A stretch of DNA of 64,000 nucleotides. It comes from Prevotella sp. Lineage in GTDB: Bacteria > Bacteroidota > Bacteroidia > Bacteroidales > Dysgonomonadaceae. Both the position numbers and the translations under genes were made by a program. The notes under the pieces are model-generated. The model saw only the letters and a program-made list of their open reading frames with translations, made no database searches and was not told the DNA's origin. The stretch's first letter is position 1; the number at the start of each line of letters is the position of its first letter. Of this stretch, positions 1 through 64,000 are shown in pieces. The stretch is taken from contig JAITVV010000053.1 of the NCBI GenBank assembly GCA_031285625.1, forward strand, positions 35,180-99,179. Reading direction: 5' to 3'.

Positions 1-1
1 T

Positions 2-622
2 CCTCTGTTACACGAATTGGAGCCTCAGCTCGTATTCCTCGATGTGGAAATGCCTTTCGGAAATGCTTTCGACGTACTCGAAGCCAGCAAAGATCTGTAT
101 TTTGAGACTATTTTTGTTACTGCATTTTCTGAATATTCATTGCGGGCGCTTAATCAGAGTGCTGCTTATTACCTGCTTAAGCCTGTCAGTATAGAAGAAC
201 TGATACTTGCAGTAAACAAAGTTCAGCAGCATATTCTTAACAAGGAAATATTTGATCGAAACAAAGTACTTGTCGAAAACTTCCGTGAATCCCGGCCCGA
301 AAAACAGCAGGTAATTCTACCTACATTAGAAGGCTTTGAAGTGGTGAAAATGGAAGATATTGTTCGCCTGCAAGGCAATGGTAATTTTACGGATATCTAC
401 CTGAAGGACAAAAGTAAAAAAATGGTTTGCCGTTTTCTCAAGCATTTTAATGAAATACTGCCTTATCCCTTTATACGTGTACATAAATCACATATTATCA
501 ATTTCAACTTTGTGAAATCATACCACAAAAATTCGGGTGGTTATGTAACATTACTGGATGATACCGAGATTGAAATATCCTCCAGTTATAAAGAAGATTT
601 TTTGAGGCTGTTTAAGGCATAA
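2..622 (+). CDS. LytTR-family response regulator, 5'-truncated by the window edge
   Basis: Receiver motifs VFLDVEMP, FVTAF and YLLKP, plus LytTR motif FIRVHKSHIIN. The frame is open back to position 2. Confidence 0.92.
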   Translation, partial: PLLHELEPQLVFLDVEMPFGNAFDVLEASKDLYFETIFVTAFSEYSLRALNQSAAYYLLKPVSIEELILAVNKVQQHILNKEIFDRNKVLVENFRESRPEKQQVILPTLEGFEVVKMEDIVRLQGNGNFTDIYLKDKSKKMVCRFLKHFNEILPYPFIRVHKSHIINFNFVKSYHKNSGGYVTLLDDTEIEISSSYKEDFLRLFKA

Positions 623-634
623 CGATAAAAAGGA

Positions 635-791
635 AAAGAGGCTGTCCCAAAAGTAATTTTCGCTGTCTCTTTGTCATGTTGAACGGAGTGAAACATCTCG
701 TGACTGGAGGGTCGGGATTCTTCATTACATTCAGAATGACAAAGAGGGTAATACTTTGATAGTGCAGTTTTACTTTTGGGACAGCCTCTTT
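635..791. mobile_element. MITE-like element bounded by a perfect 22-bp inverted repeat and enclosing REP doublet 1
   Basis: AAAGAGGCTGTCCCAAAAGTAA at 635-656 and its exact reverse complement at 770-791, between convergent genes. Confidence 0.55.
667..746. repeat. TGTC-tagged REP-like doublet 1
   Basis: ctctttgtcATGTTgaacggagtgaAACATctc ... gggATTCTtcattacattcAGAATgacaaagag. Confidence 0.9.
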
Positions 792-829
792 ATGTTCTTC
801 AAGGTATTATTTGAGAAATTAATCTATTT

Positions 830-1765
830 TTACTTCCAACCTTCTTTTGTTGGCTTTACTTTCTTAATTGTTCCATCAGCGTTATAATATAGCTTATCTA
901 CACATATAGAGCGCAAGTTTCCTTTTCCCGACAAGTCGCTGTTGTGATAGAAACCGTACCACTGACCTTTATATTCTACTATCGAGCCATGATTGGTGTC
1001 GCAGTTGGTAGGATCCATATAGATACCCTGATATTTCCAAGGGCCTAACGGGCTTTTGCTCGTTGCATATTTTTTTCTGTTGGCTCCCGGATTATTATCA
1101 GAATAAGAAAGATAATAAGTATCCTTGTATTTGTGTACCCATGTGGCTTCATGAAAATCATCAAGGCCTGCCATCTCTTGTAGTTCACCGTCCAGTTCTA
1201 CCATATTTTCTTTCATTTTGGCACCTTTGCAACGGCCACCGCCACCATAGTAGAAATATGCCTGACCGTCATCATCTACAAAGACACAAGGGTCTATCAT
1301 TGCAAAGTTGTCACTACCGAGATCAAGATAACCCTGAACCTGAAAATCGCTGGCTGGCTTGTTACTTGTAGCTATTCCAACTTTCCATGTCTTATTCCAC
1401 TCTGTTCCGCTGGGGTGAGGGAAGTAGAAATAATAGGTTCCGTTCCTGTAAGCACAGTCAGGCGCCCACATGAAACCGCCTTCGGGTCTTCCCCACGACA
1501 CCTGGCTCGAACGCAGTATTTCTCCGTGGTCTACCCAGTTCACCATATCGTCTGTAGAGAATACATGGTACTGGTCCATCAGGTCGCAACCTTTTGGTGG
1601 AGCAATATCATGAGATGCATATACATACAATCGTCCATCGTCCCACACATGTGCCGAAGGGTCGGCCGTGAACATATGGCGAATAAAAGGGTTTTTCTGG
1701 CTGTAGCTATTGATAGCCATTAGGGAAAATACTAAAAAGCTTAAAGTTAATAACGTCTTTCTCAT
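830..1765 (-). CDS. GH43 glycoside hydrolase (xylosidase/arabinofuranosidase-like), secreted
   Basis: TADP, WAPD, MIDP and FHEA catalytic motifs; N-terminal signal peptide. Confidence 0.9.
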   Translation of the reverse strand: MRKTLLTLSFLVFSLMAINSYSQKNPFIRHMFTADPSAHVWDDGRLYVYASHDIAPPKGCDLMDQYHVFSTDDMVNWVDHGEILRSSQVSWGRPEGGFMWAPDCAYRNGTYYFYFPHPSGTEWNKTWKVGIATSNKPASDFQVQGYLDLGSDNFAMIDPCVFVDDDGQAYFYYGGGGRCKGAKMKENMVELDGELQEMAGLDDFHEATWVHKYKDTYYLSYSDNNPGANRKKYATSKSPLGPWKYQGIYMDPTNCDTNHGSIVEYKGQWYGFYHNSDLSGKGNLRSICVDKLYYNADGTIKKVKPTKEGWK

Positions 1766-1817
1766 CGTTTTTTATTAATTATTTGTTTTGTGTTATATTT
1801 ATTAATTTACACATTGA

Positions 1818-3128
1818 TTACTTTCTCACAGGCATCTTTTCACTGTAGCCATTATCTCCGTTAAACCATTTGGCGGCTTCGCCTGATAGCCACAAGTAAT
1901 GGTCGCTTGGCAGGTTATCTTCTATTCCCACGAATTTAAAGCCCGAAGCGTTTTTAGGTACTTCATTCTGTCTTAGGCATTTGAATAATGCCGTGCCCTC
2001 ATCTATCTCGTCAAACATAGCCAAATATAAAGATTCAGCACCTGCTTTGCGGGCTCCCGCTATCTGCCGCCACAGGAATTCACCACCATGGCGGGGTATT
2101 TCATCATACAGTGAAGCATTTTTTCTCATATTGCCCCAACTGAATCCGGGAAATGCCAGCGGTACATAATCCACATTATTGTTTTTGCACCACTCTATGT
2201 CTTGCTGCACGGTATTGGTATTATAGTTTTTCAGGCTATAACGTCCTACAGCCCATGGCATAATAATGTCTACTGATTTTATTAATTCATGCAGTTGCGT
2301 GTCTTTTTCAGTATCGTTGCCCAGTGTCCTCCAGTAATATGGAACGCCCAGCATAATGGATACTTTGTTATTATCACCTCTCAGTTTCTTTACCAGATCG
2401 GCTATATCCTGGGTTGTATATTTTCTCCCGTCATTGAATCCTACACCCCAGATAACGACTAATGGTTTGCCATTATGCCGCAGGTAATTCGGATTCGTTT
2501 TATTGTTAAACAAGTCATAATCTTTTACCAGTTTTTCAAAGTCGTTGACAATGATATCCAATTCCGAACCTTTACTTCCCGATAGGTCATACATCACACA
2601 GATTGCCCTGTTGTACTTATTCGCTGCTTTCAGGGCGTTTTCAAAGACCTTGGTTATCTGTGCGCGTTTGTCTTTTACAGTAACGAGGAAGCGCTGCATA
2701 AAGACACCGTTCAAACCATATTCCTTCATCCATTTGAAATGCAGGTCGACAGTAGATTCATCCTGCGGACTGAATACATGTGCTTTATTCCCGTTAGGAA
2801 AAGAAAAGGGTGTTTCATATGTTTTTTCATATTCGGATACATCGGGCCAGAAATCGACAGTAGCAAAGCCCGGTTCGAATTTTCCGTTCTGATTGTAGTG
2901 CGTCCAGCCGCTATTGGCTCCGTCTCCCTGAGCAGTGAACCAACCCTGATAGCCTGCCATCGCCAATCCTTTGTAGCTTGTATAATTACAACCCGTTTCG
3001 TCATATTTTGCTTCCTCTATAGGCTGCTGAGGTTTCTCTTCCTCTGGTTTATTGTTGCCTCTGTTTGCACAAGACATTAGGGCGAAAGAAATCAGAAGTG
3101 CTGATATAAATAACTCGTATTTCTTCAT
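1818..3128 (-). CDS. GH71/GH99-like glycoside hydrolase lipoprotein
   Basis: MAGYQGWF, HFKWMKEYG and AMFDEIDEGT (ExxE) motifs; lipobox LMSC. Confidence 0.75.
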   Translation of the reverse strand: MKKYELFISALLISFALMSCANRGNNKPEEEKPQQPIEEAKYDETGCNYTSYKGLAMAGYQGWFTAQGDGANSGWTHYNQNGKFEPGFATVDFWPDVSEYEKTYETPFSFPNGNKAHVFSPQDESTVDLHFKWMKEYGLNGVFMQRFLVTVKDKRAQITKVFENALKAANKYNRAICVMYDLSGSKGSELDIIVNDFEKLVKDYDLFNNKTNPNYLRHNGKPLVVIWGVGFNDGRKYTTQDIADLVKKLRGDNNKVSIMLGVPYYWRTLGNDTEKDTQLHELIKSVDIIMPWAVGRYSLKNYNTNTVQQDIEWCKNNNVDYVPLAFPGFSWGNMRKNASLYDEIPRHGGEFLWRQIAGARKAGAESLYLAMFDEIDEGTALFKCLRQNEVPKNASGFKFVGIEDNLPSDHYLWLSGEAAKWFNGDNGYSEKMPVRK

Positions 3129-3179
3129 TATTATATTGATGTTTATTTCAAGATTAACACGTTTTTTGGTAACCTGTAA

Positions 3180-4133
3180 CTATTTTGTTTGTTTTACCAT
3201 TTGTATTGTCCCATCTTCATTGTAGTAGAGCTTATCTACACAAGCAGAACGTAGCCAGTCATTAAACTCCCCGTTCTTTTCAGATAATGAACTGTCATGG
3301 TAAAAAGAATACCATTGACCTTTATATTCGACAATAGAGCCATGATTGGTATAACTGTTTGTCGGCTCCATATAAATGCCCTGATGTTTCCATGGGCCTA
3401 ACGGACTGCTACTGGTTGCATAACGCATACGGTTATCGCCTTTTACACCATCATTCCAGTTCTCATCATGGTTATCCGAATAAGAAAGGTAATAGATCCC
3501 ATTGCGTTTATGTACCCATGCCGCTTCGTGGAAATCTTCGAGGCCTTCCATCTTTTGCAGCTCGCCATCTACTTCCATCATATTGTCTTTCAGTTTACCG
3601 CCGAGGCAAGTTCCTCCGCCACCCTGATAGATATAAGCCTGACCATCATCGTCTATAAATACATTCGGATCGATATGAGATTGCATGCCCTTTACATAGC
3701 CCTGTACTACAAAGTCTTTTGCCGGATATTTGCTTGTAGCAACCCCTATTTTCCAACTTTTTCCAGTATTTGTTTCACTGGGATGAGGAAAGAAGAAATA
3801 ATATGTTCCATCTTTATACGCACAGTCCGGTGCCCACATAAAACCACCTTCGGGACGACCCCAGGGTACCTGGCTCGAACGGAGTATTTCGCCGTGGTCT
3901 ACCCAGTTGACCATATCATCCGTAGAGAATACATGATACTGATCCATCAGGTCGCAGCCGCGCGGCGGGGCTATATCATGCGAAGCGTATACATACAGGC
4001 GTCCGTCTGCCCATACACGCGCCGAAGGGTCGGCAGTGTACATATGTTGTATAAATGGATTCTTTTGGCTGTAGCTGTTACAGGATAAGAGGGTAAATAC
4101 AGCAAAACATGCTGCGAAGAGTGCTTTTTTCAT
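3180..4133 (-). CDS. GH43 glycoside hydrolase, close paralog of 830-1765, possible lipoprotein
   Basis: TADP, WAPD, HIDP and FHEA motifs; LLSC lipobox-like signal. Confidence 0.9.
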   Translation of the reverse strand: MKKALFAACFAVFTLLSCNSYSQKNPFIQHMYTADPSARVWADGRLYVYASHDIAPPRGCDLMDQYHVFSTDDMVNWVDHGEILRSSQVPWGRPEGGFMWAPDCAYKDGTYYFFFPHPSETNTGKSWKIGVATSKYPAKDFVVQGYVKGMQSHIDPNVFIDDDGQAYIYQGGGGTCLGGKLKDNMMEVDGELQKMEGLEDFHEAAWVHKRNGIYYLSYSDNHDENWNDGVKGDNRMRYATSSSPLGPWKHQGIYMEPTNSYTNHGSIVEYKGQWYSFYHDSSLSEKNGEFNDWLRSACVDKLYYNEDGTIQMVKQTK

Positions 4134-4152
4134 TGAGTGTCATGTTATGTTT

Positions 4153-5826
4153 TTAATCAAATATATTTTTGTTGTTATATGTTGCGCTTTCCACAGGGAT
4201 AACTTTAATTCTTATGATAGTGACCAGATTCTGATTAGCATCTTCGCTCAGGTAAACAGGAGGTATCTTTACGCCGCCTACACCCTGCATAGCCTCATCG
4301 CCTCCCAGGTATTTTGTGGTTTTCCATTCACCGTCTTTATAGTAGCCCTCCCGGATAGTACCATAACTGATGCCCGGAAGGTTTTTATCTTTAGACTGGA
4401 AAGATACATCGGCACCATTACCCGCAATCAGAAACTCGTCTGCGGAAAGCCGTATCGCCAGTCCGTAGCCCTGGTAAGGATAATTGTAATGTATATTTAT
4501 ATCGTAATCTCCAAAATCTATTTTGTCGGACTTGTTGTCTCCCTGCTGCATAAAGCCTTTCATATTGCCGGAGCCGTGTTCTTTTGCCATTAGCGGCATC
4601 AGGTTGTCCAGCACACGGTATGCGTCTTTCAGCGGATGCTTTTCGTCATATACATCATTATCGATAGCAAAGGGAGAAAATCCAAGCGCATTGAACTCGC
4701 TCAGTGTATAGAATGCCTTTGCAGGGCCGCTCCATTTCTCGCCACGCCAGAGGGCAACAGCTTCGGGTACGAAAACCGGATTACCGTTCCTGTTGTATTG
4801 GCGTAACTGCGATACATAATCATCATTGTAGTTGTCGATAGCTAGGAAATCCACGGATGGAGCAGCCAACTGATAAATGTCGAGCATCCGGTGGTTAGGC
4901 CCTCCGCTGGGGTAATTGCCGGGATTTGGGTCTTCCGGGTAAATCGTCCATGCGTTTACGAACAGCGGTATGGGGTAATCTCGTTTTCCTTCGGCTGCCA
5001 ACTGTTCTACAAAGCGGGCATAGTACCAGCCCATAAACAGCTCATCGGCAAGCCTGTTGCTATCATTACCGAACAGTTCGAGCCAGTTACCTTTTGCCTT
5101 TTTTCCGTGAGCCTTCCACTGGTTTATTATTTCAGGTAATATCTGTTTTTCGTTCTTTTGTAGGTATTGTATCAGTTTGCCTGGAACTTCTTTCCTGAAT
5201 AGTTCTTCCGCAGTAGCAGAACGGTCGCGGCTGTCTCCCAACAACCCTATTTCGTTTTCTATCTGTACCATAAGCACGGTGTGTTCTTTGCTGTCAATCT
5301 GTTTGATGAAATTCATCAGGGCGCCGAATGCTTTGGTGTCGGCTTTTGCCAGATTTTCGCTGTAGTTAGCCAGGAACGGACGATTTTCTCCCTTATCCGT
5401 TTTCATCCGCGGGAATCTTTTGGTGTCCCTCATAATCCAGTGCGGAGCATATCCCGACGAACCGTTTTTCCAACTGCCAAACCACAGGAAGACAAGCTTC
5501 AGGTCGTGTTTACGCGCTTCTTTAATCAGCCCTTCCACAATGGAAAAGTCATACTGCCCTTCCTCCGGTTCTATTTGTTCCCAGGCAACAGTCGCCAATA
5601 CCGTATTCAGATTGAGTGTTTTGAGGCGTTCCCATTTTGGCGCCATGCTTTCCAGTGTAGAGGCACTCGAATTCATCAGTTCGCCGGCAAGCATGATATA
5701 CGGCTTATCATTTACAATAAGCTGGACTATGTTGTTTTTATTCCTTTTCAGGTGCGGAATCTGCTGACCGTATACAAATCCGGCCGAGAAAAGGAACAGA
5801 AGGATAGAAGTTATGGCTTTTTGCAT
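4153..5826 (-). CDS. GH35-like beta-galactosidase with DUF5597 C-terminus
   Basis: LAGELMNSS, WEQIEPEEG, WFGSWKNG, VQIENE (acid/base) and FVPE (nucleophile). Confidence 0.8.
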   Translation of the reverse strand: MQKAITSILLFLFSAGFVYGQQIPHLKRNKNNIVQLIVNDKPYIMLAGELMNSSASTLESMAPKWERLKTLNLNTVLATVAWEQIEPEEGQYDFSIVEGLIKEARKHDLKLVFLWFGSWKNGSSGYAPHWIMRDTKRFPRMKTDKGENRPFLANYSENLAKADTKAFGALMNFIKQIDSKEHTVLMVQIENEIGLLGDSRDRSATAEELFRKEVPGKLIQYLQKNEKQILPEIINQWKAHGKKAKGNWLELFGNDSNRLADELFMGWYYARFVEQLAAEGKRDYPIPLFVNAWTIYPEDPNPGNYPSGGPNHRMLDIYQLAAPSVDFLAIDNYNDDYVSQLRQYNRNGNPVFVPEAVALWRGEKWSGPAKAFYTLSEFNALGFSPFAIDNDVYDEKHPLKDAYRVLDNLMPLMAKEHGSGNMKGFMQQGDNKSDKIDFGDYDINIHYNYPYQGYGLAIRLSADEFLIAGNGADVSFQSKDKNLPGISYGTIREGYYKDGEWKTTKYLGGDEAMQGVGGVKIPPVYLSEDANQNLVTIIRIKVIPVESATYNNKNIFD

Positions 5827-5882
5827 TTTATTATTTGGTTTCTTGTTATGGGAGATTTGTCATTTCTCCCTTTTTATTCCTA

Positions 5883-5957
5883 TTTGTCATTTTGAACGAA
5901 GTGAAAAATCCCGTGGCTCATGAGAAACGAGATTCTTCGTTTCACTCAGAATGACAA
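5883..5957. repeat. REP-like doublet 2, overlapping the stop codon of the esterase gene
   Basis: tttgtcATTTTgaacgaagtgaAAAATccc ... gagATTCTtcgtttcactcAGAATgacaa. Confidence 0.9.
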
Positions 5958-7348
5958 TTCGCTTTCAAAATAAAATCCACTATAGGCGCCGGATTCGGAA
6001 AACTATGCGGGTGATGTTTAAACCCGTGCTTCATCATCACCGTAATATTTCCGCCTGCCTCTTTTATTTTTCGTTCAAACTCTAAAGTCTGGGTAGGCGA
6101 TACGGCTTCGTCCTGGTCGGCACAAAGGATAAGTATCGGGTACTTTCCTTTCACTATTTCCTGTATCTTATCCATCGGGCTTCCTTTGAAGTTGCGGATA
6201 TCGTCCCGTGTTTTCAGTCCATACGCCGCCATAAAGTTCCTTGTCATCTCTCCCAGGTCTTCACCTTCCTTGTCAGCCAGATAGCGGCAGTCGAGCAGGG
6301 GATTGTCCACATATATACAACTCACCTTATCCGGATTGGCCGCTGCCCAGCAGAACGAATACATCGCACCGCGGCTCATGCCTTCCATTGTGCTTTTCTT
6401 TGATAAACCCGCCTTTGTCAATAGTTTATGAAAATCTGACCAGATAGACAGGGCTTCGGCGTTTCCCATCAGTTCGGCTACATCGCAGTAAACCAGATGG
6501 TATCCTCTTTCGAGTAAGGCAATATCGGTCTGTGGCTCGTGTGCCCAGAAGCGTGTACGCCATATCCACGGTTTGCCTTTAGCGGCAACTTTAGGTTTAA
6601 CTACCTTGCACTCTCTGCCTCTTAGTTTGAAGTCGGCACATGAATATCCTTTAAAATTACTGATAGTGTATGCCGTTTTTAGCTTGCTTAGTATATCGAA
6701 TCCTTTATCTGTTTTCAGTGTAACCTGGTCATATAACCTTTTGGCGATAATGCCCGAACCCTCATCATTGGGGTGTATCTTGTCCGGAAATAAATCAGGT
6801 CTGTTAATCAGTAATGAGTGCATATCCAGCACTTCCACGTTTTCATTATATGCGACTTGCTGGATTGCCGGGATAATATCGTTCACTATCACCGGATCCC
6901 ATATCTGGTTGTTATCCGTTTCGAAAGAGACAAACGGCAGCATCAGGATAATACGCGGTTTTGAAGGCAGGTCTCTGAAAGCATTTACCATATCGCTGCA
7001 ATCTTTTGCAAACTCGCTCATATGCACCCTGTTGACGGCTTTGGCATCGTTTCCGCCCAAATCGATAAAGACAATGTCGGGACTGCTGTTCAATGCTTTC
7101 TGGTAAGCTTCTGTATTCCGATACGGATGGTCACCCTTGCGCAGCATCGTGCAACTGCTTACCCCGCAATTGATTATCTGATACTTGTCTCCCAATAGGC
7201 TGCCCAGTTGCGCAGGGTAGGAATCTTTCTTCGGGTCGGTGGTCAATGCCCCTTCGGTGATACTGGCTCCTACACAGACTATTTTGGTCTGTGCGTGGGT
7301 AATTATTACCAGAAGAAAGCAGGATAAGAGAGTCAATATATATTTCAT
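5942..7348 (-). CDS. Two-domain esterase: SGNH/GDSL domain plus alpha/beta hydrolase domain (putative carbohydrate esterase)
   Basis: GASIT, GGND and DKIH motifs, then GMSRG, D and HHPH. Start moved to ATG 7348 (MKYILTLL signal) because the listed TTG start lies in a REP. Confidence 0.8.
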   Translation of the reverse strand: MKYILTLLSCFLLVIITHAQTKIVCVGASITEGALTTDPKKDSYPAQLGSLLGDKYQIINCGVSSCTMLRKGDHPYRNTEAYQKALNSSPDIVFIDLGGNDAKAVNRVHMSEFAKDCSDMVNAFRDLPSKPRIILMLPFVSFETDNNQIWDPVIVNDIIPAIQQVAYNENVEVLDMHSLLINRPDLFPDKIHPNDEGSGIIAKRLYDQVTLKTDKGFDILSKLKTAYTISNFKGYSCADFKLRGRECKVVKPKVAAKGKPWIWRTRFWAHEPQTDIALLERGYHLVYCDVAELMGNAEALSIWSDFHKLLTKAGLSKKSTMEGMSRGAMYSFCWAAANPDKVSCIYVDNPLLDCRYLADKEGEDLGEMTRNFMAAYGLKTRDDIRNFKGSPMDKIQEIVKGKYPILILCADQDEAVSPTQTLEFERKIKEAGGNITVMMKHGFKHHPHSFPNPAPIVDFILKANCHSE

Positions 7349-7364
7349 GTTATTTTTTATTTCT

Positions 7365-7458
7365 TCTTTGTCATTCTGAGTGTAACGAAGAATCTCGACT
7401 CTCAAAAGATAGAGTCAAACAGGAAAGAGATTCTTCACTCCGTTCAGAATGACAAAGA
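7365..7458. repeat. REP-like doublet 3
   Basis: tctttgtcATTCTgagtgtaacgaAGAATctc-spacer-gagATTCTtcactccgttcAGAATgacaaaga. Confidence 0.92.
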
Positions 7459-7469
7459 GATGAATGATT

Positions 7470-10142
7470 TTATTCTACCACATTTATTGTCTGGGTTAAA
7501 TGTATATTATTCGAAGAACTACCCACCATTATTTCAAATTCACCCGGTTCTACTACCCGTTTCATCTCCGTGTTAATCAGTGATAGATGTTCCGGCTTGA
7601 GGGTTATCGTAACCTCTTTGCTTTCTCCTGCTTTCAGAAAGACGTTGGCAAAACCTTTGAGTAGTTTTACAGGAGTAGCTACACTGCTTACCTTATCATT
7701 AATATAGAGTTGTACTACTTCCGCACCATCCACGCTGCCTGTATTCCGCAGGTTGATAGTCACGGTGATATTATCGGTTGTTTTCGCGTTTTCCGGTTGT
7801 ACACTCAGTGTTGAATAAGTGAAATTGGTATAGCTTAATCCATATCCGAATTCGTATAAAGGGTCGCCGTTTCCATCCACATACCTGCGGCTGGCAGATG
7901 GTTTCTTTGAATAATAGATAGGTAATGTTCCCTGTTCTTTCGGAAAACTGATACTTAATTTACCCGAAGGATTATAATCACCCCATATCACATCGGCTAC
8001 GGCATCACCTCCCGCTTCGCCCGGATACCACGCTTGCAGCAATGCATTTGAATTTTCAGCAATTTCGGTGAGTACCAGCGGACGGCCTGTCAACATAACT
8101 GTTACCACAGGTTTGTTTGCCTGTTTTGCCGTTTTAATGATGTTGAGGTCTGCCTGATGCGGATACAGGTTTTGCCTGTCACGGCTTTCACCCACTTCGC
8201 TGTCGGTTTCGCCAATTACGACAATAGTAACATCCGAAGCAGCGGAAGCGCGGGCTACATCCCTGAATAAGGATGATGATGTAAGCTGTGTCATTCTCCA
8301 ACGCAGATTGACAAAGGCAATGTCTTCTATCTCTGCGTATTCCAACCGGATAGGTATCTGCTTGCCACTTGTGAGGCTTATTTTTTTACTAAGCGTTTGT
8401 TTTACTTTCTCTTCACCCCAACAGTCGATAAACAACTCGTTATTTATATACACACGCGCATAATCATCCGCGTTTAGCTGAAACTCATATTCACCGGTTA
8501 CCGGAGCAGTGATATAGCCACTCCAGCGCACGGAAAAGTTATCCGAATTGACACCCGGTGCAGGGCTGAGGTTGTGCCAGTAAACCGAAAGATTATCATT
8601 TATATCCGTATAGACAGGATTTCCTTCGAAGTTAATATTGTTGAAGAATGCAATATCCAGTCCGTTCTTTTCCTTATCTGAGTCTGGCGTCAGGGCTGTA
8701 GAAGGTATATTGGCAAAGCGTTCGGAGATATCACTGTTCACGAAATTTATCTTTACATCTTCACCGAAACGCTTTTTCAGAGCCTGATAGACTGTCACCC
8801 CTTTTGCTCCGGCAGGGGAATATCCCCCGAGAGAAGACACATTTGCAAGATTGCCGACAAGGGCGATAGATTTTATATCTTTTTTCAGAGGGAGAACGCC
8901 ATCTTTGTTTTCAAGCAATACGATTGATTTGCGGGCTGCTTCGAGTGCGAGCTTCTGATGTTCCTCACTCCTGTATACTTTCGCAGCCAGTGTTTCGTCC
9001 GTATATGGATTATCGAATAGTCCGAGTTCAAATTTTACCCGTAATACTCCGGCTACTGCCCTGTTCAGGTCTTTTTCGGATAATCTACCCTCCTTAACTG
9101 CTTTTGCCACTGTGTTTTGGAAAACATCATGCGGGTAGTCGTAGAACTGCATATCCAGTCCGGCGGCTATTGATTTGATAATCGCTTCTTCTCCATCGGC
9201 AACAGTATGGTGGTCTTTATATTGTTTGGCAATGGCTCCGAGGTCGGATACTACAAAGCCGTCGAATCCCCATTCGTCCCTCAGTATTGTTTTCAACAGC
9301 CACGGGTCGGCAATAGCCGGAACGCCGTCCCTCTCGTGATAAGCAGCCATTATTCCTTTGGCTTTGGCCTCGGTAACGGCTTTTTCAAATATATACAGGT
9401 GTGTCGAACGAGCTTCGCGTTCCCCGATAAATACAGGGGCTGTGTTTACGCCGCCTTCGGGTATGCCGTGAATGGCAAAATGCTTCGGTTCGGCAACCAC
9501 TGTATTATTGTCTTTCAGGCTGTTCCCCTGCATTCCCTTGATAAGGCTGACCGCATAGCGTGATGACAGGTAAGGGTCTTCTCCAAATGTTTCTTCGGTG
9601 CGCCCCCAGCGTATATCGCGTGCCAGGTCGAGATTAGGCCCCAGAATGAAATGTACGCCATGTGCCCGGGCTTCGGCAGCGATGGCTTTACCTATATTAT
9701 TTACCAATATGGTATCCCATGAAGATGAGTTACCGATAGGGGTAGGAAACGTCGTGGCTCCCGCCCCCTGGTATCCGTGTAGTGCTTCTTCGATGAAAAT
9801 AACAGGAATCCCTAAACGTGAGTTTTCGATGGCACGTTTTTGTACGGCATTGGCTATGGCCGCTGTCTTCGGATAAAAGTCGTGAATGGATCCGATGCAC
9901 ATGGAGTCGATAAAGAAGGCTGCTTCTTTTTCTTTCAGCTTATCCGGCCCATCCAGAATATCGTTAGCCGAAAGCATGTCCAGTTGGGCGGCTTTCTCTT
10001 CCAGTGTCATTCGCGACAATAAATCATTTACCCTGTCCTCCACAGGTGCATTCGCATCTTTGTAAACCGGGTTGTCGGAACATCCCGCGCTGAAGAGCAA
10101 GAGCGATAAAAATGCCGTGCATATAAGATTCCTTTTTTTCAT
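7470..10142 (-). CDS. GH3 beta-glycosidase with PA14 insert and Fn3-like domain
   Basis: RDIRWGRTEETFGEDP, PKHF and GFVVSD (nucleophile); PA14 motif FSVRWSG. Confidence 0.92.
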   Translation of the reverse strand: MKKRNLICTAFLSLLLFSAGCSDNPVYKDANAPVEDRVNDLLSRMTLEEKAAQLDMLSANDILDGPDKLKEKEAAFFIDSMCIGSIHDFYPKTAAIANAVQKRAIENSRLGIPVIFIEEALHGYQGAGATTFPTPIGNSSSWDTILVNNIGKAIAAEARAHGVHFILGPNLDLARDIRWGRTEETFGEDPYLSSRYAVSLIKGMQGNSLKDNNTVVAEPKHFAIHGIPEGGVNTAPVFIGEREARSTHLYIFEKAVTEAKAKGIMAAYHERDGVPAIADPWLLKTILRDEWGFDGFVVSDLGAIAKQYKDHHTVADGEEAIIKSIAAGLDMQFYDYPHDVFQNTVAKAVKEGRLSEKDLNRAVAGVLRVKFELGLFDNPYTDETLAAKVYRSEEHQKLALEAARKSIVLLENKDGVLPLKKDIKSIALVGNLANVSSLGGYSPAGAKGVTVYQALKKRFGEDVKINFVNSDISERFANIPSTALTPDSDKEKNGLDIAFFNNINFEGNPVYTDINDNLSVYWHNLSPAPGVNSDNFSVRWSGYITAPVTGEYEFQLNADDYARVYINNELFIDCWGEEKVKQTLSKKISLTSGKQIPIRLEYAEIEDIAFVNLRWRMTQLTSSSLFRDVARASAASDVTIVVIGETDSEVGESRDRQNLYPHQADLNIIKTAKQANKPVVTVMLTGRPLVLTEIAENSNALLQAWYPGEAGGDAVADVIWGDYNPSGKLSISFPKEQGTLPIYYSKKPSASRRYVDGNGDPLYEFGYGLSYTNFTYSTLSVQPENAKTTDNITVTINLRNTGSVDGAEVVQLYINDKVSSVATPVKLLKGFANVFLKAGESKEVTITLKPEHLSLINTEMKRVVEPGEFEIMVGSSSNNIHLTQTINVVE

Positions 10143-10171
10143 GATTAAAATTATTAAGGTTATTTTTTAGG

Positions 10172-10262
10172 TCTTTGTCATTTTGAACGGAGTGAAAAAT
10201 CTCTTTCCTCTTTGAATATAACTGTTGAGGGTCGAGATGCTTCGTTGCCTCAGCATGACAAA
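10172..10262. repeat. REP-like doublet 4, inside the predicted 5'UTR of the GH3 gene
   Basis: tctttgtcATTTTgaacggagtgaAAAATctc ... gagATGCTtcgttgcctcAGCATgacaaa. Confidence 0.9.
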
Positions 10263-10293
10263 AAAGTATGATACAATTAGTAATTTTTTAATT

Positions 10294-10363
10294 CAAATTT
10301 ATTTTTTCAGCATTAATAAACTCATTAAAAAACACATTAAGACCTCCTTAAAATCCTTATTAA
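10294..10363 (-). promoter_or_regulatory. PUL promoter: -7 box TAAATTTG plus phased TTAA array
   Basis: caaattta at 10294-10301; TTAA at 10313, 10325, 10337, 10348 and 10360. Confidence 0.7.
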
Positions 10364-10365
10364 TA

Positions 10366-12729
10366 CTACATTTTTACATTAATCTCCTGTCCCTGATATA
10401 CAATTTGCTTGTCAGCCTGCGAAATGGTGTTTATATTCTTGCCATCTTTAATAATTGTGACATTGAAAGTGCGGTTTTTCAACATGCCCGGAAATTCTCC
10501 CTGACGCGTTCCGATAGTTAGTGTTCCGGTTTTGTCGTCCCATTTCATTTTTATGGTCGAAAAGATGCCTTTTTCGTAATTGTAGTTATCGTTTTCATCT
10601 TCATATAGTACAAACTCGGCATCAGCGCCGGGGAAAATGAAAAGGTTGAGGTTATCCCATCTCTTTTCCTCGGCATACTGTACTTTCGGACCCCACGGTA
10701 GGATACTTCCTGCTTTGATATATAGTGGAATAATATCAATAGGTGTTGCCTTACTGATTTCTTTTCCACCTTCTGTTTTCTCTCCTGTCCAGAAGTCGTA
10801 CCAGTCGGCACCTTTCGGTAAGTATACTTTATGTGATTTTAGAGTGCTGAAATCTTCAACAGCACTGCCGTTTACACGGTTCACATACATAGAGTCGGTT
10901 ACAGGGGCAACAAGAATAGATTTTCCGAACATAAACTGATTGTTTATATCATGCACTTTGGCATCGCTGGCGAAGTCCATACTTAAAGCGCGCATCATAG
11001 AGCCTGCATTGGCTGTAATGTCGTGACCGATAGAGTACATATACGGCAACAGGCTGTAACGCAGATTGATATATTTCTCTTGTGTATCGTAAGCCCAGTC
11101 ACCTTTTTGCCCGAACTGGAAAATCTCACGTGGGGTACTTGTCCCATGCGAACGCATCATCGGGGTGAATGTAGCGAACTGCATCCAGCGTACATACAAT
11201 TCATGGTAGGCTTTGTCCCTGATGCCTTCAGGATATACATGGTGTGCAAAGAACCCGCCTATATCTGTGTTCCAGTAAGGAATTCCGCAAAGTGAGAAAT
11301 TAAGACCGGCAGAAATCTGGTCACGAAGCACATCCCAGCGTGAAACGATATCACCCGACCATGAGTTTGCCCCATAGCGTTGTTGCCCGGCAAAGGCAGA
11401 ACGGGTAAGGATATACACGCGCTTATCGGAAGTAACCTGGCGTTGATAATCGTACACACTACCTACTGATACAAGAGGGAAAGCATTATATACACTACGA
11501 AGCGGTCCCAGATAAGTTTGTTGATTCAGCTCTTTTTTTCCTCCCGAGTATTCAGGTTCGGTAGCGTCCAGCCACCAGCCATCCATACCTATTGAGAAGA
11601 TATTCTTATTCATATAATCCCAGTAGATTTTGCGTGCTTCCGGATTGAAGGCATCATATACTTTCACACCGTTATTATGCGGAAATGTCTCGAAATCGAG
11701 CAACAGGTTTTTCTTTTTCAGGTCTTTATGAATATTTGTGTTTGGTCCGAAAGACGGCCATACAGATATAGCTATATGTGCATTCATCTTATGCACTTCG
11801 TCTATCATCTTTTTCGGGTTGGGGAATGTAGGATTACCAAATTCCACGGCGTTCCAATGCGTATTGTCGGTACTCCAGTATTGCCAGTCCTGCACAATAC
11901 CATCGAGCGGAATATTTAGTTCGCGGTATTTTTTTACAACATCCAACAGTTCGTCCTGTGATGTATACCGTTCGCGGCTTTGCCAGAATCCGTATGTCCA
12001 TAGCGGATACATAGGAGCCTGTCCTGTAAGTTCACGAATACGGGCGATTGTTCCATCAGCATCTTTTCCGTACATGAAGTAATAGTCGATGCAATTGCCG
12101 GCCGTAGAAGTAAATGACAAACCATCATATGAATCTTTGTAAGTAGTAGGGGAGTAGTTGTCCCAGAAAACAGCATAGCCTTTAACCGAATGGATAATCG
12201 GTATGGCTATTTCCATATTCACCTGACGGAGATGAACCTCCTGTCCGCGCTGGTTCATCTTTCCTTGTTGGTGTTGTCCCAGTCCGTAAACAGCTTCCTG
12301 CTTATCCAAAAGGAATGTTTGCTGTACTTCATACGTTTTACCGCTTTCATAATTCTTAGGAGTAAATACGGAAGAAACACTTTTCTCAGCAATAAAAGGG
12401 CGGGTATCTGTTCCATTGAAAAGCACATCCCCGGTAGTCAGGTTCAGGGTGACAATCAGGTCAGCCGTATTCAGCGTGATTACATTGTTGAACTGTTCAA
12501 TCCTGAAATCCGTATTTTCGGGTTCTTTGATAACGGACAGGCTTTTCTTATCCGGTGCTTCTTCCTGAGGATATTTCAGTACCCTGACAATCTGCGGGCT
12601 GAAAAACTGAATTTCGATACTCGTAGATTTTACATTGGTCTTTACTCCCTGCGGCGTGCGTTGGTAATTTTGTGCAACCAACTGACCGGAAAAAATAAGA
12701 ATGAGAAATGTAATAAATGCTTTTTTCAT
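10366..12729 (-). CDS. GH31 alpha-glycosidase (alpha-xylosidase-like) with DUF5110 C-terminus
   Basis: GWWLDATEPE nucleophile, WSGD acid/base and YWNTDIGGF. Start moved to MKKAF at 12729. Confidence 0.9.
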   Translation of the reverse strand: MKKAFITFLILIFSGQLVAQNYQRTPQGVKTNVKSTSIEIQFFSPQIVRVLKYPQEEAPDKKSLSVIKEPENTDFRIEQFNNVITLNTADLIVTLNLTTGDVLFNGTDTRPFIAEKSVSSVFTPKNYESGKTYEVQQTFLLDKQEAVYGLGQHQQGKMNQRGQEVHLRQVNMEIAIPIIHSVKGYAVFWDNYSPTTYKDSYDGLSFTSTAGNCIDYYFMYGKDADGTIARIRELTGQAPMYPLWTYGFWQSRERYTSQDELLDVVKKYRELNIPLDGIVQDWQYWSTDNTHWNAVEFGNPTFPNPKKMIDEVHKMNAHIAISVWPSFGPNTNIHKDLKKKNLLLDFETFPHNNGVKVYDAFNPEARKIYWDYMNKNIFSIGMDGWWLDATEPEYSGGKKELNQQTYLGPLRSVYNAFPLVSVGSVYDYQRQVTSDKRVYILTRSAFAGQQRYGANSWSGDIVSRWDVLRDQISAGLNFSLCGIPYWNTDIGGFFAHHVYPEGIRDKAYHELYVRWMQFATFTPMMRSHGTSTPREIFQFGQKGDWAYDTQEKYINLRYSLLPYMYSIGHDITANAGSMMRALSMDFASDAKVHDINNQFMFGKSILVAPVTDSMYVNRVNGSAVEDFSTLKSHKVYLPKGADWYDFWTGEKTEGGKEISKATPIDIIPLYIKAGSILPWGPKVQYAEEKRWDNLNLFIFPGADAEFVLYEDENDNYNYEKGIFSTIKMKWDDKTGTLTIGTRQGEFPGMLKNRTFNVTIIKDGKNINTISQADKQIVYQGQEINVKM

Positions 12730-12751
12730 GATTATATTGTTTTGTACTTGT

Positions 12752-12864
12752 CTCTTTGTCATTGACTACACTTTGTTTCGTCGAACATTGTTTCTGAACG
12801 AAGTGAAAAATCTCGTATCTCTTTGAGGGTCGAGATTCTTCGTTACACTCAGAATGACAAAGAG
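12752..12864. repeat. REP-like doublet 5, carrying a 28-bp insert in one arm
   Basis: tgtcatt[gactacactttgtttcgtcgaacattgt]ttctgaacgaagtgaaaaatctc ... gagattcttcgttacactcagaatgacaaagag. Confidence 0.88.
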
Positions 12865-12872
12865 GGTATTTA

Positions 12873-15464
12873 TTAATTACCGACTTGTAACTCGTAACTG
12901 CCCACAGGGCGAAGTAACTTGTAACTACTTTTCAATCGGATATCGGCAGACGAAGAGCCAACCATAAATTCATAGTTGCCGTGAGGCACAATGAATTGTC
13001 CGCTCTCAGTGTCCCAATATCTTAACAGGTCTTTCCTTATTTCGATTTCGATATTTCTGGTCTCTCCCTTTTTGAGGGTATTACGCTGAAAGCCTTTGAG
13101 TTCTTTTATCGGTGTAAACTCTCCGGTATGAGGTAGTTTTACATATACCTGTGAAACTTCATCGCCATTCATTTTACCTGTGTTTTTCAGGTTGAACGAC
13201 ACTTTTACGGTGTTTCCGTTATCACTTATTTTCAGATTGTTATAAGCAAAAGTTGTATAGCTTAATCCATACCCGAAAGGATATAGTGGTTTACCTTTAA
13301 AGTATTGATACGTCCTGCCTTTAGAGATATCGTAATCATCAAATGCAGGCAGTTCATCAAGGCTATTGTAGTAGGTTATCGGCAGCCGTCCTCCGGGATT
13401 GTAGTCTCCAAATAATACTTCGGCTACCGCAGTTCCCCCTTGCTCGCCCGGGTACCAGGCATTCACTATGGCAGGGATATTCTCGTCCATCCAGTTGATA
13501 GCCAAAGAGCTACCTGCAACAAGTACTACAACAATATTAGGATTCACTTTGTATATTTCCTCTATAAATTCCATCTGGTCGACAGGCAGGTGAATGTCAT
13601 ACCTGTCTTGCCCTTCACGTTCTATTGTTTTATTGATACCCAGTACGGCAATCACACGTTCACATTCGCGCACAGCCTTGCCGGCTTCACCATACATATC
13701 GAGGCGTTCTTTTGTATCTATTGCCGGTACTTTCCAATATAATTTAGCAACTGCATTGTCGCGGTTATTGAAATACTCGGCTTTGATGTCATATTCTTTT
13801 CCGGCTTCGAGACGGAGGCTGACCGAGTCGGTCGAAATACTTCTTTCATGCCATTCATCAATCAGTTTTTTATCATCTATGAAAAGGCGGCATCCATCAT
13901 CCGCATTGAAATAAATCGTATAGTCTCCCGATACGGCAGGTTTTAATTTTCCTGTCCAGCGTATAGAAATAGGAAATGGAGGAATAAACGGGTCGGGCGC
14001 CTGATTTGCAGGCTCGAAGTTTATCCATTCTTCGGTGCGTGTTTTAGCGTTACCTGTAAGTTCCATATTGGTAAAGTATTCCGTTTTCAGTCCACCGGGA
14101 AAATGTGTTGCAGATATCATTTCTTTTCCGTCCATAGCTGATTTCCACGGGGCATAGACAATCTTCACCTTATCTCCTACCTTATCTTTTATCCCTTGCA
14201 AAACCGATACCGGAGCGTTGGCAGGTATGCCGCTATAATCTCCAAACTCAGAGTTGCCTGCATTGATACCGACAACAGCTATGGATTTTACTTTTTTAGG
14301 ATTGATAGGCAGGGCATTGTTCTTATTCTTCAACAAGACAATACTCTGGCGGGCAGACTCCAAAGCCAGTTGCTTGTGTGCTTCGGAACCGACCACAGAA
14401 GGAGAGATTTTGTTATAAGGATTTAGGGTTGGGTCGTCAAATAAACCTAAATGCATACGGGCTCTCAATACCCTGTATGCAGCCGTGTCTATATCGGCTT
14501 GCGATACCATATATTGGTTATAAGCGTTCAGCAGCGGTTGCATATATACATCATCGCCACATTCGAGGTCGAGCCCTGCCTTGATAGAAAGCGTGGCGGC
14601 GGCTTCTTTTGTTTTCACATATTTCATAGCCGACACCAAGAGGCTTGGTCCTCCACAGTCGGAAACCACATAGCCGTTAAAGCCCCAGTCGTGTCGCAGG
14701 ACTTTGGTCAGCAGCCACGGATTAGCCGTGCAAGGCACATCGTTGATAGCATTATATGCTGACATAATGGAAGCGGATTTTCCTTCCCTGACACACATTT
14801 CGAATGCAGGGAAATAGTATTCCCGCAGTTGCTTTTCTGAAATCTGCGGATTGCAGACAAAGCGGTTATGCTCCTCGTTATTGGCGGCGAAATGCTTCGG
14901 TGTGGAAACGATTTTCAGGTAGCGAGGGTCATTGCCTTGCAGCCCTTTTACAAAGGCTGTTCCTAATACACCCGATAGGTAAGGGTCTTCTCCGTATGTC
15001 TCGGGTGTGCGTCCCCAACGCGGGTCGCGTGCCATATTAACGGTCGGTGACCAGAAGGTAAGCAGGTCGGTAAAACGCTGTGTTTGCAGCCTACCTTGTT
15101 CCAGTTCGTTCCAACGTCCGCGCGCCTCATCCGAAATAGCTGTGGCTATCCGGTAATGCAGGTCGGGATTCCACATACTGGCAAGTCCTATAGCCTGCGG
15201 AAATACGGTAAAGCGTCCCGGGCGTACTACGCCGTGCAGGGACTCGTTGCCGTGGTAATATTTGGGTATTTGCAGGCGCTCTATACCAGGAGAGGTTGCT
15301 CTTAGTAAACTGATTTTTTCCTCTATGGTTAATTGGGACAATAAGTCCATGATACGGTCGTGCGTAGGCGCACTCTCGTCCAGATAAATGTCTTTCTTTT
15401 GAGCATTTGCTGATGATAAGACAAATAGAAAGCAAATAAGTATGATTCCCTTGTATATTTTCAT
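12873..15464 (-). CDS. GH3 beta-xylosidase/glucosidase with PA14 insert
   Basis: RDPRWGRTPETYGEDP, PKHF and GYVVSDC. Start moved to MKIYKG at 15464. Confidence 0.92.
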   Translation of the reverse strand: MKIYKGIILICFLFVLSSANAQKKDIYLDESAPTHDRIMDLLSQLTIEEKISLLRATSPGIERLQIPKYYHGNESLHGVVRPGRFTVFPQAIGLASMWNPDLHYRIATAISDEARGRWNELEQGRLQTQRFTDLLTFWSPTVNMARDPRWGRTPETYGEDPYLSGVLGTAFVKGLQGNDPRYLKIVSTPKHFAANNEEHNRFVCNPQISEKQLREYYFPAFEMCVREGKSASIMSAYNAINDVPCTANPWLLTKVLRHDWGFNGYVVSDCGGPSLLVSAMKYVKTKEAAATLSIKAGLDLECGDDVYMQPLLNAYNQYMVSQADIDTAAYRVLRARMHLGLFDDPTLNPYNKISPSVVGSEAHKQLALESARQSIVLLKNKNNALPINPKKVKSIAVVGINAGNSEFGDYSGIPANAPVSVLQGIKDKVGDKVKIVYAPWKSAMDGKEMISATHFPGGLKTEYFTNMELTGNAKTRTEEWINFEPANQAPDPFIPPFPISIRWTGKLKPAVSGDYTIYFNADDGCRLFIDDKKLIDEWHERSISTDSVSLRLEAGKEYDIKAEYFNNRDNAVAKLYWKVPAIDTKERLDMYGEAGKAVRECERVIAVLGINKTIEREGQDRYDIHLPVDQMEFIEEIYKVNPNIVVVLVAGSSLAINWMDENIPAIVNAWYPGEQGGTAVAEVLFGDYNPGGRLPITYYNSLDELPAFDDYDISKGRTYQYFKGKPLYPFGYGLSYTTFAYNNLKISDNGNTVKVSFNLKNTGKMNGDEVSQVYVKLPHTGEFTPIKELKGFQRNTLKKGETRNIEIEIRKDLLRYWDTESGQFIVPHGNYEFMVGSSSADIRLKSSYKLLRPVGSYELQVGN
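12883..12926. repeat. Heptamer-repeat element with a central GCCCACAGGGC hairpin, copy A
   Basis: acttgta actcgta act gcccacagggc gaagta acttgta act; a near-identical copy lies at 50009-50052. Confidence 0.8.
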
Positions 15465-15479
15465 TGTTATTGTATTATT

Positions 15480-15562
15480 CTCTTTGTCATTCTGAGTGCA
15501 ACGAAGAATCTCGACCCTCAAAGAGATAAGAGATTCTTCACTTCGTTCAGAATGACAAAGAG
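15480..15562. repeat. REP-like doublet 6
   Basis: ctctttgtcATTCTgagtgcaacgaAGAATctc ... gagATTCTtcacttcgttcAGAATgacaaagag. Confidence 0.92.
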
Positions 15563-15593
15563 GGTTTTATTGTTAACTGATGATTGTTAACTG

Positions 15594-16901
15594 TCACTCT
15601 GTTCCTAAATTTCCGTTTATATAACTACTCTTTGCATTATTGTTGATGCGTACCTTTCCTTTAATAGTGTTTTCGCTGACAATGGCACGGTCTACATTGC
15701 TGCCGATGGATATTTGCGGGCTGTCGTGCATAAAGTCGCATCCACGGACAGATACAGAGCCGCTGTTGACCTGTATGGCGCTCCGGTTTTCTTTGTCCCT
15801 GTCCCACTGAACGAAGATACAGTCAGAGAAACCGACTGTGCCCTGTCCGTTGATTTTGGCTATCTGCTCGCATGGCCCCCAGAAAGCACTGTTTACAAAG
15901 CGTACATTTCCTTTATTAGCATCCGTAACCACTACCATTGTAGGGTCGTCGCCATGCATCGCAACAAATTCGCCGTTGGTAATAAGTATTCCATAAGCAG
16001 CACTCTGATCTACTTTAACAGCAGTGTGGCATGCATCGGCTCCGATGCCTAAGAAGTTCCCGTTGCAGGAGCCGGTGCTACCCTGGCTTGCTCCAAACTT
16101 ATAACCAACATTGTATCCGAAGCAGAATGTGTTGAGTACATAGTGCCAGTCGGTGCGCTCGAAGATAAATGCTTCGCCGTGTTCCCTTTGCCAGTTGTAA
16201 AGGGTAGGCTTCATGCTCCACCATGGGTTCCAGTGTACATTTTCTATTCTGCCTATATCATAAATTGCATCCACATAAATTCCCCTGCGCAATGGCTGTC
16301 CACTGATATTGCGGATGAGCGCGCGTTCGTTATGCGAGGCATCGATTGCGTTGTAAGGGTTCAGCATTTCCACATCGAGCAAAGCCGGGTTTTTTCCTTT
16401 CATAGCTACTCCCCACGGATATGCATCAGGCACTTTGTCTGGGTCTTGCAGTGGCCAGTACATCACTACTCCGCGTAGCGTACTGTTTGTATTGATTGTG
16501 ATAGCCGGAGTAGCATCAATATCTTTTCCTTTGCCTCCTGTAATTAGCAGGGTAGTGCCATCTTCGCCGGGTTTAGGGAGTCCTGCATTGCGGATTCCAT
16601 TGTGTGAAGGAACGGATTCGAAAGCCCCTTTCAGGGTAACAGCCTGGGGTATATTCAGTGAACCAGCGATGAGATATGTACCATTTGGTATATATACCGT
16701 TCCGCCCCTTTTCCCAAAAGAGTCCATTGCTTTCTGGATAGCATTGGTATCATCCGTTTTTCCATCGGCTTTTGCCCCGAAATCAAGAACCGAAACTATG
16801 TCTTTAGATTCGGGATGTGGCTTGATATCTGCATTTCTTTGTTGTGCAGTAAGGCTGGCCATTACAAGAAACAGTAATGGTAAAATGAATAATTTTTTCA
16901 T
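15594..16901 (-). CDS. Right-handed beta-helix protein (Pectate_lyase_3 / GH28-related fold), secreted
   Basis: VSVLDFGAKADGKTDDTNAIQKA...GGTVYIPNGTY; signal peptide. Confidence 0.75.
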   Translation of the reverse strand: MKKLFILPLLFLVMASLTAQQRNADIKPHPESKDIVSVLDFGAKADGKTDDTNAIQKAMDSFGKRGGTVYIPNGTYLIAGSLNIPQAVTLKGAFESVPSHNGIRNAGLPKPGEDGTTLLITGGKGKDIDATPAITINTNSTLRGVVMYWPLQDPDKVPDAYPWGVAMKGKNPALLDVEMLNPYNAIDASHNERALIRNISGQPLRRGIYVDAIYDIGRIENVHWNPWWSMKPTLYNWQREHGEAFIFERTDWHYVLNTFCFGYNVGYKFGASQGSTGSCNGNFLGIGADACHTAVKVDQSAAYGILITNGEFVAMHGDDPTMVVVTDANKGNVRFVNSAFWGPCEQIAKINGQGTVGFSDCIFVQWDRDKENRSAIQVNSGSVSVRGCDFMHDSPQISIGSNVDRAIVSENTIKGKVRINNNAKSSYINGNLGTE

Positions 16902-16912
16902 GATAATATATA

Positions 16913-16990
16913 TTAGCGAATTAGCGAATTAGCAGATTAGCAGATTCATTCTTACATTTCCGAATCTGCTAATTTTCGAATTTGCTAATT
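16913..16990. repeat. 8-mer tandem repeats in inverted arrangement (attagcga/attagcag)
   Basis: attagcga x2 and attagcag x2, followed by aatctgctaatt...atttgctaatt. The GH43 stop codon lies inside it. Confidence 0.65.
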
Positions 16991-18697
16991 ACCAGTTATT
17001 CCATTTTCATTGAAAGCATCTATCGAAAAATAGTAATTTGAATCCCTGTTGAAGAATCGTCCTTCGAATGAGTTATCATAAACCATAATAGCGTTTTTCA
17101 GCTGGCCGGGTTTTACTCCCCAGCGAAGGATATATCCGTTGGCATTCTCTATTTTATTCCATGTGATTCTGAAAATACGGCTGTCATCCTTATCTCTTTC
17201 AATCTGTAGCTCTGGTGTTCTTTTTGGCACTTTTCCTTGTCCGTGACCAAATACACGAAGGTCGTACAGCGAAAACTTGCCTTCCATATCTTTTGTGTTC
17301 AGGATACGGATGTACCTTGCTTTAACAGGTTTGTCCAAAACGGCCAACTCATGGGGCATATCTTTGGCGTTTGAAGTTTTGTCTATAATTGTTTTCCAAT
17401 TACTACCATCATCAGAGCATTCGATATAATATTGGTAGATTGGAGGTGTATCAGTTCGTTTAGTTGTAAAATCGTGGTCTGCAAAATTAATTTGTATGGC
17501 ATTTACTTTCATTTTTTTACCTAGGTCTATCTGGTACCATTCGCCTTTGTTTCCGGAAATGGCTGCCCACCATGTTTCCACCTTCTCATCAGTAGCCTTT
17601 TCGGGCTCATATCCGGTAAGAAAAGATGAGGCGGTTGCTTTCTTACTATATGAAAGCATATTCCACGACATAGAGCAATCATTATTCTCCAAGTCTGTTT
17701 TCCTGTCGGGAATGCTGAATGGATAGTCTGTGAGCACGGTGTGAGCATGCAGGTTGTCCCCGGCTGTCATATAGGTGGGAAACAGTCCTATCCTCCGCTC
17801 AAACATATGGCGTACAGATATTGTCATTGTAGCCACATGCCAGTAGTTGCCATATTTGTCTTTGAATGTATGTCCATGTCCTGAGCCTCCTATAAAACCT
17901 CCCGGTTTGAAAGAGAACGGACTGCTTTCGACATAGGTGTATGGCCCCAGAGGTTTATCGGAGATATATAAACCATCGCCATAGTTGCGGTATTCTGTTC
18001 CGGGAGCGGCATATTGCAGGTAATACATTCCCTTGTGCTTCACAATACAAGGACCTTCATTATAACCTGCTTTTCCGGACTGATTATCTTTCCCCTGAAC
18101 TTCCCATCCATACTTGTCTGGATTGTGTTCGATCAATACTTTGGCTTCTCCTATTACTTTAAATTTGTCTTTAGGATCTACTTCCACACCGATGATAGGG
18201 TCTTTGTCCGAACAGCCCCAATACAGATATACCCGTCCATCATCGTCAAGAAAGAAAGCGGGGTCTACAGATCCTGCTATCTGAAATTCAAACTTGGAGC
18301 CTATGTCTTCCCAGGCATCAATGTCCGGATTTGTATTTCTGAAAATTTTGGGTTCACTCGAACTCATAAAATACATAGTATCATCCATAATTAACACCGT
18401 TGGTGCATAATGCTCTATGGTACTGATTGTCTTAATAGGGACGAAAGTCCATTCGACTAAATCGGGGGAGCTCCAATAGCCCCCTGATTTAGATGCGAAT
18501 AAGTAATACTTACCCTTAAAATATTCAATAACCGGATCGGCAGCCTCTCTTCTGCTCTCTCCATCCAACTGAAAGCGGTAATTCAGATTCAGGGGATTGG
18601 CTATTATGCGCTTATCTCCGGTCTGACTATTTAGGTAAAGGTTACTCAAGAAAAATAAACCTAAAAGAATTATTTTAAATATGGATGTTTTTTGCAT
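16985..18697 (-). CDS. GH43 with CBM32 (F5/8 type C) and Fn3-like C-terminus
   Basis: EAADP, YAP, VDPAFF and NEGP motifs; discoidin-like WYQIDLG...ARYIRI. Confidence 0.85.
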   Translation of the reverse strand: MQKTSIFKIILLGLFFLSNLYLNSQTGDKRIIANPLNLNYRFQLDGESRREAADPVIEYFKGKYYLFASKSGGYWSSPDLVEWTFVPIKTISTIEHYAPTVLIMDDTMYFMSSSEPKIFRNTNPDIDAWEDIGSKFEFQIAGSVDPAFFLDDDGRVYLYWGCSDKDPIIGVEVDPKDKFKVIGEAKVLIEHNPDKYGWEVQGKDNQSGKAGYNEGPCIVKHKGMYYLQYAAPGTEYRNYGDGLYISDKPLGPYTYVESSPFSFKPGGFIGGSGHGHTFKDKYGNYWHVATMTISVRHMFERRIGLFPTYMTAGDNLHAHTVLTDYPFSIPDRKTDLENNDCSMSWNMLSYSKKATASSFLTGYEPEKATDEKVETWWAAISGNKGEWYQIDLGKKMKVNAIQINFADHDFTTKRTDTPPIYQYYIECSDDGSNWKTIIDKTSNAKDMPHELAVLDKPVKARYIRILNTKDMEGKFSLYDLRVFGHGQGKVPKRTPELQIERDKDDSRIFRITWNKIENANGYILRWGVKPGQLKNAIMVYDNSFEGRFFNRDSNYYFSIDAFNENGITGN

Positions 18698-18699
18698 GA

Positions 18700-20961
18700 T
18701 TACAATTTTTCGGCAGATGGTGGTGCATCATTTGCCCCCCATGCCTTGTTTGCTTTGTTACCCATTACCAGTACAAGCTTAGCTCCGTTTTCAATATCGG
18801 AATGGCTGAACCAGGGTTTGTTCCATTCCTGGCCATTGAGAGTGGCTGACTGGATATATTTATTATCATCAGAATAATTCTGAGCTTCTATTTCAAATAC
18901 TTTTCCGTTACTCATTGTCATTTGTGAATGAGCAAAGAAAGGACTTCCTATATTATAGACAGGCATACCAGGTGTTACAGGATAGATCCCCATCATAGAG
19001 AATACAACGAAAGCCGATGTACCACCTCCGTCTTCATCGCCGGGAAGACCCATCAAGTCGTTTCTGAACCATTGGTTTATGAGAGTATGGATACGTTTCT
19101 GGGTTTTCCAAGGTTGTCCTGCATAATTGTACAGGTATGGAATGTGCAGGCTTGGTTCGTTTGCCATAGAGAACTGTCCTACATTACCTGTATGATCCGG
19201 TAAATGAGAGTAGAATGTATATTTACCTTCACCTAATGGTTCTACAAACATCTGGTTCAGGTTATTGATAAACTGTTCGTTCCCGCCCATCAGGCTGATC
19301 AGGTCGGCTACATTGTGAGGAACATCCCAGCGATAAACCCAACCATTGTTTTCTCCGTAGTACTCACGTGCACCCATGCCTCCATCGAAGCGGTAGTCGA
19401 ACGGTTCTATGAATTTGCCGTCTTTGTCTTTAGGGTGAAAGAAAGCTGTTTCAGGATTGTAAACATTGCGGTAGTTGTATGAACATTTCAGATAATAATC
19501 TGCTTCTTCATTTTTACCAAGTGCTTTTGCTATTTGTCCCAGACACCATTGGTCGTATGCTGTACCCAGTGTAACTGCAATCGGTTGTCTTTTTTCGAAA
19601 GAGTTTACATTGGCTACAGTTTCTTTTTCTCCAGGATATAGTGCCGGAATGTAACCTTTTTCTTTATAGAATTCGTCCAACCATCCTGCAGGAGCACCCG
19701 ACCAAGGAATCAGTGTTTTTTCTTCCATTCCTTTTTTACATGCGATGTATGCTTTTTCCAGGTCAAATCCTTTCAAGCCTTTTACATAACCATCGATAAC
19801 GGTAGCAACAGCATGATTCGAATTCATCCGACGCGAGTCTCCTGTTACTTCGGGGAATGTAGGCATCCAGTTGGTACCCATTTGTTCTGCCATCAGCAGG
19901 AATGAGTTGATAATATTTACTTCTTCTTCGGCATCGATCATCACTCGCAATGGGTGAGTTGCACGATAGGTATCCCATATCCAGTCGTCGGTGTAGAACG
20001 GTTTACCTCCGTCTTCATGTACTTTTCCGTCGAATGCGCTGAAATAACGTCCGTTTTCGCTGATGCACACAGGGCGTTCAAAACAACGATACAGAGATGT
20101 ATAGAATACAGTCTTGTCTGTATCGTTGTCTCCACCAACTTTGATCTTACCTAAAGCCTCATTCCATATAGTCCGGCCTTTTTCAGCCAGTTGTTTCACA
20201 TTATAATCTTTTTGTTCGCGTTGCAGATTATTTTTTGCTTGTTCTTCGCTAATAAATGAGATACCATAACGGATATTGATTGTTTGTGGTTTATCCCCAT
20301 AATACAGGGCTACACAAGCATTTTTACCCTCTAAGTTTTTTTCATTTTCGACGATCACATTGTCTCTTAGTACACCGGATTGAACAGGTGTTTGTTCTGT
20401 TTCCAGATATATATAAACATTGGTATTATTTGCTAGTTTTTGGAATCCGCTCACTGTGTTTCCTTCCACTTTCATTCCTCCGTTGCGGGAGTTGAGTATA
20501 AGGTAAACCGGTGTTTCAGGCAGGGTATAATCTATCTGATAGATTGCGGATTGGTGAGATAGTGCATATGTAACATGCGTTTGCTGGTCGTCCAGATCTA
20601 CTTCATAGCTGTACGGTGTCAGTTTTTCCCTGTCATAACTGTACGATACAACCGGGGTTATTTTACTTTTGTCTCCCTGGTACGGGCTGAGGTTGAAAGC
20701 AGAACTTCCTCTGTGGCTTGTAACTATTAGGGGCAATCCTTTAATTACATCTCCCGTAAAATCGCCACGTTCGGGATATACCCTCAACATACTGTTCGGC
20801 ATGTGGATAGTAGGGTAGGTTGGTACCAAAAGGTGACTTATGTTTCCCATGTATGGGTTCACATAATCAACCGGAGCTTTGTCTGTTCTACTCTTATCGG
20901 TCGCTGTACAAGCCGATAAAATAAGAATACAAATAAAAAAGAATACTTTACTGAGTTTCAT
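18700..20961 (-). CDS. GH92 alpha-mannosidase, lipoprotein-like
   Basis: DYVNPYMG, WIWDTYR, GENN, ANEPS and PGDEDGG motifs; LSAC. Confidence 0.92.
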   Translation of the reverse strand: MKLSKVFFFICILILSACTATDKSRTDKAPVDYVNPYMGNISHLLVPTYPTIHMPNSMLRVYPERGDFTGDVIKGLPLIVTSHRGSSAFNLSPYQGDKSKITPVVSYSYDREKLTPYSYEVDLDDQQTHVTYALSHQSAIYQIDYTLPETPVYLILNSRNGGMKVEGNTVSGFQKLANNTNVYIYLETEQTPVQSGVLRDNVIVENEKNLEGKNACVALYYGDKPQTINIRYGISFISEEQAKNNLQREQKDYNVKQLAEKGRTIWNEALGKIKVGGDNDTDKTVFYTSLYRCFERPVCISENGRYFSAFDGKVHEDGGKPFYTDDWIWDTYRATHPLRVMIDAEEEVNIINSFLLMAEQMGTNWMPTFPEVTGDSRRMNSNHAVATVIDGYVKGLKGFDLEKAYIACKKGMEEKTLIPWSGAPAGWLDEFYKEKGYIPALYPGEKETVANVNSFEKRQPIAVTLGTAYDQWCLGQIAKALGKNEEADYYLKCSYNYRNVYNPETAFFHPKDKDGKFIEPFDYRFDGGMGAREYYGENNGWVYRWDVPHNVADLISLMGGNEQFINNLNQMFVEPLGEGKYTFYSHLPDHTGNVGQFSMANEPSLHIPYLYNYAGQPWKTQKRIHTLINQWFRNDLMGLPGDEDGGGTSAFVVFSMMGIYPVTPGMPVYNIGSPFFAHSQMTMSNGKVFEIEAQNYSDDNKYIQSATLNGQEWNKPWFSHSDIENGAKLVLVMGNKANKAWGANDAPPSAEKL

Positions 20962-20999
20962 AATAGGTTAATTTATTAATTTGAATTTATTCACAAATA

Positions 21000-21045
21000 C
21001 AAAGTAAACCTCATTCAATTAATAGTTAGATTAATTCTGTATTAA
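21000..21045 (-). promoter_or_regulatory. PUL promoter: -7-like TTACTTTG plus phased TTAA array
   Basis: caaagtaa at 21000-21007; TTAA at 21019, 21031 and 21042. Confidence 0.6.
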
Positions 21046-21067
21046 TATTCAGAAAAAAGTAGAATAA

Positions 21068-21108
21068 ATTTCACTAATCCGGAGTATACTATTCCGGATT
21101 AGTGAAAT
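21068..21108 (-). terminator. Hairpin terminator after susC-susD-DUF3823
   Basis: atttcactaatccgga / tccggattagtgaaat, a 16-bp stem. Confidence 0.75.
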
Positions 21109-21118
21109 GTTTAATCAG

Positions 21119-21898
21119 TTATTCGCACTTAAATTCGATTATTTCAGAATAATTATATTTCTGACTAGCATCATTTACATTGGCACCAATTCTCGCGCGG
21201 TAGGTATAGCCTGAATTCTTAATAAGTCCAAGTTTAAATCTATACGTATCACGCCCGATACCAGTGGTCATATCGCCTATATCCGCCCAAGTTTTATTCA
21301 ATTCAATCTTGTTCGCATTATTGTTCTGCTCACTAATTTCGCCGATGTTGGCGCTTGCTCCACAGAATGGTGTCCAACTGATGAATGGTTTGATTTCTCT
21401 CACGTTAGGTAGACCTTCGGTAATAGGCGCTTTCAATTTACAACTCATATGGAGGGTATCTACCTTAGTACCATTATCTTTCGTCGTAGTAACCACTTCC
21501 CATGTGAGATCTGTAATCTGTAAATAAGGAGTTACCTCAAAGTCATGGTTCAGTGTACCTTTAAGTACATGGCCCTCTGTTCTTTCCACCGGCCAGAAAG
21601 GCCCATTGAAAGGTTGCATCGCATACGTTGCGTCAAAGAGCCGGATATCCTGATAAGTACCATCTTGCTTCACTGGAATGTCTTGTGGCGAAACTGCATC
21701 ACCCCAGCTTGTTTCCCATATCCGAATTTGGAAATCATCCGTACTGGTAAGAAGATTCTGACCGGCAGTCTTATCTTTCACATTTCCCTTCATAGCCGAA
21801 GAGGGAGCATCGTAGTTGTCGACATCGGTAAAGCAAGATGACAACATCAAGGTTGATCCTACTACCACCAACAATTTATATAATAATTTTCGTTTCAT
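21119..21898 (-). CDS. DUF3823-type surface lipoprotein (SusE-position)
   Basis: LSSC lipobox and DNYDAP...G...D...G pattern, directly after susD. Start moved to MKRKLL. Confidence 0.75.
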   Translation of the reverse strand: MKRKLLYKLLVVVGSTLMLSSCFTDVDNYDAPSSAMKGNVKDKTAGQNLLTSTDDFQIRIWETSWGDAVSPQDIPVKQDGTYQDIRLFDATYAMQPFNGPFWPVERTEGHVLKGTLNHDFEVTPYLQITDLTWEVVTTTKDNGTKVDTLHMSCKLKAPITEGLPNVREIKPFISWTPFCGASANIGEISEQNNNANKIELNKTWADIGDMTTGIGRDTYRFKLGLIKNSGYTYRARIGANVNDASQKYNYSEIIEFKCE

Positions 21899-21918
21899 AT
21901 CTGTTATTTTATTAATTG

Positions 21919-23964
21919 TTACCATAGGGGATTTTGGATCAGATTCGGATTTATATTTATCTCACCGCCAGGTATACTTTCGTAGTACGCTTTTTTCTCG
22001 AAAGTAAACTGCTTCCAGTCTGTAGTGTATTCACGGATAAAAATATATTTTCCTTCACTGAGTACAAAGTAAGGATAGAATGCGTGTGGGCGGAATTGCT
22101 GGAGGGCAAAGGAAAAACCTTTAGCTCCTGTTATAGGATCCACAGCATCACCACCATCGAGCCTCCTAAGCTGATCGGCCACTCTCCACCGACGGATATC
22201 AAACCAGCGATGGTTTTCTATCAGCAATTCTCTGGCACGTTCTTCGCGTATGTATTCCAGGTTTTCATCTACTGTCTGGCCATTGATAATATATGTAGCT
22301 ACCGGAGATGCCTTAGGAGTCCATGCAACGCCGCCGGCGCGGTTACGGATACGGACTATATTCTGGTAAGCCAGGTCTTTTTGTCCCAGTTCGTAAGCGG
22401 CTTCCGCTTCGTTCAGCAAGATTTCGGCAAAGCGAAACACTTTCCATGGATGATAACATGTGTTTGCAGCAGCCATTGCTATGCTCAGTTTATAATCTAC
22501 ATATTTGCGCATAAAGGCGCCTGTAAGGCTGTTGTTCTCATTTCCGCCCCAGCAGCCATGAAAATCGGAAATCAACTTATCCGGGCTTTTTGACCAATCC
22601 CATGCTGTCTGATACGAATTATTCGGGTCGAATGTCCATCGTTTACCTCCACCTACAGCACGGTTGGTCAGTGCATTTATACCGCTTGGAGCATTGATGT
22701 CTCCCTGTCCGGCATCGAGCATTATTCCTGTATAGGTATTGTAAACACCTCTTTGTACTGCAAATTTGTTTCCGCGTAGTTCTTGTCCCGAGAAGAAGAA
22801 GTTGGCCCTCATACGTGGCTCGAAGTCGGTGGTTTGCCACAATTCTTCGCGCGTATTGAAGCGGCGCGGAGTACCGTCCGGATTTTCAAGTGGCAATTTC
22901 TGGTACAACTCCAATGTTTCTACCGAAGGATACCATAGCGAGCCGGGCCACTGTGCCATACCGTCTATATTTCCGTTTTGATATTGCGGAGAAGCAGCAC
23001 CATCGTAGCTGTGGTAAAGTTGTGCATCCTGATTCGCACTTTGGCTATATTGCTTTACAAAAATATCTTCTTTATTAATTGTCAGGAACAGGTCGACATA
23101 ATTTTGCTCTTTCTGATCTCGCGGAAGATTTTCACCCACCAATTCATAAGGGCCTTCTTTCACCATTTTGCTACCTTTCAGCGATTCTTCGAAGAAATAG
23201 TTGGCCTTGTCTATAGGAATACCTACCAAACCGGCTGCCGCGGCAGGGTCGGATGAAGCTGTAGTATAGTCTCCATACTTGGCAATGGTACCTGCATACA
23301 GCATGGCGCGTGACATCAGGGCAGCAGCTACATATTTATTGCCTCGTCCTATATCCGATTTGTCCGTCATGTTGGCCATAGCAAATTCCAGATCGTCGTG
23401 TATAAATTGCCATGTTTCCAACTCGGTGGCACGGGGTACCATCAATTCTTCTCTAGGAGCTGTTGGATTCTGCACGGTGGTGACGATAGGTACGCCGCCA
23501 TAACGCTTCGCTAATCCGAAGTAATAGAATGCTCTCAGGAAACGGGCTTCACCCATTAATTCATTATAAACCCCTTCTTCAAAATTAGCCTGAACAGTAG
23601 GTAGTGTCTCGATCACGGTATTGACATAGCGTATACGGTCGTAGGGCCAATAATTGAATCCTCCGGCTTCGTCTACGTTACCCCGGCCGCCTACAAGTTC
23701 GCCGTTCACCGTACTCTGGTAATCTTTTGGAATATCCCATTTGTTACCACCATTAAAACCATATCCGGGATCGTTTATTTTATAGTTGAAATCTTCGATA
23801 GGCAGCATCTGATAAGCAAGCACAAAGTATGATTTAATACCTGCCTCACTTCCTAACAAAACGGAAGAATCCATTTGCCCTTTCGGTTCCAAATCCAAAT
23901 CGCTACAGGAAGCCAGTACCAACGCTGCCAGTCCTGAAAGTAATATGTATTTTATCTTTTTCAT
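21919..23964 (-). CDS. susD: RagB/SusD-family glycan-binding lipoprotein
   Basis: LASC lipobox, EARFLRAFYYF.LAKRYGGVP, FRFAEILLNEAEA, ERARELLIENHRWFDIRRW and QNP.W. Confidence 0.95.
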   Translation of the reverse strand: MKKIKYILLSGLAALVLASCSDLDLEPKGQMDSSVLLGSEAGIKSYFVLAYQMLPIEDFNYKINDPGYGFNGGNKWDIPKDYQSTVNGELVGGRGNVDEAGGFNYWPYDRIRYVNTVIETLPTVQANFEEGVYNELMGEARFLRAFYYFGLAKRYGGVPIVTTVQNPTAPREELMVPRATELETWQFIHDDLEFAMANMTDKSDIGRGNKYVAAALMSRAMLYAGTIAKYGDYTTASSDPAAAAGLVGIPIDKANYFFEESLKGSKMVKEGPYELVGENLPRDQKEQNYVDLFLTINKEDIFVKQYSQSANQDAQLYHSYDGAASPQYQNGNIDGMAQWPGSLWYPSVETLELYQKLPLENPDGTPRRFNTREELWQTTDFEPRMRANFFFSGQELRGNKFAVQRGVYNTYTGIMLDAGQGDINAPSGINALTNRAVGGGKRWTFDPNNSYQTAWDWSKSPDKLISDFHGCWGGNENNSLTGAFMRKYVDYKLSIAMAAANTCYHPWKVFRFAEILLNEAEAAYELGQKDLAYQNIVRIRNRAGGVAWTPKASPVATYIINGQTVDENLEYIREERARELLIENHRWFDIRRWRVADQLRRLDGGDAVDPITGAKGFSFALQQFRPHAFYPYFVLSEGKYIFIREYTTDWKQFTFEKKAYYESIPGGEININPNLIQNPLW

Positions 23965-23978
23965 AATTATGAATCTCT

Positions 23979-26900
23979 TTAAAATTTAATAGTTGCACCA
24001 ATGTTCCATGTACGGTTTAGAGGATATCGGTAATTACCTGTTACATCATTACTGTTTTTGTCAGTATTACCATCTATCGCACCACCCTGTCCTCCGGGAT
24101 GTTCCGGATCCATGCCGTCCAAACCTGTGAAGGTAAGCAGGTTGTATCCACTCACATACACTCGCACATTTTTCGCTCCTACTTTTGATACTAATTTTTT
24201 AGGAAGGGTATATCCTATTTCCAAAGATTTCAAGCGCAGATAAGAAGCACTCTCGATGCGTGTCGATCCGTCAGGGTCATATTCGGCGCCTGTAGTAACC
24301 GGGAATTTTCCAGGTATCCATTTAGAGTTTGGATCGTACATTTTAGACGGGTCTTCCGGATGCCATCTATCCCAGAATTTAATGTTTGTACCTCCATCAT
24401 CCCATCCAAGAGGCTGGGCGTACGTTTCAGTATATCTGTAATGTATACCGGCTGCTCCCTGGAAACTAGCATTCAGGTCGAAGCCTTTATAGGCCGCACC
24501 AATGTTGAATCCATAGTTGAACAAAGGCATACCGAAAGTAGCCAGTGCCTGCATATCTTTGTCGTTGATTACACCGTCACCGTTCCAGTCTTGGTAATAG
24601 TAATCACCAGGGCGCATGCCACCGCCTCCGCCGAGGCGATACGAGTCGAAATTATAGATTTGGTCGAAGCTTTGGAATTGTCCCAATGTCTTCCGTACAA
24701 ACCAAATATCTTTGTAGCGATTCGTATTATCTCTACGTTTCCAGTTCTCGAAAGAGTTACCTGCCGGGCCTTGATCCAGCTTGTTCCTCCATTCGTTGCG
24801 GGTAGCGAACATATTAGCACTGATATTGTATTCAAAACCACCTATATTATTGCGGTGATATATCGACATATCGTATCCGAAAGTACGGTCTGTGTTCATG
24901 TTTTCCTCAGGCATATCGGCACCTACTGTTTTTGGGAGTGCCTCCGTTGATCTGCCTATAAGCCCGTCCCTGTTTCGTACATAGTATTCGAAGCTACCGC
25001 CCAACAGGCCGTTCCACATTTCTGCTTCGATACCTACATTGAGCATTTTGGCTGTATACCATGTGAGGTCGGGATTAGGTAATGAAGTCGGCTTCAATCC
25101 AGATTCCACGCCTCCGTTAGCACCATATATCCAGGCTATTTCCTGAGCTATTTGATACGCTGCACTCACTGTCGGATAATTGGATGCGGCACCGTCATCT
25201 CCCATCACACCATACGAACCTTTCAATTTGAGGTTGTTGATAAACGACAGAGGCGATTCTTTGAAGAACGTTTCTTCGCTGATGCGCCAGCCTGCCGAAA
25301 CCGAACCGAACATCCCCCATTGGGATTCTTTCGGGAACTTGGATGAACCATCATAACGCCCGGCAACTTCCAACAAGTATTTACCTGCATAGTCGTAGTT
25401 GAATTTACCTACAAAAGCCTGGCTCGATCTGTCCCAAGGAGAGCCTGAGTTCATAGAGCCTATTTGGCCGAGCGCGTCGCCGGCAAACAAGTATTCGGAA
25501 TTCAACGACAAATATCTTTTCGCATAAAAGTTATCACCTGTGCTGTATCCGTCTTCGAAGAGTATCAAGGCAGCCACATTGTGCACGTTGTTGAATGTAC
25601 GGTTGTAGTTCAATGAGAGCTGTAAGTTACGGTTTTCCCATTTCTCGTCCATTCGCTGGACTGATCGTTTCGATGGCGTACCACCGTCTCCCATTATAGC
25701 TCCTCCTGATTTATAGGTATCAGTGGCTTCATCATAATTATAGAGGCTATATCCTCTTTTTAGCCACCTGGAATCTTTGTCGCGGAAATCGTAATAGTAC
25801 GAAGCCTTAGCTGATAATCCTTTGATGCCGGGAATGTCGTAAGTGAGAGACAACTGTCCGTTAAATTTACGGTTGATGTACTTATTTTCTCCTACATACT
25901 TGGAATCAGTGTTAGCCAAAGGATGTCCGTCTATCAAACGATTATATTTCTCACCGGGAGAGGCGTTCAGATAGTTCGGGTTATTATTGGCATACACGGG
26001 AACATGAGGTTGTTGTACAAATACATTCTTATAAACGGTCCAAATATCTATACCAGGTTCTACCATATCATCCATGTATCCACCCAAAGAGACTGAAGCC
26101 TTGAGACGCTTGGTGATATTTACATCGACATTGGAACGGAAATTCCAACGGTCGTAGTTCATGGAATTGCTCCTGAGGGCAGATTCCTGATCCATATAAC
26201 CCAAGCTGAAGAAATAACGAACCGTTTCGGAAGCGCCATTCATGGTGATATTATGTTGCTGCTGCATAGCATTATTCCTAAAGGTTGCTCCCAGCCAATC
26301 GGTTGTTTTGCGTGTACCATCCCGGTAGGGTTGGTAGTCTGCATCCGTAAACTGAGGCACTGTGTTACCTGTCAGTGTATTGAACCAGTTTCCGGCATAT
26401 ATTTTTTCATTTACTAGATCCATATATTGTGTCGCATTTACATTATCGGGTACATACAAAAATTGCTGCCAACCGAAGTTCACTCCATATTCAATCTCAA
26501 AAGCTTTACCTCCGGTTGCCCCTCTTTTAGTGGTTACCAGTACAACACCGTTAGCCGAACGCAACCCGTAAATAGCGGCAGAGGCATCTTTCAGTATGGA
26601 AACACTTTCGATTTCGGAAGCATCCATGCGTTGGAAGGTATCGTTGTCAGAAGGAACACCATCGATGATAATCAGCGGAGAGCCTAATCCGCGAATATCG
26701 AATTTGGACTCGAATGCTCCCGGACGGCTACTGGTCTGTGTTACACGTAATCCTGGCAGTTTACCGGCAAGCATGTTCACTACGTTTTCGTTCTTTGTTA
26801 CTGTAATTTCCTTGCTTGCTACACTTGATACCGAACCCGTTAGAGTAGCTCTCTTCTGTGTGCCGTATCCTACTACAACTACATCATCCAATTCGGTTAA

Positions 26901-27239
26901 GTTCTCTTGCAATGTAATTGTAAAATCGGTGTTGTTATCCACCGGAACTTCTTTTTTGATATATCCGATAAATGAAACTATCAGCTTATTGTTAGCAGAA
27001 GCTTCAATGTTGAATTTACCGTCAATATCAGTCAGGGTTCCCCGCTGAGTGCCACTGATAGTGATCGATGCCCCGGGTATAGGTTCTCCCTGAGTGTCTG
27101 TAACTGTACCTCTGACTGTCTTTGTCTGCGAGAATGCGATAAGAGGCATCATCAGGCAAAGTAAAAGAAGTCCGGTGTACCGCCATATAATATGGCTACG
27201 CTCTTTTTTTCTTTTAATTTCTTGGTTGTGATTTTCCAT
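23979..27239 (-). CDS. susC: SusC/RagA TonB-dependent outer-membrane transporter
   Basis: VVVVGYGTQK, ILKDASAAIYG...ANGVVLVTTKRG and a C-terminal Phe. Confidence 0.96.
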   Translation of the reverse strand: MENHNQEIKRKKERSHIIWRYTGLLLLCLMMPLIAFSQTKTVRGTVTDTQGEPIPGASITISGTQRGTLTDIDGKFNIEASANNKLIVSFIGYIKKEVPVDNNTDFTITLQENLTELDDVVVVGYGTQKRATLTGSVSSVASKEITVTKNENVVNMLAGKLPGLRVTQTSSRPGAFESKFDIRGLGSPLIIIDGVPSDNDTFQRMDASEIESVSILKDASAAIYGLRSANGVVLVTTKRGATGGKAFEIEYGVNFGWQQFLYVPDNVNATQYMDLVNEKIYAGNWFNTLTGNTVPQFTDADYQPYRDGTRKTTDWLGATFRNNAMQQQHNITMNGASETVRYFFSLGYMDQESALRSNSMNYDRWNFRSNVDVNITKRLKASVSLGGYMDDMVEPGIDIWTVYKNVFVQQPHVPVYANNNPNYLNASPGEKYNRLIDGHPLANTDSKYVGENKYINRKFNGQLSLTYDIPGIKGLSAKASYYYDFRDKDSRWLKRGYSLYNYDEATDTYKSGGAIMGDGGTPSKRSVQRMDEKWENRNLQLSLNYNRTFNNVHNVAALILFEDGYSTGDNFYAKRYLSLNSEYLFAGDALGQIGSMNSGSPWDRSSQAFVGKFNYDYAGKYLLEVAGRYDGSSKFPKESQWGMFGSVSAGWRISEETFFKESPLSFINNLKLKGSYGVMGDDGAASNYPTVSAAYQIAQEIAWIYGANGGVESGLKPTSLPNPDLTWYTAKMLNVGIEAEMWNGLLGGSFEYYVRNRDGLIGRSTEALPKTVGADMPEENMNTDRTFGYDMSIYHRNNIGGFEYNISANMFATRNEWRNKLDQGPAGNSFENWKRRDNTNRYKDIWFVRKTLGQFQSFDQIYNFDSYRLGGGGGMRPGDYYYQDWNGDGVINDKDMQALATFGMPLFNYGFNIGAAYKGFDLNASFQGAAGIHYRYTETYAQPLGWDDGGTNIKFWDRWHPEDPSKMYDPNSKWIPGKFPVTTGAEYDPDGSTRIESASYLRLKSLEIGYTLPKKLVSKVGAKNVRVYVSGYNLLTFTGLDGMDPEHPGGQGGAIDGNTDKNSNDVTGNYRYPLNRTWNIGATIKF

Positions 27240-27450
27240 AATATACTTCTTAAATAAAGTAATTAATAATAAAATTTAAGTTTTGTGTGAATTGTCTTAC
27301 CTGAATGTTTTATAGTATTAATATTTCCAAATTCTATTCACACATCTCAATAGCATCTTATTCCTGTGAGTCAGGAAGAGTTAATAGGGTTCGTTTTCAT
27401 GATTGATTATTGGTTAAATGGTAAATGTTTTTAGGTGTGTGTATTTTTAG

Positions 27451-27544
27451 CTAATGTATATAACATATATTAATAATTTTGTAAAAAAATCATTAATAGG
27501 TTCATTAAAATTTCTATAATATTGTCTTTTAAATCATTTATTAA
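27451..27544 (-). promoter_or_regulatory. susC promoter: -7-like TACATTAG plus phased TTAA array
   Basis: ctaatgta at 27451-27458; TTAA at 27470, 27493, 27505, 27529 and 27541, with degenerate units at 27481 and 27516. Confidence 0.6.
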
Positions 27545-27604
27545 TGCGGTTTTTGCATTTTGAGAGGAAATAATGCTTTATCTGTATTTGGAATTATCTT
27601 TATT

Positions 27605-27699
27605 CTCTTTGTCATGCTGAGGAACGAAGGATCTTTCTTCATTATTCCATGAATAAGTGGAAGTGGGTCGGGATGCTTCCTTCGTCAGCATGACAAAGA
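27605..27699. repeat. REP-like doublet 7 (spacer type shared with doublet 15)
   Basis: ctctttgtcATGCTgaggaacgaAGGATct ... gggATGCTtccttcgtcAGCATgacaaaga. Confidence 0.88.
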
Positions 27700-27716
27700 C
27701 AGTATAACCTAATATC

Positions 27717-30563
27717 TTAATTAATGAGACTTTTGTATTTAGTCATAAACTGTAAAGATTTGGAGCCCTCCTTAACTTTAAACCTGAATTGTTTCTCTTC
27801 ACCCGGATCAAGCTCATAATGGCGGTCGTCTCCTGTTTTTATCCCGTCAATGAATAATGATAATTTACCTGTATCTGTTATGTTTCCGGTATTGGTAACC
27901 AGTACATTGGCTGCACCATCTTCTACCGTTACCACAGTGATTGCAAAATCGGCAGCAAACTCCATAGGGTAATAGATCTCTCCATTTACTCCGTCTTTGC
28001 TGTTCTCGAAGCCTACGCTGTCTTTTATTTTGTCAGCAGCAATATATGCCGGGCTTTTTCCTCCAACCATAATCTTGAATGTGCCTTTTTCAACTACACG
28101 GTCCATTTGGTCGTTCAGTAACGATAATTGATAAGGAGTCAACATAAACGATACGGTTTTGGATTCTCCCGGATTCAGGTGTACACGGTCAAAGTCTTTC
28201 AGTTCCATTACACGTGTTTTTACGCTGGCATACATATCTGTTACATATAATTGTGCAACTTCGTCTCCGGCTTTTGTACCGGTATTTGTTACTGTAGCTT
28301 GTACAGAAACATTCCCATATTTATCTATAGAAGTTTTCAGGTCTGAGTAGCTGAATGAAGTATAGCTTAATCCATATCCGAAGCGGTATAGAGGATAATA
28401 AGGCATATCTTCGTATTGATAGACACGTCCGGATGTTTTGAAGTTGTAATATAATGGTAGTTGTGCTACATCTCTGGGGAAGGTCATAGGAAGACGTCCG
28501 GCAGGATTATAATCTCCAAAGATGACATCAGCGGTTGCATGCCCTCCTTCCTGGCCCGGTAGCCAGTTTACAAGAATTGCCTTGCAGTTCTTTGATGCAT
28601 AAGTGAGGTTGTAGGGACGTCCGGCTTGGAGAACCAATATCACAGGCTTTCCTGTCTTGCATACGGCTTCTAATAGCTTTTGCTGATCGCCTGGTAATAC
28701 TAATGTAGCATAATCATGGTTTTCACCCGATGTATTGCGGATACCTTTTAAGGCTTCGCTGGTAGAACAATCTCCCAGAACAAGAACTGCTACCTCTGCA
28801 CTCATAGCTGCTTTTACAGCTTTCTCTATTTCCGATCCCTCCGATCCTGTAAAATTACAACCTTTTTCATAAATGACTTTTGTACTGTTTCCTAATGTTG
28901 CTTTTATTCCGGTAAGAACAGATTTCAACTGGTTTGGCTGCGGTTTTGATGTATAATCTCCGGGCTGCAGGTTATCTGCTCCGGGACCTATAACTGCTAT
29001 TGTCTTTATTGTTTTAGATAATGGGAGCATGTTGTCTCTATTTTCTAATAATACGATTGACTCGCGTGCAACCCTAAGAGCTACTTCCTGATGTTCGGGA
29101 GAATTCCATCCCGGATAAATCTTGTTCCAGTCAAGGGCTTTAGATGGGTTATGCTCAAATAGTCCGTTTCTGAACAAGGTGCGTAGCATTGTTTTACATG
29201 TAAAGTTGAGGTCTTCCATATCCAGTTCACCTCTTACGGCTGCAGCTATTACTTCCGGATCGTTGTATGTATCTCCACAGTTTGTAGCTATTCCGGCTGC
29301 TAATGCCTGTCTGGCAGCTTCTATCCTATCCTTTGCAGTATAGTGTTTGCGGCTGGTAAGATTTCCCAGTGCGCCACAGTCGCTGACAATAAATCCATCA
29401 AATCCCCATTCGTCGCGTAAGATACCTTTCAGTAGTTCTTTACTTTTGGCTACCGGCACTCCCATGTAATCAGAATATGCCATCATGATAGACTGGCATT
29501 TGTACTTCTTTATCACATGGCGGAATGGTACAAGGTGTACTTCGCGCATTTCTCTTTCACTCAATCCTATATCATGTGAGTCGCGTCCACCGAGTGGTGC
29601 CCCATGAGCTGCAAAATGCTTGGGAGTTGTCATCAGCCCTCTCGACTGGTATCCTTTTATCCACGCACCACCTATTTCCGATACCAATACAGGGTCTTCA
29701 CCGTATGTTTCTTCGCAGCGGCCCCAGCGTGCGTCCTGTGCTACATCGAGTACCGGAGACCATGCCTGTATAGCATTGGCGCTTTTTGTTTCGTCTGCTA
29801 TTATCTGTGCAGCTTCTTCTATCAGTTTTTTGTTCCATGTAGCTCCCATGCCTATCGATTGCGGGAAGATAGTGGCTCCGCTACCATACGAAAATCCGTG
29901 GATTGCTTCTACTTTCATTACAGCAGGAATCCCCAGGTGCGGTACCCCCGGTATTCCCCATCCTTCGCGCAGTAGCTCCATCTTATCTTCTGTTGTCATT
30001 GCCGAAAGCAAGCTTTCAACACGTAGTTCTAACGGAAGGTCGGGATTCATGTATGGTCTGTTGTTCAGGTCAGAACTTGTTTTTCCTGTTTTAGAATCGG
30101 ATAAGAATACACGAAGTTCTTTTATTGATAGTTTACTAAAAGCCTGTGCTTTGATATTTATTTTTATATGTGCCCCATATTTAGGAGAAAAAGACAATAT
30201 ATATGTATCATCGTTTTCCGGTTTAACGGAGTACTGAACAACATTACCCGGGTTCATAGGATCATAAGTGATAAATATATCCAATGCATTCTGAAGACTT
30301 TGTAACGAAGCTCCGTCTGCTTGTAGTATTATTCTTTCCACATCGCCCGACTGCTGTAGGGTAAGAGTCAGCGTTTGCCCTTTTTTCAGGTCATTTGCTG
30401 ACAGGCTCCAGCCCGTTTTAGCGTCTTTGTCAAATATGTTTTTTGCAGATGCCTGATTAACTGAGGTTACTGCAGAAGCAATGTTTGTTTCCTGAGCTAT
30501 ACACAGATAACTAAAGAAAAAACAAAATATTAAAAAAATGCCTGTTCTTATTGATTTTTTCAT
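27717..30563 (-). CDS. GH3 beta-glycosidase with extra N- and C-terminal domains
   Basis: DARWGRCEETYGEDP, PKHF and GFIVSDC; about 150 aa of extra sequence precede the GH3 core. Confidence 0.9.
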   Translation of the reverse strand: MKKSIRTGIFLIFCFFFSYLCIAQETNIASAVTSVNQASAKNIFDKDAKTGWSLSANDLKKGQTLTLTLQQSGDVERIILQADGASLQSLQNALDIFITYDPMNPGNVVQYSVKPENDDTYILSFSPKYGAHIKINIKAQAFSKLSIKELRVFLSDSKTGKTSSDLNNRPYMNPDLPLELRVESLLSAMTTEDKMELLREGWGIPGVPHLGIPAVMKVEAIHGFSYGSGATIFPQSIGMGATWNKKLIEEAAQIIADETKSANAIQAWSPVLDVAQDARWGRCEETYGEDPVLVSEIGGAWIKGYQSRGLMTTPKHFAAHGAPLGGRDSHDIGLSEREMREVHLVPFRHVIKKYKCQSIMMAYSDYMGVPVAKSKELLKGILRDEWGFDGFIVSDCGALGNLTSRKHYTAKDRIEAARQALAAGIATNCGDTYNDPEVIAAAVRGELDMEDLNFTCKTMLRTLFRNGLFEHNPSKALDWNKIYPGWNSPEHQEVALRVARESIVLLENRDNMLPLSKTIKTIAVIGPGADNLQPGDYTSKPQPNQLKSVLTGIKATLGNSTKVIYEKGCNFTGSEGSEIEKAVKAAMSAEVAVLVLGDCSTSEALKGIRNTSGENHDYATLVLPGDQQKLLEAVCKTGKPVILVLQAGRPYNLTYASKNCKAILVNWLPGQEGGHATADVIFGDYNPAGRLPMTFPRDVAQLPLYYNFKTSGRVYQYEDMPYYPLYRFGYGLSYTSFSYSDLKTSIDKYGNVSVQATVTNTGTKAGDEVAQLYVTDMYASVKTRVMELKDFDRVHLNPGESKTVSFMLTPYQLSLLNDQMDRVVEKGTFKIMVGGKSPAYIAADKIKDSVGFENSKDGVNGEIYYPMEFAADFAITVVTVEDGAANVLVTNTGNITDTGKLSLFIDGIKTGDDRHYELDPGEEKQFRFKVKEGSKSLQFMTKYKSLIN

Positions 30564-30643
30564 CGGTATTATTGTTATTTGGGTTAAATATTTTTTCAGA
30601 AAATTTCAGGAAATGTGTTTTTCCGTTCGTTAAATTATATTTA

Positions 30644-30725
30644 CAAAATAAAGAGCAGGTTATTAAAAAAACTGGAAATCAGGACTTAATAAGATCATTA
30701 AAATTTGATTAATTTGTAATATTAA
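30644..30725 (-). promoter_or_regulatory. PUL promoter: -7-like TTATTTTG plus phased TTAA array
   Basis: caaaataa at 30644-30651; TTAA at 30663, 30686, 30698, 30709 and 30722. Confidence 0.6.
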
Positions 30726-30864
30726 TGAGGGTTTTCATTAAAAAAAGGAGTTTTAATATAAATCAGATATTATTTTGTTGGATTAAAAAAAGAAATAAAG
30801 TATTTTTACATTCGTTAGCTTATTTCGTATTGTGAAAATTATTTGGCTTACTACATAAATTCAG

Positions 30865-33432
30865 ATGAGAAAACTTCAGCTTACTGTATTATTCGTATTT
30901 GTTTCCGTATTGCTAAATACTGTACATGCCGATGATATAGACTATGGCTTGTTTATTAAGGCATTTCCTTTTAGCGACCATGAAAAGACATCTCTTGTTT
31001 TGGAGAATAACCAGCCTGTAAAACTGGGGAAAGAGACGGCTATGTCATTTGAGATGAATGTGCGTAAAGACAATGTCTTCGGAATTGTATTCCGGATGAT
31101 AACTAACAAGAAAGACAATATAGACCTGTTGTTTACCGTAGGAGAGAATGACAAACGTTATCCTATGCTTGTGGTAAACGAATCGGTGTTTATGATTACG
31201 CAGGAAATAAGTTGTAATCAGTGGGTTCCTGTGAGTATAACGTTTTCCTCTGCAAAAAATGAAATCACATTAAATTACGGGGAGTCAAAACTATCGGTTC
31301 CGTATCCTGTGTCACAGGTTAATAACGCAATGATTTCATTTGGGCTTTGTCCCTTCGAAGGGTATACCCTTTATGATATTGCCTCCGTTAATATAAGGAA
31401 TATAAAGCTAACAGAAGGAGGGAATACAACCCGTCTTTGGACACTGGAAAAACATGAAGGGAACAATAGTTTCGATTCGGTGTCGCAAGTACCTGCTATT
31501 GCTGCCAATCCATTATGGATAACTGATATTTATGCATCATGGGAAAAGATATATTCCAAACCTGTAAAAGAGAATGCATTATTTGCCTTTAATCCCGAAC
31601 AGAGTACTATATATATTGCGTCACCCGATTCTAAAGAAGTTATTGCATTTGATGCCGTACAGAAAAAGGAAAACCTGCTTCAGGTGAGAGATGGTATTAT
31701 AGCTGCAAATGCACCTAATCAACTGTTCTATGATCCACGTCGCAACCAGTTGGTATCTTATAATCTGGATGAAAATATTATCTCCCGTTTTTCATTTACC
31801 AGCAGCACGTGGGATAGCCATATAAAGCCTTTACTGGAACATGGGTATTGGAACAATTCAGTTTCTTATTCACCTTCCGATTCCACACTTATCTCTTTTG
31901 GTGGATATGGCTTTTATAAATACAATAATGACCTGATTCGCTTAGATATAGACAGGAAATCTATAAAGAAATCGAATCTTCCGGAAATCCCCCCCCGCTA
32001 TTCTACATCAACAGTTATCGTAAATAAGGTATTATATGTATTCGGCGGAAGAGGTAACAAGTCGGGTAGGCAGGAGTTATCACCGCGCAACTTCTATGAC
32101 TTTTATTCAGTAAATCTGCTTACCGAGCAAACAAATAAGCTATGGGAACTGGATAGTATAGACAGTGATTTTCTTCCAAGCGAAAATATGGTTTTTGACG
32201 AGAAAGAAAATTGTTTCTATGTTTTTACGTCTAAAGATGGCGGGACACTGCTAAGGATAAGAAAAGACAACAGTGGGTATGAGCAGGCATCTTATCCTAT
32301 ATATGAAGATCTGACCTCACATTATTTATATACTAACCTGTATTATTCTCCCGGTCAAAAGAAATTCTATGCGTTGGTAAACAAGATCAAGACAGATAAG
32401 TCGGCAGAGGTTTCCATATATTCGCTCAATTATCCTCCTGTAACAATAAAGATGGTAGACCCTGCCCTTGTACAGGCAGAAGATACCCAATCTTTATCGA
32501 AGTGGATAATGATAATAGGTATTATAACCGGACTTATCATTGCAGCATTGGTTTTATACTATCTGGTGAAGAAGCAGATGTCGCATAGGCGTACAGACCG
32601 TGTGGCAAATAATGTTTCAGATTATGTAGCTATTGCCGCCAATAAAGTAGAAAAAAGTAAAGAACCGGAGCAGCTTTATTATGATTTTTCTAAAAAATCC
32701 GTTTGCTTCCTCGGAGGCTTTAATGTGATGGATAAGAACGGGCAGAATATTACAGGGCAGTTTACCCCTATGCTCAAATACCTGCTTGTACTATTAATAT
32801 TGTCTACAGAGAAAGACGAAAAAGGTATATCCGGCAAAAAGCTGATCCAGTTATTATGGTACGATAAGAACGAAGAATCTGCAAAGAATAACCGCAATGT
32901 GTACCTGAGCAAACTACGTTCGGTTCTCGAGAATGTGGGTAATGCTGAGATAATCAACCAGAGTGGTTTCTGGACAATAAAGTTTAACGATATAGCTTGT
33001 GACTATGTTGAAGCAATGCGCTTATTCTCGGCAATAAAAGATAATAATGATTCAGAACAATCTGATATAGATCATCTACTTGAGCTGCTGTTGCGTGGCG
33101 TATTGTTACCAAACACAGAAGCCGACTGGGTAGACGGGTTTAAAAGTGATTTTTCGAATATGACGATAGATATACTCACCGAGCTGTCTCAGAGTAATTA
33201 CAATAAATTGACTGACGACCTTAAACTGAAAATTGCCGACACACTATTTTTGCACGATTTTATAAATGAGGAAGCATTATACCTGAAATGTTCTATTTTC
33301 TTTAACTCGGGGAAGAAAGGTATTGCAAAAACTATTTATGATAATTTCAGCAAAGAGTACTTCAATCTGCTGGGTACAAAGTATAAATATTCACTGACGG
33401 ATGTAGTAGAGAGGAAGAATTTAGAGCAATAG
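30865..33432 (+). CDS. Membrane-anchored PUL regulator: periplasmic Kelch sensor, TM helix, cytoplasmic SARP/OmpR-like winged helix
   Basis: Signal peptide, Kelch motifs FGGYG and YVFGGRG, hydrophobic WIMIIGIITGLIIAALVLYYLV, then FLGGF...LLW...NNRNVYLSKLR. Confidence 0.8.
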   Translation: MRKLQLTVLFVFVSVLLNTVHADDIDYGLFIKAFPFSDHEKTSLVLENNQPVKLGKETAMSFEMNVRKDNVFGIVFRMITNKKDNIDLLFTVGENDKRYPMLVVNESVFMITQEISCNQWVPVSITFSSAKNEITLNYGESKLSVPYPVSQVNNAMISFGLCPFEGYTLYDIASVNIRNIKLTEGGNTTRLWTLEKHEGNNSFDSVSQVPAIAANPLWITDIYASWEKIYSKPVKENALFAFNPEQSTIYIASPDSKEVIAFDAVQKKENLLQVRDGIIAANAPNQLFYDPRRNQLVSYNLDENIISRFSFTSSTWDSHIKPLLEHGYWNNSVSYSPSDSTLISFGGYGFYKYNNDLIRLDIDRKSIKKSNLPEIPPRYSTSTVIVNKVLYVFGGRGNKSGRQELSPRNFYDFYSVNLLTEQTNKLWELDSIDSDFLPSENMVFDEKENCFYVFTSKDGGTLLRIRKDNSGYEQASYPIYEDLTSHYLYTNLYYSPGQKKFYALVNKIKTDKSAEVSIYSLNYPPVTIKMVDPALVQAEDTQSLSKWIMIIGIITGLIIAALVLYYLVKKQMSHRRTDRVANNVSDYVAIAANKVEKSKEPEQLYYDFSKKSVCFLGGFNVMDKNGQNITGQFTPMLKYLLVLLILSTEKDEKGISGKKLIQLLWYDKNEESAKNNRNVYLSKLRSVLENVGNAEIINQSGFWTIKFNDIACDYVEAMRLFSAIKDNNDSEQSDIDHLLELLLRGVLLPNTEADWVDGFKSDFSNMTIDILTELSQSNYNKLTDDLKLKIADTLFLHDFINEEALYLKCSIFFNSGKKGIAKTIYDNFSKEYFNLLGTKYKYSLTDVVERKNLEQ

Positions 33433-33460
33433 TGAATATAAAATATAATCTTTTTTCATT

Positions 33461-33518
33461 TTAATAGTATATTAAGTGGTGTGTTAATAGTCTTATTAAT
33501 ATACATCACTTTTCTTTG
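33461..33518 (+). promoter_or_regulatory. PUL promoter: phased TTAA array plus -7-like TTTCTTTG
   Basis: TTAA at 33461, 33472, 33484 and 33496; tttctttg at 33511-33518. Confidence 0.6.
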
Positions 33519-33549
33519 TGTAAAATGAAAAACGTTATCTGTTAATACC

Positions 33550-35991
33550 ATGAAAAAATATTTTCTATTCTTTTCGCTTTTTGTTTTTAGTGTCCTTATC
33601 TCGAAAGCCGACGATACCAGACTCTGGTATAAGCGTCCGGCTAAAGAGTGGGTAGAAGCATTACCACTGGGTAATTCACGCCTCGGTGCAATGGTTTTTG
33701 GAAATCCTGCCAGAGAGCAAATCCAGTTGAATGAGGAAACGATGTGGGGTGGGGGACCTCATCGGAATGATAGCCCTAATATGTTAAAGGTGCTGAACGA
33801 AGTACGTTCGTTGATTTTCAGTGGAAAAGAAAAGGAAGCCGAAAACCTGCTGGATAAGAATATGCGCACACCGCACAATGGTATGCCTTACCAGACAATA
33901 GGTAACCTGTTTCTGGACTTTGCAGGACATAACAATTATTCCGGTTATTCGAGGCAGCTTGACCTGAAAACGGCAGTTGCTACAACAAAATATACAGTAG
34001 ATGGCATCACCTTTACCCGTGAGGCTTTTACTTCATTCACCGATAATGTAATTATTATCCGCATTACAGCCGACAGGGCTAACAGCATCAACTTTACTGC
34101 AGGGTACGATTCTCCTGTTGAGGGCTATACTGTATCAGCCAAAGGAGACAAACTTATACTGAAAGGGATGGGTTCGGAACATGAAGGGATAAAAGGTGTA
34201 ATCCGTTTCGAAAACCAGACACAGATTAAAGCGGAAGGCGGAAGCGTAAAAGCGGAAGGCAATAAGCTAACAGTTAAAGGAGCTAATTCGGCTACCCTTT
34301 ATATCTCCATAGCCACCAACTTTATAAACTATAAAGATGTAAGCGCCAATGAATCGAAAAAGGCTGCCGATTATCTGAAATCAGCTATCAGCAAGCCTTA
34401 TGCCGCTACATTAGCTGACCATATAAACTATTATCAAAAACAATTCAACCGTGTACAGTTCAATTTAGGCACATCTGCCGCTTCAAACGAAGAAACCGAT
34501 GTAAGGGTACGGAATTTCAAAGAAGGAAAAGACCAGAGTCTGGTGACATTGCTTTTCCAGTTTGGGCGTTACCTGCTTATCAGTTCTTCCCAGCCGGGCG
34601 GGCAGCCATCTACATTGCAGGGCATATGGAACGACCAGCTTGTTCCGCCGTGGGACAGCAAGTACACTATCAATATAAACACGGAGATGAACTACTGGCC
34701 GGCAGAGGTTACCAACCTGAGCGAAACGCATCAGCCGTTGTTTCAGATGCTACAGGAGCTCGCAGTAGCCGGACAGGAAACAGCGAAGGTAATGTATAAT
34801 GCCGGAGGCTGGGTAACACATCATAATACAGACCTTTGGCGCACTACCGGGCCTGTAGATGGTCCATTCTACGGTATGTGGCCAAATGGCGGGGCATGGC
34901 TCAGCCAGCATATGTGGCAACATTATTTATATACGGGAGATAAGGTTTTCCTGAAAGAAGCCTATCCTGTACTGAAAGGTGCAGCCGATTTCTTCCTCGA
35001 TTTCCTCACTGAGCATCCGACATATAAATGGATGGTGTCGGCTCCTTCCACTTCGCCCGAACAAGGCCCTCCGGGAAAAGATACAAGCATCACGGCTGGC
35101 TCTACAATGGACAACCAGATTGTTTTTGATGTGCTGAATAATGCGCTGGATGCTTCTAAGGCCTTAGGCTTAAATGATAATGCCTATGAGCAAAAATTGC
35201 AAAATATGATATCCCGTCTGGCGCCTATGCAGATAGGACGGCATAGTCAGTTGCAGGAGTGGCTGGGCGATTTTGATGACCCTAAGAACGACCATCGCCA
35301 TGTGTCACATCTCTACGGATTGTATCCAAGTAACCAGATATCTCCTTATTCGCACCCTACGCTTTTTCAGGCAGCTAAGAACTCCCTGCTTTACCGTGGC
35401 GACATGGCTACAGGCTGGTCGATAGGTTGGAAAATTAATTTCTGGGCGCGTCTGCTGGATGGAAACCATGTTCAGAAGATAATCACCAATATGTTATCAT
35501 TGGTAGAACCGGGAAATAATGACGGACGTACTTATCCTAACCTGTTCGATGCACATCCGCCGTTCCAGATTGACGGAAACTTCGGATTTACGGCGGGAGT
35601 TGCTGAAATGCTTCTCCAAAGCCATGACGGAGCTATTCATCTGTTGCCTGCCCTACCTGATAACTGGAAAAATGGAAGTATCAAAGGACTGATGGCACGC
35701 GGCGGTTTCGAAGTCACGTCTTTGGAATGGGATGGGGGAGAAATATCTTCTGTAACCATTACTTCTAAACTTGGTGGTAATATGCGCCTGCGTTCTTATA
35801 TACCTCTAAATGGCTCTGGGTTGCAACAGGCAAAAGGTATAAACCCTAACCCTTTATATAAAACAGCAAATATTAAGGAGCCATTAATATCTAAAGAGGT
35901 CAATCCTCAATACCCGCTATTGTATAAGGTATATGAGTATGACTTAGACACTCAGCCAAATCAATCATATACGTTCAGGAGGGGTAAGTAG
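33550..35991 (+). CDS. GH95 alpha-L-fucosidase/L-galactosidase
   Basis: [39 protein letters not shown] and [10 protein letters not shown]. Confidence 0.93.
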
Positions 35992-36111
35992 TTAATTCTC
36001 TTATTTATAAATCTGAAATGGTATTGCTCATGGCGGGCAGTACAGGGGATTGTTTGCTCTTTTTACATACGCTTCGCTCCTGTAACCATTGGTTGCAATG
36101 TAGTTAATACT

Positions 36112-36206
36112 CTCTTTGTCATGCTGAGGTACGAAGCATCTCGACTCTCAAAAGTTGGATACAAAGAGGAATGAGATTCTTCACTATCGTTCAGAATGAC
36201 AAAGAG
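36112..36206. repeat. REP-like doublet 8 (tandem with doublet 9)
   Basis: ctctttgtcATGCTgaggtacgaAGCATctc ... gagATTCTtcactatcgttcAGAATgacaaagag. Confidence 0.92.
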
Positions 36207-36228
36207 GAAAAAATAACGAGGTATTACT

Positions 36229-36350
36229 CTCTTTGTCATACTGAGTGCAACGAAGTATCTTGACTCTCAAAAGATAGATACAAAGAGAAAAGAGATTCTT
36301 CACTCCGTTCAGAAACAACGTCCGACGGAACGAAGTGTAGTCAATGACAA
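36229..36350. repeat. REP-like doublet 9, carrying the 28-bp insert
   Basis: tgtcATACTgagtgcaacgaAGTATct ... gttcagaa[acaacgtccgacggaacgaagtgtagtc]aatgacaa. Confidence 0.88.
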
Positions 36351-36389
36351 TACTAGACTTTAAATACAGAATTTTAAATAATATATAAT

Positions 36390-37652
36390 ATGAATCTTAA
36401 AGCTATTCTTTTACTATTATCCATTGCATGTTCTGTCTGTCTGACGGCACAGACCCGCAAACATGCAACCACAACCCAGTATCCCAGCTATAAAGGTCTG
36501 ATTATGGCAGGTTATCAGGGTTGGTTCATCGCTCCATCCGATGGTGTGATGCATGCCGATGAAAAACAGGTCAGGCTCGATATGTGGCCTGATGTAAGCG
36601 AATATGAAAAGACGTACCCAACAGGCTTGAAACTGGCGGATGGTTCCACTGCCCGCTTTTTCAGTTCTACCGATAAAAGTACGATTGACTTGCATTTCAA
36701 ATGGATGCAGCAATACGGTATAGATGGTGTATTTATGCAGCGTTTCTGGCATACTGCCCAACCTCAGGCACGTAATAGTGTTCGCACTGAAGTGATAAAA
36801 AACGGCTTTGAGGCGGCTTCCAAATATGGACGTGCTGCGGCTGTTATGTACGACCTTTCAGGATTGAAAGCATCGGGCGAAGATTGCTCAAGCCTTATCG
36901 AGGATTGGAAATTCCTGGTGGATGAACTAAAGGTCACTAACCAGTCAGGAAATAAAACCTATTTGCACCACAACGGAAAACCCCTTGTCGCTATCTGGGG
37001 CATAGGCTTTCCCGACAGGCCTTATAATATACGTAATATTGGTATAGAGCGTTTTATAGACTTCCTGAAAAACGATCCCGTGTATGGAGGATGCAGTGTG
37101 ATGCTGGGTGTGCCTACTTTCTGGCGCGATTTGAATTCAGATTGTATCAACGATCCTTATCTGCATACGGTTATCAGGCAGGCGGATATTGTTCTGCCAT
37201 GGACTGTGCAGCGATTTACCCCACTGTTGCACAACGATATGGATCGTTTCAGGGACTTGATTGTAGGCGATATAGAATGGTGTAAGCAAAACAATATAGA
37301 CTATGTGCCTTGTGTTACTCCGGGTTTCAGTTGGCACAACCTCAGCCGTTTTGAGTTTCCTGATGATGTAAAACCATCGGGTTCTATTCCTCGTCAGGGC
37401 GGACGTTTCTATTGGCAGCAATTATACACGGCAATCAATGCAGGAGCTTCGATGGTCTATGTTGCCATGTTTGACGAAGTGAACGAGGGCACAGCGATTT
37501 TCAAGGTAAGCGATAATCCTCCGGTAAGCGACATTGCTAAGTTTGTAGGTATGGATGGCATGCCTTCCGACCATTACTTGTGGCTCACAGGCGAGGCAAC
37601 GAAGATGATACGAAGGGAAATTCCATTGAGTTTTAAAATGCCAAAACGGTAG
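36390..37652 (+). CDS. GH71/GH99-like glycoside hydrolase, paralog of 1818-3128
   Basis: MAGYQGWF, HFKWMQQYG and AMFDEVNEGT. Confidence 0.75.
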   Translation: MNLKAILLLLSIACSVCLTAQTRKHATTTQYPSYKGLIMAGYQGWFIAPSDGVMHADEKQVRLDMWPDVSEYEKTYPTGLKLADGSTARFFSSTDKSTIDLHFKWMQQYGIDGVFMQRFWHTAQPQARNSVRTEVIKNGFEAASKYGRAAAVMYDLSGLKASGEDCSSLIEDWKFLVDELKVTNQSGNKTYLHHNGKPLVAIWGIGFPDRPYNIRNIGIERFIDFLKNDPVYGGCSVMLGVPTFWRDLNSDCINDPYLHTVIRQADIVLPWTVQRFTPLLHNDMDRFRDLIVGDIEWCKQNNIDYVPCVTPGFSWHNLSRFEFPDDVKPSGSIPRQGGRFYWQQLYTAINAGASMVYVAMFDEVNEGTAIFKVSDNPPVSDIAKFVGMDGMPSDHYLWLTGEATKMIRREIPLSFKMPKR

Positions 37653-37675
37653 GCAAATATAAAGAAGGATAAAAA

Positions 37676-39928
37676 ATGAAAAGAATACAAATCATTATAT
37701 TTACCCTGATTGGGTGTCTAGGATTCATAAACACAATCTCTGCCAAAGATCGGCTACCCGCGGATGTTCTCAGGCAGTTGAATCAATATAATGTAACATG
37801 GAATACGCTGAGTACGACAGGCTCAATGGAATCCATGCCTTTGGGCAATGGCGACCTTACCGCTAATGTCTGGGTAGAAAAAGGCGGCGACCTGATGTTC
37901 TATATCGGTAAGTCGGATACATGGAGCGAAGCCACGCGGCTGCTCAAAGTGGGCAGGGTAAGAATAAGCCTTTCCCCGAATCCGTTTACAGAGGATACAC
38001 ATTATGTGCAGAAGCTCAACCTGCATAAGGGGGAAATAAATATCTCGGCAGGTGAAAAAGGAAATAAGGTTAATCTCAAAATATGGATAGATGCCAACGA
38101 GCCTGTGGTGCGGGTTGAGGCGACTTCCGACAAGAATATTTCTATTGCCTGTACTACCGAACTAATGCGTCCGAAGCCGTTTACACTGCCATCGTCAGAC
38201 CATCCGCTGGCATCCAGTTTCAGGGGATTGATGGATAGCCCTGTCAGGCCTTCCGAAAGTGCTGATGTACTGATGAAAAAGCCGGACAGGATACAGTGGT
38301 ATCACCGCAACGAAAGTTCATTTTTTGAAACGATTCTGACAAAGCAGAATGTAAGCCAGCTTATCGGAAAATATCCAGACCCGTACCTTCACCGTACCTT
38401 TGGGGCTGCCATAAAGGGGAACGGGATGATTCCCCGGAATGACAGTACGCTCGTTTCTGAGAAAGAAGGAAAGCAGTTTACACTTTCCGTTTATGCCCTT
38501 ACAGCACAGACCCCTACAATAAACGGCTGGGATGAGCAACTTGAAGCCTGGATTTCTGCTATCGAAAAGAACAAGATTGACATTGCCCGGAACAATCATT
38601 ATGCATGGTGGGACGGATTCTGGGACAGAAGCTGGATATTCCTGACCGGGGACGCGGATGCCGAAAAGGTAACAAGAGCCTATCTGCTGCAACGTTTTAT
38701 GATGGCTTGCCAAAGCCGGGGCGCTTATCCGGTGAAGTTCAACGGGGGAAATCTTACATTCGATTATAAAGGGCAAAACGGCGATTACCGTACATGGGGG
38801 CCGGGATACTGGTATCAGAATTGCCGCCTCTATTACTGGCCGTTAGCGGCTTCGGGCGATTACGACCTGAAAATGCCGTGGTTTGATATGTACAAAAATA
38901 TGCTGGCGTTACAGACTGATGTTACAAAGATTTATTACGGGCACGATGGCGCTTTCTATCCCGAAACCCTGAACTTCTTCGGAATGTATATACAGGATGA
39001 CTGGGGGTGGAACAATCCGGGAAAGGCTTCGCAAACCAGATGGATACGTTACCATTATTCCGGTACACTGGAAATGTTGTCCGAAATGCTCGATTATTAT
39101 GACTATACGCGTGATGAAGCTTTTGCAAGGGAGTATATTGTTCCGTTTGCCACACAAGTTATCCGATTCTTTGACCAGCATTGGCCGCGTATCAATCATA
39201 CAATAAACTTTATCCCTGCCAATGCGCTTGAGCAGTTCTGGGACTGCCTCAACCCTGTTGATTATATTGCAGGGCTGAAATATACCATTACAAAACTGAA
39301 CGCCATGCCGGAAGGCTTTATAGATAAACCGCTTCTCGATGAGTGGAATAACTGTCTGCAATCTTTACCGCCTATACCAATGACAGGGGACAGGAAGAAA
39401 ATCCTTCCTGCAGAGGAATTCGGGCAACCGCGCAACTTTGAAAATCCGGAATGTTATGTTATTTTCCCGTTCAAGCTTTACGGACTCGAACGCCCTGATA
39501 TAGATGTGGCTATCAATACGTTCAACGACCGCATTTTCAAGCAAAGCAACTGCTGGACACAGGATGTGGTACAGGCTCCGCTTTTGGGGCTGACAGACGA
39601 ATCGAAACAATACCTGATGAAAAATATCAATTCATTGGAGCCGGATGTGCGTTTCCCTGCTTTCTGGAAACCGGGCAGCGATTATATCCCGGACTTTGAC
39701 AATGGTGGGGCTTTTGCCATCGGCTTACAGAATATGATGTTGCAGAATGTTGACGAAAAGATTCTGGTATTGCCTGCATTCCCCGAATCGTGGAATGTCG
39801 ATTTTAAGTTGCATGCTTTTGGCAATACGACTGTGCGTGTTGTAAGCAAAGGGACTGCTGTATCGAAAATGGATGTTCTCCCGGCTTCGCGGAAAAATGA
39901 TATTGTATATAAAGAGAATATAAAATAA
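37676..39928 (+). CDS. DUF5703 / GH95-like (alpha/alpha)6 putative glycoside hydrolase
   Basis: YNVTW...SMPLGNGD.ANVWVE, PVKFNGG, YWYQN.R..YWP and NPE; signal peptide. Confidence 0.7.
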   Translation: MKRIQIIIFTLIGCLGFINTISAKDRLPADVLRQLNQYNVTWNTLSTTGSMESMPLGNGDLTANVWVEKGGDLMFYIGKSDTWSEATRLLKVGRVRISLSPNPFTEDTHYVQKLNLHKGEINISAGEKGNKVNLKIWIDANEPVVRVEATSDKNISIACTTELMRPKPFTLPSSDHPLASSFRGLMDSPVRPSESADVLMKKPDRIQWYHRNESSFFETILTKQNVSQLIGKYPDPYLHRTFGAAIKGNGMIPRNDSTLVSEKEGKQFTLSVYALTAQTPTINGWDEQLEAWISAIEKNKIDIARNNHYAWWDGFWDRSWIFLTGDADAEKVTRAYLLQRFMMACQSRGAYPVKFNGGNLTFDYKGQNGDYRTWGPGYWYQNCRLYYWPLAASGDYDLKMPWFDMYKNMLALQTDVTKIYYGHDGAFYPETLNFFGMYIQDDWGWNNPGKASQTRWIRYHYSGTLEMLSEMLDYYDYTRDEAFAREYIVPFATQVIRFFDQHWPRINHTINFIPANALEQFWDCLNPVDYIAGLKYTITKLNAMPEGFIDKPLLDEWNNCLQSLPPIPMTGDRKKILPAEEFGQPRNFENPECYVIFPFKLYGLERPDIDVAINTFNDRIFKQSNCWTQDVVQAPLLGLTDESKQYLMKNINSLEPDVRFPAFWKPGSDYIPDFDNGGAFAIGLQNMMLQNVDEKILVLPAFPESWNVDFKLHAFGNTTVRVVSKGTAVSKMDVLPASRKNDIVYKENIK

Positions 39929-39934
39929 CAGATT

Positions 39935-41209
39935 ATGAAAAACATTATAGTAGTTTTAGTCTTGTGTACCTTTGTTTTTTGTGATAGGTCTCTTGCCGCC
40001 GAAGGTCAACTCATGGCGGGAACGGCAAAGATAAATATCACTCCCAAAAATGTACTTCCGCTTCACGACTCGGTGTTTGCACGGGCTCTTGTGCTGGAAG
40101 TGGGTGATTTACGCATTGCGCAGGTATCAGTCGATTTAGTAAATTTTGCAAGTCAACGAGTTGTAGATGTTTGTAAGGAAAAATATGGTATCTCGCAGGT
40201 GCTTATCAGCGCTTCGCATTCACACGAGTGCCCTATTGCGTTGGCTATGTTCGATCGCAGCAAAACGTATCCTTCAAATACCACTTACTTCGAAGACCGC
40301 ATCATTCAAATTGTGGGCGAAGCTGTAAACAGCATGTTCCCGGCACGTATCTCGGCAGGAAATCGTTCTTTTCCCCAATTGGGATTCAATCGCCTGATAA
40401 TTCGTGAAGACGGGCGTGCCCGTGAGTCTTGGATAGGTGACGAACACTATAATGTAGAAAATCCAGAGCGGATACCTTTCGGCCCTGTAGACCCCGAAGT
40501 AGGCGTAATCAAAATAGAAGACATGAACGGCAATGCACGTGCCATCGTGATGAGTTATGCTATGCATGCAGATATAGCCTGCTTCAGCCACGAAATATCA
40601 GCCGATTATCCGGGTGTGGCCTCACGAAAGGTGGAAGAAGCGTTTGACAACAAAGCTATTTGCCTTTTTGTAGCCGGAGGCGGTGGTAATGTGGAGTCAC
40701 TGATGATCAGCCGTCGCCGTACAGGACCGGACGATCCTGTCAGAACAGACTATACTCCGGTAAACCGTACCGGTGAATTACTGGCCTTTGAGGTCATCAA
40801 ACAGGCTAAACAGCTTCGTGCCGGTAGTGACCAAACATCGATGAAGATGCGTACCGATTCGTTACAGTTTTCATCCCGCGAGAATAAGGCACAGTCATTC
40901 AGTGTGCATATTGCTACAATCCTTATCAACGACATTGTGATAGCTGTTTGTCCGGGTGAAATGTTTGTACAGCTTCAGCTCGAATGGAAAGAAAAAGCCA
41001 GGCTGGCCGATGTCACACCATTATTTTTTGGCTATACATGGACTAAAGGCCGGTCGCCGGGATATGTCGCCGATGTGCGTTCGGCAGCACTGGGCGGCTA
41101 TGGAGCCGAAGGAGGAAACCGCATACAGGTGGGCGCCGGTGAAGCTATTATAAACAAGCATTTGGAAAACCTCTATATTCTGAATGGGCTGATGAACAAA
41201 TATCCATAA
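39935..41209 (+). CDS. Neutral/alkaline ceramidase-like metal-dependent amidohydrolase, secreted
   Basis: AGTAKINITP, ARALVL, ASHSH (HxH), YAMH, ISADYPG and PGEMF. Confidence 0.7.
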   Translation: MKNIIVVLVLCTFVFCDRSLAAEGQLMAGTAKINITPKNVLPLHDSVFARALVLEVGDLRIAQVSVDLVNFASQRVVDVCKEKYGISQVLISASHSHECPIALAMFDRSKTYPSNTTYFEDRIIQIVGEAVNSMFPARISAGNRSFPQLGFNRLIIREDGRARESWIGDEHYNVENPERIPFGPVDPEVGVIKIEDMNGNARAIVMSYAMHADIACFSHEISADYPGVASRKVEEAFDNKAICLFVAGGGGNVESLMISRRRTGPDDPVRTDYTPVNRTGELLAFEVIKQAKQLRAGSDQTSMKMRTDSLQFSSRENKAQSFSVHIATILINDIVIAVCPGEMFVQLQLEWKEKARLADVTPLFFGYTWTKGRSPGYVADVRSAALGGYGAEGGNRIQVGAGEAIINKHLENLYILNGLMNKYP

Positions 41210-41216
41210 CAAATAA

Positions 41217-41266
41217 TTAGCCTATAGCCATTAGCAAGATTTATCTTGCTAATGGCTATAGGCTAA
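41217..41266. repeat. Perfect 24-bp-arm palindrome built from short repeats
   Basis: ttagcctatagccattagcaagat-tt-atcttgctaatggctataggctaa. Confidence 0.85.
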
Positions 41267-41284
41267 AAGCTTAGAAAAATAATT

Positions 41285-44200
41285 ATGAAAAAATATCTTA
41301 TAACATTTATACTTACCCTGTCTGTACTTTTTGCATGCGCTCAAACTACAGATAGAATAAACTATCCCTATCCTTTCAATCCTGTAAAAGGATTGGTGAA
41401 TGATACCGAAAAACCTTTCCGGCAGGAGATATGCCTCAATGGAAAATGGGATTTTATGCCCATATATAATGCAAAAGCAGCAGATTTTAAATTACCTGCT
41501 TCTTTCAAAAAAGAGAGTACTTCTATAAAAATCCCTTCACCGTGGAATGTAAATAATTTTACGGATGGACAAGGAGGAGACTTTATTGCTTATCCGAGCT
41601 ACCCTAAGGAGTGGGAAAAAGCTAAAATAGGCTGGATGCGAAAGAGTGTTTCTGTGCCTTCCGGCTGGAACGGGAAGCAGATAATTCTCCACTTTGAGGG
41701 AGTGATGGGCAAAACACTGGTATATGTAAACGGTGAAAAAGTAGCTGAAAATTTCGAACTGTTCCTTCCTTTTGAAGTAGATGTAACCCGCTATATGAAA
41801 GCCGGACAGGAAAACGAAATACTTGTAGGTGTGGCCAAAGGCGACTTGTTCGATGCCCGCGGAAAATACGGACGCCGTACTTATGTAGGAGGTTCGATGT
41901 GGGGTATAGAGATGGCCGGTATATGGCAGGACGTGTATTTGTTTGCTTACAATCAGGTGTATGTACAGGATGTATTTATCAAACCTGATGTACAGAATAA
42001 GAAACTGAAAATAGAACTGGAAATAAATAATACCACTGCTCAGAAAAGATCAGTTAATATAGATACCGAAGTAAAGAAATGGTATAATCTAGCAGGACGT
42101 ACTGTCAACGAAAGTCCTGAAGAAAAAAGCGAACTGGCAGGACAAGCCTCTCTTGTTTTCCCTCAAGAAAAGAAAGTTTCGTTACCAGCCAATACAGTTA
42201 CAAAGGTGGTAATAGAAAAGGCTGTTTCCGGCGAACTGGTATACTGGACACCGGAAACTCCGAATCTGTACGGCGCGGTTATCTCCCTGAAAGAAAACAA
42301 TGCAATTACAGATAAAAAATACGAACGTTTCGGATGGCGGCAATTTACTATATTGGGCGACCGTCTGTTGCTGAATGGTAAAGAAATACACCTGAAAGGC
42401 GATTCGTGGCATTTTATGGGCGTGCCGCAGATGACACGCCGTTATCCGTGGGCATGGTTCAGTATGTTGAAAGATGCGAATGCGAATGCCGTACGTTTCC
42501 ATGCGCAGCCTTTCCCGCGTTTCTACCTCGATGTAGCGGACGAAATGGGTATCTGTGTATTGGACGAAACAGGTATCTGGTCGAGCGATGGCGGCCCGAA
42601 AATCGATAGTGACGATTATTGGGAAAGCTGTGCCGAACATCTTCGCCGTCTGATTAAAAGGGATAAAAACCATGCTTCGGTATTTGGATGGAGTGTGTGT
42701 AACGAGACTGTTCCTGTTGCAGTGCATGTATTCAAAGCACCGGAAGAACTGGTGCAGAAGCAACTGGATGAAATAAACCGCTGGGTAAAAATCACTTCTG
42801 AGCTTGACCCTACACGCCCGTGGATATCGGGTGATGGAGAAACAGACCGCCCTACCAACCTGCCTACAATCATCGGGCACTATGGAGGTATGGACGGCAT
42901 GAAAAAATGGTCGTCGGAAGGTAAACCGTGGGGAATAGGTGAGCAAAGTATGGCCTATTACGGTACGCCTAAACAAGCGTCGGAATATAATGGAAACCGT
43001 GCTTATGAGAGCATGCTGGGACGTATGGAAGGCGTTGCTATCGAAAGCTACGACCTGATAAAGACACAACGCGAACTGAACGCTTCTTATAGCTGTATCT
43101 TCAATCTGGCATGGTATGCCCTGCAACCGCTTAACCTGGGTCTGAAAGATACAAGCCGTGCACCTCTTGCCACAGATGGAATATTCTTCGGTTTTGAAGA
43201 AGGTGCCTATGGTATGCAGCCCGAAAGGCTTGGCCCATATACCACTACACTCAATCCGGGATACGATGCTTCTTTACCGCTCTATCGTACATGGCCTTTG
43301 TTCGATGCTGTGCGCAATGCCAATGCAACGCCTGTATTACCCTATAGTGGTAAAGTTACCGATAAGCCGAAAATACAAAAAACCGTTACGCCAGCCGATG
43401 CTATTTACTTGTATGCGCCTGCCAATTCAGGACTAAAGGAACAATTAGAAAATCTGGGACTGAAAATACTGACTGATGGAAAAGTGACAGCCGGCAGCCT
43501 TGTTATAATAGATGGAAATACCCTGCCTGAAAATAACAGCACTCAATCAGCCAAAATAAAGAAGGCGATAGATGCCGGAGCGCGTATCTTCATCATGGGA
43601 GTAACCCCTCAGACAAAAGATTTTGTAAATACACTGTTGCCTTATCCTGTTTCGCTGGAAGAAAGAAAAGCTACTTCTTTTATCAAACAGGGAAGTTCTT
43701 TGCTGTTGCAAGGTTTACAGAATGCTGACTTCTATTTCTCCGAACTTATCCCAAGGGGTAAAACAGCTATGAATTATGGTCTGGCAGGAGACTTTGTAAT
43801 GAAATCCGATATATTGTTGAAGGCGTGTAATGCAGACTGGCAACGCTGGAACTATCAGGCGGAAACCTCCAAAACAGGAAACGTTTTCCGTAGCGAACAA
43901 GAGGCAAAAGGCGCCGATGTTGTAATCGCATCGATAAAAGCTGGTAAAGCAGAAATTATACTTTCTACGCTCGACCTGTCGGGAATAACATTGGAGACAC
44001 AGCCCTTACTGACCAGGATGCTATCTAATATGGGAGCTGTGATATCGAATGATAATATAAAGACTATGCAGGCTCTGGATGCAAAGGCTCAATTACAAAG
44101 AGCACTGGTTCTGGGCCCGTTGAGTAAAAATTCGCAGCCAACAGAAAGCCTTCTGTCTACCGACTTTATAAATGGAGAGTCGGCAATAGAGCCTCAACTG

Positions 44201-44611
44201 AATACGGTTTCTGATAAACAGTCGTGGAAAGTAATAACAGCCGAGAAAGACATATTCAGTCTTTCAAAACCCGAGAGAGACAGAGTTCCGGTCGCTTACA
44301 TGAGTTTCTGGGTATATAGTCCGCGCTCATTGAGCAACCTGCTCGCCGAACCCGATATGCCAAGTCTGGATATGTATATAAGTGTGGATGGAGGTTTTGC
44401 TTTCTATCTGAACAAAAATAAGGTGACTTCGCAGGAAATATCAGGTGAAAAAGAGGTGAAAGTGTCTAATGTGATGCTGGATAAGGGCTGGAACCATGTA
44501 ATTATAAAACTGGTGAATCCTCAAAACAATTCCCAGTTGAAGACGAATATTCGTTTCGAGTCTGCGGATAAGAATTTTATGAAACAGATTCTATCCTCTG
44601 TGGTGAGGTGA
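41285..44611 (+). CDS. GH2-family glycoside hydrolase with C-terminal extension
   Basis: LNGKWDF, LHFEGV, GIWQDV, WTPETPNLY, RFGWR and WSVCNE (acid/base). Confidence 0.85.
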   Translation: MKKYLITFILTLSVLFACAQTTDRINYPYPFNPVKGLVNDTEKPFRQEICLNGKWDFMPIYNAKAADFKLPASFKKESTSIKIPSPWNVNNFTDGQGGDFIAYPSYPKEWEKAKIGWMRKSVSVPSGWNGKQIILHFEGVMGKTLVYVNGEKVAENFELFLPFEVDVTRYMKAGQENEILVGVAKGDLFDARGKYGRRTYVGGSMWGIEMAGIWQDVYLFAYNQVYVQDVFIKPDVQNKKLKIELEINNTTAQKRSVNIDTEVKKWYNLAGRTVNESPEEKSELAGQASLVFPQEKKVSLPANTVTKVVIEKAVSGELVYWTPETPNLYGAVISLKENNAITDKKYERFGWRQFTILGDRLLLNGKEIHLKGDSWHFMGVPQMTRRYPWAWFSMLKDANANAVRFHAQPFPRFYLDVADEMGICVLDETGIWSSDGGPKIDSDDYWESCAEHLRRLIKRDKNHASVFGWSVCNETVPVAVHVFKAPEELVQKQLDEINRWVKITSELDPTRPWISGDGETDRPTNLPTIIGHYGGMDGMKKWSSEGKPWGIGEQSMAYYGTPKQASEYNGNRAYESMLGRMEGVAIESYDLIKTQRELNASYSCIFNLAWYALQPLNLGLKDTSRAPLATDGIFFGFEEGAYGMQPERLGPYTTTLNPGYDASLPLYRTWPLFDAVRNANATPVLPYSGKVTDKPKIQKTVTPADAIYLYAPANSGLKEQLENLGLKILTDGKVTAGSLVIIDGNTLPENNSTQSAKIKKAIDAGARIFIMGVTPQTKDFVNTLLPYPVSLEERKATSFIKQGSSLLLQGLQNADFYFSELIPRGKTAMNYGLAGDFVMKSDILLKACNADWQRWNYQAETSKTGNVFRSEQEAKGADVVIASIKAGKAEIILSTLDLSGITLETQPLLTRMLSNMGAVISNDNIKTMQALDAKAQLQRALVLGPLSKNSQPTESLLSTDFINGESAIEPQLNTVSDKQSWKVITAEKDIFSLSKPERDRVPVAYMSFWVYSPRSLSNLLAEPDMPSLDMYISVDGGFAFYLNKNKVTSQEISGEKEVKVSNVMLDKGWNHVIIKLVNPQNNSQLKTNIRFESADKNFMKQILSSVVR

Positions 44612-44635
44612 TTTAGGTAGACTTTAGTGATTGTG

Positions 44636-44668
44636 AAACGGCTGATTCCTAAAAATCAGCCGTTTTTG
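44636..44668. terminator. Terminator between convergent GH2 and NTF2 genes
   Basis: aaacggctgatt-cctaaa-aatcagccgttt followed by a T tract. Confidence 0.75.
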
Positions 44669-44681
44669 TTTGTACTGATTT

Positions 44682-45155
44682 TCATTCATAAAATGAATAA
44701 TGCTGCGCTACAGCGTACCATCTGCCATTTTCGTAAATCAATGTGTACATATCTTTACAACGAAAACTCTGAATATCTCCATCCTGTGTTTTTATCTTTA
44801 AGTCATTGTAATAAGTCACAATCGCTGTTTTATTATCATTGTATAACTGTACCAGAGGTTCGGTTTCTTCCATACTGATGGTCTCCGCATATTGGGTATA
44901 TTTCCTGTACGATTGCAGAATAGAATCTTTGCCTACCAGCCGTTCTTTTCTATCCGGATAAAATATAACCATTTCATTATGAAGGCACAAAGCCAGGCTG
45001 TCCATATTTTCTGTAATAGCCCAATGCCGGTTAATCTCTTTTACTGTATTCCATACTTCCAGATTTGTTCTATCAATAAAGTTTACCTCCTTGTAATCAT
45101 TGTATTGGGTAAAGCCGGAAAATATGGAAAGAGTAAAAATAAAAATAACTTTCAT
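44682..45155 (-). CDS. NTF2-like (SnoaL/DUF4440) protein
   Basis: Helix then TAIVTY...GRWYAVAQHYS pattern; start abuts the upstream gene's stop. Confidence 0.7.
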   Translation of the reverse strand: MKVIFIFTLSIFSGFTQYNDYKEVNFIDRTNLEVWNTVKEINRHWAITENMDSLALCLHNEMVIFYPDRKERLVGKDSILQSYRKYTQYAETISMEETEPLVQLYNDNKTAIVTYYNDLKIKTQDGDIQSFRCKDMYTLIYENGRWYAVAQHYSFYE

Positions 45156-45545
45156 TTATCCCAGAGGCTTGATTAACGACCAATGATTATGCACTATTTT
45201 CCATTGATTATCACTTATTAACTGGTATACTTCCGTACAATTCCATTTATAAACATCATCACCTGAATAAGATATCAGGTTATAAGTCAGTACAGCCGTA
45301 CTTTGAGATAATTGTACAACCGGATTTATCATTTCGTATCGTTCTACAGAGCCTTTACCTCTCAGGCTTTCATACAATTCTTTTATCTTTTCAAAACCGT
45401 CGAGCCTTCTTTCCTGAAACGGATCAAAGTATGTAAAGTCAGGAGAATAAATGTCAAGGTAACCGTCCGGATTCCCTTTGTTCCACTTCTCTAATGCAGC
45501 TATCTCCATTTCAATAATTTGCTTTTTGATACTTTCTTTGTCCAT
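45156..45545 (-). CDS. NTF2-like (SnoaL/DUF4440) protein
   Basis: DFTYFDP, TAVLTY, WNCTEVY and WKIVHNHWS. Confidence 0.8.
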   Translation of the reverse strand: MDKESIKKQIIEMEIAALEKWNKGNPDGYLDIYSPDFTYFDPFQERRLDGFEKIKELYESLRGKGSVERYEMINPVVQLSQSTAVLTYNLISYSGDDVYKWNCTEVYQLISDNQWKIVHNHWSLIKPLG

Positions 45546-45580
45546 ATTTTTAATTATAAATTGTAATTTACACTACTCTC

Positions 45581-45652
45581 TTGTCATTCTGAGTGTAACG
45601 AAGAATCCCGACCTTTAAGAAATGAGATTCTTCGCTACACTCAGAATGACAA
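45581..45652. repeat. REP-like doublet 10
   Basis: ttgtcATTCTgagtgtaacgaAGAATccc ... gagATTCTtcgctacactcAGAATgacaa. Confidence 0.9.
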
Positions 45653-45724
45653 ATATTCCATAAGCAAAAATAGGATGAATCAGATATTCATACAGAATAC
45701 AAACTATGGAGAAAATAGCACTTT

Positions 45725-46594
45725 TCAACGTTTTGTGCTATTTCTGTATTGCAGGGGAGTATAACCTGTGTGTCTTCGGAAGGAACGGATAAAGTAAGAT
45801 GAGGAATCGAAGTTGAGATTTTCGGCAATTTCAGATATGGAGAGGCTGGTATAAGCCAGCAACCTTTTTGCTTCCGAAAGTATCTTATTCTGTATATATA
45901 GTTTTGCATTTACACTTGTTGCTTTTTTAACTATCTCATTCAGGTAATTAGGTGTAATGCATAACTTATCAGCATAATACCCCGTATCGTGATGCTGCTT
46001 AAAGTCTTTGTTCACTAACTCTATAAATGAATTTACGTGCCTGTTTGTTATTTTTTCTGTCCCTTTTCTATTCGTGTTTTGTTTCCTGTATTCACGGTCG
46101 AGCAGCATTAGTATTTCGTATAGCAAGGCTCTGAGTATATGCTTGTCTTTAGATTCATAGTTGTTTATCTCTGCAGTGATATTCTGAAGAAGGTAATCGG
46201 TACGCTGTTTTATTTCAGAAATATTTATTACTGGTGTTTCCCGTTCGGCACTGAAATAAGATAAGTTCTGAATAAACCGGGAATCATTGAAAAAGGAGAG
46301 CAGGAATTCTTCTTCGAAAATGAGAGCAAGTCCATCGAGATTACTGCTTTCTGTTTCCCATGCCCGCACTTGTCCGGGTTTTGAGAAGATTACATCGTTT
46401 GTCTGTAATTCATAACATTTGTTGTCTATACTAAATGTTGCAGTGCTTTTTATAAATGTAATATCGAAATAAGACAATGTATGTACAGGATCTTTGTGTA
46501 TATACTTTTGTATATCTTTTAATTTGACGATATCGATAAGAAGTTCTTCACCGTATTTCGTCTTATGAAAGTAATATTGTGGTATAGATTTCAT
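45725..46594 (-). CDS. AraC-family transcriptional regulator
   Basis: YADKLCITPNYLN...EIAENLNF.SSSYFIRSFRRHTGYTPLQYR. Confidence 0.93.
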   Translation of the reverse strand: MKSIPQYYFHKTKYGEELLIDIVKLKDIQKYIHKDPVHTLSYFDITFIKSTATFSIDNKCYELQTNDVIFSKPGQVRAWETESSNLDGLALIFEEEFLLSFFNDSRFIQNLSYFSAERETPVINISEIKQRTDYLLQNITAEINNYESKDKHILRALLYEILMLLDREYRKQNTNRKGTEKITNRHVNSFIELVNKDFKQHHDTGYYADKLCITPNYLNEIVKKATSVNAKLYIQNKILSEAKRLLAYTSLSISEIAENLNFDSSSYFIRSFRRHTGYTPLQYRNSTKR

Positions 46595-46742
46595 CTAAAT
46601 AATATGATGTACAAATCTAATAAAAAACACACTAAAAGATTCGTTTATAAAATTAATGATACTTTTACAAATTGTCATTTTTTTCTTTTCAAGAAAATCT
46701 TTATCTTCGAAGCTTATACTATCTAGCGAATATCTGATACAC

Positions 46743-47504
46743 ATGAATATTATCTTACTACAAACTGATATAGCATGGCAGGAACCTGAAAAGAACAGGC
46801 TTCATGTGGAAGATCTTATAGATCCTTTGCCGGATAATACCGATCTTATCGTCCTTCCGGAGATGTTTACTACCGGATTTTGTACCTCTCCAAAAGGTGT
46901 AGCTGAAAAAGCAGATACCGACACGCTTATATGGATGCAATCCGTAGCCTTGAGGCGAAATATGGCTCTGGCCGGAAGTGTGGCTACCGAAGAAGATGGA
47001 AAGTATTATAATCGCTTTTATTTTGTAAAGCCGGATGGAAGCTATGTTACTTATAATAAAAGGCATCTGTTTACCTATGCCGGAGAAGATAAGGAATATG
47101 CTGCCGGAGGGGATAGGGTGATTGTGGAATACAACGGATTCAGAATCCTTTTACAGATTTGTTACGACCTGCGTTTCCCGGTTTATTCACGCAACCGTGG
47201 TGATTATGATATGATATTGTACATTGCCAGTTGGCCTACAGTACGCCTTTATGCATGGAATACACTGGTACGCGCACGCGCCATAGAAAACGTATGCTAT
47301 GTAGCAGCAGTAAACCGTACAGGTAACGACCCGGGTAATGAATATAGCGGAGGTACAGCATTATACGACTTTATGGGAAAACCGATTGCCGAAGTAGGCA
47401 CCGGAGAAGAAGCCGTAAGCGGCATTATCAGTATGCAGGAGCTAACCGATTTCAGAAAGAAATTCCCTGCATTGCAGGACGCAGATAAATTTGAACTAAT
47501 ATAA
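46743..47504 (+). CDS. Nitrilase-family amidohydrolase (omega-amidase, YafV-like)
   Basis: E-K-C triad in LPEMF, YNKRHLF and ICYDLRFP. Start moved to ATG 46743. Confidence 0.88.
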   Translation: MNIILLQTDIAWQEPEKNRLHVEDLIDPLPDNTDLIVLPEMFTTGFCTSPKGVAEKADTDTLIWMQSVALRRNMALAGSVATEEDGKYYNRFYFVKPDGSYVTYNKRHLFTYAGEDKEYAAGGDRVIVEYNGFRILLQICYDLRFPVYSRNRGDYDMILYIASWPTVRLYAWNTLVRARAIENVCYVAAVNRTGNDPGNEYSGGTALYDFMGKPIAEVGTGEEAVSGIISMQELTDFRKKFPALQDADKFELI

Positions 47505-47513
47505 TGATATATT

Positions 47514-47592
47514 CTCTTTGTCATGTTGAACGAAGTGAAACATCTCGACTCTCAAGAGACACGAGATCCTTCATTCCATTCAGGATGACAAA
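47514..47592. repeat. REP-like doublet 11
   Basis: ctctttgtcATGTTgaacgaagtgaAACATctc ... gagATCCTtcattccattcAGGATgacaaa. Confidence 0.9.
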
Positions 47593-47614
47593 TGTATCCA
47601 AACTAATATAATTA

Positions 47615-49192
47615 ATGAGAGATAAACTACTGATGTTAGGCGATCAGGCCATTGCACTTGGTGCTATACATGCAGGGATAACCGGAGTTTACGCCTATCC
47701 CGGCACTCCCTCTACCGAAATAACAGAATATATACAAGAGTCTCCTCTTGCTAAGGAGAGGAACGTACACAGCCAATGGTGTACCAACGAGAAAACAGCG
47801 ATGGAAGCCGCTCTTGGTGTTTCCTATATAGGGAAAAGGGCTTTGGTATGTATGAAACATGTAGGGCTGAATGTGGCTGCTGATGCTTTTGTCAACTCGT
47901 CTATGACTGGGACTAACGGAGGTTTGGTAGTGCTTGTTGCGGACGATCCTTCGATGCACTCTTCCCAGAATGAGCAGGACTCCCGCTATTATGGTAAGTT
48001 TGCTTTTATGCCGATATTCGAGCCTTCCTCTCAGCAGGAAGCTTACGATATGATCAGATATGCTTTCGATGTTTCCGAACAATTCGAATTGCCTGTCCTG
48101 ATGCGCCTGACTACGCGCATGGCACACTCACGCGCCGAAGTGCGGATTTCTGAAATAAGGGAACAGAACAAAATAAGATTCCCCGAAGACAAATCACGCT
48201 GGGTATTACTACCTGTAAATGCACGGAGACGTTACAATGAGTTGCTTGCAGCTCAGCCTGCACTTGAAAAATTAGCCACAGAATCAATTTATAATAAATA
48301 CACTTCAGGAAACAAAAAAGGGGTTATAGCCTGCGGATTAGGTTATAATTACCTGATGGAAAACTTTCCCGATGGTTGCGACCGTACGGTATTAAAGATA
48401 TCACAATACCCATTGCCTAAAGAGCTAATCCGTAAGGTAATGAATGAATGTGACGAAGTACTGGTACTCGAAGACGGACAACCATTTGTGGAAGAACAAC
48501 TACGCGGACTACTCGACGAAAGCGGTAAGGTAAAAGGGCGTCTGACCGGGGAACTTCCCCGCGTTGGAGAACTCACGCCCGATAATGTACGTAATGCCCT
48601 TGGTTTTGCAGAGCAGCCGAAATTCAATCCAAGTACCAATGTGGTTCCACGTCCACCGGCTTTATGCACAGGATGCGGACACATAGATGTGTACAAGGCA
48701 TTGAACGAAGTAGTTGCAGAATATAAAGATGCAAAAGTATTCAGTGATATAGGATGCTATACACTAGGGGCATTACCTCCATTCCGTGCCATAGATACAT
48801 GTGTAGATATGGGTGCTTCTATAACAATGGCAAAAGGTGCGGCAGATGGAGGTTTATTCCCCTCTATAGCGGTGATTGGGGATTCTACATTCACTCATTC
48901 GGGTATTACAGGCCTGTTGGATGCTGTAAACTCAGGGGTGAATATTACTGTGGTTATTTCGGATAACCTGACTACGGCAATGACCGGAGGGCAGGATTCC
49001 GCAGGAACAGAACGCCTCGAAGATATATGCTCGGGCGTGGGCGTAGAAAAGGAACATATACGTGTCATTATCCCGCTGCCTAAAAATATGGAAGAGGCTA
49101 AGAATGTAATCAGAGAGGAAATAGAATACAACGGTGTTTCAGTTATCATCCCGCGCAGGGAATGTATTCAGACATTGAAAAGGAAAAAATAA
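47615..49192 (+). CDS. iorA: Indolepyruvate:ferredoxin oxidoreductase subunit alpha (no C-terminal ferredoxin domain)
   Basis: YPGTPSTEI, NEKTA.E, MKHVGLNVAAD, RPPALC.GC.H, DIGCY and TPP motif GDSTF.HSG. Confidence 0.92.
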   Translation: MRDKLLMLGDQAIALGAIHAGITGVYAYPGTPSTEITEYIQESPLAKERNVHSQWCTNEKTAMEAALGVSYIGKRALVCMKHVGLNVAADAFVNSSMTGTNGGLVVLVADDPSMHSSQNEQDSRYYGKFAFMPIFEPSSQQEAYDMIRYAFDVSEQFELPVLMRLTTRMAHSRAEVRISEIREQNKIRFPEDKSRWVLLPVNARRRYNELLAAQPALEKLATESIYNKYTSGNKKGVIACGLGYNYLMENFPDGCDRTVLKISQYPLPKELIRKVMNECDEVLVLEDGQPFVEEQLRGLLDESGKVKGRLTGELPRVGELTPDNVRNALGFAEQPKFNPSTNVVPRPPALCTGCGHIDVYKALNEVVAEYKDAKVFSDIGCYTLGALPPFRAIDTCVDMGASITMAKGAADGGLFPSIAVIGDSTFTHSGITGLLDAVNSGVNITVVISDNLTTAMTGGQDSAGTERLEDICSGVGVEKEHIRVIIPLPKNMEEAKNVIREEIEYNGVSVIIPRRECIQTLKRKK

Positions 49193-49195
49193 CAG

Positions 49196-49292
49196 TTTGT
49201 CATTCTGAACGGAGTGAAGAATCTCGCGTATCCAAAGTAAATCTCTGATTCAAGAGGGTTGGGATGCTTCGTTACCTCAGCATGACAAAGAG
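49196..49292. repeat. REP-like doublet 12, between iorA and iorB
   Basis: tttgtcATTCTgaacggagtgaAGAATctc ... gggATGCTtcgttacctcAGCATgacaaagag. Confidence 0.9.
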
Positions 49293-49304
49293 AGAATAAA
49301 AAAT

Positions 49305-49892
49305 ATGAAACTAGATATAATACTATCAGGTGTAGGCGGGCAGGGAATCCTTTCCATAGCTGCCATCATAGGTGAGGCAGCCTTAGAAGAAGGCCTGCAT
49401 ATCAAACAGGCCGAAGTGCATGGAATGAGTCAGCGGGGCGGTGACGTACAGTCCAACCTGCGCATCTCATCCACAGAGATATATTCCGACCTTATAGCCA
49501 AAGGCACTGCCGACGCCATCATATCATTAGAGCCAATGGAGGCATTGCGCTATCTGCCTTACCTTTCGCAACAGGGATGGATTGTAGCTAATTCGGCACC
49601 ATATGTAAATATAGGTAACTATCCCGAGTTGGATACAGTATTAAAAGAATTGTCGTCACTGCCAAACGTGATCTTGCTTGATGTAGATGCATTGGCAAAA
49701 GAAGGTGGGGTAGGGCGTTCTACTAATATGGTACTGCTGGGTGCCGCCTCGGTTATACTGGGTATAGATTATGATAAGCTCGAAGATGCTATTGCCCGTG
49801 TATTTATGCGTAAAGGCGAGAATGTAGTAGAGATGAATAAGAAAGCATTAAGTATAGGGCGAGAAGCAGGAAAAGAACAGTTGAAGAAATAA
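49305..49892 (+). CDS. iorB: Indolepyruvate oxidoreductase subunit beta
   Basis: GVGGQG, EVHGMSQRGG, LEPMEALR and NMVLLGA. Confidence 0.92.
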   Translation: MKLDIILSGVGGQGILSIAAIIGEAALEEGLHIKQAEVHGMSQRGGDVQSNLRISSTEIYSDLIAKGTADAIISLEPMEALRYLPYLSQQGWIVANSAPYVNIGNYPELDTVLKELSSLPNVILLDVDALAKEGGVGRSTNMVLLGAASVILGIDYDKLEDAIARVFMRKGENVVEMNKKALSIGREAGKEQLKK

Positions 49893-49903
49893 AAGGCTGT
49901 ACT

Positions 49904-49997
49904 CTCTTTGTCATACTGAGTGCAACGAAGCATCTCGACCCTGAAAAGATAGAGACAAAGAGGAAAGAGATTCTTCACTATCGTTCAGAATGACAAA
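49904..49997. repeat. REP-like doublet 13
   Basis: ctctttgtcATACTgagtgcaacgaAGCATctc ... gagATTCTtcactatcgttcAGAATgacaaa. Confidence 0.9.
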
Positions 49998-50008
49998 AAT
50001 GTTTAAAA

Positions 50009-50052
50009 ACTTGTAACTCGTAACAGCCCACAGGGCAAAGTAACTTGTAACT
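50009..50052. repeat. Heptamer-repeat element with GCCCACAGGGC hairpin, copy B
   Basis: acttgta actcgta aca gcccacagggc aaagta acttgta act. Confidence 0.8.
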
Positions 50053-50060
50053 AAAAATAT

Positions 50061-51371
50061 ATGCAACACCAAGTATTCACACAACAGCTCGTAAATCAGG
50101 TAGTGGACGAACTAAAGATCACCAATCTTGAGAAAGCGACCATTGGAGAGGTCTTATTGCTAGCTTCACGTCTCGAGCAGATCACAGGTATTCCTTTCAT
50201 CCGTATGGATCAGGGTGTGCCGGGACTTAAACCATGTCAAATTGGTATAGATGCGGAGAAAAAAGCGCTCGATAGTGGTATCGCATCCATGTATCCGGCA
50301 GCAGAAGGTATCCCTGTGTTGAAGAGTGAAGCATCCCGCTTTGTGAAAGCTTTTCTCGATGTGGATATCTTACCTGCATCCTGTATCCCTGTTACCGGAT
50401 CTGTAGCGGGTTCGTTCGGCTCATTCATAGCATGTAATCAACGCGATTTGCAAAAGGATACTGTTCTGTTTATCGACCCCGGATTTCCTATTCAGAAATC
50501 GCAACTGAAAATACTGGGTGTGAAATACGAAGAATTTGATGTGTACAAATACAGAGGCGCTCCCCTGAAAGATAAACTCGAAAGCTTCCTTTCTAAAGGC
50601 AATATATCCACCATCGTTTATTCCAATCCGAATAATCCGGCGTGGATCAGTTTCACCGAAGAGGAGTTGAAGGTTATTGGCGGGTTGGCTACCAAATATG
50701 ATGTTATTGTGATGGAAGATCTAGCGTATTTTGGCATGGATTTCCGTACCGATTTTGGTAAGCCGTTTCAGCCGCCTTATGTTCCGACTGTGGCACGTTA
50801 TACAGACAACTATATACTGATGCTTTCCTCATCCAAGATATTTAGCTATGCCGGACAACGTGCGGCTGTGCTTTGTGTTTCGGACAAACTGTTTTCGCGG
50901 AAGTTTGATGCTTTTGCTCAGCGCTATTCCGGAGCAGGTATTTTTGGGCCTACATTTATAGGTTCTATTTTATATATGATCACCTCAGGCATCACGCATT
51001 CCACGCAGTACGGATATGCTGCTATGCTGAAAGCAGCCTCAGACGGCGAGCTCGACTTTGTGAAAGAAACAAGCGAATATGCACGGCGTGCACACAGAAT
51101 GAAGGAGTCATTCGGAAAATATGGATTCAATGTGGTGTACGATAAGGATATAGACCGCGATATTTCGGACGGCTTTTTCTTCACCATCGGCTATAAAGAT
51201 ATGACCTGTGCCGAACTGATGCGCGAACTGCTTTATTATGGTATAAGCTCCATTGCCTTGTCCACCACAGGCAGCGACCAGCAAGGTGTCAGGGCGTGTT
51301 GCTCGCGTATGAGTGAAGACCTCTATGGTGTATTGGATGAGCGGTTGAAGGCGTTTAGCCTCGACCATTAA
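50061..51371 (+). CDS. PLP-dependent aminotransferase, class I/II
   Basis: SNPNNP, EDLAY and SSSKIFSYAGQR (PLP lysine). Confidence 0.88.
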   Translation: MQHQVFTQQLVNQVVDELKITNLEKATIGEVLLLASRLEQITGIPFIRMDQGVPGLKPCQIGIDAEKKALDSGIASMYPAAEGIPVLKSEASRFVKAFLDVDILPASCIPVTGSVAGSFGSFIACNQRDLQKDTVLFIDPGFPIQKSQLKILGVKYEEFDVYKYRGAPLKDKLESFLSKGNISTIVYSNPNNPAWISFTEEELKVIGGLATKYDVIVMEDLAYFGMDFRTDFGKPFQPPYVPTVARYTDNYILMLSSSKIFSYAGQRAAVLCVSDKLFSRKFDAFAQRYSGAGIFGPTFIGSILYMITSGITHSTQYGYAAMLKAASDGELDFVKETSEYARRAHRMKESFGKYGFNVVYDKDIDRDISDGFFFTIGYKDMTCAELMRELLYYGISSIALSTTGSDQQGVRACCSRMSEDLYGVLDERLKAFSLDH

Positions 51372-51478
51372 TAATAAAATTAATATATGGAAATGAATAT
51401 AAGAGTGTGACAATGGTAAAAAAGAAAGAGTGAGTATGAGGAAGATTAAATTATTAACTTTTTTACCCTAAAATTTTT

Positions 51479-53767
51479 ATGCAAAGAGTAGCGTTTTTTA
51501 TTATTTGTTGTTTTATGTTTTTGTCCGGTTGTCTTTCAACAATCGGTGCACAAATGAATTTAGAACCTGTAGACTATGTAAATCCATTAACAGGAACATT
51601 GTCGAAGTTCGAATTGTCTACAGGAAATAACTATCCTGTAATAGCCCGTCCATGGGGAATGAATTTCTGGTCGCCCCAAACCGGCGAGATGGGAAACGGA
51701 TGGATGTATACGTATACCGCCGACAAGATCAGAGGCTTTAAGCAAACACTCCAGCCTAGTCCGTGGATGAACGATTACGGGCAATTCTCACTAATGCCTA
51801 TCACGGGCAAAGTAACATTCGATCAGGATAAACGTGCAAGTTGGTTTTCGCACAAGGCCGAAATTGCTAAGCCATACTATTATAAGGTATATCTGGCAGA
51901 TTATGACATAACTACCGAGATAACACCGACTTCGCGTGCAGCTGTATTCCGGTTTACCTTTCCCGAAAATGATAAGTCGTATGTTATAATCGATGCATTT
52001 GACAGAGGGTCATATGTAAAGATAGTACCTGAAGAAAATAAAATAATAGGCTATACAACACGCAATAGCGGGGGAGTTCCTGACAATTTCAAGAACTATT
52101 TTGTGATCAAGTTTGACAAGCCGTTTACATATACAGCAACAGCAGGTGACGGCGAAATACGTAAGAATGAATTGGAAGCACAGGAAGATCATGCCGGAGC
52201 TATTATCGGATTCAAAACCGTCAGGGGAGAAGTTGTTCATGCACGGGTTGCATCTTCATTCATAAGTTACGAACAGGCTGAACTCAACCTGAAAGAACTG
52301 GGTGCGGATTCGTTTGACACTGTGGCACAAAAAGGACGTCAGGAATGGAATGAAGTATTAGGTAAAATTACCGTAGAGGATGAGAATGTAAATAATCTGC
52401 AAACATTTTATTCTTGCCTGTACCGTTCAGTGCAGTTTCCACGTAGTTTCTATGAAATAAATGCACAGGGTGAAGTGGTGCATTACAGCCCTTTTAATGG
52501 TCAGGTACTACCAGGCTATATGTTTACCGATACCGGATTCTGGGATACTTTCCGTTGTTTGTTCCCGTTCCTGAATCTTGTATATCCATCTATAAATGAA
52601 AAAATACAGGCAGGACTTGTGAATGCCTACAAAGAAAGTGGTTTCCTCCCTGAATGGGGTAGCCCCGGACACAGGAATATTATGATCGGTCAAAACTCGG
52701 CTTCTGTGGTCTCGGATGCGTATGTCAAAGGATTGAAAAACTACGATATAGAAGAATTGTGGAAAGCTGTCACCCGTGGTGCAAACGACCATCTTAAAGG
52801 CACAGCTTCGGGCAGGGTAGGATATGAGTTTTACAACAAGTATGGCTATGTGCCCAATAATGTAAATATTGGCCAGAATGCAGCCCGTACCCTCGAATAC
52901 GCTTATAACGACTGGGCGATTTATAAACTGGGCAAAACATTAGGAAAGCCGGAAAGCGAACTGGCACAATACAAGAAGCATGCACTCAATTATAAAAATG
53001 TATTCAATCCTAAAAACAGGGTGATGTCCGGCAAGGACGATCAGGGAGTATTCAATCCGAAGTTCAAACCGGAAGACTGGAGTACAGAGTTCTGTGAAGG
53101 CAACAGCTGGCACTGGAGTTTTTGTGTTTTCCACGATCCTAAAGGGCTTATCGAACTGATGGGAGGAAAGCAAGGATTCAACCAGATGATGGATTCCGTA
53201 TTTATCATTCCTAGCTATCAGGGTATGAACAGCCGCAGGATGATCCATGAAATGCGTGAAATGCAGGTGATGGACATGGGGCAATATGCCCACGGAAACC
53301 AGCCTATACAGCATATGGTGTATATGTATAACTATTCGGGCCAGCCATGGAAAGCTCAGTACTGGGCACGCGAAATAATGGATAAGCTTTATAATCCTTA
53401 TGCTGATGCATATTGCGGCGATGAAGACAATGGCCAGACTTCGGCATGGTATGTTTTCTCTGCGATGGGCTTTTATACGGTTTGTCCCGGTACCAATGAG
53501 TATATACTGGGTTCACCTTTATTTAAAGGTATGAAAGTGAAGCTCGAAAACGGTAAAACGATTTCGATACAGTCTACGAATAATAATAAGAACAATCGTT
53601 ATGTGAAATCAGTGAAACTGAACGGAAAGATCTATTCGAAGAATTATTTCACACACGAAGATCTGCTAAAAGGAGCAAATATCGTATATGATATGTCATC
53701 TACTCCGAATATGAGCAGGGGCGTGAATGAAGCAGACTTCCCGTATTCTTTCAGTAACGAGAAATAA
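51479..53767 (+). CDS. GH92 alpha-1,2-mannosidase-type enzyme
   Basis: PSPW, GFWDTFR, EGN, IHEMREM...GQYAHGNQP and GDEDNG; the PW plus HE residues are typical of alpha-1,2-specific GH92. Confidence 0.9.
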   Translation: MQRVAFFIICCFMFLSGCLSTIGAQMNLEPVDYVNPLTGTLSKFELSTGNNYPVIARPWGMNFWSPQTGEMGNGWMYTYTADKIRGFKQTLQPSPWMNDYGQFSLMPITGKVTFDQDKRASWFSHKAEIAKPYYYKVYLADYDITTEITPTSRAAVFRFTFPENDKSYVIIDAFDRGSYVKIVPEENKIIGYTTRNSGGVPDNFKNYFVIKFDKPFTYTATAGDGEIRKNELEAQEDHAGAIIGFKTVRGEVVHARVASSFISYEQAELNLKELGADSFDTVAQKGRQEWNEVLGKITVEDENVNNLQTFYSCLYRSVQFPRSFYEINAQGEVVHYSPFNGQVLPGYMFTDTGFWDTFRCLFPFLNLVYPSINEKIQAGLVNAYKESGFLPEWGSPGHRNIMIGQNSASVVSDAYVKGLKNYDIEELWKAVTRGANDHLKGTASGRVGYEFYNKYGYVPNNVNIGQNAARTLEYAYNDWAIYKLGKTLGKPESELAQYKKHALNYKNVFNPKNRVMSGKDDQGVFNPKFKPEDWSTEFCEGNSWHWSFCVFHDPKGLIELMGGKQGFNQMMDSVFIIPSYQGMNSRRMIHEMREMQVMDMGQYAHGNQPIQHMVYMYNYSGQPWKAQYWAREIMDKLYNPYADAYCGDEDNGQTSAWYVFSAMGFYTVCPGTNEYILGSPLFKGMKVKLENGKTISIQSTNNNKNNRYVKSVKLNGKIYSKNYFTHEDLLKGANIVYDMSSTPNMSRGVNEADFPYSFSNEK

Positions 53768-53826
53768 ATAACTGAGTCTGTCCGGATGGTATTTTGCTGT
53801 CCGGGCAAGCTTTGTTAGTTTGTGAT

Positions 53827-54492
53827 ATGAATAAAAAGCAGATTGAAGTTTTCTTTAAGACAATTCGTGCTTTTAACTATGCAGAAGTGAAATCGCTGGT
53901 TGAAAGTGATAGCGAATACCTTACAGTATGCCGTTCGGCTCCGCCCAAAAAAGATGACGGGCAATCGGGGCTTCAGGTGGCGTTTAAGGTTGGCACATTC
54001 GATATTGCAGAATATCTGATAGACAAGGGAGCAAATGTAAATTTTATAGAAGAATCGGAAATAAACGAATGGCGTGCACCGGTACTGCACGATTGTATCA
54101 GAGCTGCATTTTATCAGATGAATATAATGAAGAAAGACTTGGACAGATTCGAAAAAGCTTTTCTTCTACTCAAATTGATGTTGGCAAAGGGAGCAGATCC
54201 TAACGCAACGGATTCTTATGGAAATAGTTGTTTGATCTGGGCTTTTCTGGATGCCCATCAGTTTATAGATCATCCTGCTGCTACACCGAGAACCGTTGAA
54301 CGGTCACGGCAGATTTTTCGTGAACTTATCAGGGCAGGCGCAGATATAAATTATTCGAACGACAAACGTGAGAGCATACACTATTTTATAGCTAATTATA
54401 AATATGAAAAATATAAGCTCCTTGATTTTGAAGGTCTTCCGGAATTCAATACAGAGAGCAAGCCTAAGAGTTTTTGGAAAAGGTTATTTTGA
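53827..54492 (+). CDS. Ankyrin-repeat protein
   Basis: IAEYLIDKGANVN, LMLAKGADPNATDSYGNS and LIRAGADIN. Start moved to MNKKQ. Confidence 0.8.
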   Translation: MNKKQIEVFFKTIRAFNYAEVKSLVESDSEYLTVCRSAPPKKDDGQSGLQVAFKVGTFDIAEYLIDKGANVNFIEESEINEWRAPVLHDCIRAAFYQMNIMKKDLDRFEKAFLLLKLMLAKGADPNATDSYGNSCLIWAFLDAHQFIDHPAATPRTVERSRQIFRELIRAGADINYSNDKRESIHYFIANYKYEKYKLLDFEGLPEFNTESKPKSFWKRLF

Positions 54493-54517
54493 GAGTGGAG
54501 AATTATTTCAGACTTTA

Positions 54518-54602
54518 TTTGTCATGTTGAGTAACCGAATATCCCGACTCTAGGAACTAGAATTTAAGAGGCAAGAGATTCTTCACTATGTTCAGAATGA
54601 CA
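54518..54602. repeat. REP-like doublet 14 (left arm degenerate)
   Basis: tttgtcatgttgagtaaccgaatatcccgactc ... gagATTCTtcactatgttcAGAATgaca. Confidence 0.8.
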
Positions 54603-54663
54603 GGGAAAAGAGGAATTTAGCTTACCTATTTATTTTGATAAATTTATCTTATATTAGAACTAT

Positions 54664-54736
54664 AAGAATAAAACTAACAGCTAAAAAAAACATACAAATA
54701 ATTGTCACCTTTGTCACTTTTTTATAAAAAATAGAA
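54664..54736 (+). repeat. Duplicated leader, copy A (tgtcacNtttgtcac core)
   Basis: Aligns to 55392-55454. Confidence 0.75.
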
Positions 54737-55302
54737 TGAATTATTTTCTCAAAATAACAAGTAAACCCAACTATCCTTTAGTATATGATGCGCAGCATAA
54801 TAATACAAACGGAAGTTACTTTGCCGTGGGAAAATATATAAACGAAGAAATAAGCGATCCGTTGATCTACAACGATGCGCAGAATAGTGATATCGGATAT
54901 GAAAAACTGATAACATACAGCGCCTTGGAAACGGTAGGAGGTGGCGTATTATATTCCCGGCAGTTTGTAGACTTCCTTTATAAGAATGGCTTTGATAAAG
55001 ATGTACAGATCTTTGACGCACGGTTCAATTATAAAGGAAATTCCTGTGATAATTATTATGTAGTTAACATATACAATAAGGTAGAATGCTATGATATGGA
55101 TCAGTCTGTTTATCAGGTGCATCCTGTAGATAAATCGTATAAGTTCAGCAAAACGGTGTTGAAAGAAGAACCTCTGGAAGAATACGGATATATTTACAAT
55201 ATTGCACGAAGTGTGTACGATAATAAAATAATTGTTTCGGGAGAATTCAGGGAATTACTGAAAACAGAAAAGATGAATAGTATAAGTTTTTCAACGAAAT
55301 AA
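54736..55302 (+). CDS. Imm11/DUF1629-like orphan immunity protein
   Basis: Pattern LYSRQF...VQIF...YYVVNI.NKVECYD.DQS...IIVSGEFRELL...ISF, recognised by eye. Confidence 0.6.
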   Translation: MNYFLKITSKPNYPLVYDAQHNNTNGSYFAVGKYINEEISDPLIYNDAQNSDIGYEKLITYSALETVGGGVLYSRQFVDFLYKNGFDKDVQIFDARFNYKGNSCDNYYVVNIYNKVECYDMDQSVYQVHPVDKSYKFSKTVLKEEPLEEYGYIYNIARSVYDNKIIVSGEFRELLKTEKMNSISFSTK

Positions 55303-55309
55303 AAGTATT

Positions 55310-55381
55310 TTGTCATGCTGACGGAGGAAGCATCCCGATTCATTTATTCATGGAAAAAGGGAAGATTCTTCAGGATGACAA
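55310..55381. repeat. REP-like doublet 15 (right arm truncated)
   Basis: ttgtcATGCTgacggaggaAGCATccc ... gattcttcaggatgacaa. Confidence 0.8.
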
Positions 55382-55391
55382 TTGGATCATA

Positions 55392-55454
55392 AAGAATAAA
55401 TCTAACTAATAACATAAAATACCTGTCACTTTTGTCACTTTTTATAAAATAGAA
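55392..55454 (+). repeat. Duplicated leader, copy B
   Basis: aagaataaatctaac...aacataaaatacctgtcacttttgtcactttttataaaatagaa. Confidence 0.75.
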
Positions 55455-55479
55455 ACAACTAATAAAACGAACATATACC

Positions 55480-56781
55480 ATGATTTGGAACAAACCTAAA
55501 GAATGTATGAACCCCGAAGATAAACGCCGGATGCAGGGCGAGCGTCTTCGCAAACTTGTTGAGAGGGTTTATCATTGCACACCATTCTACCGTCAGAAGA
55601 TGCAGGAAATGGATATAACACCTGACGATATTCAGTCGATAGACGATATTGTAAAGTTGCCATTCACCACCAAGCAGGATTTGAGGGATAATTACCCTTA
55701 CGGACTGTTTGCTGTACCCATGTCGGAGATTATCCGCCTGCATGCCTCATCGGGCACTACCGGACTGCCTACTGTGGTAGGATATACCCGCCGCGACTTG
55801 TCCATATGGTCGGAGATGATAGCACGATGCCTGAGTGCCTACGGGGCAACCAGTAACGATATATTTACAGTGGCGTATGGCTACGGACTATTTACCGGTG
55901 GTCTGGGTGTTCATTATGGTGTCGAGCATCTTGGAGGTACGGTTATACCTATGTCGAGCGGAAATACAGCCAAACAGATTCAGCTGATGCATGACTTTGG
56001 ACCTACAGCTATTGCCTGTACGCCATCTTATGCCCTCTATCTGGCAGAGGCAATGGCTAAGACAGGAATTCCCCGTGAAGAGTTTAAGCTCCGTATTGGT
56101 ATCTTTGGAGCTGAGCCATGGACAGACAATATGCGCAAAGAGATAGAAGTAAAAATGGGTATCAATGCCTATAATATATACGGACTGAGTGAAGTGATGG
56201 GTCCCGGTGTAGCCTATGAATGTGAATGCAAAGACGGGTCGCACATTGTAGACGATCATTTCTATCCTGAGATTGTTTCTCCCGATACTTTGCAGCCGTT
56301 GCCATATGGGGAGCAGGGCGAATTAGTATTTACTACATTAACCAAAGAAGGCTTGCCATTGCTACGGTACAGGACTAAAGACCTGTGTACACTTACCGAT
56401 GAGCAATGCAAATGTGGCCGTACAAATGTCCGTATGGGACGTATAGTAGGACGTAGCGATGATATGTTGATTATCCGTGGAGTAAATGTATTCCCGTCGC
56501 AGATAGAAAGTGTGATACTGGAAATGGAAGAGTTCGAAGCACATTATCTGCTGATAGTAGACAGGATTAATAATCTGGATATACTGGAGGTACAGGTAGA
56601 GGTGCGTGACGGCTACTATTCCGATGAGATAAGCAAGATGCTGGCATTGAAGAAAAGACTAGGGCAACGCCTGCAGAGTGTGCTGGGCATCAGTGCCGAT
56701 ATTAAACTGGTAGAGCCTTTCAGTATTAAGCGTAGCGAAGGTAAAGCGCAGAGGGTAATAGATAAACGTATACTCAATTGA
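55480..56781 (+). CDS. paaK: Phenylacetate-CoA ligase
   Basis: HASSGTTG, YGYGLFTGGLG, GAEPW, YGLSE and GRSDDMLIIRGVNVFPSQIE. Confidence 0.92.
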   Translation: MIWNKPKECMNPEDKRRMQGERLRKLVERVYHCTPFYRQKMQEMDITPDDIQSIDDIVKLPFTTKQDLRDNYPYGLFAVPMSEIIRLHASSGTTGLPTVVGYTRRDLSIWSEMIARCLSAYGATSNDIFTVAYGYGLFTGGLGVHYGVEHLGGTVIPMSSGNTAKQIQLMHDFGPTAIACTPSYALYLAEAMAKTGIPREEFKLRIGIFGAEPWTDNMRKEIEVKMGINAYNIYGLSEVMGPGVAYECECKDGSHIVDDHFYPEIVSPDTLQPLPYGEQGELVFTTLTKEGLPLLRYRTKDLCTLTDEQCKCGRTNVRMGRIVGRSDDMLIIRGVNVFPSQIESVILEMEEFEAHYLLIVDRINNLDILEVQVEVRDGYYSDEISKMLALKKRLGQRLQSVLGISADIKLVEPFSIKRSEGKAQRVIDKRILN

Positions 56782-56840
56782 CAGTGGAAAATGGACAATG
56801 GTTAATGAATTTCCAAACTGTCAACTGTCAATTATCAACT
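56778..56840. repeat. Inverted heptamer tandem repeats starting at the paaK stop codon
   Basis: ttgacag tggaaaa tggacaa tggttaa ... ttccaaa ctgtcaa ctgtcaa ttatcaa. Confidence 0.65.
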
Positions 56841-56856
56841 ATTAATTTTTTAAATT

Positions 56857-57279
56857 ATGACCATAAAACAACTTTCAGTTTTCATAGAAAACAAAACAGG
56901 CAGAATAAATGAAGTGACCCGTATACTGGGGCAGAACGGAATAAATATGACAGCCTTTAGCCTGGCCGAAAGCGCTGATTTCGGAATATTGCGTATGGTG
57001 GTGTCCGATGTAGAGTTGGCTAAGCGTGTGCTGAAAGAGGCTCACTTTGGGGTAACAGTAACCGATGTGGTATGTTTTAGCTGCCCTAATACACCCGGAT
57101 CATTGGCTACAGTACTAGAATATCTGGCTAAGGAAAATATTTTTATAGAATATATGTATGCCTTCTCGAAAGGCGATACAGCCAATGTCGTTATTCGTCC
57201 GACAGATGTGAACAGATGTATCGAAATTCTTACATTCTATAAATGTGATCTACTAAACAGAACTAACCTCAGTCAATAG
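56857..57279 (+). CDS. Tandem ACT-domain protein
   Basis: KQLSVFIENKTGR, DFGILRM, NTPGSL and IEYMYAF. Confidence 0.9.
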   Translation: MTIKQLSVFIENKTGRINEVTRILGQNGINMTAFSLAESADFGILRMVVSDVELAKRVLKEAHFGVTVTDVVCFSCPNTPGSLATVLEYLAKENIFIEYMYAFSKGDTANVVIRPTDVNRCIEILTFYKCDLLNRTNLSQ

Positions 57280-57306
57280 TATTGATTTTGGTTGTGACAA
57301 TAATAA

Positions 57307-57338
57307 AAAAGACCTGAAGGTTAAACTTCAGGTCTTTT
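57307..57338. terminator. Bidirectional terminator
   Basis: aaaagacctgaag-gttaaa-cttcaggtctttt, between convergent genes. Confidence 0.85.
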
Positions 57339-57354
57339 CTATCTGATGAATGTT

Positions 57355-59277
57355 CTATTTTTTACTGAATACTCTCAGTTCTTTTTTATGAACAAAGTAT
57401 AAGTTGTAGTTATAGCCATCAACCTTGAATATTGGAGCTGTACCCTCTACAGATACTTTATCAACTTCCTCTCCATCCTCTTTTCTTATTTTCACTATTT
57501 CAGTGCCCTCTTTACCTTTGTTTAGCACAAAAGCGTAATCAGCATTAGCCTGCATGGCGTTTACACGTTGGGTCATTCGTTCTGCGTATCCAGAGTTTGC
57601 CAGTTCTGAAGCGAATGCACCTCCATAGATACTAGCCGCAGCACCCGTCGTGCTGCCTCCCGAAAAAGCAGAAGACATGAGATTGGCCGTTCCTAATTGC
57701 ATTGCAAATTCGCCACCTACTGATGCCGCTATACGTCCAGCCATAGCCCAGTTGCGTTTCTTAGCTCCCGGATCTTTATATGTATTATGATATTTTACAT
57801 TGCCATCAAAGTCTACACCAATAACATCCTCCTCGCCAACAAGTGAAATTCCCCAGTCGAACAATTCTATGTCTGCCATAGTATCATCACTCTTCACATC
57901 TTTCAATCTGGCAAACGATTCATTCTTTTTCTCATCCTTTCCGTTGGGGTCGAAGCGGTAAATTTTCTTGTCATTATAAGCAATGTATATATTTTTTGCT
58001 TTATCAAATTTGAATAGTAAAGGACGATCTCTATTAAATTTCACATCTTTTTTCCACACCTTTTTTCCGGTTGTATAATCTACCATATTTCCGTAAGAAT
58101 CGGAAAGATAGAATACTCTATTGTTATCTATCTTGTTGAGGTGGTAAACCAAATCTTCATCTTTGTCACAGATTTCTACAAATTTTTTCCACTTATTCTG
58201 TCCATCCTTATCTATAAGGTTCATTTCCTTGTCTGCGATATAGAGATAATCGCCATCAATAGGGATTACTTGCTTTATTTTGTTGCCCTTAGCATCTTTT
58301 TTCCATATTTTTTTACCGTCAGAGTAGTTATAGAAATTAAATCCCGATTCGTGAGCTACCAGAACTTTATCACCCGAGTCTTCTATGTAAGATACATATT
58401 TTGTAGTGACATCGTCTTTCCATACCTTCGATCCATCCGATATATTCATCAGGTTTAGGGATACTCTCGACCGTAGAATATTCCCCGATTTGCGTATTCC
58501 AATAAGATGCGTATTTGCATTGTTCACCAGGAATTCCGTTATTTTATCTTCAGATTTCCATGCAATGTCTCCGTTCTCTTTATTTATTCTAAACAGAGCT
58601 CCGCTTATCGTCACAAAGATGTCTTTGTCTGTGGTTTTCACCATGTCGCGTGTCTGATCGCTTGTTCCGAAAACACTCAGAAGCCCTTTTAGGGAACTGA
58701 AAAATGACTCGGTAGGAGAAAGCGCCGAAATCCATTTTTCTTGTTTATTCTTCAGATCATAATATACACAGCTATAATTTTTATCATCAATAACGGTAAG
58801 TAACAACGCATGCTCATCGGGCATATATTCCGACGATAGCAAGCGATAGCCCAACTCGCGCGAGTTGTACAATAATTCGCCTGTAATGATGTCGATAATA
58901 ATGTCAGAATTATTGAGAGTTAATGTAAGATAAGGGCTTCCCGGAATTAATTCTATCAAATTAGCTTTTTTATCCAGAAAAGAAAGAAAGTCTCCACGTT
59001 CTACTGTTTTCAGTGCATTGTCTGCTTTCTGTAGTTTGTCTTTGTTAGTTTTCTTTACTAACTCATCTTCGGTAATTTTCCAATTTAATGCATTTTTATC
59101 AGGATTGTAAGAAGATATGGCCTTGCTGTCCTTTATCAGAACATTACCTGAATACTCGTCGACTAGAATGTTTTGAATATCGTTGTCAAATTTTACAACA
59201 ATGTCGGCTTGTCTCTGAGCCAAGCATATGCCATACGAGCATAAAGTGAGCACAGTTCCAATTAGAATTTTTCTCAT
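57355..59277 (-). CDS. PQQ-like beta-propeller repeat secreted protein
   Basis: Repeated G...W motifs (NGDIAW, DGSKVW, DGKKIW, TGKKVW); signal peptide. Confidence 0.7.
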   Translation of the reverse strand: MRKILIGTVLTLCSYGICLAQRQADIVVKFDNDIQNILVDEYSGNVLIKDSKAISSYNPDKNALNWKITEDELVKKTNKDKLQKADNALKTVERGDFLSFLDKKANLIELIPGSPYLTLTLNNSDIIIDIITGELLYNSRELGYRLLSSEYMPDEHALLLTVIDDKNYSCVYYDLKNKQEKWISALSPTESFFSSLKGLLSVFGTSDQTRDMVKTTDKDIFVTISGALFRINKENGDIAWKSEDKITEFLVNNANTHLIGIRKSGNILRSRVSLNLMNISDGSKVWKDDVTTKYVSYIEDSGDKVLVAHESGFNFYNYSDGKKIWKKDAKGNKIKQVIPIDGDYLYIADKEMNLIDKDGQNKWKKFVEICDKDEDLVYHLNKIDNNRVFYLSDSYGNMVDYTTGKKVWKKDVKFNRDRPLLFKFDKAKNIYIAYNDKKIYRFDPNGKDEKKNESFARLKDVKSDDTMADIELFDWGISLVGEEDVIGVDFDGNVKYHNTYKDPGAKKRNWAMAGRIAASVGGEFAMQLGTANLMSSAFSGGSTTGAAASIYGGAFASELANSGYAERMTQRVNAMQANADYAFVLNKGKEGTEIVKIRKEDGEEVDKVSVEGTAPIFKVDGYNYNLYFVHKKELRVFSKK

Positions 59278-59336
59278 AGTTTAGGAATTTGTTTAAGAAT
59301 AGTTTGCGTTTGCACCTTGTTTTTAGTGTGTGCTTG

Positions 59337-59367
59337 CAAAGATATAATATATATTAATAATAGCAAA
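59337..59367 (-). promoter_or_regulatory. Canonical Bacteroidetes primary-sigma promoter TTTG-N19-TATCTTTG
   Basis: caaagata at 59337-59344 and caaa at 59364-59367. Confidence 0.7.
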
Positions 59368-59756
59368 AATACGATTAATATTATTTAAATATTGATAATA
59401 CATGTATATACAACCTTGTTCTGCTTTTTGTTAAATTTGAAGAGATTGAATTATGTCTCAGTATGGCTATTGAAGTTATAATCAAAGGATAAAATATGTT
59501 GTTTAACATATAAATATCACCCTGAATTTTAAGAGATCCCTGTTAAATTAACATTTAGTAGGAGGTCTCTGTTATTTTTCCTTAAATATGGTTTGTGAGG
59601 AAAATAAATTGAGTGAAAAAGAGGTGAAAAAGAATTAGATTTTGTAAATTCAAGACAATTTTGATTTTGGAGCGGAAAACTGATGTGCAAACATATTTTC
59701 AGTTGGTACTTAGGGAGAGAATATGTTTGTAATTGTCTATCTAAATACTATTTACC

Positions 59757-62240
59757 ATGAAAAAAATTAAAAGTGTTGGTCTACTGATTTGTCTGCTTCT
59801 TGGTTTTGGTTTAACGGTGCATGCTAGTGAAGCTGACTTAGCGATTCCTGATCTCCATGAGGGTACCTTCCACATCTTCGGAAGTGTTATTACTTCATGG
59901 GATTTTTTATTTTACGGTGCTCTGATCATTGCTGGAACATTGGGTTTCAGTTTACTTCTCTTCCAACAGGTAAAGAAACTACCTGCTCACGAATCTATGC
60001 AGAAAGTAGCTGCAACAATTTATACAACTTGCCGTACATACCTGATTCAGCAAGGTAAATTCCTATTGATGTTATTTGCATTGATTGCCCTCGTGCTCTG
60101 CATTTACTTCTTTGGGCTGGTCGGACAAAGCTTCGGCGTAGTTATACAGGTTTTGCTATTCTCCATTGTGGGGATGGCCGGATCATACATTGTTGCATGG
60201 TTTGGTATCAGAGTGAATACCTATGCTAATGCACGTACTGCTTTTGCTTCTCTCAAAGGACGTCCGCTGGATGTTGTTAATATACCGATGAAGGCAGGGA
60301 TGAGCGTTGGGCTCTTCCTTATCTCTCTCGAACTTGTGCTCATGGTAGTTATCCTTCTGTTTGTGCCTCGCGATATAGTTGGAATCTGTTTCCTCGGATT
60401 TGCCATTGGTGAATCTTTAGGGGCCAGTGCCTTGCGTATTGCAGGAGGTATCTTTACCAAGATTGCCGATATAGGTTCCGACCTTATGAAAGTTGTTTTC
60501 AAAGTAAAAGAAGACGACCCTCGTAATCCGGGTGTAATTGCCGACTGTACCGGAGACAATGCCGGCGACAGTGTGGGCCCTACAGCCGATGGTTTTGAAA
60601 CATATGGTGTAACGGGTGTAGCCCTGATTACATTTATCACTTTAGCTGTTCCTGATCCGCATATACAAGCTAAACTGATCGTATGGATATTTGGTATGCG
60701 TTTCTTGATGGACTTTTTATCGGGCTGTGCATTCTTTATCAATCAGGGTATCTCCAAAAAAATGTACGGAGATAAAAAAGAATTTGACTTTGAATCTCCT
60801 TTGATGCGCCTGATTGTGATTGCTGCTATTCTTTGTATATCTGCAAGTTTCTTTATGAGTCATCTGCTGTTAGGTGATATGACAGATACTACATTATGGT
60901 GGAAACTGGCTATAATAATAAGTTGTGGAACACTTGCCGCGGTGTTAATCCCTGAATTTACCAAGTTCTTTACCAGTTCTAAGTCAAAACATGTAAAAGA
61001 GATTGTTACAGCATCCCGTGAAGGTGGTCCGTCCCTGAATATTCTTTCGGGTATTGTAGCCGGTTACTTTGGTGCTTTCTGGACAGGATTGCTTATTGTA
61101 GGCCTTATGACAGTGGCCTTCTTTACTGCCCAAATGGGATTGGATACTATATTAGGCCCTCATGCATCTATCTTTGCATTTGGATTGGTCGCTTTCGGAT
61201 TCTTGTGTATGGGACCGGTAACCATTGCCGTAGACAGTTATGGCCCTGTAACAGATAATGCACAGTCGGTATTTGAATTATCACAGATCGAAGAAATACC
61301 TAATATAAGTGAATCTATTGAAAAAGAATATGGTTTCAAACCTGATTTCCAAAGGGGAAAACATTATCTGGAAGCAAATGACTCTGCCGGAAATACCTTT
61401 AAGGCTACAGCTAAACCTGTATTGATAGGTACTGCTGTGGTAGGGGCTACCACTATGATATTCTCCATTATCTTATTATTGGAAAAAGTGGGATTGTTAC
61501 AACTTTCACTGACTGACGCTCCTGTTCTTCTCGGATTGATTTGTGGTGGTGCGGTTATATTCTGGTTTAGCGGAGCCTCTATGCAGGCGGTTACTACCGG
61601 AGCTTATCGCGCAGTGGAGTTTATAAAGAAGACATTTGACATAAATAAGAAAGAAGCTGATATAGAAGATTCTAAGGCCGTGGTGAAAATTTGTACACAG
61701 TATGCACAAAAGGGTATGTGGAATATCTTTATTGCATTAATATCTCTAACACTTGCATTTGCATTCCTCGACCCTAACTTCTTTGTGGCTTATCTGGTGT
61801 CTATTGCTGTATTCGGATTGTTCCAGGCTATTTATATGGCGAATGCCGGAGGTAGCTGGGATAATGCAAAGAAAGTAGTGGAAGTGGATCTGAAGGAAAA
61901 AAATACACCTTTGCATGAAGCTGCCGTAATAGGTGATACAGTGGGTGACCCATTCAAGGATACCTCATCTGTATCGCTAAACCCTATCATCAAATTCTCT
62001 ACGCTATTCGGACTGTTGGCTACAGAGATCTGTATAGAGATGAGGGCGAATCCAGACAGCGACTATTCAGTGTATATTGCAATACCTTTCCTTATTCTGG
62101 GGCTGATATTTGTATGGCGCTCGTTCTACAGGATGAGGATACCTGAAAATGAAGGCGGTCTTCAAGGTACAGTTCCTATTGTTGAAGGGCCTGTGATTGA
62201 GGTCGTAGAAGAGATTGTAATAGAAGAAAGAAAAGATTAA
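59757..62240 (+). CDS. hppA: Membrane-bound cation-translocating pyrophosphatase
   Basis: GGIFTKIADIGSDL, EDDPRNP, DNAGD, DSYGPVTDNA, GNTFKA and GDTVGDPFKD. Confidence 0.93.
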   Translation: MKKIKSVGLLICLLLGFGLTVHASEADLAIPDLHEGTFHIFGSVITSWDFLFYGALIIAGTLGFSLLLFQQVKKLPAHESMQKVAATIYTTCRTYLIQQGKFLLMLFALIALVLCIYFFGLVGQSFGVVIQVLLFSIVGMAGSYIVAWFGIRVNTYANARTAFASLKGRPLDVVNIPMKAGMSVGLFLISLELVLMVVILLFVPRDIVGICFLGFAIGESLGASALRIAGGIFTKIADIGSDLMKVVFKVKEDDPRNPGVIADCTGDNAGDSVGPTADGFETYGVTGVALITFITLAVPDPHIQAKLIVWIFGMRFLMDFLSGCAFFINQGISKKMYGDKKEFDFESPLMRLIVIAAILCISASFFMSHLLLGDMTDTTLWWKLAIIISCGTLAAVLIPEFTKFFTSSKSKHVKEIVTASREGGPSLNILSGIVAGYFGAFWTGLLIVGLMTVAFFTAQMGLDTILGPHASIFAFGLVAFGFLCMGPVTIAVDSYGPVTDNAQSVFELSQIEEIPNISESIEKEYGFKPDFQRGKHYLEANDSAGNTFKATAKPVLIGTAVVGATTMIFSIILLLEKVGLLQLSLTDAPVLLGLICGGAVIFWFSGASMQAVTTGAYRAVEFIKKTFDINKKEADIEDSKAVVKICTQYAQKGMWNIFIALISLTLAFAFLDPNFFVAYLVSIAVFGLFQAIYMANAGGSWDNAKKVVEVDLKEKNTPLHEAAVIGDTVGDPFKDTSSVSLNPIIKFSTLFGLLATEICIEMRANPDSDYSVYIAIPFLILGLIFVWRSFYRMRIPENEGGLQGTVPIVEGPVIEVVEEIVIEERKD

Positions 62241-62258
62241 AACATTAAAACATTTATA

Positions 62259-62296
62259 AACAAGAGGTAAAGATAACTTTACCTCTTGTTGTTTTA
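62259..62296 (+). terminator. Intrinsic terminator after hppA
   Basis: aacaagaggtaaag-ataa-ctttacctcttgtt followed by a T-rich tail. Confidence 0.8.
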
Positions 62297-62433
62297 TTTA
62301 GGATCAGTTACAAACTTTCCACTATTCGTCATTAAAAAGCTTTTTTTACTATCTGGTCGGGATCATAATATTGGAATCTCCCTTTAAACTAAAAAGATAG
62401 AAAGATTTGTGTGTATTCGATTAGTTTTTTTAT

Positions 62434-62441
62434 TACCTTTG
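62434..62441 (+). promoter_or_regulatory. -7 box TACCTTTG upstream of infC
   Basis: Exact TAnnTTTG match 65 bp before the start codon. Confidence 0.65.
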
Positions 62442-62506
62442 CACCCGGCTTTAATTATAAATAAAAGTATAAATTAAAAAATACAAGGAATTCTAACAGT
62501 TTTTGA

Positions 62507-63127
62507 ATGAGGAACAACAGATTTAATAATCGTAAAGAAGAGTTACATAAAATAAACGGAAATATTCGGGCCAGAGAGGTTCGTTTAGTCGGTGACAATG
62601 TAGAACCGGGAGTTTATTCCATAAATGAAGCATTGCGCTTGGCTGATGATCTTGAACTCGATTTAGTTGAAATCTCCCCGACAGCAGAACCACCTGTCTG
62701 TAGAATAACTGATTATCAGAAATTCCTTTATCAGCAAAAAAAGAAACAGAAAGAAGCTAAAGCTAAATCAGTGAAAGTGGTTGTAAAAGAAATACGTTTC
62801 GGACCGCAAACTGATGATCATGACTTTAACTTTAAGCTGAAACACGCCAAAAGTTTCCTTGAAGAAGGTTCTAAGGTTAAGGCTTTTGTATTCTTTAAAG
62901 GACGCTCTATCCTGTTTAAGGAACAAGGTGAAGTGTTGTTGCTTCGGTTTGCTACCGAGTTGGAAGACTACGGAAAAGTAGACCAGTTGCCTGCACTTGA
63001 AGGTAAAAAGATGATTATGATGATGTCTCCTAAGAAAACTCCGGTAAAAGCAGCTGCCAAGCCGAAGGATGTGGAGAAAAAGGTAAAAGTGGAAAAACCA
63101 CAGGAGCCTAAGAAAGAGGAAGAATAA
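62507..63127 (+). CDS. infC: Translation initiation factor IF-3
   Basis: [25 protein letters not shown] and KEIRF. Confidence 0.97.
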
Positions 63128-63174
63128 ACAATTATATAAATTGTATTCGTTAATAATTTAATTAATAAACTGAG

Positions 63175-63372
63175 ATGCCAAAAAAGAAGACTAATTCCGG
63201 TGCCAAAAAGAGGTTCGCCCTTACCGGATCAGGAAAAATCAAAAGAAAACATGCTTTCAAAAGTCACATCCTGACTAAGAAAACGAAAAAACAAAAGAGA
63301 AATCTTACTCACTCTTCACTTGTTCACAAAGTAGACGAGAAAGCGGTGAAAAAATTATTAGCTCTTAAATAA
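63175..63372 (+). CDS. rpmI: 50S ribosomal protein L35
   Basis: MPK.KT.SGAKKRF..TGSGK...HILTKK. Confidence 0.97.
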
Positions 63373-63478
63373 TCTATTTCGTTTTACAAAAGCAAGTTTT
63401 AAAGATTTATTAACCGGATGTATGCACCAAAGAGTTCCCAAACGAAGGGAGCCGCTGACATTCAAAACAATGTAAATT

Positions 63479-63823
63479 ATGCCAAGATCAGTCAATCATG
63501 TTGCTTCGCGCAACCGCAGAAAAAAAGTACTAAAACTAACAAGAGGTTATTATGGAGCCCGCAAAAATGTGTGGACAGTAGCCAAAAACACATGGGAAAA
63601 AGGTCTTACCTATGCATTCCGTGACCGTCGTGCTAAAAAACGCAACTTCCGCGCACTGTGGATACAACGTATCAACGCTGCTGCACGCCTTGAAGGAATG
63701 TCTTATTCCCGCCTGATGGGAGCTCTTCACAAAAACGGAGTGGAAATCAATCGCAAAGTTCTTGCCGACCTTGCTATGAACCATCCTGAAGCGTTCAAAG
63801 CAATTGTAGATAAAGTAAAATAA
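63479..63823 (+). CDS. rplT: 50S ribosomal protein L20
   Basis: [17 protein letters not shown] and NRKVLADLA. Confidence 0.97.
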
Positions 63824-63841
63824 ATCACTTTACTATATAAG

Positions 63842-63873
63842 AAAGACCTGACAAAATTGTCCGGTCTTTTTTT
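63842..63873 (+). terminator. Intrinsic terminator after rplT
   Basis: aaagacc-t-gacaa...ttgtc-c-ggtcttt followed by a T tract. Confidence 0.8.
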
Positions 63874-64000
63874 ATTTAATCCGGATAATAATTTCTTGAA
63901 ATTCTTATATCTAATTGTTAAAAAAGAGATACATTTGTTCACCTTATGATTTATTTAAATGTATTACTAAAAACAAATGCCATGAAACGTATCTTTTTAA

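Follow-up and report, generated by a model that had tools for sequence, protein, structure and literature searches.

The locus analysed here, a window of 64,000 nucleotides that represents a polysaccharide-utilisation locus, carries short palindromic doublets in spacer after spacer, which raises the question of what structure is conserved in them, on which strand it is read and by which enzyme. The first-pass annotation had described them as fifteen REP-like doublets whose arms covary as single-strand hairpins, recognised by a protein and mobilised by an enzyme encoded outside the window.

Anatomy and abundance of the arms

The pattern TGTCATNNTGA matched the window 28 times, 14 times per strand, compared with an average of 0.73 in dinucleotide shuffles, which gave 3 at most and in no case (0/100) reached 28. 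The 28 TGTC-tagged arms form 15 tag-outward doublets, every one of them intergenic; the earlier count of fifteen stands if three doublets with one degenerate arm (near 12788-12863, 36230-36320 and 55307-55384) are included, and not otherwise. Alignment of 27 window arms yielded the layout TGTC, a 5-nt stem 1, GA, a stem 2 of 1-2 nt, the loop, stem 2', GA, stem 1' and C(T/C)C. This alignment, together with a printout of the arms, reproduced the anatomy given in the first-pass annotation in its details, including all six versions of stem 1 (ATTCT, ATGTT, ATTTT, ATGCT, ATACT and ATCCT), the five versions of stem 2, the loops GAA, GGA, GTA, GCA, GATA, GCAA and GTAA, the flank (..CTCTTT) and the start of the spacer (in the tail CTCGAC(C/T)CT). 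Although unpaired, G6, T7 and C8 of the tag and the C that follows the stem show no variation in the 27-arm alignment, for which arms were chosen by their 5' half only. Pairs 9-30 (AU) and 10-29 (UA) hold in all 26 distinct rows.

The genome as a whole contains 166-182 arms under two selection rules, and 26 of the 166 fall inside the window, that is, within 1.3% of the genome length. Among 229 loosely selected genome arms, T precedes GTC in 198, and the 3-nt tail reads CTC in 139 and CCC in 31; the loop is a 3-nt GNA in 134 of 166 arms. Tag-outward doublets number 59 versus a single tag-to-tag pair, and 64 of the 182 arms are singletons.

Compensatory changes within the arms

In the 27 window arms, 95.6% of the cells were paired, compared with 78.8% in shuffles, and 38 cells were changed on both sides, compared with 12.4; neither value was reached in 500 shuffles. 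Four of the seven pairs covary, and sliding the partner column by 1-3 positions reduced pairing to at most 51.6%. The genome-wide check on intra-arm covariation gave a strong signal as well: in 166 arms picked without constraint on the variable stem positions, 317 of 332 variable stem-1 cells were Watson-Crick, the shuffles having a mean of 162.0 (sd 7.2) and none of 2000 reaching the observed value. Furthermore, 52 of the 59 genome doublets join arms with different versions of stem 1, and inter-arm complementarity is thus not the conserved feature. These results bear out two earlier claims, namely that compensation occurs inside an arm rather than between arms, and that it is the hairpin formed by each arm by itself, on its own TGTC strand, that is under selection. 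The mismatches gave no clear strand signal (14 G·T versus 6 A·C in the genome arms).

Energy calculations present a different picture. A single arm folded with nearest-neighbour DNA parameters gets no lower than -1.1 kcal/mol (z +0.58), which is no improvement on shuffles, whereas two whole doublets fold to -24.5 kcal/mol (z -6.0), as one long hairpin between the arms, and to -23.7 kcal/mol (z -6.8). Nearest-neighbour parameters probably credit sheared G·A pairs and GNA loops with too little stability.

Sites of the doublets and their turnover

Doublet 1 (667..746) joins an ATGTT/ACGGAGT arm on the + strand to an ATTCT/ATGTAAT arm on the - strand, exactly the combination named in the first-pass annotation, and is nested in a longer outer palindrome (~636-790, GAGGCTGTCCCAAAAGTAA...). 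Doublet 2 (5881..5960; ATTTT arm +, ATTCT arm -) lies past the 3' end of a GDSL-lipase gene and is missing, together with the neighbouring gene 4153-5826, in the nearest relative, G043. Doublet 3 (7365..7458) consists of two ATTCT arms with the middles GTGTAAC and ACGGAGT, and its orthologous site in G043 holds another, GC-rich hairpin repeat; doublet 4 (10172..10264; ATTTT arm +, ATGCT arm -) is kept in G043, with a 1-nt insertion in one arm. Doublet 5 (12788..12863), with a degenerate left arm and an intact ATTCT/GTGTAAC right arm on the - strand, and doublet 6 (15481..15561), with two ATTCT arms, border the GH3 gene 12873-15521, which is missing in G043, where one doublet is found. Doublet 7 (27606..27699), composed of ATGCT arms with the 5-nt middles GGAAC and CGAAG, separates a SusC-like gene from a GH3 gene. 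Doublets 8 (36113..36205; ATGCT arm +, ATTCT/ACGATAGT arm -) and 9 (36230..36320; ATACT arm +, right arm degenerate, ~36294-36319) lie within a segment (36045-36377) in place of which G043 has ~30 nt without arms.

The two ATTCT arms of doublet 10 (45578..45655) are 96% mutually complementary. The site of doublet 11 (47515..47594; ATGTT arm +, ATCCT arm -) is filled in G043 by a GC-rich hairpin repeat. Doublet 12 (49194..49291; ATTCT arm +, ATGCT arm -) lies between two indolepyruvate oxidoreductase genes and has an empty counterpart in a metagenome contig of one relative, which runs from 49181 to 49293 with 9 letters between. Doublet 13 (49905..49999) comprises an ATACT arm on the + strand and an ATTCT/ACGATAGT arm on the - strand; doublet 14 (54516..54606), an ATGTT-like arm on the + strand with an imperfect 3' half and an ATTCT/ACATAGT arm on the - strand; and doublet 15 (55307..55384), an ATGCT/CGGAG arm on the + strand and a truncated right arm without a hairpin. 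Orthologous sites in G043 are thus empty in some cases and filled differently in others, and these, with the empty doublet 12 site, provide the presence/absence polymorphism that the first-pass annotation had proposed to look for. Contigs of the G043 assembly break at arms.

The placement of the doublets bears on an alternative that we regard as unlikely overall but deserving of weight, namely that the palindromes act as RNA, terminating transcription or blocking 3' exonucleases from 3' UTRs and intercistronic spacers, with a link to a nuclease that is only historical. Classical REP/BIME elements behave in this way, their strong transcript hairpins ending transcription or blocking 3' exonucleases. 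All 15 doublets are located in spacers just past a gene 3' end, between same-direction or convergent genes, and none in the divergent promoter region 30563-30865; the folds of whole doublets are strong; congeners without the nuclease gene still retain arms (see below); and the GC-rich hairpin repeat found instead at three orthologous sites in G043 fits an interchangeable structural role. However, pairing is kept within arms, and the differing stems of most doublets weaken the long hairpin. Both arms retain the G·A step and the GNA loop, each on its own strand, so that each transcript has one purine-type and one pyrimidine-type arm. The abundance of singletons and the invariance of the unpaired tag and trailing C also speak against a role mainly in RNA.

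The same comparison with G043 is pertinent to the idea that the doublets are landing or recombination sites for mobile DNA or gene cassettes, spread by recombination and gene conversion with no dedicated enzyme, much as dRS3 repeats in Neisseria are landing sites or recombination points. The GH3 gene bounded by doublets on both sides in the window and missing in G043, where one doublet occupies the place, the concentration of arms in the polysaccharide-utilisation window and the contig breaks would all be accommodated, but of the five differences from G043 that involve a whole gene, only two have a doublet at a border, and the covarying hairpin, the invariant tag and the association with a GIY-YIG gene described in the next section are left unexplained. 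We consider this account improbable.

A small GIY-YIG gene beside the arms in relatives

Among 31 genomes of the genus, we identified seven small GIY-YIG open frames (103-177 aa; PF01541 above the cut-off), and arms flank all seven, GA-type arms recognised by script at five and CGTCATTGCGA-type hairpins recognised by eye at two. A small GIY-YIG gene flanked by the arms had been among the candidates suggested initially, and it is in relatives that it materialised. In five genomes of other phyla, with 5 to 687 arms per genome, GA arms were found at six of eight small GIY-YIG loci, within 300 nt at five of the eight, as opposed to one of seven loci of UvrC size, owing to a neighbouring small gene. 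Of 301 Bacteroidota genomes sampled irrespective of arms, 135 carry a homolog, and 20 of the best 30 loci have GA arms within ~500 nt. Overall, loci with GA arms were seen in Bacteroidota, Acidobacteriota, Chloroflexota, Gemmatimonadota, Saccharibacteria, Firmicutes, Planctomycetota, Cyanobacteria and others.

Over 85% of its length, the G017 protein aligns to a locus of Neisseria gonorrhoeae at 38.6% identity (E 3e-10), and the matched locus (1455 nt) contains 10 CGTCATTCCC hairpins, nine of them well-formed NTS and one degenerate. The protein has a further match in the gene of Azospirillum lipoferum 4B, which belongs to the 29 genomes from which the SRM motif was derived (Chenal 2025, PMC11893778). 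When 13 proteins are aligned, residues Y5, Y16, R26, H30 and E66 show no variation, and the catalytic Tyr, Tyr and Glu of the family are thereby conserved; an NCBIfam search of the proteins of the relatives returned only weak matches to GIY-YIG-containing models. Judged by these comparisons, the small GIY-YIG protein of G017, G043, G006 and others is a homolog of the NTS-flanked Neisseria gene.

In the genome under study, no small GIY-YIG gene was found: a PF01541 profile search of the assembly retrieved UvrC only, and tblastn with the seven GIY-YIG proteins of the genus found no gene (best E 0.19). In G017 and G043, the gene is located between the iorB and aminotransferase orthologues, among several doublets; at the corresponding site (49893-50060), the window has doublet 13 alone, and in metagenome contigs of relatives the doublet 13 site is taken up by other sequence, 730 and 1294 letters long. 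The proposal that the mobiliser merely lies outside the window is not supported, since the nuclease was not found in the whole assembly and the site of the gene in G017 and G043 maps inside the window. The other enzyme proposed at the outset, a RAYT/Y1 transposase, fared no better, PF01797 having no match in this 94.25%-complete genome.

The distribution of the arms in the genus is patchy. Strict arms occur in 13 of 24 congeners in the first draw and in 18 of 29 over all congeners assayed, the genus genomes being kin and not independent samples; their number ranges from 0 to 106 per congener, with 112 in G000, and a control with the reversed pattern gave 0 in every genome. Seven genomes (G000, G003, G007, G010, G016, G019 and G044) have at least 28 strict arms and no detectable small GIY-YIG gene, and the arms thus persist without needing the enzyme. 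Classical REPINs moved by a RAYT or another HUH/Y1 transposase that reads single-stranded hairpins share the doublet architecture, the single-strand hairpins, the patchy distribution, the flanking of a single-copy nuclease gene (here in relatives) and repeat populations that may outlive the gene, but with no Y1 match, a GTC-containing tag, TGTC, in place of GTAG, a GIY-YIG rather than a HUH/Y1 gene flanked in relatives and, in the account of CGTC repeats given by Di Nocera 2013 (PMC3733652), no transposase gene flanked by them, this explanation is largely refuted and highly implausible, mobilisation by a GIY-YIG enzyme being itself only hypothetical.

Comparison with known repeat systems

The closest parallel is provided by the NTS/SRM hairpins. 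In the portions of Chenal 2025 (PMC11893778) that deal with the enzymes, small single-domain Ssn GIY-YIG nucleases bind these hairpins solely in single-stranded DNA, recognise none but the tagged strand, and cleave a few bases 5' of the tag; positions matching the invariant GTC and post-stem C are critical for cleavage and binding, and the tested role of the Neisseria Ssn is the cutting of incoming single-stranded DNA. The arms share with NTS/SRM, as characterised there, an inverted repeat of 20-50 nt forming a hairpin, which is attested here by covariation; a conserved unpaired 5' tag, (H)GTC, that confers orientation; a hairpin that starts with AT; an invariant C right after the palindrome; tens to hundreds of oriented copies, mainly intergenic and clustered around certain genes; and the flanking of a gene for a ~100-aa single-domain GIY-YIG protein, here in relatives. 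They differ in that NTS/SRM are described as perfect 8-bp GC-rich palindromes with a 4-nt loop, whereas the arms have five AT-rich pairs, a tandem G·A, one or two further pairs and a GNA triloop, and in that this genome has the repeats without the gene. The published motif, HGTCWYN(0-2)YYVSBRHN(0-5)WNVSBRGN(0-2)RNCYNB, matches none of the 182 arms, its nine matches in the genome being at chance level, and none of 147 GA arms from other phyla, although an NTS instance fits it. The arms are thus assigned to the family by their architecture and gene association rather than by the published motif. In the table of Chenal 2025 (PMC11893778), as far as its entries for these taxa go, all seven Dysgonomonas genomes have SRM counts at chance and no ssnA, and several Bacteroidota genomes have a cd10448 homolog with SRM counts at chance.

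The arms also resemble the CGTC-tagged REPs, for which the relevant text of Di Nocera 2013 (PMC3733652) gives a tag that is CGTC and often TGTC, a stem beginning with A-T and T-A pairs, a short unpaired 3-nt tail and head-to-head dimers that are often heterodimers, and reports occurrence in Bacteroidetes. There, however, the stem is an uninterrupted 8-9 bp with a loop of 4-5 nt (PMC3733652), whereas two G·A mismatches break the stem of the arms and 134 of 166 loops measure 3 nt. Whether the family is already catalogued, a point the first-pass annotation left open, can thus be answered in two parts: the kind is known, as CGTC/TGTC REPs and NTS/SRM, and the variant is one that the published motif misses. 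The centre of the arm, C-GNA-G or an equivalent such as ACGAAGT or GTGTAAC here, recalls d(GCGAAGC) mini-hairpins, and of the 147 GA arms found in other phyla, 28 contain GCGAAGC itself. DNA mini-hairpins of the d(GCGAAGC) type, with a sheared G·A pair, have been known since the 1990s as unusually stable single-stranded hairpins; in the arms, by contrast, the mini-hairpin tops a tandem G·A step and a 5-bp stem within a tagged genomic repeat.

Discussion

Taken together, these results make it likely that the doublets belong, as a variant found in Bacteroidota, to the CGTC/TGTC-tagged REPs, of the same kind as NTS/SRM, in which the cognate GIY-YIG nuclease has been lost and the arms orphaned. 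What is new is the arm with the tandem G·A and the GNA loop, present in many phyla; the kind itself is already known. The earlier view of the arm as a protein-recognised single-stranded hairpin accords with what Chenal 2025 (PMC11893778) establishes for the family and with the GIY-YIG gene flanked in relatives, the role of that protein as a mover being hypothetical. Under the orphaned-repeat interpretation, the arm consists of a 5' GTC tag, the hairpin and the invariant C, and is read on the tag-bearing strand, so that a tag-outward doublet offers one site per DNA strand. The ~100-aa GIY-YIG protein encoded between arms in relatives is the likely cognate enzyme, as its sequence and position suggest, and the lineage of this genome appears to have lost the gene from the 49893-50060 site, which would leave the 166-182 arms as an orphaned population, still well formed and persisting in 3'-end and intercistronic spacers. 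Multiplication might have proceeded through nuclease-dependent copying of the repeats. As long palindromes, the arms are also likely to affect transcripts and to serve as points of recombination.

More tentatively, and with the balance of our judgement slightly on the side of caution, the tandem-G·A/GNA arm may define a distinct and so far uncounted Ssn specificity class spread over many phyla, with its own clade of ~100-aa GIY-YIG proteins that would read a mismatch mini-hairpin instead of a perfect palindrome. To our knowledge, Ssn nucleases are the sole described site-specific enzymes that cut exclusively single-stranded DNA. Each pair of Ssn enzyme and hairpin is a potential tool, and a large class based on mini-hairpins with G·A mismatches would, if real, widen the known range of specificities; surveys relying on the published SRM motif would undercount the system. 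For annotation, the arms account for numerous spurious short ORFs as well as for breaks in assemblies. Some Dysgonomonas genomes have both the gene and the repeats, some have the repeats alone and some have neither, a natural series in which to ask if the enzyme creates the repeats, maintains them or simply makes use of them. Because the repeats of Dysgonomonas survive the loss of the enzyme and lie on either side of glycoside-hydrolase genes in polysaccharide-utilisation loci, they may influence the gain, loss or protection of genes when single-stranded DNA enters the cell.

Arm anatomy and conserved pairing

The arm pattern TGTCATNNTGA matches the window 28 times, 14 times on each strand, whereas shuffled sequences average 0.73 matches and never exceed 3. 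When the arms were printed and aligned, they were found to share the same order of elements, namely, an unpaired TGTC tag, a 5-nt stem starting with AT, a GA step, one or two further pairs, a loop (mostly GNA), the complementary half with a second GA, and C(T/C)C, in point-by-point agreement with the description of the arms in the first-pass annotation. The window contains 15 doublets with outward-facing tags, 3 of which have one decayed arm. All 15 lie in spacers directly past the 3' end of a gene, between genes that are either same-direction or convergent, within a polysaccharide-utilisation locus encoding SusC/SusD and glycoside hydrolases of families 2, 3, 31, 43, 92, and 95.

In the alignment of 27 window arms, 95.6% of the cells are paired, compared with 78.8% in shuffles (0/500 reach this value), and 38 cells are changed on both sides, compared with 12.4 (0/500); sliding the partner by one to three columns reduces pairing to at most 51.6%. 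Among 166 arms collected genome-wide by their invariant parts only, 134 have GNA loops, and Watson-Crick pairs fill 317 of 332 variable stem cells, as opposed to 162.0 ± 7.2 in shuffles (0/2000), so that the intra-arm covariation, the lack of which was to count against the initial proposal, is present across the genome. A looser finder followed by filtering yielded 182 arms, of which 64 stand alone and the others form 59 doublets. The two arms share the same stem 1 in just 7 of these doublets; therefore, pairing is maintained inside each arm rather than from arm to arm, as the first-pass annotation had claimed. Furthermore, in both arms, the tagged strand is the one that carries the purine G·A step and the GNA loop. 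We conclude that selection acts on the hairpin of each arm as read on the strand bearing the tag.

Two results, however, count against an easy reading: by nearest-neighbour folding, a single arm reaches only -1.1 kcal/mol, which is not beyond shuffles, and the whole doublet folds into one long hairpin of about -24 kcal/mol (z -6); and the mismatches in the 166 genome arms are too few for a strand preference between G·T and A·C to be visible. A role of the doublets as RNA hairpins is a serious secondary explanation, one that is compatible with the arms being nuclease substrates. An Rfam search of the whole window returned no family at gathering score, with only chance-level matches at ~36050-36330. 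A hammerhead or kink-turn reading of CUGA...GAA was set aside on inspection by eye, as the core elements of these motifs do not fit.

Turnover of doublets between relatives

The doublet sites are polymorphic between relatives. The nearest genome, G043, which is about 88% identical around 49905, shares with the window the doublets at 10172 and 49905 and lacks both doublets of 36045-36377, where its site is rearranged. In one low-depth relative contig, position 49181 is joined to 49293 with 9 letters between, so that this contig lacks doublet 12 (49194..49291). Thus, empty orthologous sites, which the first-pass annotation had suggested looking for, do exist. At 7365, 47515, and 49194, G043 carries a different, GC-rich hairpin repeat instead. 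This family (..CCCCCAAAGGGGG.., ..CCCCTCCAAAGGGAGGGG..) is found at L151:5760-6000, L152:10780-10930, and L152:12480-12730 of G043, the spacers corresponding to these three doublets.

Five stretches of the window that contain at least one whole gene (1776-3181, 4153-5957, 12874-15530, 37642-39995, and 41194-46660) are absent from the syntenic G043 contig, which shows rapid change of gene content in the polysaccharide-utilisation locus. The GH3 gene at 12873-15521, bounded by doublets in the window, is missing in G043, where one doublet is left. Participation of the doublets in gene gain and loss as cassette borders is nevertheless no more than a lead, given that a doublet is found at the border in only two of the five whole-gene differences.

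Other repeats in and around the doublets

A longer palindrome (636-790; AGAGGCTGTCCCAAAAGTAA ... TTACTTTTGGGACAGCCTCT), terminator-like in appearance, surrounds doublet 1 (667..746), which occupies its loop. Similar outer arms accompany most of the listed doublets with 67-68-nt spacing elsewhere in the genome, so that the repeated unit may be a composite of ~150 nt consisting of the outer arms and the doublet. A second short repeat, TTTACATACGCTnnGCTCCTGTnACCnTTGGTTG, occurs at 36057-36095 and in five other places (contigs C28, C52, C80, C86, and C91); five of the six copies are inside a doublet spacer, producing doublets of 106-109 nt, and the sixth directly precedes doublet 8 (36113..36205). 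Two further structures were observed in the window. At 16912-16990, between two glycoside-hydrolase genes, a run of ATTAGCGA/ATTAGCAG units faces its inverted copy, with 34-nt arms that are 79% complementary and unrelated to the TGTC arms; at 41217-41266, a perfect 24-nt inverted repeat with a 2-nt centre (TTAGCCTATAGCCATTAGCAAGAT / ATCTTGCTAATGGCTATAGGCTAA) lies between two genes.

Distribution of the arms

The source genome, assembled into 96 contigs totalling 4.84 Mb (94% complete), contains 166-182 arms under the two selection rules; 26 of the 166 are within the window, which represents 1.3% of the genome. The strict arm pattern was detected in 13 of 24 congeners (genus Dysgonomonas) in a first draw and in 18 of 29 over all those assayed. 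Copy numbers range from 0 to 106 among the congeners, the figure for genome G000 being 112, and the reversed-pattern control gave 0 everywhere. In public genomes, the strict pattern matched at least 125 stretches; among the matches listed, the titles name Chloroflexota, Acidobacteriota, Nitrospirales, Firmicutes, Cyanobacteria, Planctomycetes, Verrucomicrobiota, Gemmatimonadaceae, Saccharibacteria, and others, the middle is mostly 7 or 5 nt (for example, GCGAAGC), and many are doublets. Four insect-associated metagenome or RNA libraries (X2-X5) show a 3- to 80-fold increase in summed contig depth over the doublets at 47405-47565, 49176-49336, and 49820-50141, implying that the arms are abundant repeats in those communities.

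Association with small GIY-YIG genes

The first-pass annotation had named a RAYT/TnpA(Y1) or a small GIY-YIG nuclease as the gene to be sought next to the arms. The former can be set aside, with neither a RAYT nor any Y1 transposase found in the source genome (94% complete, 96 contigs), whereas the latter was found in relatives. Seven small GIY-YIG frames were identified among 31 genomes of the genus; in five cases, a script located G·A arms next to the frame, on one side or on both, and the remaining two lie among CGTCATTGCGA-type hairpins. Each of the 7 genomes that encode the small protein also has arms, in 8 to 106 strict copies; among the 23 lacking the gene, arms are absent from 11 and number at least 28 in 7. 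Within the genus, the small gene was never seen without arms and arms were often seen without the gene, but kin are not independent, so this co-occurrence is to be read descriptively, not as a test of association.

Beyond the genus, in five genomes from other phyla picked for holding arms, G·A arms are present at 6 of 8 small GIY-YIG loci, compared with 1 of 7 UvrC-size loci, that one neighbouring a small gene; one of these genomes has only 5 pattern matches in total, at least 2 of which flank the small gene. In a sample of 301 Bacteroidota genomes drawn irrespective of arms, 135 encode a homolog of the small protein, and G·A arms lie within about 500 nt of 20 of the best-scoring 30 loci. Collectively, these data show that the arms and small GIY-YIG genes associate across phyla.

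Absence of the nuclease gene from the source genome

The sole GIY-YIG match in the source genome is UvrC, and a tblastn search of this genome with the seven genus proteins found nothing (best E 0.19). In G017 and G043, the small gene is located between iorB-like and aminotransferase orthologues, among several doublets, the G043 copy being at a contig end. The same spot in the window, where the assembly is continuous, holds only the doublet 49905-49999; in contigs of relatives from two coded runs, this site is occupied by 730 and 1294 letters of other sequence. Other relatives carry the gene at two further sites, the counterparts of which in the source genome are empty (C29:34464-34541) or a 389-nt spacer (C29:35509-35898). 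Thus, the source genome lacks the small gene in the available assembly, which is fragmented and 94% complete, such that repeat-embedded genes can fall into gaps. Loss of the gene in this lineage is the parsimonious reading and would make the arms of this genome an orphaned population. At the loci syntenic with C29:35509-35898, genomes G045 and G001 (L132 and L133) encode a second small GIY-YIG type (..VYIMTNQRNGTLY.GVTSRL..) among CGTCATTGCGAGGGTTTACCCGAAGCAATCC-type hairpins, which suggests two enzyme-repeat pairs inside one genus.

Relation to known repeat families

CGTC-tagged REPs, as defined by Di Nocera et al. 2013, often have a TGTC tag, stems starting with A-T and T-A, and a short tail; they occur in Bacteroidetes, predominantly as head-to-head dimers, often heterodimers, and are described there as having no dedicated transposase (PMC3733652). 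The Neisseria repeat NTS and the related SRM hairpins flank genes of small single-domain GIY-YIG proteins (Ssn, cd10448), which bind the hairpin solely as single-stranded DNA, on the tagged strand only, and cut a few bases upstream; in Neisseria, Ssn lowers transformation by NTS-flanked DNA (Chenal et al. 2025, PMC11893778). In that work, the three bases before the palindrome weighed most for cutting and the C after it for binding (PMC11893778); in our alignment, both are invariant in the window arms.

The small protein of G017, identical to an NCBI-named protein of a Dysgonomonas species, matches a 1455-nt Neisseria gonorrhoeae locus (38.6% identity over 85% of its length, E 3e-10) containing 10 CGTCATTCCC hairpins, 9 of them well-formed NTS and 1 degenerate. 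It also matches a gene flanked by CGTCATCCCCGCGAAGGCGGGGATCCAG doublets in Azospirillum lipoferum 4B, whose genome was among the 29 used to derive the SRM motif (PMC11893778). Tyr, Tyr, Arg, His, and Glu are invariant across 13 such small GIY-YIG proteins. For the relatives' protein, NCBIfam gave sub-threshold matches only, and a PDB search by sequence gave only weak matches to the UPF0213 proteins 1YWL and 1ZG2, with no solved Ssn structure found.

The published SRM search sequence, as coded here, matches an NTS instance but none of the 182 arms of the source genome and none among the 147 of G·A type from other phyla. For all 7 Dysgonomonas genomes, Supplementary Data 4 of the same study lists no ssnA homolog and SRM counts that stay at chance level, with fold values of 0.18 to 1.39 (PMC11893778). 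Because the SRM motif misses the arms, yet gene and architecture are related, we file the arms as a putative structural variant of the CGTC/TGTC REP and NTS-SRM kind and do not count them as members on the criterion of the published motif. Literature searches for GIY-YIG proteins together with REPIN, RAYT, or extragenic repeats found no linking paper, and those for SsnA/SRM found only Chenal 2025. In the text searched, no published account of the G·A-type arm was found, arm strings matching only unrelated primers; the de novo logo of Chenal 2025, or its other figures and PDF supplements, may already include such arms.

Proposed origin and persistence of the arms

Strand-specific binding and cutting of single-stranded DNA by the Ssn family has been demonstrated by others (PMC11893778). 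The arms described here would be substrates of a Dysgonomonas-type GIY-YIG enzyme, and the repeats probably spread while the enzyme was still present. They may now persist as harmless or useful elements in 3' spacers.

Follow-up and report, generated by a model that had tools for sequence, protein, structure and literature searches.

Five promoters of a single PUL carry arrays of short TTAA units, repeated about every 12 bp, with the promoter-proximal unit always 11 bp from a -7-like box. The PUL lies in a window of 64,000 nucleotides, the whole stretch of DNA that was analysed, and it encodes an 855-aa regulator with a predicted SARP module. We consider it probable that the arrays are the operators of this regulator, a membrane-tethered SARP activator that would bind direct repeats of TWTTAATR, substituting for the -33 contact.

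At all five promoters, the gap between the proximal TTAA and the -7-like octamer was 11 bp. Read along transcription, one of the five octamers matched TAnnTTTG in full and the other four carried one mismatch; TAnnTTTG, a few bases upstream of the transcription start, is the -7 consensus of the Bacteroidota primary sigma factor. The start codons of the five units lie 25-205 nt downstream of the boxes with zero or one mismatch. Four of the arrays are on the minus strand. The GH3a promoter array (10313..10363; TTAA at 10313, 10325, 10337, 10348 and 10360) begins 2 nt past the GH31 stop codon, and its -7 box TAAATTTG, the full consensus match, is at 10294..10301, ahead of GH3a (gene 7470-10142). 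The GH92 promoter array (21019..21045; TTAA at 21019, 21031 and 21042) and its box TTACTTTG (21000..21007) precede a run of GH92, GH43, pectate-lyase-like, GH3b and GH31 genes (10366-20961). For susC-susD-DUF3823 (21119-27239), the array (27470..27544; TTAA at 27470, 27493, 27505, 27529 and 27541) contains two skipped or degenerate units and is located some 205 nt upstream of the susC start codon (ATG at 27239), with the box TACATTAG at 27451..27458. The GH3c promoter array occupies a divergent intergenic region (30663..30756; TTAA at 30663, 30686, 30698, 30709, 30722, 30738 and 30753), and its box TTATTTTG (30644..30651) is followed by GH3c (gene 27717-30563). The GH95 promoter array (33461..33499), on the plus strand, starts 29 bp past the regulator stop codon and has four TTAA units (33461, 33472, 33484 and 33496); the box TTTCTTTG (33511..33518) comes 11 bp past the last TTAA, and the GH95 ATG is at 33550.

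The steps between successive TTAAs were 12, 12, 11 and 12 bp for GH3a, 12 and 11 bp for GH92, 23, 12, 24 and 12 bp for susC, 23, 12, 11, 13, 16 and 15 bp for GH3c, and 11, 12 and 12 bp for GH95. Overall, the period is thus 11-13 bp, mostly 12 bp, or 23-24 bp where a unit has been skipped. The first-pass annotation had reported these five octamers and proximal TTAAs, 11 bp apart, as well as four boxes one mismatch off the consensus and steps of about 12 bp with skipped units, and we located all of these features as described. Of the five arrays claimed, four form strict chains and the susC array does not, because units are skipped; in the GH3c array (counted from 30663) the phase slips to 16 and 15 bp at the far end. 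A fifth strict chain in the window, at 27250, had not been claimed; it adjoins the susC start codon.

Reading the sequence by eye, we also noted a hairpin with 15-bp arms followed by a T-rich run (21069..21107, minus strand) between the DUF3823 stop codon and the GH92 array. This hairpin looks like a terminator, which would separate two transcription units, and the related loci L040, L045 and L047 have hairpins of other sequence at the matching position. A scan for sigma-70-type promoter and terminator consensus sequences, a model that is uninformative for Bacteroidota, did not list the hairpin and returned 50 sites versus 45 in shuffled sequences. Searching positions 7000-37000 against Rfam at gathering thresholds gave no matches. 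Five sequencing runs contain the stretch, two of them on record as RNA, and we compared four over 20500-36500 as assembled contigs of a strain that is approximately 90-99% similar; contigs of this kind carry no signal for starts, ends or strand, and we give no meaning to a gap in the cover of one run over GH95. Contig breaks at 27634-27697, 33521 and 36100-36350 were considered as transcript ends and rejected, as they also occurred in probable DNA runs and coincided with repeats or with a change in divergence.

The repeated unit is longer than TTAA. Across 24 units in the window it reads TWTTAATR, with T at position -2 in 19 units, T at position +5 in 19 and a purine at position +6 in 19. The core TATTAATA is palindromic, and direction within the window appears as a modest asymmetry, with G at +6 in 8 of the 24 units versus C at -2 in 2 of the 24. 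The flanks of the unit vary among paralogs.

The regulator gene (30865..33432, plus strand) encodes a signal peptide (residues 1-22), a predicted periplasmic beta-sandwich (approximately residues 29-192), a predicted six-bladed Kelch propeller (approximately residues 201-522) and a transmembrane (TM) helix (residues 547-568; nt 32503-32568) that is followed by the stretch KKQMSHRR. The C-terminal SARP module is predicted to consist of a winged helix (approximately residues 612-707; nt 32698-32985) and a BTAD helical bundle (approximately residues 713-848; nt 33001-33408). The signal peptide, the single TM helix and the basic residues that follow it predict a cytoplasmic location for the SARP module. 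By its sequence, the regulator is a predicted single-pass, type-I membrane protein.

Structure prediction for the C-terminal 288 aa was confident (pLDDT 88, pTM 0.82), and residues 612-707 were modelled as strands, three helices and a beta-hairpin wing. Among the 500 Foldseek matches listed for this model, six had E values of 1e-3 or lower, and all six were SARPs: AfsR in transcription complexes (8hvr_I, 8k60_J and 8k60_I) and EmbR (2fez, 2ff4_A and 2ff4_B). These alignments covered 248-261 columns, including the helices of residues 713-848, with TM-scores of 0.53-0.60 and E values from 2e-8 (8hvr_I) to 1e-5; nothing besides AfsR and EmbR fell below E 0.06 among the matches listed. The periplasmic part was predicted with a pLDDT of 90 and matched Kelch propellers. 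Sequence profiles did not bear out the SARP assignment: Pfam gave weak Kelch matches and a sub-threshold Trans_reg_C match (E 0.06, 13.9 bits versus a cut-off of 26.2), with no BTAD match and nothing above cut-off in the C- and N-terminal parts scanned at E up to 10. NCBIfam likewise gave nothing above cut-off for the whole regulator at E up to 1, and a profile search of PDB sequences with the regulator returned chance saposin matches and no SARP. The predicted fold places the protein in the SARP family (winged helix plus BTAD), and the combination of Kelch and SARP parts first proposed for it agrees with the confident models, the Pfam matches being weak.

We then compared the arrays with the background of the genome (4,843,028 bp, 37% GC, 28,940 TTAAs). 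Chains of TTAA at 11-13 bp steps numbered 26 with at least three units and 5 with at least four, whereas local shuffling of TTAA positions gave 15-19 and 0.6-0.85 expected chains, respectively. The genome-wide count by itself is unremarkable, because steps of 17-19 bp also yielded 4 chains of at least four units. The location of the chains is not due to chance: the 28.5-kb PUL holds 5 of the 26 chains of at least three units and 3 of the 5 chains of at least four, with 0.15 expected (Poisson P = 6e-7). One further chain of the 26 adjoins a paralogous regulator on contig C30. Of the other two chains of at least four units, one falls within a 780-aa ORF (C81) and the second in an unrelated divergent intergenic region that is AT-rich (C35).

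The spacing to the box was also local. Outside the three regulator loci of the genome, a TTAA pair followed by a -7-like box (at most one mismatch) occurred 11-26 times at each offset from 4 to 21, and 21 times at offset 11. Inside the three loci, 5 such pairs were at offset 11 versus 0-2 at any other offset, one of the 5 being the unclaimed 27250 chain. As a search for further regulon members genome-wide, this leaves 21 TTAA-pair-N11-box sites beyond the regulator loci, a number at the background level. The first-pass annotation had held that the fixed spacing was the real evidence, and that its proposal would fail if the same phasing were as frequent at unrelated promoters; the offset-11 excess is confined to the regulator loci, with no such preference elsewhere, so the proposal withstands this test.

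Eight genomes of the genus have orthologs of the regulator, with 70-76% identity, in syntenic PULs. The GH3a array was kept in 8 out of 8 sequences (the window and seven relatives) and the GH95 array in 9 out of 9 (the window and eight relatives), bearing out the expected conservation in orthologous PULs. At both promoters, the TTAA(T) units and the box's TTTG made up the invariant columns; the spacers between them varied, while phase and N11 spacing were retained. Since the spacers differ, the orthologous sequences are not identical by recent transfer. An array upstream of the regulator was kept in 8 out of 8 orthologous loci. The susC array was kept in two of eight relatives (L046 and L048) and the GH3c array in one of eight, because those loci are rearranged in the relatives.

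Searching the genome with a profile of the regulator C terminus at E ≤0.01 found only three paralogs; a weaker match (C21:53106-54935, E 0.012) was a TPR protein and was discarded. Downstream of the C30 paralog (32% identity) come three TTAA units spaced 12 bp apart, then N11 and CATTTTTG, ahead of its susC. The third paralog, on C47, contains one in-frame TAG and has no clear TTAA phasing ahead of its susC; its subgroup seems to use GGGTTA-like units. Among 21 non-orthologous regulator loci in the relatives, 11 held arrays, amounting to 13 chains versus 0.46-0.60 expected (P ~1e-13, an overstatement, as P values from relatives do not come from independent samples), and a strict TTAA chain was absent at the other 10. 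Family-wide, the distance from the last TTAA to TAnnTTTG (at most one mismatch) was 11 bp in 18 cases, 12 bp in 2 and any other value in 0-4 across offsets 0-30, although 9 of the 18 represent one orthologous GH95 promoter. Distant homologs, present in 11 of 401 genomes across the phylum, have TTAAG, TAACCC or GTAACC units at 11-12 bp with N11 kept. The recognition-helix motif varied with the unit as we assigned it by our own reading: NNRNV with TTAAT, NNRGV with TTAAC/G and NSRGV with GGGTTA. Since the array-N11-box layout recurs beside paralogs and distant members, the arrays go with the regulator family and not with AT-richness.

These observations bear on three other explanations. Functionless chance clustering of TTAA in AT-rich intergenic DNA would fit the 26 genome-wide chains, which are near the 15-19 of shuffled positions, and the four long chains in the 17-19 bp step window; we regard it as very improbable, given that the chains concentrate in one locus, that 8-9 sequences keep the TTAA columns although their spacers vary, and that the layout recurs beside paralogs and distant homologs. 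Alternatively, the arrays might be functional and be read by another factor, for example an AT-hook-like protein of global or nucleoid type, or might act as intrinsically bent upstream elements, with promoter and regulator co-inherited as a module. TTAA and TpA-rich phased DNA is flexible, a common factor would simply explain a TTAA core shared by many paralogs, and the unrelated AT-rich intergenic region at C35:138205 holds a five-unit chain. Besides this chain, however, arrays were not seen at unrelated promoters of the genome, and within the PUL they also stand at internal promoters as far as 20 kb away from the regulator gene. In distant members the unit becomes TAACCC or GTAACC while period and N11 stay unchanged, and the unit flanks track the regulator subgroups. 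Intrinsic bending would be expected to show a period of 10-11 bp, not 12 bp. We consider a different reader or intrinsic bending unlikely.

It is similarly improbable, in our assessment, that the regulator uses the arrays to repress, or to both repress and activate, occupying -24 to -75 so that polymerase is blocked until ligand release. The position of the arrays, which overlap the site of the -33 element and reach further upstream, would be compatible with occlusion, and the GH3a box, a full TAnnTTTG match, might fire unaided. Still, 4 of the 5 boxes are imperfect, and a strict 11-bp register across distant paralogs is something that a polymerase-contacting protein needs and a repressor does not. 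The SARPs that have been characterised are activators and bind at exactly this position relative to the -10 element (PMC10936776).

In the activator reading that we favour, the periplasmic part, a lectin-like beta-sandwich plus the Kelch propeller, would probably detect an oligosaccharide set free from the PUL substrate. From the genes present (GH31, GH95, GH3, GH43, GH92 and GH99-like), this substrate may be a hemicellulose with fucosyl or xylosyl decoration, or a glycan that contains mannose. The cytoplasmic SARP module, with its OmpR-type winged helix and BTAD, would bind head-to-tail to TWTTAATR repeats with a period of about 12 bp. The first base of the promoter-proximal unit is 15 bp upstream of the -7 box (TTAA and 11 bp, equivalent to a heptamer plus 8 bp), which puts the unit at the position of the -33 element; therefore, the bound protein would replace or re-dock sigma region 4. 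It would recruit RNA polymerase, as AfsR does, and five units would be switched on: GH3a, GH92 to GH31, susC-susD-DUF3823, GH3c and GH95. We infer cooperative DNA binding, oligomerisation and an activating rather than repressing role, together with the ligand, the sites where transcription starts and the co-induction of the five units.

For PULs, regulation by HTCS, SusR and ECF/anti-sigma systems is understood. 'SARP-OmpR' is one category in a list of predicted PUL regulators (PMC7641319), and the literature that we covered (most subscription journals lay outside it) yielded no account of a sensor, operator or mechanism for such regulators. In the present case, sequence is enough to read off the candidate operator, the proposed regulon (five units, ~26 kb) and a spacing rule shared across the family. 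They make it directly testable how a membrane-tethered SARP activates Bacteroidota promoters of -7/-33 architecture, how several paralogs per genome (up to 7 matches in a single genome) keep their regulons apart and which glycan the Kelch head senses. The rule itself, with units ~12 bp apart and N11 before the -7 box, also offers a means of predicting regulons and promoters in Dysgonomonas-like and other Bacteroidales genomes. More broadly, these regulators may constitute a PUL master switch of a separate kind, not characterised so far, alongside HTCS, SusR-like and ECF/anti-sigma systems; we regard this proposal as evenly balanced. Such a switch would be a single-pass membrane protein that reads a periplasmic glycan through its lectin-plus-Kelch head and needs no phosphorelay; its SARP module would polymerise on 3-7 direct repeats and replace -33 recognition by the Bacteroidota primary sigma factor. 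Paralogs would share a code of fixed period and 11-bp register, and each would owe its private regulon to the bases flanking T(T/A)AA and to one or two residues of the recognition helix. As the TTAA core is common to many paralogs, specificity would have to come from the flanks. If true, this would be a case of 'sigma adaptation' outside actinobacteria.

Among the closest known systems are the actinobacterial SARPs (AfsR with the afs box, ActII-ORF4, DnrI, and EmbR of Mycobacterium); the predicted winged-helix and BTAD module matches AfsR and EmbR. According to PMC10936776, SARP targets are direct repeats 11 or 22 bp apart whose 3' repeat is separated from the -10 element by 8 bp, and the AfsR box overlaps the -35 element and acts through 'sigma adaptation'. 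As candidate targets, the arrays described here resemble SARP boxes in being phased direct repeats with the 3' unit at a fixed short distance from a -10-type element, TTAA + 11 bp corresponding to heptamer + 8 bp. They differ in period (~12 bp versus 11 bp), so neighbouring units would fall off one face of B-DNA, and in number, with arrays of 3-7 units instead of 2-3. Whereas the module is N-terminal in soluble actinobacterial SARPs, here it is C-terminal and predicted to be membrane-tethered behind a periplasmic sensor, in Bacteroidota with promoters of the -7/-33 type. Its predicted role is control of glycan catabolism rather than antibiotic synthesis, and the Pfam SARP-related models fall below cut-off.

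In ToxR, TcpP and CadC, one polypeptide carries a sensor in the periplasm, a single TM helix and a winged helix of the OmpR type, which binds AT-rich direct repeats at promoters. The regulator likewise joins a periplasmic sensor, one TM helix and a predicted OmpR-type winged helix. In ToxR and CadC, however, the DNA-binding domain is N-terminal (type II topology), and ToxR-like proteins are not known to contain a BTAD domain. We rejected membership in this group on the reversed order of parts: signal peptide, periplasmic sensor, TM helix (547-568) and C-terminal DNA-binding module.

The SusR-like PUL regulators of Bacteroides also span the membrane, the sensor being N-terminal and periplasmic and the DNA-binding part C-terminal and cytoplasmic. 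The genome encodes six proteins of 536-591 aa with DUF6377 and TPR, which we take to be the SusR-like family. Pfam found no DUF6377 match in the regulator, and a comparison of its C-terminal profile with the six DUF6377 domains of the genome gave an hhalign probability of 1.3%, which argues against kinship with SusR insofar as DUF6377 marks the SusR-like family. Direct-repeat motifs have been predicted for SusR-like proteins as two sites 67 or 77 bp apart (PMC3878776), unlike the 12-bp arrays abutting the -7 box found here. With HTCS the regulator shares a periplasmic beta-propeller sensing domain and a PUL location, and the sensor domains of BT4663 and BT4673 were among the lower-ranked Foldseek matches of the periplasmic model. 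Pfam found no histidine kinase, receiver or AraC domain in the 855-aa protein, and it was not assigned to HTCS; unlike in HTCS, signal transfer would be direct, without a phosphorelay.

Pfam matches placed the following genes of the sugar-degrading gene cluster (PUL) on the minus strand: GH3 (7470-10142; hereafter GH3a), GH31 (10366-12762), a second GH3 (12873-15521), a pectate-lyase-like protein (15594-16901), GH43 with an F5/8 domain (16985-18697), GH92 (18700-20961), DUF3823 (21119-21925), SusD (21919-23964), SusC (23979-27239) and a further GH3 (27717-30563; GH3c). The plus strand carries the regulator (30865-33432), GH95 (33550-35991) and genes for GH99-like, DUF5703/GH95-like and ceramidase-like proteins. 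A first-pass annotation had placed a -7-like octamer (TAnnTTTG) beside phased TTAA units upstream of GH3a, GH92, susC, GH3c and GH95, and all of its octamer and TTAA coordinates proved correct when re-checked against the window sequence. In transcriptional orientation, the octamers read TAAATTTG for GH3a (10294-10301; nearest TTAA starting at 10313), TTACTTTG for GH92 (21000-21007; 21019), TACATTAG for susC (27451-27458; 27470), TTATTTTG for GH3c (30644-30651; 30663) and TTTCTTTG for GH95 (33511-33518; 33496). The gap between TTAA and octamer is exactly 11 bp at all five promoters, as had been claimed.

Successive TTAA steps were 12, 12, 11 and 12 bp in the GH3a array, 12 and 11 bp for GH92, 23, 12, 24 and 12 bp for susC, 23, 12, 11, 13, 16 and 15 bp for GH3c, and 11, 12 and 12 bp for GH95. 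Because units are skipped, the susC array is not a strict chain (successive TTAAs at 11-13 bp steps). Aligning the 24 window units in transcription direction gave the consensus T-W-TTAA-T-R, with T at position -2 in 19 of 24, A or T at -1 in 22 of 24, T at +5 in 19 of 24 and a purine at +6 in 19 of 24. The unit core TATTAATA is a palindrome, and unit direction within the window is visible only as G at +6 (8 units) versus C at -2 (2 units). Given this palindromic core, the GH3c array might act on the regulator's promoter as well, which would amount to autoregulation. Three further observations concern these regions. At 30753-30777 (+), the far end of the GH3c array reads TTAA, 13 bp and TTATTTTG, oriented towards the regulator gene; a strict three-unit chain (steps 13 and 13) outside the claimed arrays abuts the susC ATG at 27250; and the susC leader, from predicted box to ATG, spans ~205 nt (27240-27450), being long also in L046 and L048, two regulator-homolog loci of other genomes. 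An Rfam search of this leader returned no match.

Every claimed array precedes the first gene of a gene run. The GH3a array starts 2 nt after the GH31 stop codon, and a hairpin plus T-run (21069-21107, read by eye) precedes the GH92 array, with a hairpin of other sequence at the matching place in three relatives. The 21069-21107 hairpin resembles a terminator between two transcription units; a terminator consensus scan did not list it. A MITE-like element of ~95-100 bp, bearing the terminal inverted repeats CTCTTTGTCATGCTGAGG ... ATGACAAAGAG, has copies at 10170-10265, 27560-27660, 36105-36205 and 36225-36320. Of the orthologous GH3a leaders, those of the window and of the related locus L033 contain it and the other six lack it; the copy is therefore an insertion between the promoter and the start codon. 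At the copies of this element, contigs from public sequencing runs break and depth rises. Public RNA data from a close strain are in contig form. Position 33521, 3 nt past the GH95 box, is where the contigs of three public runs (X1, X2 and X5) all stop or change; beyond it they diverge more from the window (115-166 differing letters), suggesting a strain-level recombination boundary at the GH95 promoter.

The genome holding the window, G000 (4.84 Mb, 37% GC, 96 contigs), contains 26 chains of at least three TTAAs at 11-13 bp steps and five of at least four. Since locally shuffled TTAA positions gave 15-19 and 0.6-0.85 such chains, respectively, the genome-wide total is not striking by itself, and a step window of 17-19 bp likewise yielded 4 chains of at least four TTAAs genome-wide. 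The striking feature is the location of the chains, not their number: the 28.5-kb PUL holds three of the five long chains and five of the 26 chains of at least three (0.15 expected, P = 6e-7). A sixth of the 26 chains adjoins a regulator paralog on contig C30; the two remaining long chains lie within a 780-aa ORF and in an unrelated AT-rich divergent intergenic region. The phasing did not recur in this way at unrelated promoters, in keeping with the first-pass annotation: outside the three regulator loci we counted 21 combinations of a TTAA pair and a -7-like box at offset 11, with no peak (11-26 per offset, offsets 4-21). Inside the regulator loci, five such combinations had offset 11, and each other offset had 0-2.

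A regulator homolog (E <= 1e-20) was found in 27 of 61 searched genomes, G000 counted, nearly all within the genus, with up to 7 family matches per genome; eight genomes hold an ortholog (70-76% identity) in a largely syntenic PUL. The GH3a and GH95 arrays, with N11 and box, were kept in all sequences compared; for these two promoters the conservation check proposed earlier came out positive. At GH3a, 5-6 TTAA units, N11 and TA..TTTG were kept in 8/8 sequences (the window and seven relatives having the gene in the compared piece); at GH95, four units, N11 and T[T/A]..TTTG were kept in 9/9. Both alignments are invariant at the TTAA(T) units and at TTTG within the box, and variable in the 7-9 bp spacers. 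Intervening sequence puts the GH95 array ~260 bp or more from the regulator stop codon in four relatives, where it still abuts the GH95 box. By eye, 2-3 GH92 units were kept in five of seven relatives, the array being weak in L036 and missing in L033, where other sequence precedes the gene. The susC array was kept in two of eight relatives; in five others, coding sequence precedes a different SusC/D pair (46-49% identity), and L037 shows no array within 520 nt of susC. The GH3c array was kept in one of three relatives having a GH3c ortholog, and all eight orthologous loci have an array in the intergenic DNA that precedes the regulator.

G000 also encodes two regulator paralogs, one 32% identical and the other 26% identical and interrupted by an in-frame TAG. 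Before the susC of the 32% paralog stand three TTAA units at 12-bp steps, 11 bp and then CATTTTTG. The paralog with one in-frame TAG (C47:2385-4907, minus strand), which may be a pseudogene, lies between a susC-like gene and a tRNA-gene-like stretch (by eye); single-stop regulator copies also occur in several relatives. We examined 21 non-orthologous regulator loci of relatives, covering 111 kb: 11 contain at least one strict chain and ten contain none. The 13 chains compare with 0.46-0.60 expected from the G000 rate (P about 1e-13; the relatives are not independent, and P values are therefore upper bounds on significance). Across all 32 loci, we measured how far the final TTAA of each chain lies from a TAnnTTTG box with no more than one mismatch (offsets 0-30): 18 cases fell at 11 and two at 12, with 0-4 at every other value. 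Nine of the 18 represent the single orthologous GH95 promoter; the remaining nine belong to paralog groups (L002, L015, L016, L017, L018, L019, L021, L022 and L025), several with a perfect box.

Of 401 genomes searched by profile across the phylum, 11 encode the C-terminal domain, G000 included. Five distant homologs have arrays beyond the stop codon with the same period and N11 as the window arrays, built of TTAAG, TAACCC or GTAACC units. With units read by eye, predicted recognition-helix motifs pair with unit flanks as NNRNV with TTAAT, NNRGV with TTAAC/G and NSRGV with GGGTTA, the last subgroup having GGGTTA-like units; by this comparison, unit flanks appear to go with regulator subgroup and predicted motif. 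Two ~510-aa proteins (L049:5059-6594, minus strand; L050:7386-8906, plus strand) share the TM helix and SARP half with the regulator (34-35% identity) and have a different N-terminal part, for which Pfam gave no match. Their genes diverge from an operon for an LRR protein, a DcuC transporter, an amidohydrolase, a porin O/P and an M14 peptidase, and thus the family is not confined to PULs. In the shared promoter, TTAATAGCC-type units follow one another at a 23-bp distance, interspersed with TTCA/TTTA units.

The regulator (855 aa) has a signal-peptide-like N-terminal segment and a single hydrophobic helix (547-568) followed by KKQMSHRR. In Pfam, Kelch matches were weak (E 1e-9 to 2e-4, most of them under cut-off) and the C-terminal part matched Trans_reg_C at E 0.06; NCBIfam gave nothing useful, and a profile search of PDB sequences no SARP; some homologs are labelled 'SARP family' in source annotations. 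We predicted folds from alignments of 29 and 22 family members from G000 and related genomes. The periplasmic model (pLDDT 90) is all-beta, a sandwich then a propeller, and best matches Kelch propellers (LZTR1, KLHDC and plant specifier proteins), as well as lectin-plus-propeller sialidases. The C-terminal 288 residues (pLDDT 88, pTM 0.82) form a winged helix then a helical bundle. Below E 0.001, Foldseek aligned this model only to AfsR in transcription-activation complexes and to EmbR (248-261 columns); the best match after these had E 0.06. The label Kelch-SARP is thus right at the level of predicted structure, because both halves fold confidently onto Kelch propellers and AfsR/EmbR, with sequence models below thresholds.

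SARP-dependent promoters are described as having phased direct repeats, 11 or 22 bp apart, of which the proximal (3') one lies over the -35 region at a fixed 8 bp from the -10-type element; AfsR dimers bound to the box create a new docking surface for sigma region 4 (PMC10936776). The register in the window is the same, a heptamer plus 8 bp being as long as TTAA plus 11 bp, and this, together with the published signature, leads us to a SARP-type reading of the window system. A periplasmic signal, putatively a glycan, would pass through the single TM helix to the cytoplasmic SARP module, which would bind head-to-tail, presumably cooperatively, on 3-7 units and could then activate five promoters with imperfect boxes (one mismatch in all but GH3a) and no evident -33 element. 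We infer the whole SARP-operator reading from sequence comparison and predicted structure.

The regulator is not an HTCS, as kinase, receiver and AraC domains are all absent (Pfam), and it is not ToxR-like in topology, because its domain order is inverted. Kinship with the DUF6377/TPR proteins of G000, which we take to be the SusR-like family, was not detectable (hhalign probability 1.3%). G000 has six DUF6377 proteins of 536-591 aa, on contigs C21, C86, C37, C39, C69 and C17; one has a TPR match and adjoins a GH123 gene, and a DUF6377 protein at C69:99766-100485 lies ~6 kb from a GH97 gene. Among 14 control genomes, only Bacteroides thetaiotaomicron gave a match to the family. Predicted SusR-like motifs comprise two sites 67 or 77 bp apart (PMC3878776). 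'SARP-OmpR' proteins appear among the regulators of predicted PULs (PMC7641319); the titles and abstracts searched, with subscription journals thinly covered, gave no architecture, operator or mechanism for them.

The logic of the window system is SARP logic, already known: direct repeats in phase and an equal register of the proximal unit to a -10-type box. Unlike in classical SARP systems, the arrays have a 12-bp period and a different number of units (3-7), the regulator is membrane-tethered with its SARP module C-terminal, and the promoters are of the Bacteroidota type. What appears to be new is that a Kelch sensor is tethered to the membrane, that the predicted regulon is a PUL, that the register runs to a -7 box and that the TTAA code has a 12-bp period.
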